A program made the translations under genes and the position numbers. 24,335 nt of DNA. Source: a virus. Its lineage: Duplodnaviria > Caudoviricetes. The stretch is from IMG/VR virus record IMGVR_UViG_3300020045_006464, positions 1 through 24,335 of that record; one strand, 5' to 3'. The notes under the pieces were generated by a model. It was not told the DNA's origin. It did not search any database and saw nothing but the letters and a program-made list of their open reading frames with translations. Of the stretch, positions 1 to 24,335 are shown piece after piece (positions within the stretch are counted from its first letter, which is position 1; each line of letters opens with the position of its first letter).

Positions 1-49
1 ACAACCCACCGCCACCGCTTAACAATGTGGCGGGTTAAAAAAGTAAAGT

Positions 50-325
50 ATGTACGATATCGATTTTTCCAAACTATACACGGTTGAAAGAATGGCGCAT
101 TTGCTAAATTTAACAAAGGTAGCTATTCAATACCGAATCAAACAAAAGTTTCTTAATCCCGACGCTATTAAAGGAAATGTTCATTATTACAATGAGAATG
201 ATTTTTCAATTATTAGAAACTTTAATAGCGTTGCGGTTAACAAAAACAAATTAGTGCCTTTTGAGGTAATCTACGTAACACAAACTTATCACATTTATAA
301 TAGCAAAATGAATTATGAAAACTAA
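50..325 (+). CDS. Small putative HTH DNA-binding protein
   Basis: N-terminus LYTVERMAHLLNLTKVAIQYRIK resembles a MerR/excisionase-like HTH; overlaps the next ORF. Confidence 0.5.
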   Translation: MYDIDFSKLYTVERMAHLLNLTKVAIQYRIKQKFLNPDAIKGNVHYYNENDFSIIRNFNSVAVNKNKLVPFEVIYVTQTYHIYNSKMNYEN

Positions 326-521
326 ACCCGACAAAACCATTCACGAAATCAACCAAGAACTAAAAGTAAAAGCTAAAAAATCAGCTTTGAAATATAGTGA
401 AATTGAAAAAATACGAACTAATAACGGTGCGGTTTGGATGCAATCGCCCGATGGTAAAACACGCATTCACACTAAACGAGTAAATGAATTTTTAAAAGAG
501 GGGTTTAAATTATGCAACTAA
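315..521 (+). CDS. Hypothetical phage protein
   Basis: 68 aa ORF overlapping both neighbours. Confidence 0.55.
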   Translation: MKTKPDKTIHEINQELKVKAKKSALKYSEIEKIRTNNGAVWMQSPDGKTRIHTKRVNEFLKEGFKLCN

Positions 522-1171
522 CAGATAAAATTACGATTACCAACGAAGACAATATGCTACTAATGGCGCGTTATCCAGATAACTACTTTGACTTAGCGAT
601 TGTTGACCCGCCTTACGGGATTGATGCTGATGTTAAAAACTCACAAAATAAAGTTCAAACAAAAAAATCAGCAACCAAATCTAAGAAATACGGTTCTCAA
701 TTATGGGATTCAGATATTCCTTCAGATGAGTATTTTGATGAGTTAAAAAGAGTTAGTAAAAGGCAAATTATTTGGGGTGCTAATTATTTTGGATTAGTTG
801 GTGGTATGATTTATTGGCACAAAAATGTAACTATGCCTACTTATAGCACAGGCGAACTTGCGTGGGTAAGTTGGATGAATAAATTAGATTTTGTTGATAT
901 AGCGTGGCACGGGATGATTCAACACGATATGAGCAACAAAGAAACTCGAATACACCCAACACAAAAACCAATTAAGCTATACAAATGGATTATCGACAAA
1001 TACGCCAAACCAAACGACAAAATACTCGACACCCATCTAGGTAGCGGTTCAATTGCTATCGCTTGCCACGATTACGGTTTTGAATTAACGGCTTGTGAAT
1101 TAGATAAAGAGTATTTTGATAAGGCAGTACAACGAATACAAAACCACGTTAGTCAACAAAAATTATTCTAA
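512..1171 (+). CDS. Orphan beta-class N4/N6 DNA methyltransferase
   Basis: Catalytic DPPY precedes HPTQKP and SAM-binding ILDTHLGSGS. Confidence 0.93.
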   Translation: MQLTDKITITNEDNMLLMARYPDNYFDLAIVDPPYGIDADVKNSQNKVQTKKSATKSKKYGSQLWDSDIPSDEYFDELKRVSKRQIIWGANYFGLVGGMIYWHKNVTMPTYSTGELAWVSWMNKLDFVDIAWHGMIQHDMSNKETRIHPTQKPIKLYKWIIDKYAKPNDKILDTHLGSGSIAIACHDYGFELTACELDKEYFDKAVQRIQNHVSQQKLF

Positions 1172-1239
1172 TTTAGAACCATTCCAAACCCCAACTAAAA
1201 AATAATTTGTAAATTTATTAATAATTAAAATAGAGAAAA
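1019..1239 (+). repeat. Inverted anchor A, left copy (partner 23059-23279)
   Basis: 221 bp with 8 mismatches, all synonymous third positions; 1136-1239 identical; covers MTase 3' end and intergenic region. Confidence 0.97.
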
Positions 1240-1240
1240 G

Positions 1241-1483
1241 ATGAGAAATCAAAATCAAACGTACAGAAAAGTTTATGAAAATGGGATTTTACAAAATCCA
1301 ATTACAAAAGAAAATCCATTCGTTAGTGGTTCAAGAGCCGACAAACGAAAGTTAAGAAAGTCAAACAACCGAAAGGGCAACGGATTAGTTGTGGCGAAAG
1401 TAGGCGCTTTATCATTTGCAAAGTACCGAGTAGTTAAACAACAAGTTAAAGGCGGTTTAGTTGTTAATTCAATTTTGGTTTAA
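1241..1483 (+). CDS. Hypothetical basic protein
   Basis: 80 aa ORF with A-rich leader before ATG. Confidence 0.6.
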   Translation: MRNQNQTYRKVYENGILQNPITKENPFVSGSRADKRKLRKSNNRKGNGLVVAKVGALSFAKYRVVKQQVKGGLVVNSILV

Positions 1484-1485
1484 CT

Positions 1486-1662
1486 ATGAAAAACTTCAAC
1501 AACTTTCACGAGTTCTGCCAATTTTACGATGGCATTGATTTTTACAATCAGAAAGGAAATATAGTTTACAAGTACATTGTTTATTGGAGTGGATTAAACC
1601 ACATCGAAATTGAAAAGAAATACATTAAAAAACAAAGACCGCCAATAAGACTTAATTATTAA
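1486..1662 (+). CDS. Hypothetical protein, 58 aa (MKNFNNFHEFCQFYDG...), not in ORF track
   Basis: Manual translation; exactly fills the gap between neighbours. Confidence 0.55.
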   Translation: MKNFNNFHEFCQFYDGIDFYNQKGNIVYKYIVYWSGLNHIEIEKKYIKKQRPPIRLNY

Positions 1663-1670
1663 AAAGTAAA

Positions 1671-1895
1671 ATGAGCGCAAGTAAGGAATATTTTTTAAAG
1701 TTATCAGAGCAATCATACAATGAACTTTCAAATGATGAAAAACTTTATTTGAATCGTTTAGGAATGGAAGTAAGACAACTGCCAACTCCCGAAGATTTGA
1801 ATGATGAAAACTATAAAAAAGTTCGGAATCATAGAATTGAAGCGTGGAACGCTGAACAAAAATATTTGTTTGAAAAGCGTAATATTAAAAAGTAA
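1671..1895 (+). CDS. Hypothetical phage protein
   Basis: 74 aa ORF in operon context. Confidence 0.65.
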   Translation: MSASKEYFLKLSEQSYNELSNDEKLYLNRLGMEVRQLPTPEDLNDENYKKVRNHRIEAWNAEQKYLFEKRNIKK

Positions 1896-1900
1896 TTTTG

Positions 1901-1908
1901 TATATTTG
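1901..1908 (+). promoter_or_regulatory. Bacteroidota -7 promoter element
   Basis: TATATTTG matches TAnnTTTG, intergenic, upstream of ERF gene. Confidence 0.65.
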
Positions 1909-1921
1909 TTTTATCATAAAA

Positions 1922-2017
1922 ACATCACTGGTACTGATGTAGTAAAAAACACAAATAGGCTAATTTTGAAAGTAAGATGTACCAGACTTACGAGTAGAAG
2001 TTAGCCGTATTTTTTTT
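1922..2017 (+). promoter_or_regulatory. Structured leader 1 (kissing-loop/attenuator-like)
   Basis: ACATCA-[CTGGTAC]-TGATGT hairpin; long hairpin 1958-2006 with apical loop containing GTACCAG; T tract 2010-2017. Confidence 0.7.
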
Positions 2018-2021
2018 AAAT

Positions 2022-2678
2022 ATGAGTATTTACAACAAACTTCACTCAATCCAAGCGCAAGTTTTAGGATTAGGAAAAGACAAAGATGGTAGCGGTTACA
2101 GATACGTTACGGGGAGTAAGGTTTTAGACCACATTAAACCATTAATGAATAAAGAGGGTTTATTGTTAAAACAAGAAATTTTATCAATTGACAACGAAAG
2201 ACAAGATTACAAAGTATCTTTAAACGAAAACAAAGAAACAAAAGTTTGGCACGGAAAACCAAAAAGCGAAATCTTATCTAAAGTAATGATGCGTTTCACG
2301 TGGATTGATATTGATACGGGAGAAAAAGACGAAAACCTATTTGGTGCTAACGGTCAAAACGATTGGGATAAAGGCGTAGGAAGTGCGCTAACTTATGCAG
2401 AAAGATATTTTTTATTAAAGTACTTTCATATTTCTACTGACGAAGACGACATCGACAACCCAGAACGCAAAGCAGAGGAGCTAAAAGAGCAACAAGAAAA
2501 AGAACTCGCTCAAAAGTTAGAAAATGAAAGACTAACACAAATTAATAAAGATTTGGTAAAGTGTAAAACCGAAGAAGACTTAAAAACTAAATATTTAGCA
2601 CTTACACCCGAAGACCAAAAAATATTCGGTAAATTAGTAACAGAATTGAAATTAAAAATTAACGAACCAAAAAAATAA
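2022..2678 (+). CDS. erf: ERF-family single-strand annealing protein
   Basis: ERF signature GSALTYAERYFL followed by acidic EDDID. Confidence 0.9.
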   Translation: MSIYNKLHSIQAQVLGLGKDKDGSGYRYVTGSKVLDHIKPLMNKEGLLLKQEILSIDNERQDYKVSLNENKETKVWHGKPKSEILSKVMMRFTWIDIDTGEKDENLFGANGQNDWDKGVGSALTYAERYFLLKYFHISTDEDDIDNPERKAEELKEQQEKELAQKLENERLTQINKDLVKCKTEEDLKTKYLALTPEDQKIFGKLVTELKLKINEPKK

Positions 2679-2680
2679 TT

Positions 2681-3055
2681 ATGGAAGTACAAGGCAAAAT
2701 AAAAGCTATCAACGCTACACAACAAGTAAGCGCATCATTTAAAAAAAGAGAATTAGTAGTAACTACCCAAGACGAATACCCACAACACATTTTAATCGAA
2801 TTTACACAAGATAAATGCGATATTTTAGACAACTATTCAGTTGGTCAAGAAGTAACCGTAGGTATTAATTTACGAGGTCGAGAGTGGGTTAATCCACAAG
2901 GTGAAACAAAGTATTTTAACTCTATTCAAGGGTGGAGAATTGAGAAAGCGCAACAAGGCGAACTATCAAACCAAATGCCACCGATACCATCGGCACAAGC
3001 ATTTGCACCAGCTACAGACTACAACGAAGAAGAACACGACGATTTACCGTTTTAG
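2681..3055 (+). CDS. DUF3127-type SSB-like OB-fold protein
   Basis: FKKRELVV...YPQ...INLRGREW...YFNSIQGWRIE and acidic DDLPF tail. Confidence 0.85.
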   Translation: MEVQGKIKAINATQQVSASFKKRELVVTTQDEYPQHILIEFTQDKCDILDNYSVGQEVTVGINLRGREWVNPQGETKYFNSIQGWRIEKAQQGELSNQMPPIPSAQAFAPATDYNEEEHDDLPF

Positions 3056-3058
3056 AAA

Positions 3059-3217
3059 ATGCTTGAAGTCGAAGTAGTTAAATTTGACAGAAAAACAAAC
3101 AATCCAATTGCAAAAAAGACAATGCTTTTAAGTGATTGGATTATATTTAAAAAGTTTACAAAAGACTTTTATTATAAAGCCTATCAAATTGGTTTTTGTG
3201 AAATAAAAATAGAATAA
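3059..3217 (+). CDS. Hypothetical protein, 52 aa (MLEVEVVKFDRK...), not in ORF track
   Basis: Manual translation; starts 3 nt after the upstream stop. Confidence 0.55.
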   Translation: MLEVEVVKFDRKTNNPIAKKTMLLSDWIIFKKFTKDFYYKAYQIGFCEIKIE

Positions 3218-3221
3218 CGCA

Positions 3222-3250
3222 TTGTTATTTGAATTAATTTATTATATTTG
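3222..3250 (+). promoter_or_regulatory. Bacteroidota promoter (-33 TTG, -7 TATATTTG)
   Basis: TTG 3222-3224, 18 nt spacer, TATATTTG 3243-3250. Confidence 0.7.
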
Positions 3251-3340
3251 CTGTACCTCTCACAGTATTTAAAAATATTAAACGACCGTTACAGGATTTG
3301 AGAGGTGAGAGGCTCAATGATTGTAGCGGTTTTCGTTTTT
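3251..3340 (+). promoter_or_regulatory. Structured leader 2 (kissing-loop/attenuator-like)
   Basis: CCTCTCAC 3256-3263 complementary to loop GTGAGAGG 3305-3312 of long hairpin 3280-3338; T-rich 3' side. Confidence 0.7.
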
Positions 3341-3344
3341 AGTT

Positions 3345-3971
3345 ATGGCTCAAAATAAAAAATCTTTCGTTTTATATGCTGACTTAATAAAAAGCATTGA
3401 CCATTTAACACTTGAAGAAAAAGGAATGTTATTTCAACATTTGCTCGAGTATGTTAATGATTTAAACCCAATATTAACTGACAGACTTTTAATAACTGCG
3501 TGGAAGCCAATTGAACTGCAATTGAAAAGAGATTTAGTTAAATTTGAAGAAGTTAAGCTAAAAAGAAGTGATGCTGGTAAGCGTTCCGCGGAATCAAGAG
3601 CAAAGAAATCAGAAGAACAAAATTCAACAAATCCAACAAGTGTTGAAAGTGTTGAACAAACATCAACAAATCCAACTGATAATGTAAATGATAATGATAT
3701 TGATAATGTAAATGATACTGTAATAAATAATAAAAACGATTTATTTTATTTAGATTTGGTTAATTCTGAAATGTGGTTACAAGGTTGTGCAATGAATAAT
3801 ACTCCTAAGTTTAATTTAATTCAGGTAAAAGAAAAGCTACTTGCATTTAAAACCGACTTAAATTTAAAATTTGACTATAAAAAAAATAAAGCTGAATTTA
3901 GTTCGCATTTTATAAATTGGTTAAATCAACAAAAAAACGAAAAGAAAACAAATTATATATCTCCAGCATAA
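3345..3971 (+). CDS. Phage replication initiator (DUF6291-like N-terminus)
   Basis: KKSFVLY...LTLEEKGMLF N-terminus, RSDAGKRSA, repeat-rich DN linker, position before the helicase gene. Confidence 0.75.
   Translation: MAQNKKSFVLYADLIKSIDHLTLEEKGMLFQHLLEYVNDLNPILTDRLLITAWKPIELQLKRDLVKFEEVKLKRSDAGKRSAESRAKKSEEQNSTNPTSVESVEQTSTNPTDNVNDNDIDNVNDTVINNKNDLFYLDLVNSEMWLQGCAMNNTPKFNLIQVKEKLLAFKTDLNLKFDYKKNKAEFSSHFINWLNQQKNEKKTNYISPA
3624..3717. repeat. Iteron-like repeats inside initiator gene (putative origin 1)
   Basis: TCAACAAATCCAAC x2 (3624, 3663), AAGTGTTGAA x2 (3638, 3647), TGATAATGTAAATGATA x2 (3677, 3701), then AT-rich DNA. Confidence 0.55.
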
Positions 3972-5770
3972 TGGCAAATATTCAAAATTGGGATTTATTA
4001 GAATTACGCAAAACAAACGGACACGAAAAAATAAAGTGTCCTGTTTGTACCGATACACGTAAAAACAAGAACGACAAAAGTCTTTCGGTTTGGCACAATA
4101 ACGGAACTGCAAAATGTTTTAACGACGGTTGTAACGCTTTGTTTTTTCGTGATAGTGTACAAAAATCAATTATTCAAAGTAATTACACCTTGCCAAGTCA
4201 GGAATGGAGAAACTACACTAACTTATCTGATTCGATGGTTAAATGGTGTGAAGAAAAAAGGAAAATCAATCAATTTACTTTAAAACATTTTAATATTACC
4301 GAAGAAAAATATTATCAACCATCGCTTAATAAAGAGGTTACAAACATTGTATTTAATTATTTTGAAAGTGATACGCTGGTAAATAAAAAGTACCGTTCAG
4401 GCGATAAGAAATTTACACAATCAAAAAACGGAAAGCCAATATTTTATAATATTAATTCAATTATTGGAGAAACCGAAGCGTACATAGTTGAGGGAGAATT
4501 TGATGTTTTGGCTTTTTATGAAATAGGAATAGCCAATGTTATTTCAATTCCAAACGGAGCAAACGACAACGATAACTATTGGTTAAATTCTGAAAAGTAC
4601 ATCAAAGATATTAAAAAATTCTACATAGCAACAGATAACGACGAAAGTGGTAATAATGTAGCTGAAAAGATAGTTCAACGTTTAGGGCGTTGGCGTTGTG
4701 AAAGAGTTATTTTTGATGGTAAAGATGCAAACGATGATTTAATTAGTGGTGTTTTAAACAAAAGTATTTACAATCGAAAAAAGTACCCAATTAGTGGAAC
4801 TTTTACAAGTGAAGATTTACTCGAAAAAATGATTGAACTTCATAACAACGGATTACCGAATTGTCTAGAATTTAAAAATCCAACTTTGCAACCGTTGAAC
4901 AATATTTTTAAACTAATGTTTGGTCATTTGTGTATTGGTACGGGTATACCATCACACGGAAAATCCAATTTTACTGAATGGATGGTTTTAAACTACCTGC
5001 TTGAGAATGATTTAAAAGCGAGTTTCTTTTCACCTGAACATCAACCAATGGAATTACACTATTCTACATTTGTTCAAAAAGTAGTTGGTAAAAATTACTT
5101 CTACGAAATAAATGGAACTCCAAGAGTAAGTAAAGGCGAAATTATGCAGTTTCATAATTGGGCAAATCAGAAACTTTATTTAACCAGCCCCGAAGTTGGG
5201 GAATATGCAAATTGGGATTGGTTATTTGATAAATTTAAAGAGCAGTTAGTTTCATTTGGTATAAATATTTTTGTAGTTGATGCGTGGAACAAAGTTGAGT
5301 TCAATAATAATAAACCTGAAAGAGAAAACATCGGGCGTATTTTATCGAGACTTACACAATTTGCCCAGCAAAATAATGTTTTGATAATTGTTATCGCACA
5401 CCCTACAAAAATGAAACGTGAAAACGGAGTTTATGAATCTCCAACTTTATACGATGTTTCAGGTAGCGCAGATTTTAGAAATCAAACTCACGATGGATTT
5501 TGTATTTATAGATATTTTGAAAACGATGGATATACTTATTTTAAAAACTTAAAAACAAAATATTCGTTTCAGGGCGATATAGGCGCTCAAGTTGATTTTG
5601 ATTATCATATACCAAGCGGAAGATATTATTTGAGACACGGGCAACCACAAGATTATAATTTACTTGAAAAAATGAAACAAGATGAATTATTTGATGATGA
5701 AAAAGAAATGATTTTAATAAACCCAAATGAAGCGTTTGGAAATGATGATGATAGTGATGTTCCTTTTTAA
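3971..5770 (+). CDS. T7 gp4/Twinkle-like primase-helicase
   Basis: Cys4 zinc finger, TOPRIM (VEGEFD, TDND), SF4 Walker A GIPSHGKS, IAHPTK, VSGSA; likely start ATG 3971 overlapping the upstream stop. Confidence 0.92.
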   Translation: MANIQNWDLLELRKTNGHEKIKCPVCTDTRKNKNDKSLSVWHNNGTAKCFNDGCNALFFRDSVQKSIIQSNYTLPSQEWRNYTNLSDSMVKWCEEKRKINQFTLKHFNITEEKYYQPSLNKEVTNIVFNYFESDTLVNKKYRSGDKKFTQSKNGKPIFYNINSIIGETEAYIVEGEFDVLAFYEIGIANVISIPNGANDNDNYWLNSEKYIKDIKKFYIATDNDESGNNVAEKIVQRLGRWRCERVIFDGKDANDDLISGVLNKSIYNRKKYPISGTFTSEDLLEKMIELHNNGLPNCLEFKNPTLQPLNNIFKLMFGHLCIGTGIPSHGKSNFTEWMVLNYLLENDLKASFFSPEHQPMELHYSTFVQKVVGKNYFYEINGTPRVSKGEIMQFHNWANQKLYLTSPEVGEYANWDWLFDKFKEQLVSFGINIFVVDAWNKVEFNNNKPERENIGRILSRLTQFAQQNNVLIIVIAHPTKMKRENGVYESPTLYDVSGSADFRNQTHDGFCIYRYFENDGYTYFKNLKTKYSFQGDIGAQVDFDYHIPSGRYYLRHGQPQDYNLLEKMKQDELFDDEKEMILINPNEAFGNDDDSDVPF

Positions 5771-5912
5771 ACCTGAATATAATTTATTACTTAGTTATTA
5801 CGAAAGGCAATGCGAGTATTTTATAAATGGTTTTATTGATTACAACACATTTGAAAAACTTGAAAAAGAATATTTTAAAAAGAAAAAATTATTTACTATT
5901 AATTTAAACTAA
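5757..5912 (+). CDS. Hypothetical protein
   Basis: Short ORF; probable start ATG 5757. Confidence 0.45.
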   Translation: MFLFKPEYNLLLSYYERQCEYFINGFIDYNTFEKLEKEYFKKKKLFTINLN

Positions 5913-5918
5913 AAACCA

Positions 5919-6224
5919 ATGAGACCACAATTTAAAACAATCAAATCAAAAGTTAAACAAATTTTAACTGACCACAAAGAAACAAGAGACGACAACGCAA
6001 AATTAATTCACATATATTACATAGATTATTGTGACATAGAATTATACACAAGCTACGTTAAATTTATAGATAGGTTAATCCGAAAAGAAATACCATCAAT
6101 CGAAACGTTAACAAGGTTGAGCCGACAAGTTCAAGAGCAAAATCCTGAACTTCGTGGCGAAAAGTGGCGACTAAGAAAAACAGTAAAAACAGAAATAGCA
6201 AAAAAGGATTTAGGATATAAATAA
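5919..6224 (+). CDS. Hypothetical phage protein
   Basis: 101 aa ORF in operon context. Confidence 0.7.
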   Translation: MRPQFKTIKSKVKQILTDHKETRDDNAKLIHIYYIDYCDIELYTSYVKFIDRLIRKEIPSIETLTRLSRQVQEQNPELRGEKWRLRKTVKTEIAKKDLGYK

Positions 6225-6232
6225 AAATAATT

Positions 6233-6469
6233 ATGAAAGACGCTTTAAACAACGAAATAATATTCGGTAACAAATACGGATATTCAAGAAATCAAAACGG
6301 TTTCACTTATGTTAGGTTAGGTTTAGTAACAAATAGCACACCAAAAGGAATGGTTACAATGGAGGTTTATTCTTCAAAATATGCTTTGTATAATGATGAA
6401 TTAACCGAAGATGTTTTCTTAATTCAAAGAAAAATAACCATAAAACCAAATATGTTATTTCCGATATGA
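6233..6469 (+). CDS. Hypothetical phage protein
   Basis: 78 aa ORF with ATGA overlap to the next gene. Confidence 0.65.
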   Translation: MKDALNNEIIFGNKYGYSRNQNGFTYVRLGLVTNSTPKGMVTMEVYSSKYALYNDELTEDVFLIQRKITIKPNMLFPI

Positions 6470-6879
6470 AACTACTTGTAATAAAAACACCTCGCGGACT
6501 TTTGCCTGTTTACGATTCCGATATGGAAATCTACTCTAAAATTCCAATGAATAAAGAATTTGAAATAGAGTATGTAAAAAAAAGAAATTTGAAGTTTCAC
6601 AAAAAATACTTTGCTCTTTTGAAATTAGCATTTGAAAACCAATCAGATTACAGATTATTAGAAGACCTTAGACGTGATGTAATTATAACGGCTGGTTGGT
6701 ATGATGAAACAGTTAGCGTAATTACTGGAGAAGTTTTAAAAGTAGCCAAATCAATTTCATTCGCTCAAATGGATGAAGTAGAGTTTAGCCAACTCTACGA
6801 AAAAACAAAAGACGTAATTAGTCGATGGTTGGGAATTGATAATGAAACAATCGATAATGAAATAATGCAATTTTTCTAA
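6466..6879 (+). CDS. DUF1367-family (NinB/Orf-like) protein
   Basis: RNLKFHKKYFALL, AGWY, KSISFAQMDEVEFSQLY. Confidence 0.85.
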   Translation: MKLLVIKTPRGLLPVYDSDMEIYSKIPMNKEFEIEYVKKRNLKFHKKYFALLKLAFENQSDYRLLEDLRRDVIITAGWYDETVSVITGEVLKVAKSISFAQMDEVEFSQLYEKTKDVISRWLGIDNETIDNEIMQFF

Positions 6880-7523
6880 TGAAAGAACCAAAAAACAAAA
6901 ACTGTATCGAGTGCGGAAATCTATTTTTGCAGTATAACTCATTGGTTAAAGTTTGTTCTACTAAATGCGCTATTGAACACGCTAAAAAGAAAACTAAAAA
7001 ACAATCGCAAAAAGATTGGTCAAAAGAAAAAAAGGAACTGAAACAAAAACTAATGACTTTAACAGATTGGCAAAAGCTACTTGAAAAAGAAATTAATCAT
7101 ATCGCAAGGTTAATTGATTTTGGTAGCGGTTGCATAAGTTGCGGTGGTCACACAACACCCAGCGGAGGTCACTACCATAGCGTAAAGTCAAACGGAAGTA
7201 TTCGCTTTAATTTAGATAATATTCATTTACAAGACTATCACTGCAATGTTGAGAAGTCGGCAAACCTACATAACTACGATTTAGGCTTAATTGACAGGTA
7301 TGGTAAAGAATATTGGGAGTATGTGAAGTTTGACATCGTTCGCTTATTTCCGTTGCTTAAAATGGCTAAAAATGATTATTCACAAAAAATAAAAACAGCA
7401 CGTTCAATTGTCAAACATTTAAAACTTGAAAATAAAACCTACAATACAACTGAAAGATTAGAGTTAAGAAAAAAGTTTAACGCTATGATAGGAATATACA
7501 AGGCGGATTCACTTTACTTTTAG
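6879..7523 (+). CDS. ninG: NinG/Rap-like recombination endonuclease
   Basis: CxxC...CSxxCA, CISCG, GHYHS, RFNLDNIHLQ..CN. Confidence 0.85.
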   Translation: MKEPKNKNCIECGNLFLQYNSLVKVCSTKCAIEHAKKKTKKQSQKDWSKEKKELKQKLMTLTDWQKLLEKEINHIARLIDFGSGCISCGGHTTPSGGHYHSVKSNGSIRFNLDNIHLQDYHCNVEKSANLHNYDLGLIDRYGKEYWEYVKFDIVRLFPLLKMAKNDYSQKIKTARSIVKHLKLENKTYNTTERLELRKKFNAMIGIYKADSLYF

Positions 7524-7548
7524 ATTGCTATGATAAGGTTAGTTTTGG
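7502..7548 (+). repeat. Inverted anchor A2, left copy (partner 16160-16206)
   Basis: 47/47 bp identical in inverted orientation. Confidence 0.95.
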
Positions 7549-7576
7549 AAATATAATAACTTAAAAAATAAATAAA

Positions 7577-7777
7577 ATGACAAACAAACAAATTAAAAAC
7601 AAGCTAATAGAAGCTGGTTTAAAAAACTTACACGATTTTGGTTATGAATACGCAACCAAAGAAAACATTTTAACCGATGAAATTTATAGTAAATTTTTCA
7701 AATCTATGCTTTATGATAATTTAGGTCACGACGATAAAATAGATATTGCTATAAATGAATTATTGACTGTTATTTAG
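7577..7777 (+). CDS. Hypothetical phage protein
   Basis: 66 aa ORF between anchors A2 and B. Confidence 0.65.
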   Translation: MTNKQIKNKLIEAGLKNLHDFGYEYATKENILTDEIYSKFFKSMLYDNLGHDDKIDIAINELLTVI

Positions 7778-7803
7778 AATTTGTATAAATAACGGTTGGG
7801 TGT
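7769..7803 (+). repeat. Inverted anchor B, left copy (partner 16121-16155); internal palindrome
   Basis: 34/35 bp identical; GTTATTTA-N9-TAAATAAC. Confidence 0.93.
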
Positions 7804-7846
7804 TAAAATAGTTAATATAAATTAAAATTAATTAAAAAGTATTTTG

Positions 7847-7854
7847 TAGATTTG
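7847..7854 (+). promoter_or_regulatory. Bacteroidota -7 promoter element
   Basis: TAGATTTG in an AT-rich intergenic region. Confidence 0.55.
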
Positions 7855-7877
7855 TTGAAACTTTAAAAATATAGATT

Positions 7878-8108
7878 ATGTTTAACACCACATCAAATAA
7901 AACAACAATTAACAATCCCGCTACTGGAATTATTCAACGTTCAAATGAAAAATCTTATTTTTTAACTTTTCAAAGAGGTAGTAGTTTAGAAGATAAGATT
8001 TTTTCAGACAACCCAAAACATAAAGACAAAGAAGTTTCTGTTTTACAAGCTTTATTAATGGATGGTCAATGGCTTTTATGTGAATTAGTTTTAAAATCAG
8101 ATTTATAA
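7878..8108 (+). CDS. Hypothetical protein
   Basis: 76 aa ORF after promoter motif. Confidence 0.6.
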   Translation: MFNTTSNKTTINNPATGIIQRSNEKSYFLTFQRGSSLEDKIFSDNPKHKDKEVSVLQALLMDGQWLLCELVLKSDL

Positions 8109-8112
8109 AATT

Positions 8113-8286
8113 ATGCAAGAAAATAAAAAACCAACAGTTGGAAGACCATCGCAAAAAGATAAAGAGGTGTTGTTAATTCAAGTTAGATACCCTGATGGAA
8201 GAAAGTCAAACAACAAAACATTTAGAGCAACAACCTTTGATTTTGATAAGGTTGTGGATGGGGTAAAGGAATTAATTAAAGAGTAG
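8113..8286 (+). CDS. Hypothetical protein, 57 aa (MQENKKPTVGRPSQK...), not in ORF track
   Basis: Manual translation; fills gap; GRP motif. Confidence 0.6.
   Translation: MQENKKPTVGRPSQKDKEVLLIQVRYPDGRKSNNKTFRATTFDFDKVVDGVKELIKE
8231..8286 (+). repeat. Inverted anchor C, left copy (partner 15737-15792)
   Basis: 55/56 bp identical; ends at the stop codon of 8113-8286. Confidence 0.95.
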
Positions 8287-8334
8287 CGGAACCCGAAAAG
8301 CTAAAGAGTAGGGAAAATATAAATATATAAAATT

Positions 8335-8610
8335 ATGTACACATTAAGAAAAATTACGAGTAAAAAAGTTGAGTTCAACCAAAGTTTAGGATTAAGTTAT
8401 TCTGTTTTTAAAAAACAAAGTAATGAAGATGCTTTTTTAAAAATGTACATTGACTTTTTTCAATTAGAAAAAGAAAAAAAAGTTGATGTAGGCACTTGTT
8501 ATGCTTTTGTCGTTTCAGAAAATGCAAAAGAAACATATCCTTTATTCAAAGATGAAAAAAATTATATAGTGAACAGCGATGGAAAAACTTTTTCTAATTT
8601 AACTTATTAA
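8335..8610 (+). CDS. Hypothetical phage protein
   Basis: 91 aa ORF. Confidence 0.65.
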   Translation: MYTLRKITSKKVEFNQSLGLSYSVFKKQSNEDAFLKMYIDFFQLEKEKKVDVGTCYAFVVSENAKETYPLFKDEKNYIVNSDGKTFSNLTY

Positions 8611-8614
8611 AAAA

Positions 8615-8923
8615 ATGAAAAACGAGTTAATAAAAGATATTGATGGTATCTATGAGTTGTTAAAAGATTTAACAAAATCGGGGAGTTGTGGAGAACATGG
8701 AGGTTCGGCAGATTATGAAGACGCAACCAATTTAGTAGATATAATTTTAAGGTCATCTATTTGCAGAAATTTATTATTTTTATTTTGGAATAGAGAAAAA
8801 AACGCTTGCCTTTTGAGCGATTTTCAAAGAAAGCAACAAGAAGATGAGTTTAATAATTGGCTGCTTAATGTAGATTTTGAATATTTAATTAGAGAAATTA
8901 ATAAAACCCGATTACAAGGATAA
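8615..8923 (+). CDS. Hypothetical protein
   Basis: 102 aa ORF, tight packing. Confidence 0.6.
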   Translation: MKNELIKDIDGIYELLKDLTKSGSCGEHGGSADYEDATNLVDIILRSSICRNLLFLFWNREKNACLLSDFQRKQQEDEFNNWLLNVDFEYLIREINKTRLQG

Positions 8924-8937
8924 TTGTTAAGAATATT

Positions 8938-9213
8938 ATGAAAAATTTAATAAATGATTTTTTTAATTACGCTTATGGAGAATTTAAAGGAGAGTTAAAT
9001 ATACTTGAGGCTACTGAACAAGAAAAATTAGAAAAACACTTTCAAAAATGGTATGATAGCAGAAAACTATCTTTTGAGGAATCTGTAAAACCTCTGATGA
9101 AATATTTAGGAGAAAATCATCATCCACATACATCGGTTTACGTCAGAAACGATTTAGCTGAACTTTTGGAAGGTAAAGAGGTTTTTGGAACAAAAGATTA
9201 TGTTAAGGATTAA
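8938..9213 (+). CDS. Hypothetical phage protein
   Basis: 91 aa ORF, tight packing. Confidence 0.65.
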   Translation: MKNLINDFFNYAYGEFKGELNILEATEQEKLEKHFQKWYDSRKLSFEESVKPLMKYLGENHHPHTSVYVRNDLAELLEGKEVFGTKDYVKD

Positions 9214-9233
9214 TTTTTAAAAACTAACCAAAA

Positions 9234-9497
9234 ATGAAACAAACAATTTTTACAGTCTACGTCTTAATGCAATCACAATCGGATTGCGACGAGGCGAAAA
9301 GAATATGTGAGGAGTATGGGTTGCCGTACATTGAAAAGTATTTTGAATTTTGGAATATTTTAAAATACAACAACGCGTTTGGATGTTACACCACAAGCGA
9401 CAAGTTTTGTGTTCATGTAGCATCGAAAAGAGAAAAAACAGAAGTCTCCCTCACCCGTTTTAAAGAACTATGTGAGGAATATAAATTAAATAAATAG
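9234..9497 (+). CDS. Hypothetical protein, near-identical to 15212-15490 (anchor D)
   Basis: About 255 bp at roughly 95% identity in inverted orientation; two E/K substitutions in the shared core. Confidence 0.85.
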   Translation: MKQTIFTVYVLMQSQSDCDEAKRICEEYGLPYIEKYFEFWNILKYNNAFGCYTTSDKFCVHVASKREKTEVSLTRFKELCEEYKLNK

Positions 9498-9504
9498 AAT
9501 TATT

Positions 9505-9873
9505 ATGAAAACAATTACAGTTAAAGAAGCATTAGAACAAGGTTATGAATTATGTGGATATGAAAATTTAGAAAATCAATCTTTGATGAGTATTTCTGAT
9601 TTGTCAGAAGAAGATTTTGAGCCATATCACAACGGCAAACTATGTGTTGCACATAAACAACCAAACTCAACTACAATTTCATCTGAAGAAGTTATAGAAT
9701 GGCTTGTGGATAGATATTTCGATACAGAAGGAAATCCTGATGATGATAGTCACGATATGGAATTATGCTTTAAAGAGCAAAAAGAAGTTATTAAAGAATT
9801 CGTGTCGAAAATGAATGATATTTATTCAAAAAAACAATGGTTCTTTTTAGCTGACTTACAACTCATTCCTTAA
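9505..9873 (+). CDS. Hypothetical acidic protein
   Basis: 122 aa ORF between anchors E and F. Confidence 0.7.
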   Translation: MKTITVKEALEQGYELCGYENLENQSLMSISDLSEEDFEPYHNGKLCVAHKQPNSTTISSEEVIEWLVDRYFDTEGNPDDDSHDMELCFKEQKEVIKEFVSKMNDIYSKKQWFFLADLQLIP

Positions 9874-9885
9874 CACCTAAAACAA

Positions 9886-10101
9886 ATGAAAACAGCAATG
9901 CAAGAATTAATCGAATTTTTAGATAAAGATTTAAAGATGCACGATTTTTTACAATTACCAGCTTATGAGAAAGCAAAATCGCTTTTAGAAAAAGAACGCC
10001 AACAAATCGAAACTGCATACACAGAGGGGTATCGTCAAGAGTTCTACGATAGTAGCGAAGAAACTTGTAAAAACTATTATGATAATACTTATAATCTATG
10101 A
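9886..10101 (+). CDS. Hypothetical phage protein
   Basis: 71 aa ORF with ATGA overlap to the next gene. Confidence 0.7.
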   Translation: MKTAMQELIEFLDKDLKMHDFLQLPAYEKAKSLLEKERQQIETAYTEGYRQEFYDSSEETCKNYYDNTYNL

Positions 10102-10496
10102 AAACAAAAGAAGAAGTAATTAAAGAAGCGTGGGGTAAATATTTTAAAAGATACAAGCCCGACAAAAACGGATGGTCAAAAGATAGGCCTCAATTTATGA
10201 GGGATACGCTTTGGTTTGATGCCTTTAAACTTGAAACAAAAGAAGAGAAAGACGTTTGGTATTACAGACCAAAATCATTAAAAGGTATTGAGAATAATAA
10301 TTCATGGATTAGAATTTTAAGCGAAGCGGATTTGCCGAGTGAGGATTGTAATTATTGGGGAGGCAAAATGTATGATAATGGTAAATTCCACCAATTGTCT
10401 TCTGTTTTTACTAAAAATGAAATCTTTTCAAGATTTAAAAATAAAAGCATCACACACTACCAACCAATCACTAAGCCACAACCACCAATATTTTAA
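10098..10496 (+). CDS. Hypothetical phage protein (DUF551-like C-terminus)
   Basis: WIRI...LP...ITHYQPI..P.PP pattern; both ends are anchors G and H. Confidence 0.7.
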   Translation: MKTKEEVIKEAWGKYFKRYKPDKNGWSKDRPQFMRDTLWFDAFKLETKEEKDVWYYRPKSLKGIENNNSWIRILSEADLPSEDCNYWGGKMYDNGKFHQLSSVFTKNEIFSRFKNKSITHYQPITKPQPPIF

Positions 10497-10498
10497 TT

Positions 10499-10726
10499 AT
10501 GGAAATAAATAAAGGAATGCCTCAGCCGTTAGATTGTCCGAAGTGTAAAGCTAAAAAAGGGTATAGAATTACACAAGTTGAACAGATTCATAGCGATTCT
10601 GTTTTTGATGAAGATGGAATTTATGAAACGCAAATTGATTCAGAATATAGAAAACTCATTAGAGTAATGAAAGCAGTGACTTGCAATAGTTGTTTGACTA
10701 AATTAAATTTCAATATTAAAATATAA
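10499..10726 (+). CDS. Small zinc-ribbon protein
   Basis: CPKC ... CNSC. Confidence 0.65.
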   Translation: MEINKGMPQPLDCPKCKAKKGYRITQVEQIHSDSVFDEDGIYETQIDSEYRKLIRVMKAVTCNSCLTKLNFNIKI

Positions 10727-10730
10727 ATCT

Positions 10731-11219
10731 ATGAAACCCACACTAAACCCAATCCAAACATTCCTTAAGGAATTAAACGGAATATTAAAAAACGAGTACT
10801 TCACTAAATCAGATTCCGATTTCCGACGTATTGCAATGAATCGAGTTAATTTTGATTTATCAACACCTTTACTCAAGCATTTTATTGCTTGTGATGAAAA
10901 CGGAGAGCCGATTGAGAAGCCGACAATTGACTTTTTTGATAAGAATTACGGCAATCTACCTGATGAAGTTTTAAAACAAGCGAAGCAATTCCAACAAGCC
11001 CAAAAACAAGTATTGTTTGAGGGATGGGAAATAGTTGATATTAAAGATTCTAATTTATATTCTAAAGGCATTTGTTTAACCGATGGATTTTTTATTTTTT
11101 GGTATAACAAAGAATTTAACGAATGGCAATTATCAAGAGGAATCCAATCCTACTCCGACCTAACAAAATACCAATTACAAACTAATAACAACTTTAAAGA
11201 ACTTATTTATGGAAAATAA
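10731..11219 (+). CDS. Hypothetical phage protein
   Basis: 162 aa ORF. Confidence 0.7.
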   Translation: MKPTLNPIQTFLKELNGILKNEYFTKSDSDFRRIAMNRVNFDLSTPLLKHFIACDENGEPIEKPTIDFFDKNYGNLPDEVLKQAKQFQQAQKQVLFEGWEIVDIKDSNLYSKGICLTDGFFIFWYNKEFNEWQLSRGIQSYSDLTKYQLQTNNNFKELIYGK

Positions 11220-11646
11220 TTTACAAGACTTAGAAAACGCAATCTACAATTCAATTCCGAGATTAAGGGAGTTGAGTGTAGGATGTCAAGTAGATTTTAA
11301 AGACGCAAAATATCCAATGACTTTATTTTCAAAGGCAAATGGATTACTTCGCTTTATAGATAAAAACGGAACTTCTTACGCTTGGCCAGAAGAAGAAACA
11401 AAAGGTTTTATGAAAATCATCGGCCACCCAATACTTCTTAACGATGTGTTGGAGTGGTTGAGATTAATCGATAAAGACAAAGATTATTATTCTATAGATT
11501 ATTTTGGGAATTTATTAAAATTCAATTATGATAGCGAGTATATTTGTTGGGAAAAAACAAAAATGAATTGGAACCTATCCAAACCAGCACTAAAAGACCA
11601 ATCACAAGAGTTAATAGATGCTTTAACAGAATTAATACCGAAATAG
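11209..11646 (+). CDS. Hypothetical phage protein
   Basis: 145 aa ORF overlapping the upstream gene. Confidence 0.7.
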   Translation: MENNLQDLENAIYNSIPRLRELSVGCQVDFKDAKYPMTLFSKANGLLRFIDKNGTSYAWPEEETKGFMKIIGHPILLNDVLEWLRLIDKDKDYYSIDYFGNLLKFNYDSEYICWEKTKMNWNLSKPALKDQSQELIDALTELIPK

Positions 11647-11676
11647 TTGCTAATTAAAAAATAATTTGTAATTTTG
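11647..11676 (+). promoter_or_regulatory. Bacteroidota promoter ahead of the terminase-proximal genes
   Basis: TTG 11647-11649, 19 nt spacer, TAATTTTG 11669-11676. Confidence 0.6.
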
Positions 11677-11682
11677 AAACTT

Positions 11683-11964
11683 ATGAACTACTACGAAATA
11701 CATGAAAATAAAAAACCTAAACCGATTCTTAAAAGAAAGAGTAAACGCTATATAAGCGCATTAGTTCCGTTGTTGTGTTTAACTTCAGCTATTGGATTAG
11801 CACAAGTAGAAATTATTAAATCACAACCAATAGTAGCTAATTTAAAAACTGATAAAAAGAATGCTATTATTGAAGCGGTAAAAAATCACTTAGAAGCATT
11901 AATAAATATTACCAATTCTGAGAAACAACGTAGATTCAACGATACTAAACGATATGTGAAATGA
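11683..11964 (+). CDS. Hypothetical protein with one hydrophobic segment
   Basis: ATG 11683; YISALVPLLCLTSAIGLA after a basic N-terminus. Confidence 0.55.
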   Translation: MNYYEIHENKKPKPILKRKSKRYISALVPLLCLTSAIGLAQVEIIKSQPIVANLKTDKKNAIIEAVKNHLEALINITNSEKQRRFNDTKRYVK

Positions 11965-12185
11965 AACCAATACTATCACTACTAATCCTAACTTTACTAA
12001 GTTGCTCAACACCTAAAGCATGTATTTGCGAAAGAGTAAACTACAAGTATCTTAATAGCATTGAAAAAATTGAACTATTCCGCTACCAAGTAGAAAATGA
12101 CAGTTGCGCTAATTGGATTATTGGAGACGATACAAAAACCGATAGTAACGGATATGTTTATAATTATAAAGAAACTTGTGAGTGA
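11961..12185 (+). CDS. Putative lipoprotein
   Basis: Signal peptide with lipobox-like LLSC. Confidence 0.65.
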   Translation: MKPILSLLILTLLSCSTPKACICERVNYKYLNSIEKIELFRYQVENDSCANWIIGDDTKTDSNGYVYNYKETCE

Positions 12186-12272
12186 TTATGAAAGGCTTTA
12201 TTAGTGTAAAAAGATTTAAGTTAACTAAACAGGAAAAGAAATATATTTTATCTTTTATAAAAGACTATACGG

Positions 12273-12809
12273 ATGGAAAATGAATTAACAGATAAGCAAG
12301 AACAATATTGCCAACATTACGTTGTTTGTATGAATCAATCAACCGCTTATCGTTTAGCGTATGATGCCGAATCAATGAACTCAAATAGTGTTGCAAGAGA
12401 GGCTTGTTTATTACATTCAAACCCCAATGTAACCCAAAGAATAAAAGAACTCCAAAAAGAAGCATACGAACGTAATAAAGCCACTATTGACGAACTTGTA
12501 AACACTTTATCCAATATGGTTCGTTTCGATATTGCAGAACTTTACGACGATAACGGAAATTTACTACCAATCAAAGGGATGCCACTAATTGCAAGGCAAA
12601 TGATTTCCGAGTTAGCAAGTGACCATATTAGAATGGGCGGGGAAGTAGTTGGAGAAACTAAAAAAGTAAAGACAATTGCCAAACTTGATGCAGTTGAAAA
12701 ACTTATGAAGCATTTTGGTGGTTACGAAAAAGACAACTTTCAGAAGAAGCCAATAGTCAATCAAAAAACAACTATTGAGTTTGTGGATAGTTCAGAAAAT
12801 GAGCATTAA
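12273..12809 (+). CDS. terS: Terminase small subunit
   Basis: LTDKQEQYCQHY...AYRLAY, KLDAVEKLMKH; directly upstream of TerL. Confidence 0.9.
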   Translation: MENELTDKQEQYCQHYVVCMNQSTAYRLAYDAESMNSNSVAREACLLHSNPNVTQRIKELQKEAYERNKATIDELVNTLSNMVRFDIAELYDDNGNLLPIKGMPLIARQMISELASDHIRMGGEVVGETKKVKTIAKLDAVEKLMKHFGGYEKDNFQKKPIVNQKTTIEFVDSSENEH

Positions 12810-14079
12810 ATTCTCAAAAAAATACAAACCGCTATTTGAGATTTTGCAAGGCAAACACCCGCAAGTCGATACTGTTATAATGACTGGTGGGCGTGGTTCG
12901 GCAAAATCTTTTGTTGTTTCTGTTTTTTCATTAATTGCATTAGTTGAGTATTGTTGGAATGTTCTTTACACACGTTTTACAAATATTTCCATTGTAGATT
13001 CTATTAAACCCGAAGTTGATGATAAGATTGAATTACTAAGCTATGAAAACTACGTTAATTCAACACAAACACATATTGAAAGTAAAGGTAATCGAATAGC
13101 TTTTAAAGGTATTAAAACTGGGAGTAAACAACAAACTGCTAACTTAAAATCATTATTTGGTTTTAACTGTTTTGTGGTTGATGAAGCCGAAGAATTGCCT
13201 GACTATGAAACCTACGAAAAGGTATTTTTATCGATACGTTCCAAAGAAAAAAGAAACTTAACTATTCTTATTCTTAATCCAGCAAGCGTACACCATTGGA
13301 TATATAGACACTTCTTTACTGGAATGAATGTTGATGGCGGCAGTAATTTAATTAAAGACAATGTTTGTTACATACATACAAGTTATTTAGATGTTGAGCG
13401 TGAGTATTTAGCGGATAACATTGTAAGCTATTACCAGCAATTAAAAGACAAAGACGAAAAGAAATACAATCACGTTGTAAAAGGTGGATGGTTAGAAGCG
13501 GTAGAGGGCAGAGTATTTACCGATTGGAAACGAAATACTTTTCACGAATTTAACCAACTCCCTTTTAAATCATTCTACGGTGTCGATTGGGGAAAAAATC
13601 ATAAATTCGGGATAGTTGAAATGAAATACGATAAATACTCAAATACATTGTATTGCCACCAAAGAAACTACTTATCAGAAAATGAATTGATCGCACAACT
13701 CGAACCAATTGAACGAAACAATATTAATAATGAGGGCGGTATAATTATTCACACCTTTAGAAAGTTAGGTATTGATAAAAACGCTACTATTGTTTGTGAT
13801 AGTGCAGTACCTGATAACATTTTATTACTAAGGGATTACGGTTGGGAGTACGCATTCGGTATCGATAAGCCCAAAGGTTCGGTAATGGCTGGTATAACTT
13901 TACTACAATCAACAAACGTGGTTTATACAGAAGATAGCGACGGTATTGATTTAGAATTTAAAAACTATGCTTACGCAGAGGACAGATTAGGCGTGGTAGA
14001 TGACGAAGTAGTAAAAGCGTATGATGATTTAATTGACCCGATTAGATACGGTCGTAGGTATGCGGAGCAAGAACTTTAA
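12799..14079 (+). CDS. terL: Terminase large subunit (PBSX/SPP1-like)
   Basis: Walker A GGRGSAKS, Walker B VVDEAEE, LNP, nuclease GVDWG, CDSA, DDLIDPIRY; likely start ATG 12799. Confidence 0.95.
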   Translation: MSIKFSKKYKPLFEILQGKHPQVDTVIMTGGRGSAKSFVVSVFSLIALVEYCWNVLYTRFTNISIVDSIKPEVDDKIELLSYENYVNSTQTHIESKGNRIAFKGIKTGSKQQTANLKSLFGFNCFVVDEAEELPDYETYEKVFLSIRSKEKRNLTILILNPASVHHWIYRHFFTGMNVDGGSNLIKDNVCYIHTSYLDVEREYLADNIVSYYQQLKDKDEKKYNHVVKGGWLEAVEGRVFTDWKRNTFHEFNQLPFKSFYGVDWGKNHKFGIVEMKYDKYSNTLYCHQRNYLSENELIAQLEPIERNNINNEGGIIIHTFRKLGIDKNATIVCDSAVPDNILLLRDYGWEYAFGIDKPKGSVMAGITLLQSTNVVYTEDSDGIDLEFKNYAYAEDRLGVVDDEVVKAYDDLIDPIRYGRRYAEQEL

Positions 14080-14089
14080 AATTAAATAT

Positions 14090-14257
14090 ATGAATTGGCA
14101 ACCACACTTAAAAATGAGAATTACTGATGGTAAACAAACTTTTCAACACAATTTTATGAAGTCAGACCCATCAGAAAATGAAATTATATTAGCTTTTGAA
14201 AACTTAAAAGAGAAATTTCATAACAACGAAAAATTAATAGTTAGTACTGGATATTAA
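14090..14257 (+). CDS. Hypothetical protein
   Basis: Likely start ATG 14090 (MNWQPHLK). Confidence 0.5.
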   Translation: MNWQPHLKMRITDGKQTFQHNFMKSDPSENEIILAFENLKEKFHNNEKLIVSTGY

Positions 14258-14296
14258 AAAATTAAATAGAAATGAAAAACAACAGAAAAAACAGAA

Positions 14297-14333
14297 AATT
14301 AAAATATAGGTGGTTGTGGTTTAGTGATTGGTT
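14297..14333 (-). repeat. Inverted anchor H, right copy (partner 10462-10498)
   Basis: 35/37 bp identical; marks the inner end of the minus-strand block. Confidence 0.92.
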
Positions 14334-14509
14334 ATTTGTACCGCCATTCCATTTTTAAAAACAAATTGAGGGCAAATATCTTTTTTGGTGTACCTGCATA
14401 AATACCCTAACCAAACTTTCCATTTTACTATTTTTGATAGACTTAATTTTTCAACTGCTTCTTCAATGGATTTGTAAGTTGGAGTTATTACTTCTTCTTT
14501 TGTTTTCAT
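14321..14509 (-). CDS. Hypothetical protein sharing its first 23 nt with 10098-10496 (anchor G)
   Basis: 14487-14509 is the reverse complement of 10098-10120 (MKTKEEVI). Confidence 0.55.
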   Translation of the reverse strand: MKTKEEVITPTYKSIEEAVEKLSLSKIVKWKVWLGYLCRYTKKDICPQFVFKNGMAVQITNH

Positions 14510-14700
14510 TTGTTTGACTTATCGTTTATAACTAATTGAACAAGCGCTTGAACTATTAAATAAGCAAGCAACATTCCAAATCTATCGTTCCAATCATATT
14601 TTGGAATTTCTAATATCCAAATTATATCCCATTTCACATAAGATACAATCAAGTATAAAACTATACTTACAATAAACGGTATTTTGATTTTTTCTTTCAT
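14506..14700 (-). CDS. Small two-TM membrane protein
   Basis: Two hydrophobic stretches; start lies in anchor F. Confidence 0.6.
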   Translation of the reverse strand: MKEKIKIPFIVSIVLYLIVSYVKWDIIWILEIPKYDWNDRFGMLLAYLIVQALVQLVINDKSNK

Positions 14701-14714
14701 TTGTTTTAGGTGTT
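14695..14714 (-). repeat. Inverted anchor F, right copy (partner 9872-9891)
   Basis: AACACCTAAAACAAATGAAA 20/20. Confidence 0.85.
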
Positions 14715-14906
14715 GGTTAGTTTCTTGTAAACATAATTTACGACTTCGTAAATAATAAATCCGATAAGAAGAAAAGCGACTATGATTAATATCATATTCA
14801 CTACAACTCTTAAATTATCTATTGCTAATCCTATAAAAAACACAGCGATAAGCAAAAAGCACGATGTTAATAACCAATTTACAAATCGGTCTAAAAATTT
14901 TTCCAT
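14706..14906 (-). CDS. Small two-TM membrane protein
   Basis: Two hydrophobic stretches. Confidence 0.6.
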   Translation of the reverse strand: MEKFLDRFVNWLLTSCFLLIAVFFIGLAIDNLRVVVNMILIIVAFLLIGFIIYEVVNYVYKKLTNT

Positions 14907-14924
14907 AATTCTATTTATTTAATT
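14905..14924 (-). repeat. Inverted anchor E, right copy (partner 9484-9503)
   Basis: AATTAAATAAATAGAATTAT 20/20; AT-rich but in the expected nested position. Confidence 0.75.
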
Positions 14925-15210
14925 GTTTCCATTCCTCTGCTAATTCTAATGATAAGATGTAGTAACACTCAAGAGATGAATATTCATCAATATTGTTTTC
15001 TAAAACACTTATCAATGAATCGTAAGAATTATATCGCTCTCTTAGTTTTCGCAAAGTTTTTAATGCACTTTCTCTTGTAATAGAAAAGTAATTTTTATAT
15101 TCAACCATCATCCATTGTAAAAAGCTATTCATTTGTTCTTTATCGAAGCTTTTAGCACAGGTAATTAATTCTGTTTTAATTTTCTCTTTCAAATTATTTT
15201 TAATCTCCAT
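14911..15210 (-). CDS. Hypothetical protein
   Basis: 99 aa ORF, tight packing. Confidence 0.6.
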   Translation of the reverse strand: MEIKNNLKEKIKTELITCAKSFDKEQMNSFLQWMMVEYKNYFSITRESALKTLRKLRERYNSYDSLISVLENNIDEYSSLECYYILSLELAEEWKQLNK

Positions 15211-15211
15211 T

Positions 15212-15490
15212 TTATATTTTTTTAAGGCTATTTAATTTATATTCCTCACATAGCTCTTTAAAGCGGGTGAGGGAGACTTTGGTTTTTTCTCTTTTCGATG
15301 CTACGTGAACACAAAACTTGTCGCTTGTGGTGTAACATCCAAATGCGTTGTTGTATTTTAAAATATTCCAAAATTCAAAATACTTTTCAATGTACGGCAA
15401 CCCATACTTCTCACATATCCTTTTCGCCTCGTCGCAATCCGATTGGCTTTGCATTAATACGTAGACTGTAAAAATTGTTTGTTGGTTCAT
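15212..15490 (-). CDS. Hypothetical protein, second copy of 9234-9497 (anchor D)
   Basis: Near-identical protein; likely start ATG 15490. Confidence 0.85.
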   Translation of the reverse strand: MNQQTIFTVYVLMQSQSDCDEAKRICEKYGLPYIEKYFEFWNILKYNNAFGCYTTSDKFCVHVASKREKTKVSLTRFKELCEEYKLNSLKKI

Positions 15491-15491
15491 T

Positions 15492-15731
15492 TTATTTATC
15501 GTTACGGTATCCAACTTTGTTTAAAAACTCTTTTGCGTATTTTTGAACTTGTAATACAGAATATTCTTTTGCGTTAAATCTTTGACATAAAGCCATATCT
15601 ATTTCGCCAAGCAATTGTTCTGTTAGTTCGCACATTTCTTTTAAATTTTCTAAAGCTATTTCATCAATCCTTGAATCTGCTTGAGGTCTAACATTTCCTA
15701 TTAGTTTTTTTACTACGTCATAATTTGTCAT
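15492..15731 (-). CDS. Hypothetical phage protein
   Basis: 79 aa ORF starting just after anchor C. Confidence 0.65.
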   Translation of the reverse strand: MTNYDVVKKLIGNVRPQADSRIDEIALENLKEMCELTEQLLGEIDMALCQRFNAKEYSVLQVQKYAKEFLNKVGYRNDK

Positions 15732-15736
15732 AATCT

Positions 15737-15792
15737 CTACTCTTTAATTAATTCCTTTACCCCCTCCACAACCTTATCAAAATCAAAGGTTG
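15737..15792 (-). repeat. Inverted anchor C, right copy; non-coding remnant of gene 8113-8286
   Basis: 55/56 bp identical to 8231-8286. Confidence 0.93.
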
Positions 15793-15804
15793 GGGAACGG
15801 AAGG

Positions 15805-16047
15805 TTATATTTTAATTTTTTTATCTAAATCTCTTAAAAGTGTTAAATGATTTCCAATAGAAACTATTTTGTTTAGCAATAGCGGTTTTAAAAACATTAA
15901 TGCACTTTTTTCTATTTGTTCAAGGTTATTCGGGATAAGTTTCCCGTTTTCAATATTTGCGTAGTTGCCCTGATTTACTCCTAACCTTTCAGCTAAAACA
16001 TATTGTTTAACTCCAACTTCTTTTCTAATCTGTTTTACTAATTCCAT
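15805..16047 (-). CDS. XRE/Cro-family HTH regulator
   Basis: IRKEVGVKQYVLAERLGVNQGNYANIENGK. Confidence 0.85.
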   Translation of the reverse strand: MELVKQIRKEVGVKQYVLAERLGVNQGNYANIENGKLIPNNLEQIEKSALMFLKPLLLNKIVSIGNHLTLLRDLDKKIKI

Positions 16048-16120
16048 AAATAATTTGTTTTTAATTACAACAAAAATAATAATTTATTTAATACAAAATA
16101 CATTTATAATATTTATTTCC

Positions 16121-16206
16121 ACACCCAACAGTTATTTATACAAATTCTAAATAACCCCACCAAAACTAACCTTATCATAGCAATCTAAAAGTAAAGTGAA
16201 TCCGCC
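16121..16206 (-). repeat. Inverted anchors B (16121-16155) and A2 (16160-16206), right copies
   Basis: Separated by 4 nt here but by 220 nt in the left arm. Confidence 0.93.
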
Positions 16207-16386
16207 ACTTTTATTGGTGTAGTGGAATGTGTAAATCCAGTGGTAGTATTCGGTCTTATTTCTCCACGTTGCGCCTTTGGTTAGGTCTTTTTGCAGTCCT
16301 ACGTAGCGGAAACTGTTGCCATCTAAATCGGTTTGGATGGATTGGTTTAGGTGGTAGGTGTGGTTATTGTAGGTTATTGAGTTCAT
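16147..16386 (-). CDS. Hypothetical protein
   Basis: 79 aa ORF overlapping the helicase stop region. Confidence 0.6.
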   Translation of the reverse strand: MNSITYNNHTYHLNQSIQTDLDGNSFRYVGLQKDLTKGATWRNKTEYYHWIYTFHYTNKSGGFTLLLDCYDKVSFGGVI

Positions 16387-18018
16387 ATAGTGGTAATTTA
16401 AAACGGTTTCTTAAATCTATTTGTTTTTGCGGTAAATTGTAAATGCTATTTAAAATAATTGTTTCAGTTTCGTTTTTAATAATGTTATTTTCAACGTGTT
16501 CAATGGATTTATAAACATCATAAACTGATTCGCATATAAAAAATAATACTTTCTTTTCGGTCATTTCGGGCAACGTTTCTTTTTGGTATTCAGTCAATCT
16601 TCCTTTAGGCAATTTCAACTCTAACGCAAAATAAAAAGACGTGTTAGAATAAAAAACCGTGTTGTCGGGCAATCCGTTCTTTGATGCGAAATGCACCCAT
16701 CTATCTTTTATAAATGCCTTACCGCTATTTTGTCGCCACCAAAAATAATTAGTCTTTTTAAGATAGTTGTTTACATCGTCTTGTAAATCTGATTCAAGTT
16801 TATACTCTTTTCCATCATATAAGTCCAATATCGAACTAATGCTTTTAAGATAAATTTCTTTTTCCTCTGTTAAAACTAATGTTTTCCGCTTTTCATTATC
16901 AGTATCAATATTTAGGTCTTTGTCTAAAACACGCCCAATTTTTTTATTAAAAGTAAATATTTTCCTTTCATCGGGTAATCCGTGTTCTTTTATATTCTCG
17001 CAACAATCTAAAATAATACAGTCAGATTTTCCGTTTATTATTGATTCGGAAATATTTAAACCTAACAACCTAATACCACGACCAGCACATTGAATATATT
17101 TTTTCCAGCTTTTAGTAGCGGTTGCAAAAATTACACAACTAACCAATGGTTCATCAAACCCAGCCGTTAATATTTCTATTGATATTAAACCACTAATATT
17201 TTTTAATCGTAAATCATTAATTAATTTATCCCGTTGCTTGTCTTTAGTATCTGCGGTAATTATTCCAACTTTAACACCTTGTTTTTCAAACTCAACCGCT
17301 AATTCTTTACAATGATTTTTATTAACCGCAAAACAAATAAAACTACGGCTTTCTCCAAATTCAATATAGCTATTAACTATTGAGTTATTTATATCAATTC
17401 GGTTTATAGTTTTTTCTAAATCTTTATTGTCGTAATCGTTACCGCTAATTTTTACATCGCTTAAATTAACTGACATCGGAGTAAAACATTTGAACGGTGT
17501 TAAAAATCCTAATTCAATCAAATCTTTAGTTTGATAATCGTCTATAATCGAATCCCATCCATCAAGCAAAAATCCTTTATCATCAACTGGAGTAGCCGAC
17601 AATCCGATAAAAATAGCATTTGGAAACCGAGTAAATAAAGATTGGATTAAATTACTATCGTAAGCGTAATGCACCTCGTCAATAATAACTATTTTAGGTT
17701 CTATTATTTCAGTATTTATAAGCGTATGAATTGATGCTACTAAACAAGTATAATTTTCATCAAAGTTTTTATTTTCGCCTTGTAGGTAGCTTGGGTTTAA
17801 ATCTAAAAACTTTTTATAAGACTGCTCCGCTAATGTAATCCTATGAGTTGTAAATAGTACTTTGTTATTTTTTAACTGTGCGTTTTTAATAATATCGTAA
17901 GAAAGTATTGTTTTACCAAAACCAGTTGGAGCGGAAATAAGTATTTTTTTGTTTTTAGCGTTTAAACTATCTTTTATTTTTTGTTTAACTACTTCTTGAG
18001 TTGATGTAATGTATACAT
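16364..18018 (-). CDS. SF2 DEAD/DEAH helicase with C-terminal VRR-NUC-like nuclease; 1-nt frameshift near the start
   Basis: Frame open upstream of 17674 with APTGFGKT (17909-17932) and IIDEVH; SAT, AGFDEP, QCAGRGIR; C-terminal GLPD...ELK; ATG 18018 out of frame by one base. Confidence 0.85.
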
Positions 18019-18021
18019 AGA

Positions 18022-18474
18022 TTAAAAATAATTTGCCATATTAATAGCTGATTGAAATTGTTTGTCTTTTTCAAATTTTTCTTTAATCAATTTATAATTG
18101 ATAGGTAAAAAATTATAATTTAAAAAACCTCTATTCTGATTATTGTCTTTAGGTTTAAATAAACTAATTAATTCATATTCGTAAAACTCTAAATCCTTAT
18201 TAATTAAATCTAATCCATAAAAAGAAACATAATTAAAAATCTTACCGTTAACGTGTGGTGTTCTACAATTATAAATTCTATCAAATATATTTTGACTAAT
18301 ACCGATATAAGTTATAACATTATCGCACCACAAAAAATAAATTCCTTTTTTGTTTTCAAAATCTGTATTAAAACTATACTTTTTTAAATCTAAAACTGAT
18401 TTAAAAACCGTTGAAAAATCTTTGTTTTTTATTGCTTCTTGTATCATAATTTTATTTTTTTCTAACTGTAACAT
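18022..18474 (-). CDS. GIY-YIG nuclease-domain protein
   Basis: KGIYFL...TYIGIS...R...E..LI...P..N; start uncertain. Confidence 0.75.
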   Translation of the reverse strand: MLQLEKNKIMIQEAIKNKDFSTVFKSVLDLKKYSFNTDFENKKGIYFLWCDNVITYIGISQNIFDRIYNCRTPHVNGKIFNYVSFYGLDLINKDLEFYEYELISLFKPKDNNQNRGFLNYNFLPINYKLIKEKFEKDKQFQSAINMANYF

Positions 18475-18712
18475 AGTGTAACCTACGTTACACCTAAATG
18501 TTACACCTATTTTTCAATGTTTATAGGGTCTGCGGAGCAAAAGTGTAACCTACGTTACACTTTTTGATTTTTGAAAAAATATTTTTTTTTTTTTATTTTT
18601 ATTTTTCATTTCGGTTTTACTGTAACCTACGTTACACTTTCCTTTGTTAAGTACCGTAAACATTGAAAAACTACTGTAACATTAGTGTAACATTTTACTG
18701 TAACGTGTAACC
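18467..18712. repeat. Palindromic iteron array (putative origin 2)
   Basis: TGTAACCTACGTTACAC x3 (18477, 18544, 18621), further TGTAAC half-sites, 14 bp inverted repeat 18510-18523/18657-18670, T-rich core 18561-18608. Confidence 0.8.
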
Positions 18713-21006
18713 TATTTTTTCTCAATTTGTTTAAGCAATCTGTTTATTTGCATTCTACTCAATCCTAAAATCTCAGCAGTCTTGCTTCTGTTAAAATTCG
18801 GGTTTTCCTCGTAAATCAATTTCAACTTCTCTAAACTGTTTTTTCCACCTTTAGAAACCGTTTTTAAATCGTTAGCTTCGACTGAATTTATTTTAACTTT
18901 CTTTGCAGTAGCAATAAAATAATTACTTAATTTTTCCGCTTTTAATACACTTTCTTTTGAAATAAGCAAACTATTACCACCGCTACCGAAAAACTCGTCG
19001 AAAATATGTATTAGTAGCGCAAAACGTGGTATATAAGATTTTTGCTTCGGGTACATAGATTTAAGATACTCATTTTCGTTATCATCATTTTGAAAATCAG
19101 TAATGATATTAAAAATTCGCATCCATTCAGTTTTTGCATCATTTGAGAATTTAGCAATCATTGATTCAATTGAATCTTCTTTGTCTCGTTTAATTACTGA
19201 TTTTAAACTATCATAAAAACAAATAATATTGTTTTTGTACCAATCTAATATTTCGTATTCCAATTCATTTTCATTGTATTTTTCAACTACTGCATCAGGG
19301 AAAGAAAGTAACATCCTATCCATAAAACCATTACTTTTATTTTCATCAGTATAAAAGTTGTTAAATATATCGGGTTGAATACCGCCGAGTACTGGTATTA
19401 ATGGTTTATCGATAAATGAACCTTTACGGGTTAAACGATTTAAACTTACTGATTTTCCCGACCAACACGATAGCCAAAACTCCAAATCAGAACCAGCACG
19501 ATATTTATTCATATCTTTTAACCAACCCGCTAATTCATCTTTAAAAACACCTACCGAGTTGTCGCTCTCTTGGTGTAAATCAACTAACGCTTCTAATGTA
19601 ATATCATTCGCTATAAATTGTGTTTTAATTGGTTTCGATACTTCGGGATAGTCTTTTTTCTCCTTAGCTGGTAGGTTTTCGTAAAACTCATATTTTTCAA
19701 GTTCCTTAAAATATTTTTTAATTTCACGTGAATTTATTTTTTGTAGTGGAAAAATAATATTATTTATCGATGGTGTTTTACCGATTCCAGCCTTACCAAC
19801 TAACGACATCCAAACAGTAGCGTTTTCAATCCATCCACGTTTTACTTCAATTTCGATACTATTGCCAATGCAAACAGAAATTAACCATAACATTGAACAA
19901 CCCATATAATCAATATTTGAATCGAGTTTTGAATTACACTCTAAAATATAATTTTGTATTGGTTCGGGAAAAATATCTAATGGAAATTTTAAGTCGTCAT
20001 TTTTTATATTGTAAGTTTCGGCAACTGGTTCTATTAAAGTTTTTGGCGGTTCGATTTTTATACGTGAACCGTAACCTAATTTATAAAGTTCCTTTGCGCT
20101 TTCTGAAAAATCCCCGTTATAGTACTTGTAACTAAATGCTATGAAAGGTGTTATTAGTTTTTCGTGTGGATAAATTGTACCAGTTGAAAATAAGTACATA
20201 CAACCGCTATCTTTATAAATATAACCGCTATGCGCCGAAGTTGCACCGTGTCTTTTTATAACAATATGTTTATGATTGTTAGACACTATTTTAAACTCCG
20301 AGCCGACAATATCTAAAATATCGGTTTTATCATTATAATCTTGCCACGGGGTTAAGTCTGATTTTATAAACTCCGTTTTTTCTTTTTTAGGCTCTAATGT
20401 AACTTCCTCAACGTAATTATACATTTTAGAAAATGACATTAATACATCACGGTCATCATCTGAAATATACTGAATATCAAAATAAGAAAGTTTAGACACT
20501 TGATTATCGGGATAAGCAAAAATATAACCGCCCGTTCCACGTGTTTCAATTATCGCTTCTTTGTGTCCTTTTAATGATGCTATTTTAGTATTTCCTTGAA
20601 CTCTTTTAGATTTAAAAAGAATATGAAAACCCTCGTTTTTTGTTTTATAAATTACAAATTTGTCGTCAAAATCTAAAATATTATCTTTTAAGTTTTGCAA
20701 ATATTCATCCCAAAAAGCAACTTTTTCTTTTGCGGTTGAAAACACTTTTAAATCTACATCAAAAACCTCCAAATCTTCAAAACCCGTAATGATTCCAAAG
20801 TTAGTTGTAGGTTGAATTTCACGAACTATTCCATCTTTGTCAGTCCATTTTTTTCCGCCTTTATACCCGTATTGCTCCGTGAACTGTTTAATAGATATTT
20901 TTTTATCTTGGTATTTTTTCCACGTAAAATTTGGTATCTTATCATCGCCAACGGTAAGGATAGAAAAATAGTCTAAAAATTTAAGTGCTTTTTGAAGTTC
21001 TAACAT
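18712..21006 (-). CDS. Prim-Pol (AEP) domain fused to DUF3987-type NTPase/helicase with C-terminal HTH
   Basis: FDVD, KTKNEGFH, IETRGTGGY; GKAGIGKT, DELAG, GGIQP, GFMDR; TAEILGLSRMQI. Confidence 0.88.
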   Translation of the reverse strand: MLELQKALKFLDYFSILTVGDDKIPNFTWKKYQDKKISIKQFTEQYGYKGGKKWTDKDGIVREIQPTTNFGIITGFEDLEVFDVDLKVFSTAKEKVAFWDEYLQNLKDNILDFDDKFVIYKTKNEGFHILFKSKRVQGNTKIASLKGHKEAIIETRGTGGYIFAYPDNQVSKLSYFDIQYISDDDRDVLMSFSKMYNYVEEVTLEPKKEKTEFIKSDLTPWQDYNDKTDILDIVGSEFKIVSNNHKHIVIKRHGATSAHSGYIYKDSGCMYLFSTGTIYPHEKLITPFIAFSYKYYNGDFSESAKELYKLGYGSRIKIEPPKTLIEPVAETYNIKNDDLKFPLDIFPEPIQNYILECNSKLDSNIDYMGCSMLWLISVCIGNSIEIEVKRGWIENATVWMSLVGKAGIGKTPSINNIIFPLQKINSREIKKYFKELEKYEFYENLPAKEKKDYPEVSKPIKTQFIANDITLEALVDLHQESDNSVGVFKDELAGWLKDMNKYRAGSDLEFWLSCWSGKSVSLNRLTRKGSFIDKPLIPVLGGIQPDIFNNFYTDENKSNGFMDRMLLSFPDAVVEKYNENELEYEILDWYKNNIICFYDSLKSVIKRDKEDSIESMIAKFSNDAKTEWMRIFNIITDFQNDDNENEYLKSMYPKQKSYIPRFALLIHIFDEFFGSGGNSLLISKESVLKAEKLSNYFIATAKKVKINSVEANDLKTVSKGGKNSLEKLKLIYEENPNFNRSKTAEILGLSRMQINRLLKQIEKK

Positions 21007-21009
21007 AGC

Positions 21010-21168
21010 TTAATTATTTACTGGTTTTTCTTTACCACATTTTGAACATTTATCAATCTGATAATCGTCGTAATACCAAATGTTTAAATGCAAAAAACGA
21101 TTACCAATAGATTGATAATATCTAATAAAGCTATGTTTACAAAATAACTGTTTAAAAAATAGTTTCAT
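21010..21168 (-). CDS. Small zinc-binding protein, 52 aa (DUF1660-like), not in ORF track
   Basis: Manual translation MKLFFKQLFCKH...CSKCGKEK. Confidence 0.65.
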   Translation of the reverse strand: MKLFFKQLFCKHSFIRYYQSIGNRFLHLNIWYYDDYQIDKCSKCGKEKPVNN

Positions 21169-21179
21169 AATTTAATTGT

Positions 21180-21278
21180 ATAAAATGAGAAAACTCCTAG
21201 ATAGCCATCACACATATCTAAGAGTTTCTCGGTGCTAATATAAAATTAGCAATATCTTACGTGTAAGTGATGGATTAC
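21180..21278 (-). promoter_or_regulatory. Structured leader 3 (kissing-loop/attenuator-like)
   Basis: Minus strand GTAA-[TCCATCAC]-TTAC; long hairpin 21187-21230 with loop containing GTGATGG; T-rich 3' side. Confidence 0.7.
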
Positions 21279-21283
21279 GATTA

Positions 21284-21291
21284 CAAACATA
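21284..21291 (-). promoter_or_regulatory. Bacteroidota -7 promoter element
   Basis: TATGTTTG on the minus strand. Confidence 0.6.
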
Positions 21292-21292
21292 C

Positions 21293-21328
21293 AAAACCCC
21301 CGCTAATTAAACTAATAAAAAGCGGGGT
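21293..21328 (-). terminator. Putative intrinsic terminator after the SSB-like gene
   Basis: CCCCGCT/AGCGGGG stem followed by GTTTT on the minus strand; long loop. Confidence 0.45.
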
Positions 21329-21336
21329 AATTTTGG

Positions 21337-21675
21337 TTAAAATAATTCTTCTTCTTTTGGTTCTTGGCTTTCTGAAATTGGCACGGCATTAAATACGGGT
21401 TGAGCATTGTCCCAAATAGTACTAAATCCCTCACCAATATAAACGGTTGGTGTGTTTGCTTCTCGTTCTTCCTTTGTTTGAACAACACAAGCGAAATGCG
21501 TTTTATCAATTCTCATACCTTTACCAGTATAAATTGTTTTTGGTTCTTTGACTGGGATTAGTTCAAATTTTATTTCTTGAACTTGTACAGTTTCGCCAGC
21601 TTTGTTTTGAAATTCTCTTTGTGATACTAATGGACGTAATTTAGTAGCATCTAATGTAACTTGGATTTTCGACAT
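21337..21675 (-). CDS. Putative SSB-like protein
   Basis: Beta-rich core (KTHF...YIG.G), acidic EEELF tail, position after annealase and exonuclease. Confidence 0.55.
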   Translation of the reverse strand: MSKIQVTLDATKLRPLVSQREFQNKAGETVQVQEIKFELIPVKEPKTIYTGKGMRIDKTHFACVVQTKEEREANTPTVYIGEGFSTIWDNAQPVFNAVPISESQEPKEEELF

Positions 21676-21676
21676 T

Positions 21677-22456
21677 TTAATTTATTTTTAAGTTATTAAT
21701 ATAATTACGAGCGTTCTCCACTCTTTTTTTTAATTCTTCAATTACCGATTCATCGTAATTAAATGAATAGGTTTTAATACGATATTTTACATCGACATTG
21801 TCATAATCGTGTTTTTCTTCGTAAGTTAGTTCTTCGGGCGTATTTAAAAGAACGTAGGTAAGAACGGCTTTTTTGCATCCCGTTAAGTGCATATAAACTT
21901 GTAACTGATAAAAGTAGTCAGAGTTTGGAATTTCATCATCAAATAACGGAAACGTAAAACAATCCCAACTACATTTTATATCGTACACGGTTTCGTTTAC
22001 AATTAAATCAGGTGTGCCCGTGAAAAAATCATCTTCAAAAAACTGCTCATTCTTAATTGCAAAAGGAATATCTAACCACTCAATCGCTTTGTCAATTGCT
22101 TTGTCCTCTAAGGCTAAACCTTTATTAAGGTACTTACTTGAAATTTCTTTTTTTACACCGTAAATATGTTCTTTTAGCCAGTCTTGAACGTGTGTTTTAG
22201 CGGTTTCTGATAATTCTATTTTGTCTTTTACAAGTTCTAATTCTGAAATCAATTTTTTAGTTTCTGGAATTTTTTTGTCTCTTATTTCAATTGCTGACTT
22301 GCAATCTTTATTTTTAAACTCAGACAAACGTAGTTCTAAACTACAAAATAAATCCCGTGCATCTTCAAATTTTTGTAAATTTGTTTTTCCTTTCGGGTCA
22401 GTCATTAACTTACCACTCGAACTTGCTCTACTCTTGAAATTTGGCAATGTTTTCAT
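21677..22456 (-). CDS. YqaJ/lambda-exonuclease-like PD-(D/E)XK nuclease
   Basis: RASS, KGLALE, GTPDLIV, DIKCS, YFYQLQVYM. Confidence 0.85.
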   Translation of the reverse strand: MKTLPNFKSRASSSGKLMTDPKGKTNLQKFEDARDLFCSLELRLSEFKNKDCKSAIEIRDKKIPETKKLISELELVKDKIELSETAKTHVQDWLKEHIYGVKKEISSKYLNKGLALEDKAIDKAIEWLDIPFAIKNEQFFEDDFFTGTPDLIVNETVYDIKCSWDCFTFPLFDDEIPNSDYFYQLQVYMHLTGCKKAVLTYVLLNTPEELTYEEKHDYDNVDVKYRIKTYSFNYDESVIEELKKRVENARNYINNLKIN

Positions 22457-23059
22457 CTGATATTTTGTATTTAGTTTTTATTTGCTCAATAGTAACTTGA
22501 CCGCTTTTAAATGCAGTTTTCGCTTTCTCCCAATTCGGGTGCGTTTCGTCAAACTCAATTAAAGTTAAATCTAAGTCATAGCTAATAACATCTTTTCGGT
22601 TTAAGTCAGCCCCAAATAAGTTTCCGAAATGGTCACACGCATCTTTTATAGCGATGGTCTTTGCATTTGGAAATGCCATAGACAAGGCACCGTTATTAAT
22701 ATTGTTTAAATCCGCTGGGGATGTTCCTTTTGCAGTTTGCAATTGACTTGCTCCGATCCCATCGTGGAACTCCCATAACCCCGTTAAAGGGTGTAAATAA
22801 TGCACACGTACAACTACATAAACCCCGTTAAAACTTGTTCCCTCTCGGAGTACTTCAATTTTGTATGATTTAAAAATAGTTTTTAAAAGAAACTCGATAC
22901 GCTCGATTGGTAGGTATTTGTAATCTCTAATAAATGGGTGTACTTTTACCCAACTTGGGTTTGGCGGTTGATTCATCAAAGTTACGAAAGCATCGTTTCT
23001 TTGAGCAACGACTGTATCGGAATATAAGTCGTTGATTTTTGGTAAATTATTTTACTCAT
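22428..23059 (-). CDS. Sak/Rad52-like single-strand annealing protein; 1-nt frameshift near the start
   Basis: YLPIERIE..L..IF, DGIG, AKTIAIKDA...FG..FG; frame open to 23051; ATG 23059 out of frame by one base. Confidence 0.72.
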
Positions 23060-23279
23060 TTTCTCTATTTTAATTATTAATAAATTTACAAATTATTTTT
23101 TAGTTGGGGTTTGGAATGGTTCTAAATTAGAATAATTTTTGTTGACTAACGTGGTTTTGTATCCGTTGTACTGCCTTATCAAAATACTCTTTATCTAATT
23201 CACAAGCCGTTAACTCAAATCCGTAGTCGTGGCAAGCAATAGCGATTGAACCACTACCGAGATGGGTGTCGAGTATTTT
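23059..23279 (-). repeat. Inverted anchor A, right copy (partner 1019-1239)
   Basis: 213/221 bp identical; weaker similarity extends to HPTQKP at about 23345. Confidence 0.97.
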
Positions 23280-23798
23280 AAAATCATCCTCAGCATATTT
23301 TTTTAAACAATACTTATAAAGTTTAATTGGCTTTTGTGTTGGATGTTGTTTTTTTATATCACAATCAGGCAAAGTTGAAAGTCTTTTAAAAATCCTAATA
23401 TTTTTATCAATATACTGCCTTACTCCGTCTGTATAACTTTGTGAGGATTGCTCATTTGCTAAAACATTCCAAACTATGAAATAAGGTGATAGATCGATAT
23501 ATGGGCCTTTAAAAGGAACAAGACGCTGTAATATATCTTTTGTTATTAATTCAATTCTATTCTTAGACCGTGCAGCCGTAATAGAATCAGTAATCTTTAT
23601 CGTTTGTGCCCAATCCCCAGCAAAACCGCACTTTGAATCTACAGATAAAGTTTGCGTAACGTCCAATAACATTATACGGGGGAAATTAGCATAACTATCA
23701 GCAAATTCATCGAATACTTTTACTGCCTTCCCATTATACGAAATGCTTTCTAATGCTAAGTATGATTGTATCCTTATATCGTATGATGGACTATTCAT
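23127..23798 (-). CDS. Chimeric ORF: tail-completion (DUF3168-like) N-part fused to MTase C-terminal fragment
   Basis: First ~135 aa (VFDE...FPRIML...SKCGF) follow the gp10-like gene; last ~75 aa match the 512-1171 C-terminus; no DPPY. Confidence 0.75.
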   Translation of the reverse strand: MNSPSYDIRIQSYLALESISYNGKAVKVFDEFADSYANFPRIMLLDVTQTLSVDSKCGFAGDWAQTIKITDSITAARSKNRIELITKDILQRLVPFKGPYIDLSPYFIVWNVLANEQSSQSYTDGVRQYIDKNIRIFKRLSTLPDCDIKKQHPTQKPIKLYKYCLKKYAEDDFKILDTHLGSGSIAIACHDYGFELTACELDKEYFDKAVQRIQNHVSQQKLF

Positions 23799-24317
23799 TT
23801 AGTTTCTAATTGCGTCTCTTATAACTCGTTTTATATTGTTGACAATTTGAGGACCTACCCTGTAAAATGCTGGCTGCATGAATGGACGAGGGTATAAACC
23901 ATTTTTCAAAATATTAACACAAATCACATAGGCGTTTTCAGGAGCTATATTGTGTCTAATACACCAGTTTTCAATCTTTTCTAAGAACTCTTGAAAATTC
24001 CCTCCCTTCTTGCCCTTCCATTCAGCCGCGATTGTCATCCACTCCGGATTTATCACTTTAAATCTTGCTCCTGTTCCGAATTCGACGAACGCAGAATATG
24101 GTGCTGTAGAAATAACATAATAGGTGCGATAACTCCTACGTTCATCTACTATTATGTTATTCAGTAGATACCCTTCATCTACTGCGGTTGCGCCATTTGG
24201 GGCCATCACTCTAGCTGCTATCCTAGATGCTTCAGCTTGCATTTTATATGCACCTGCACGTGCTTCTAAATCTACTTCCTCCTTGATTGCATCAGAAAGT
24301 ACATGAAGTCTATTCAA
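23799..24317 (-). CDS. HK97 gp10-like head-tail/neck protein
   Basis: AVDEGYL, APYSAFVEFGT, PRPFMQPAF; start may lie further upstream. Confidence 0.85.
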   Translation of the reverse strand: MNRLHVLSDAIKEEVDLEARAGAYKMQAEASRIAARVMAPNGATAVDEGYLLNNIIVDERRSYRTYYVISTAPYSAFVEFGTGARFKVINPEWMTIAAEWKGKKGGNFQEFLEKIENWCIRHNIAPENAYVICVNILKNGLYPRPFMQPAFYRVGPQIVNNIKRVIRDAIRN

Positions 24318-24335
24318 TAGACTATTAAGGCCCTG

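Follow-up and report, generated by a model that had tools for sequence, protein, structure and literature searches.

Three leaders in a 24,335-nucleotide stretch of a Caudoviricetes record (IMG/VR IMGVR_UViG_3300020045_006464; the window) each carry, near the 5' end, a short word complementary to the tip of a long hairpin. The locus raises two questions: whether these words form part of a regulatory RNA, and what their pairing might control. To our knowledge, early-gene control in Bacteroidota phages has been little described.

Three leaders in the window

The three word pairs reported in an earlier note were all recovered (Table 1), each downstream of a TAnnTTTG box, and each 3' word lies on a long terminator-like hairpin ahead of an ATG. 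ViennaRNA predicted loops for all or most bases of each 5' word and placed each 3' word at the top of its hairpin, with fold z-scores of -2.7, -1.7 and -3.6 for leaders 1, 2 and 3, respectively. The box alone was not enriched in the window (42 matches against 45.9 expected). A detector for the whole design, written after the three leaders had been seen, gave five matches in the window. Box and U-run were combined in exactly three of these, the three leaders themselves, and in none of the matches from 40 shuffled windows; unlike the box alone, the whole design was enriched. A scan for sigma-70 promoters with short terminators was uninformative. The note had been unable to name an Rfam family, and no Rfam match was found on the leaders here either (E <= 1 in the window, E <= 0.5 at six loci). 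A search of RNA runs with window positions 1700-5800 listed no RNA holder.

Table 1. Features of the three leaders and the genes behind them (positions in the window)
Leader	Feature	Positions	Strand	Basis
1	Bacteroidota sigma-A -7 box TATATTTG	1901..1908	+	sequence
1	5' hairpin, 6 bp, loop word CTGGTAC 1928-1934	1922..1940	+	predicted fold; covariation in own lineage
1	long hairpin, apical-loop word GTACCAG 1979-1985	1954..2011	+	predicted fold
1	T8 tract	2010..2017	+	sequence
1	ERF ssDNA-annealing protein (first ATG 3' of leader, 2022)	2022-2678	+	
1	DUF3127 SSB-like protein, 3' of ERF	2681-3055	+	
2	-7 box TATATTTG	3243..3250	+	sequence
2	5' word CCTCTCAC	3256..3263	+	
2	long hairpin; loop 3303-3312 with GTGAGAGG 3305-3312	3286..3329	+	predicted fold
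2	interrupted U tract TTTTCGTTTTT	3330..3340	+	sequence
2	DUF6291 initiator-like protein (3345-3971; first ATG 3' of leader, 3345), then primase/helicase	3345..5770	+	
3	-7 box TATGTTTG	21284..21291	-	sequence
3	5' hairpin, 4 bp, loop word CCATCAC 21273-21267	21263..21278	-	predicted fold; covariation
3	additional A+T-rich linker hairpin, typical of Prim-Pol lineage	21233..21251	-	predicted fold
3	long hairpin 21230-21187, word GTGATGG 21211-21205, plus U tract	21182..21230	-	
3	52-aa ORF, first gene (first ATG 3' of leader, 21168)	21168-21010	-	
3	Prim-Pol/DUF3987 primase-helicase, second gene	21006-18712	-	

Transcripts would begin at ~1913 (leader 1) and ~3255 (leader 2), because the box was placed at -12 to -5 (PMC9723704). 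A start at ~3255 would exclude the 5' arm CTGT (3251-3254) of the small leader 2 hairpin from its own transcript, and the nearest relative of leader 2, L422, is without that stem. The kissing-loop fold that the note ascribed to all three leaders thus stands as regards the words and the terminator-like hairpin, but the 5' hairpin of leader 2 is probably not made: the word would be single-stranded at the RNA 5' end, and the pairing a 5'-end pseudoknot.

The long hairpin of leader 1 is interrupted by an internal loop (GAA 1968-1970/AGTA 1993-1996) that fits the bulged-G motif; its AGTA was unchanged in seven of seven aligned relatives. The stem of leader 2 contains tandem GA (3295-3296/3319-3320), and its hairpin showed two-sided changes at all 13 of 13 consensus pairs among 14 relatives. 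The U tract of leader 3 is split (TTTT CTC A TTTT), and its box is directly preceded on the minus strand by a G+C hairpin (21328-21296) resembling a terminator for the upstream operon. The note had leader 3 heading a Prim-Pol operon; the gene is present, but the 52-aa ORF comes first. Leaders 1 and 2 on the one hand and leader 3 on the other probably derive from two different phage early regions in one mosaic contig.

The leader family in related phages

About 90 distinct leaders with 57 words were found in Bacteroidota-type phages. Like the three leaders here, which are ~100 bases long, predicted to fold as RNA and placed at the head of DNA-replication gene clusters, they match a 5' word to the tip of a terminator-like hairpin, but with different letters. 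Four doubtful leaders of 94 were dropped before the lineage, loop-polarity and counter-promoter counts and a fifth before the divergence, insert and hairpin-start tests; 4 of 44 genome matches were set aside as chance by eye. The element was present in 29 of 38 scanned genomes (one doubtful call removed). It also occurs in cultured Flavobacterium phages, which makes it testable at once.

It is scarcely credible that these are ordinary leaky terminators with words that are complementary by chance or as a DNA-level repeat. Loose word-pair patterns do yield chance matches (121/121 and 9/10), and none of the 121 loci found with a loose pattern of leader 1's words passed the detector. Swap, strand, shuffle and covariation controls all speak against this explanation. 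Among 233 box-plus-terminator candidates collected with pairing not required, 95 contained their own complement of at least 7 bases, compared with 0.7% of swapped pairs. Across 202 loci, matches with box and U-run numbered 95 on the gene strand and one on the opposite strand. A query consisting of the box and leader 2's two words only gave 54 matches, 51 of which have the word in the loop of a terminator-like hairpin. Compensatory pairing changes were seen in three lineages (3/7, 5/7 and 3/7 pairs), which supports the proposal that the leaders are a structured, cis-acting family whose loop complementarity covaries.

Loop polarity and strand-specific stem inserts also argue against leaky terminators. 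Unpaired loop bases lay on the 5' side at 56:8 and 52:16 (27:24 and 29:21 in shuffled chance matches), so that the loops have kissing-type polarity. Of 82 stems, 28 carried tandem GA, triple GA or AGTA/GAA inserts, against none of 82 for the reverse strand and a mean of 0.7 after shuffling; 54 of the 82 two-hairpin stems had none of the tested inserts. The purine-rich non-canonical inserts, the stems of more than one turn and the kissing-type polarity are new here.

The first hairpin began 4-5 bases 3' of the box in 41 of 89 leaders, and hairpin arms were 15-19 bases long in all 27 cases scored structure-blind. Directly compared with ordinary terminators, stems showed a weak contrast in length (median 21 against 12.5 bases, n = 10 and 93, p = 0.053, the ordinary set being long-tailed). 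Pairing strength was not correlated with hairpin strength (rho = -0.15, p = 0.16). In an alignment of 46 sequences the promoter bases alone were invariant.

A covariance model of the leader 3 lineage gave leader 1 a weak score (E = 0.17) and did not pick up leader 2. Applied to 151 genomes of an Algibacter MAG's family, with 24 candidates scored per genome, it gave two matches, both without pairing and beside host genes. A GTDB protein scan gave two loci only. The open-access literature searched contained no description of this leader family. Parts of it may be present, unnamed, among the 10,006 viral candidate RNAs reported by Fremin 2023 (PMC10690425).

The note regarded the words as operon-specific loop addresses, a view that the family does not support. 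Leader 2's word fronts initiators, a helicase, an HNH nuclease, endonuclease VII and small proteins; leader 1's word fronts the ERF gene in the window, a NUMOD4-HNH gene in L416 and phrog_33177 in L067. Fast word change, suggested by one lineage, was ruled out on a wider set of 33 pairs, in which divergence was 0.215 for words against 0.215 and 0.222 for stems. The letters of a word follow the lineage of its leader.

The notion of an antisense partner, taken from IncB/IncI, P4 CI and P1 C4, fared no better: neither an excess of counter-promoters nor a partner RNA was found. An opposite-strand sigma-A box lay within 150 bases of 12 of 90 leaders (16.2 expected), at no fixed position. Copies of 28 words in other hairpin loops numbered three, against 2.3 for control words, and all other copies in the window were inside ORFs. 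In three genomes ATTGCAC and CCGCCAA were over-represented without any hairpin context, and ATTGCAC was as frequent in genomes without that word. The best co-occurrence of a protein family with the leader had p = 0.08 (38 genomes with eight negatives, giving low power). DUF805b was rejected as a nut-like partner (present in 4 of 50 records), and a literature search on DUF805 found nothing. Most carriers were without a tyrosine integrase: PF00589 was present in 5 of 50 records and, below the cut-off, in one of 37 leader-scanned records.

Attenuation in cis and its alternatives

We favour, with a probability of roughly 0.55, the reading that each leader is a self-contained transcription attenuator in which pairing of the words would hinder the hairpin and allow read-through; the direction of this effect is argued from analogy and geometry. 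Polymerase would start about five bases 3' of the box and make the 5' word first, usually displaying it in the loop of the small hairpin. As the tip of the long hairpin emerged, the words would pair before the 3' arm was complete and close a ring with a tether of ~19 bases. Completion of the stem (15-19 bases, more than one helical turn) beside the U tract would then stretch the tether, and because the stem exceeds one turn the polymerase-held 3' strand would have to wind through the ring. Pairing first would lead to read-through into the operon; stem first would release a ~95-base RNA. In this way the leader would probably let a set part of transcription through to genes whose dose matters (initiators, primases, annealing proteins, HNH nucleases), to an extent depending on polymerase speed or on a shape-reading host factor.

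For a fully stacked complex the model requires ~4.3 A per base of tether, which is taut but feasible, so pairing and the full stem may coexist. This would suit a role after synthesis, in which pairing compacts and guards a released ~95-base RNA or the 5' end of the mRNA, or controls translation or RNase processing at the hairpin, and leaves termination unaffected. We regard such a role as unlikely, although the T4 gene 32 leader pseudoknot, as presented in PMC10690425, is a precedent through translational autocontrol. Many U tracts are imperfect (at most five T of eight in 23 of 71), and these genomes may in any case often have T-rich sequence ahead of an ATG. The hairpin ends near the ATG in most members (5-25 bases; 7 in one lineage), but the gap is 33-52 bases in some, and every lineage retains a T run after the G+C end of the stem. 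That the first genes are unrelated tells against autogenous regulation by their products.

Released leaders, their loops free, might also act in trans, pairing with nascent leaders of the same word, blocking pairing in cis and raising termination as phage copies accumulate, whether as feedback or to exclude like phages in the style of P4 CI (precedent in PMC4825925). No separate gene would be needed, which fits the negative partner searches, and two cultured Baltic Flavobacterium phages (hattifnatt9-1 and mumin6-3) have a common scaffold with words two compensated pairs apart. The multi-leader genomes listed carried differing words, but chance alone would give this, with no more than 1.8% of swapped 5'/3' pairs matching at 7 bases or more. 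We consider this self-titration improbable: words do not diverge faster than stems, one word (in the leader 2-word search) was kept across 31 distinct leaders, carriers mostly lack the integrase, and pairing in cis should be quicker than in trans. A combined form, a folding-order 'lasso' whose ring blocks any stem of more than one turn and whose freed leaders jam same-word nascent leaders, would give lytic phages a factor-free, RNA-only copy counter for each operon; we judge it quite unlikely.

The leader family is an uncatalogued element that likely sets the amount of transcription entering the genes behind it. If cis attenuation is true, the guanidine-IV switching principle would operate even where no ligand pocket is conserved and the pairing letters can be exchanged freely. 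The leaders would then offer a natural collection of small expression valves that seldom match one another (1.8% cross-matches) in a phylum poor in genetic parts, and dosage control carried by mobile HNH genes themselves would be explained.

Comparison with known systems

The IncB/IncI-alpha rep leader, in which a hairpin loop pairs with a distant word of 7-8 bases, is controlled by an antisense RNA. The phage leaders differ in having no counter-promoter excess and a partner word that lies upstream, at the RNA start; their terminator-like hairpin would point to control of transcription, not translation. With the P1 C4 antisense system they share short complementary leader words, which in the phage leaders would likewise gate replication genes through premature termination. 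The same likeness extends to P4 CI RNA and Gifsy-1 IsrK, as described in PMC4825925. In the P4 and P1 systems a processed RNA has targets on both sides, whereas each phage leader has two copies of its word, no partner was found, integrase is mostly missing and Rfam gave no match.

By analogy the guanidine-IV riboswitch, which the earlier note did not mention, is the closer precedent. There, according to PMC11611296, loop-loop pairing hinders the terminator by competing with completion of its stem, whose growth shortens the linker; the mode proposed for the phage leaders is alike. Guanidine-IV (GGAM-1) and Gd4v are described as two hairpins joined by a loop-loop pseudoknot (PMC7736828, PMC9788692), an arrangement predicted for most of the family, leaders 1 and 3 included, leader 2 probably being without the first hairpin. 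In both groups the 3' hairpin is terminator-like (here as predicted from sequence) and stands ahead of unrelated genes. Guanidine-IV is reported to have highly conserved ligand-binding loop bases, whereas the pairing letters of the phage leaders are free (57 words), their 5' hairpin can be missing, they have no Rfam match and they sit before phage replication and nuclease genes.

This resemblance raises the idea of an orphan riboswitch or protein-read switch, in which a small molecule, ion or host protein at the loop-loop junction or the purine-rich insert stabilises read-through; a specific ligand is the sole difference from the attenuator reading. Besides the shared topology, conservation of the non-canonical inserts within lineages and the likeness of the L104 leaders to the extra-hairpin form of Gd4v agree with such a switch. 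It is distinctly improbable all the same: no position is fixed among 30 distinct 7-base words, unlike the conserved guanidine-IV loops, and the inserts vary or are missing between lineages.

The general attenuator layout (promoter, terminator-like hairpin with U tract, first gene) is present in the leaders. In the zipper-type attenuator of pLS20 (PMC13401043), too, a mobile-element operon has a promoter, a structured leader and a terminator ahead of its first gene; its antiterminator is an extended stem, whereas the pairing in the phage leaders spans 6-9 bases and in most cases stops at the edges of the loop.

Detection of the leaders

The six words (7-8-base stretches near the leader start and their complements at the tip of the long terminator-like hairpin), the three promoter boxes (TAnnTTTG) and the U tracts were located where the earlier note had placed them, and folding left the words exposed in or at loops in all three leaders. 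The box alone occurred in the window at chance frequency. A detector requiring a 5' hairpin, a complementary loop, a long hairpin, a U run and the box returned only leaders 1-3 (preceding the ERF, initiator-like and Prim-Pol genes, respectively) and gave no match in 40 shuffled windows; it was written once these leaders were known and the weight rests on later independent tests. On the minus strand there is also a weaker loop complement of 7 bases, with a 5-base loop and no box, that is probably due to chance.

Relatives of the initiator, ERF and Prim-Pol proteins served as anchors for collecting 202 loci. In these the detector scored 95 matches that had both the box and a U run on the gene strand (81 distinct leaders, 57 words), compared with one on the opposite strand. 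A complement of at least 7 bases was present within the same leader in 70 of the 81, against 114 of 6480 swapped pairs. Three tests presupposed neither pairing nor structure. Candidates chosen by box and terminator carried their own 7-base complement in 95 of 233 cases (0.7% of swaps). Upstream of Prim-Pol genes, a box was present in 37 of 66 regions and a terminator-like hairpin in 33 of those 37; all 33 carry the complement (26 by detector, seven by eye), the 5' word lying upstream of the box in one locus, L154. IMG/VR and metagenomes contained 54 matches to a pattern of box plus both leader 2 words, and in 51 of them the word is surrounded by a terminator-like hairpin; the same kind of pattern with the leader 1 words gave ten, of which one was real.

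When 38 near-complete genomes were scanned with greater sensitivity, 30 of them yielded a total of 44 matches, and 0.54 Mb of shuffled DNA yielded none; four of the 44 look like chance, leaving 29 carrier genomes. The cultured phages hattifnatt9-1 and mumin6-3 have two leaders each and phage 11b has one; none was found within the 7-kb stretches scanned of P12024L, phi10:1 and phi18:3. Judged by sequence, the leaders are a real, widespread phage leader family, and chance resemblance is a very improbable explanation.

Covariation and anatomy

Two-sided changes were found in three of seven word pairs in the leader 1 lineage (seven sequences, all seven pairs 100% paired), five of seven in the leader 3 lineage (94.7% paired across 19 sequences, of which three are visibly misaligned) and three of seven in an initiator lineage (11 sequences, one G-U intermediate). 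These compensated pairs in three lineages bear out the earlier proposal of a cis structured leader family with covarying loop complementarity. For the leader 3 lineage the cell count was reached by none of the shuffles and the pair count by 75 of 500. The shuffles for these lineages take no account of relatedness among sequences. In a contig 93% identical to the window across the Prim-Pol region, the promoter is the same; the word and the leader body differ and the 52-aa ORF is absent. Leaders of hattifnatt9-1 and mumin6-3 have a near-identical scaffold, differ in the word at two compensated pairs and constitute a natural experimental pair.

Pseudoknot geometry, with stacking on the 3' strand, predicts unpaired loop bases 5' of the word. 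Unpaired bases lay on this side by 56:8 and 52:16, unlike those of chance matches (27:24 and 29:21). If the box occupies -12 to -5 relative to the transcription start, as placed in PMC9723704, the first hairpin begins at or beside +1 in 41 of 89 leaders. In the leader 2 lineage, words separated from the box by more than 6 bases are enclosed by a hairpin in 23 of 26 leaders; words standing at the start are enclosed in 0 of 5. The gap in window leader 2 is 5, and its first hairpin is therefore probably incidental; of the kissing loops proposed for all three leaders, the word complementarity is retained and this hairpin probably is not.

The long stem is near-perfect (17 leader-3-type stems) or interrupted, with tandem GA, triple GA or AGTA/GAA loops in 28 of 82 (reverse strand 0 of 82); the AGTA/GAA type occurs in window leader 1 and tandem GA in leader 2. 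These inserts, named sheared GA and bulged-G, we take to be shapes that continue the helix. All 27 structure-blind cases that were scored have an arm of 15-19 bases between word and U tract. For ordinary terminator-like hairpins of these genomes the distance from the loop centre peaks at 10-11 bases (33 of 93) with a long tail (direct comparison, p=0.053). The median tether is 19 single-stranded bases for a stack of ~28 pairs. Two leaders in L104 have a branched terminator-like hairpin with the complementary word in one of its side loops, an arrangement reminiscent of the extra hairpin of Gd4v.

Candidate mechanism

The sequence design, its covariation, strand and position are observed, and we infer that transcription would start from the box and terminate at the U tract, and that word pairing would cause antitermination. 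An attenuator with an antiterminating pairing is the favoured reading (probability roughly 0.55); post-transcriptional roles are an unlikely alternative, and self-titration in trans is graded as improbable. In a proposed model of the attenuator, a ring would be closed by early pairing, and a stem of more than one turn would have to pass the polymerase-held strand through it, which would account for the long helix, the free word letters and the dispensable first hairpin.

Opposite-strand boxes were present in 12 of 90 leaders (16.2 expected). For 28 words, 110 further copies were counted in the respective genomes (control words, 78), and two words without hairpin context account for the excess; inside hairpin loops there were three copies against 2.3. 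Words change at the same rate as stems: divergence was 0.215 against 0.215 and 0.222 (33 pairs chosen on unpaired divergence) and 0.164 against 0.12 (27 pairs chosen on stem similarity). No protein family tracking the leader was found, and a tyrosine integrase was present in 5 of 50 records. The absence of excess counter-promoters, partner copies, fast words and a tracking protein, with few integrases, weighs against operon-specific addresses and antisense control, both suggested earlier, and against prophage immunity, and leaves a cis mechanism.

No Rfam family matches the leaders, in line with the earlier failure to name one, and the open literature apart from the candidate alignments of Fremin 2023 yielded no description. 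IncB/IncI and P1 C4 are further comparison systems. Others are phage P4 CI (PMC4825925) and pLS20. Guanidine-IV RNAs share the topology, but the leaders lack the conserved loop bases that define membership in PMC7736828 and are not assigned to them; a specific ligand is slightly less probable than self-titration. The family is, on these comparisons, an uncatalogued variant of terminator-loop attenuators with putative function.

Gene context and contig structure

First genes encode Prim-Pol proteins, several initiator families, ERF and other recombination proteins, helicases, HNH, GIY-YIG and endonuclease VII nucleases and small unknown proteins, a set biased by the three query proteins (initiator, ERF, Prim-Pol). 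Since a single word stands ahead of many gene types, words are markers of leader lineage, and the leader acts like a portable cassette of promoter plus putative valve. A phrog_33177 protein (68-83 aa) is repeatedly the first gene.

Features of the window and of related phage loci (L numbers, with position after the colon)
Feature	Position	Strand	Basis
Methylase, ERF, SSB, primase/helicase, NinB, NinG, terminase	up to 14079	+	ORF matches to phage families
Exonuclease, Prim-Pol, helicase	23300 to 14300	-	ORF matches to phage families
Weak loop complement	3097-3229	-
DUF805b RNA	8283-8314	+	Rfam
Helicase gene	16364-18020	-
Repeats after Prim-Pol gene	18477-18706
Apparent mosaic structure	14258 and 23059-24335
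223-aa ORF	23127-23798
Leader 3 and its counterpart in the contig 93% identical over the Prim-Pol region	21172-21291; L123:4878-4993
hattifnatt9-1, mumin6-3 leaders	L203:14346; L473:3968
Branched leaders	L104:8297; L104:9816
phrog_33177 as first gene	L008:2667, L021:4787, L043:6285, L045:6106, L047:8368, L067:6578, L422:840

Among cultured phages, those of Flavobacterium carry the nearest relatives of the primase/helicase (63-64% identity). Inverted repeats of 221 and 255 bases are common to both arms, and the final kilobase is a higher-G+C tail fragment. The contig therefore resembles a mosaic in which two related early regions lie in opposite orientation; leaders 1-2 may never occur in one cell with leader 3. 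The 223-aa ORF fuses a methylase C-terminus to unrelated sequence and adjoins a higher-G+C neck gene. The helicase gene has an apparent start near 18018 and a long ORF only from 17674, likely a frameshift or assembly error. Directly after the Prim-Pol gene, three 20-base direct repeats with inverted copies look like an iteron-type replication origin. The DUF805b RNA scores above the gathering threshold (E 1.5e-8) 20 bases 5' of a 91-aa ORF and has matches in 4 of 50 related records.
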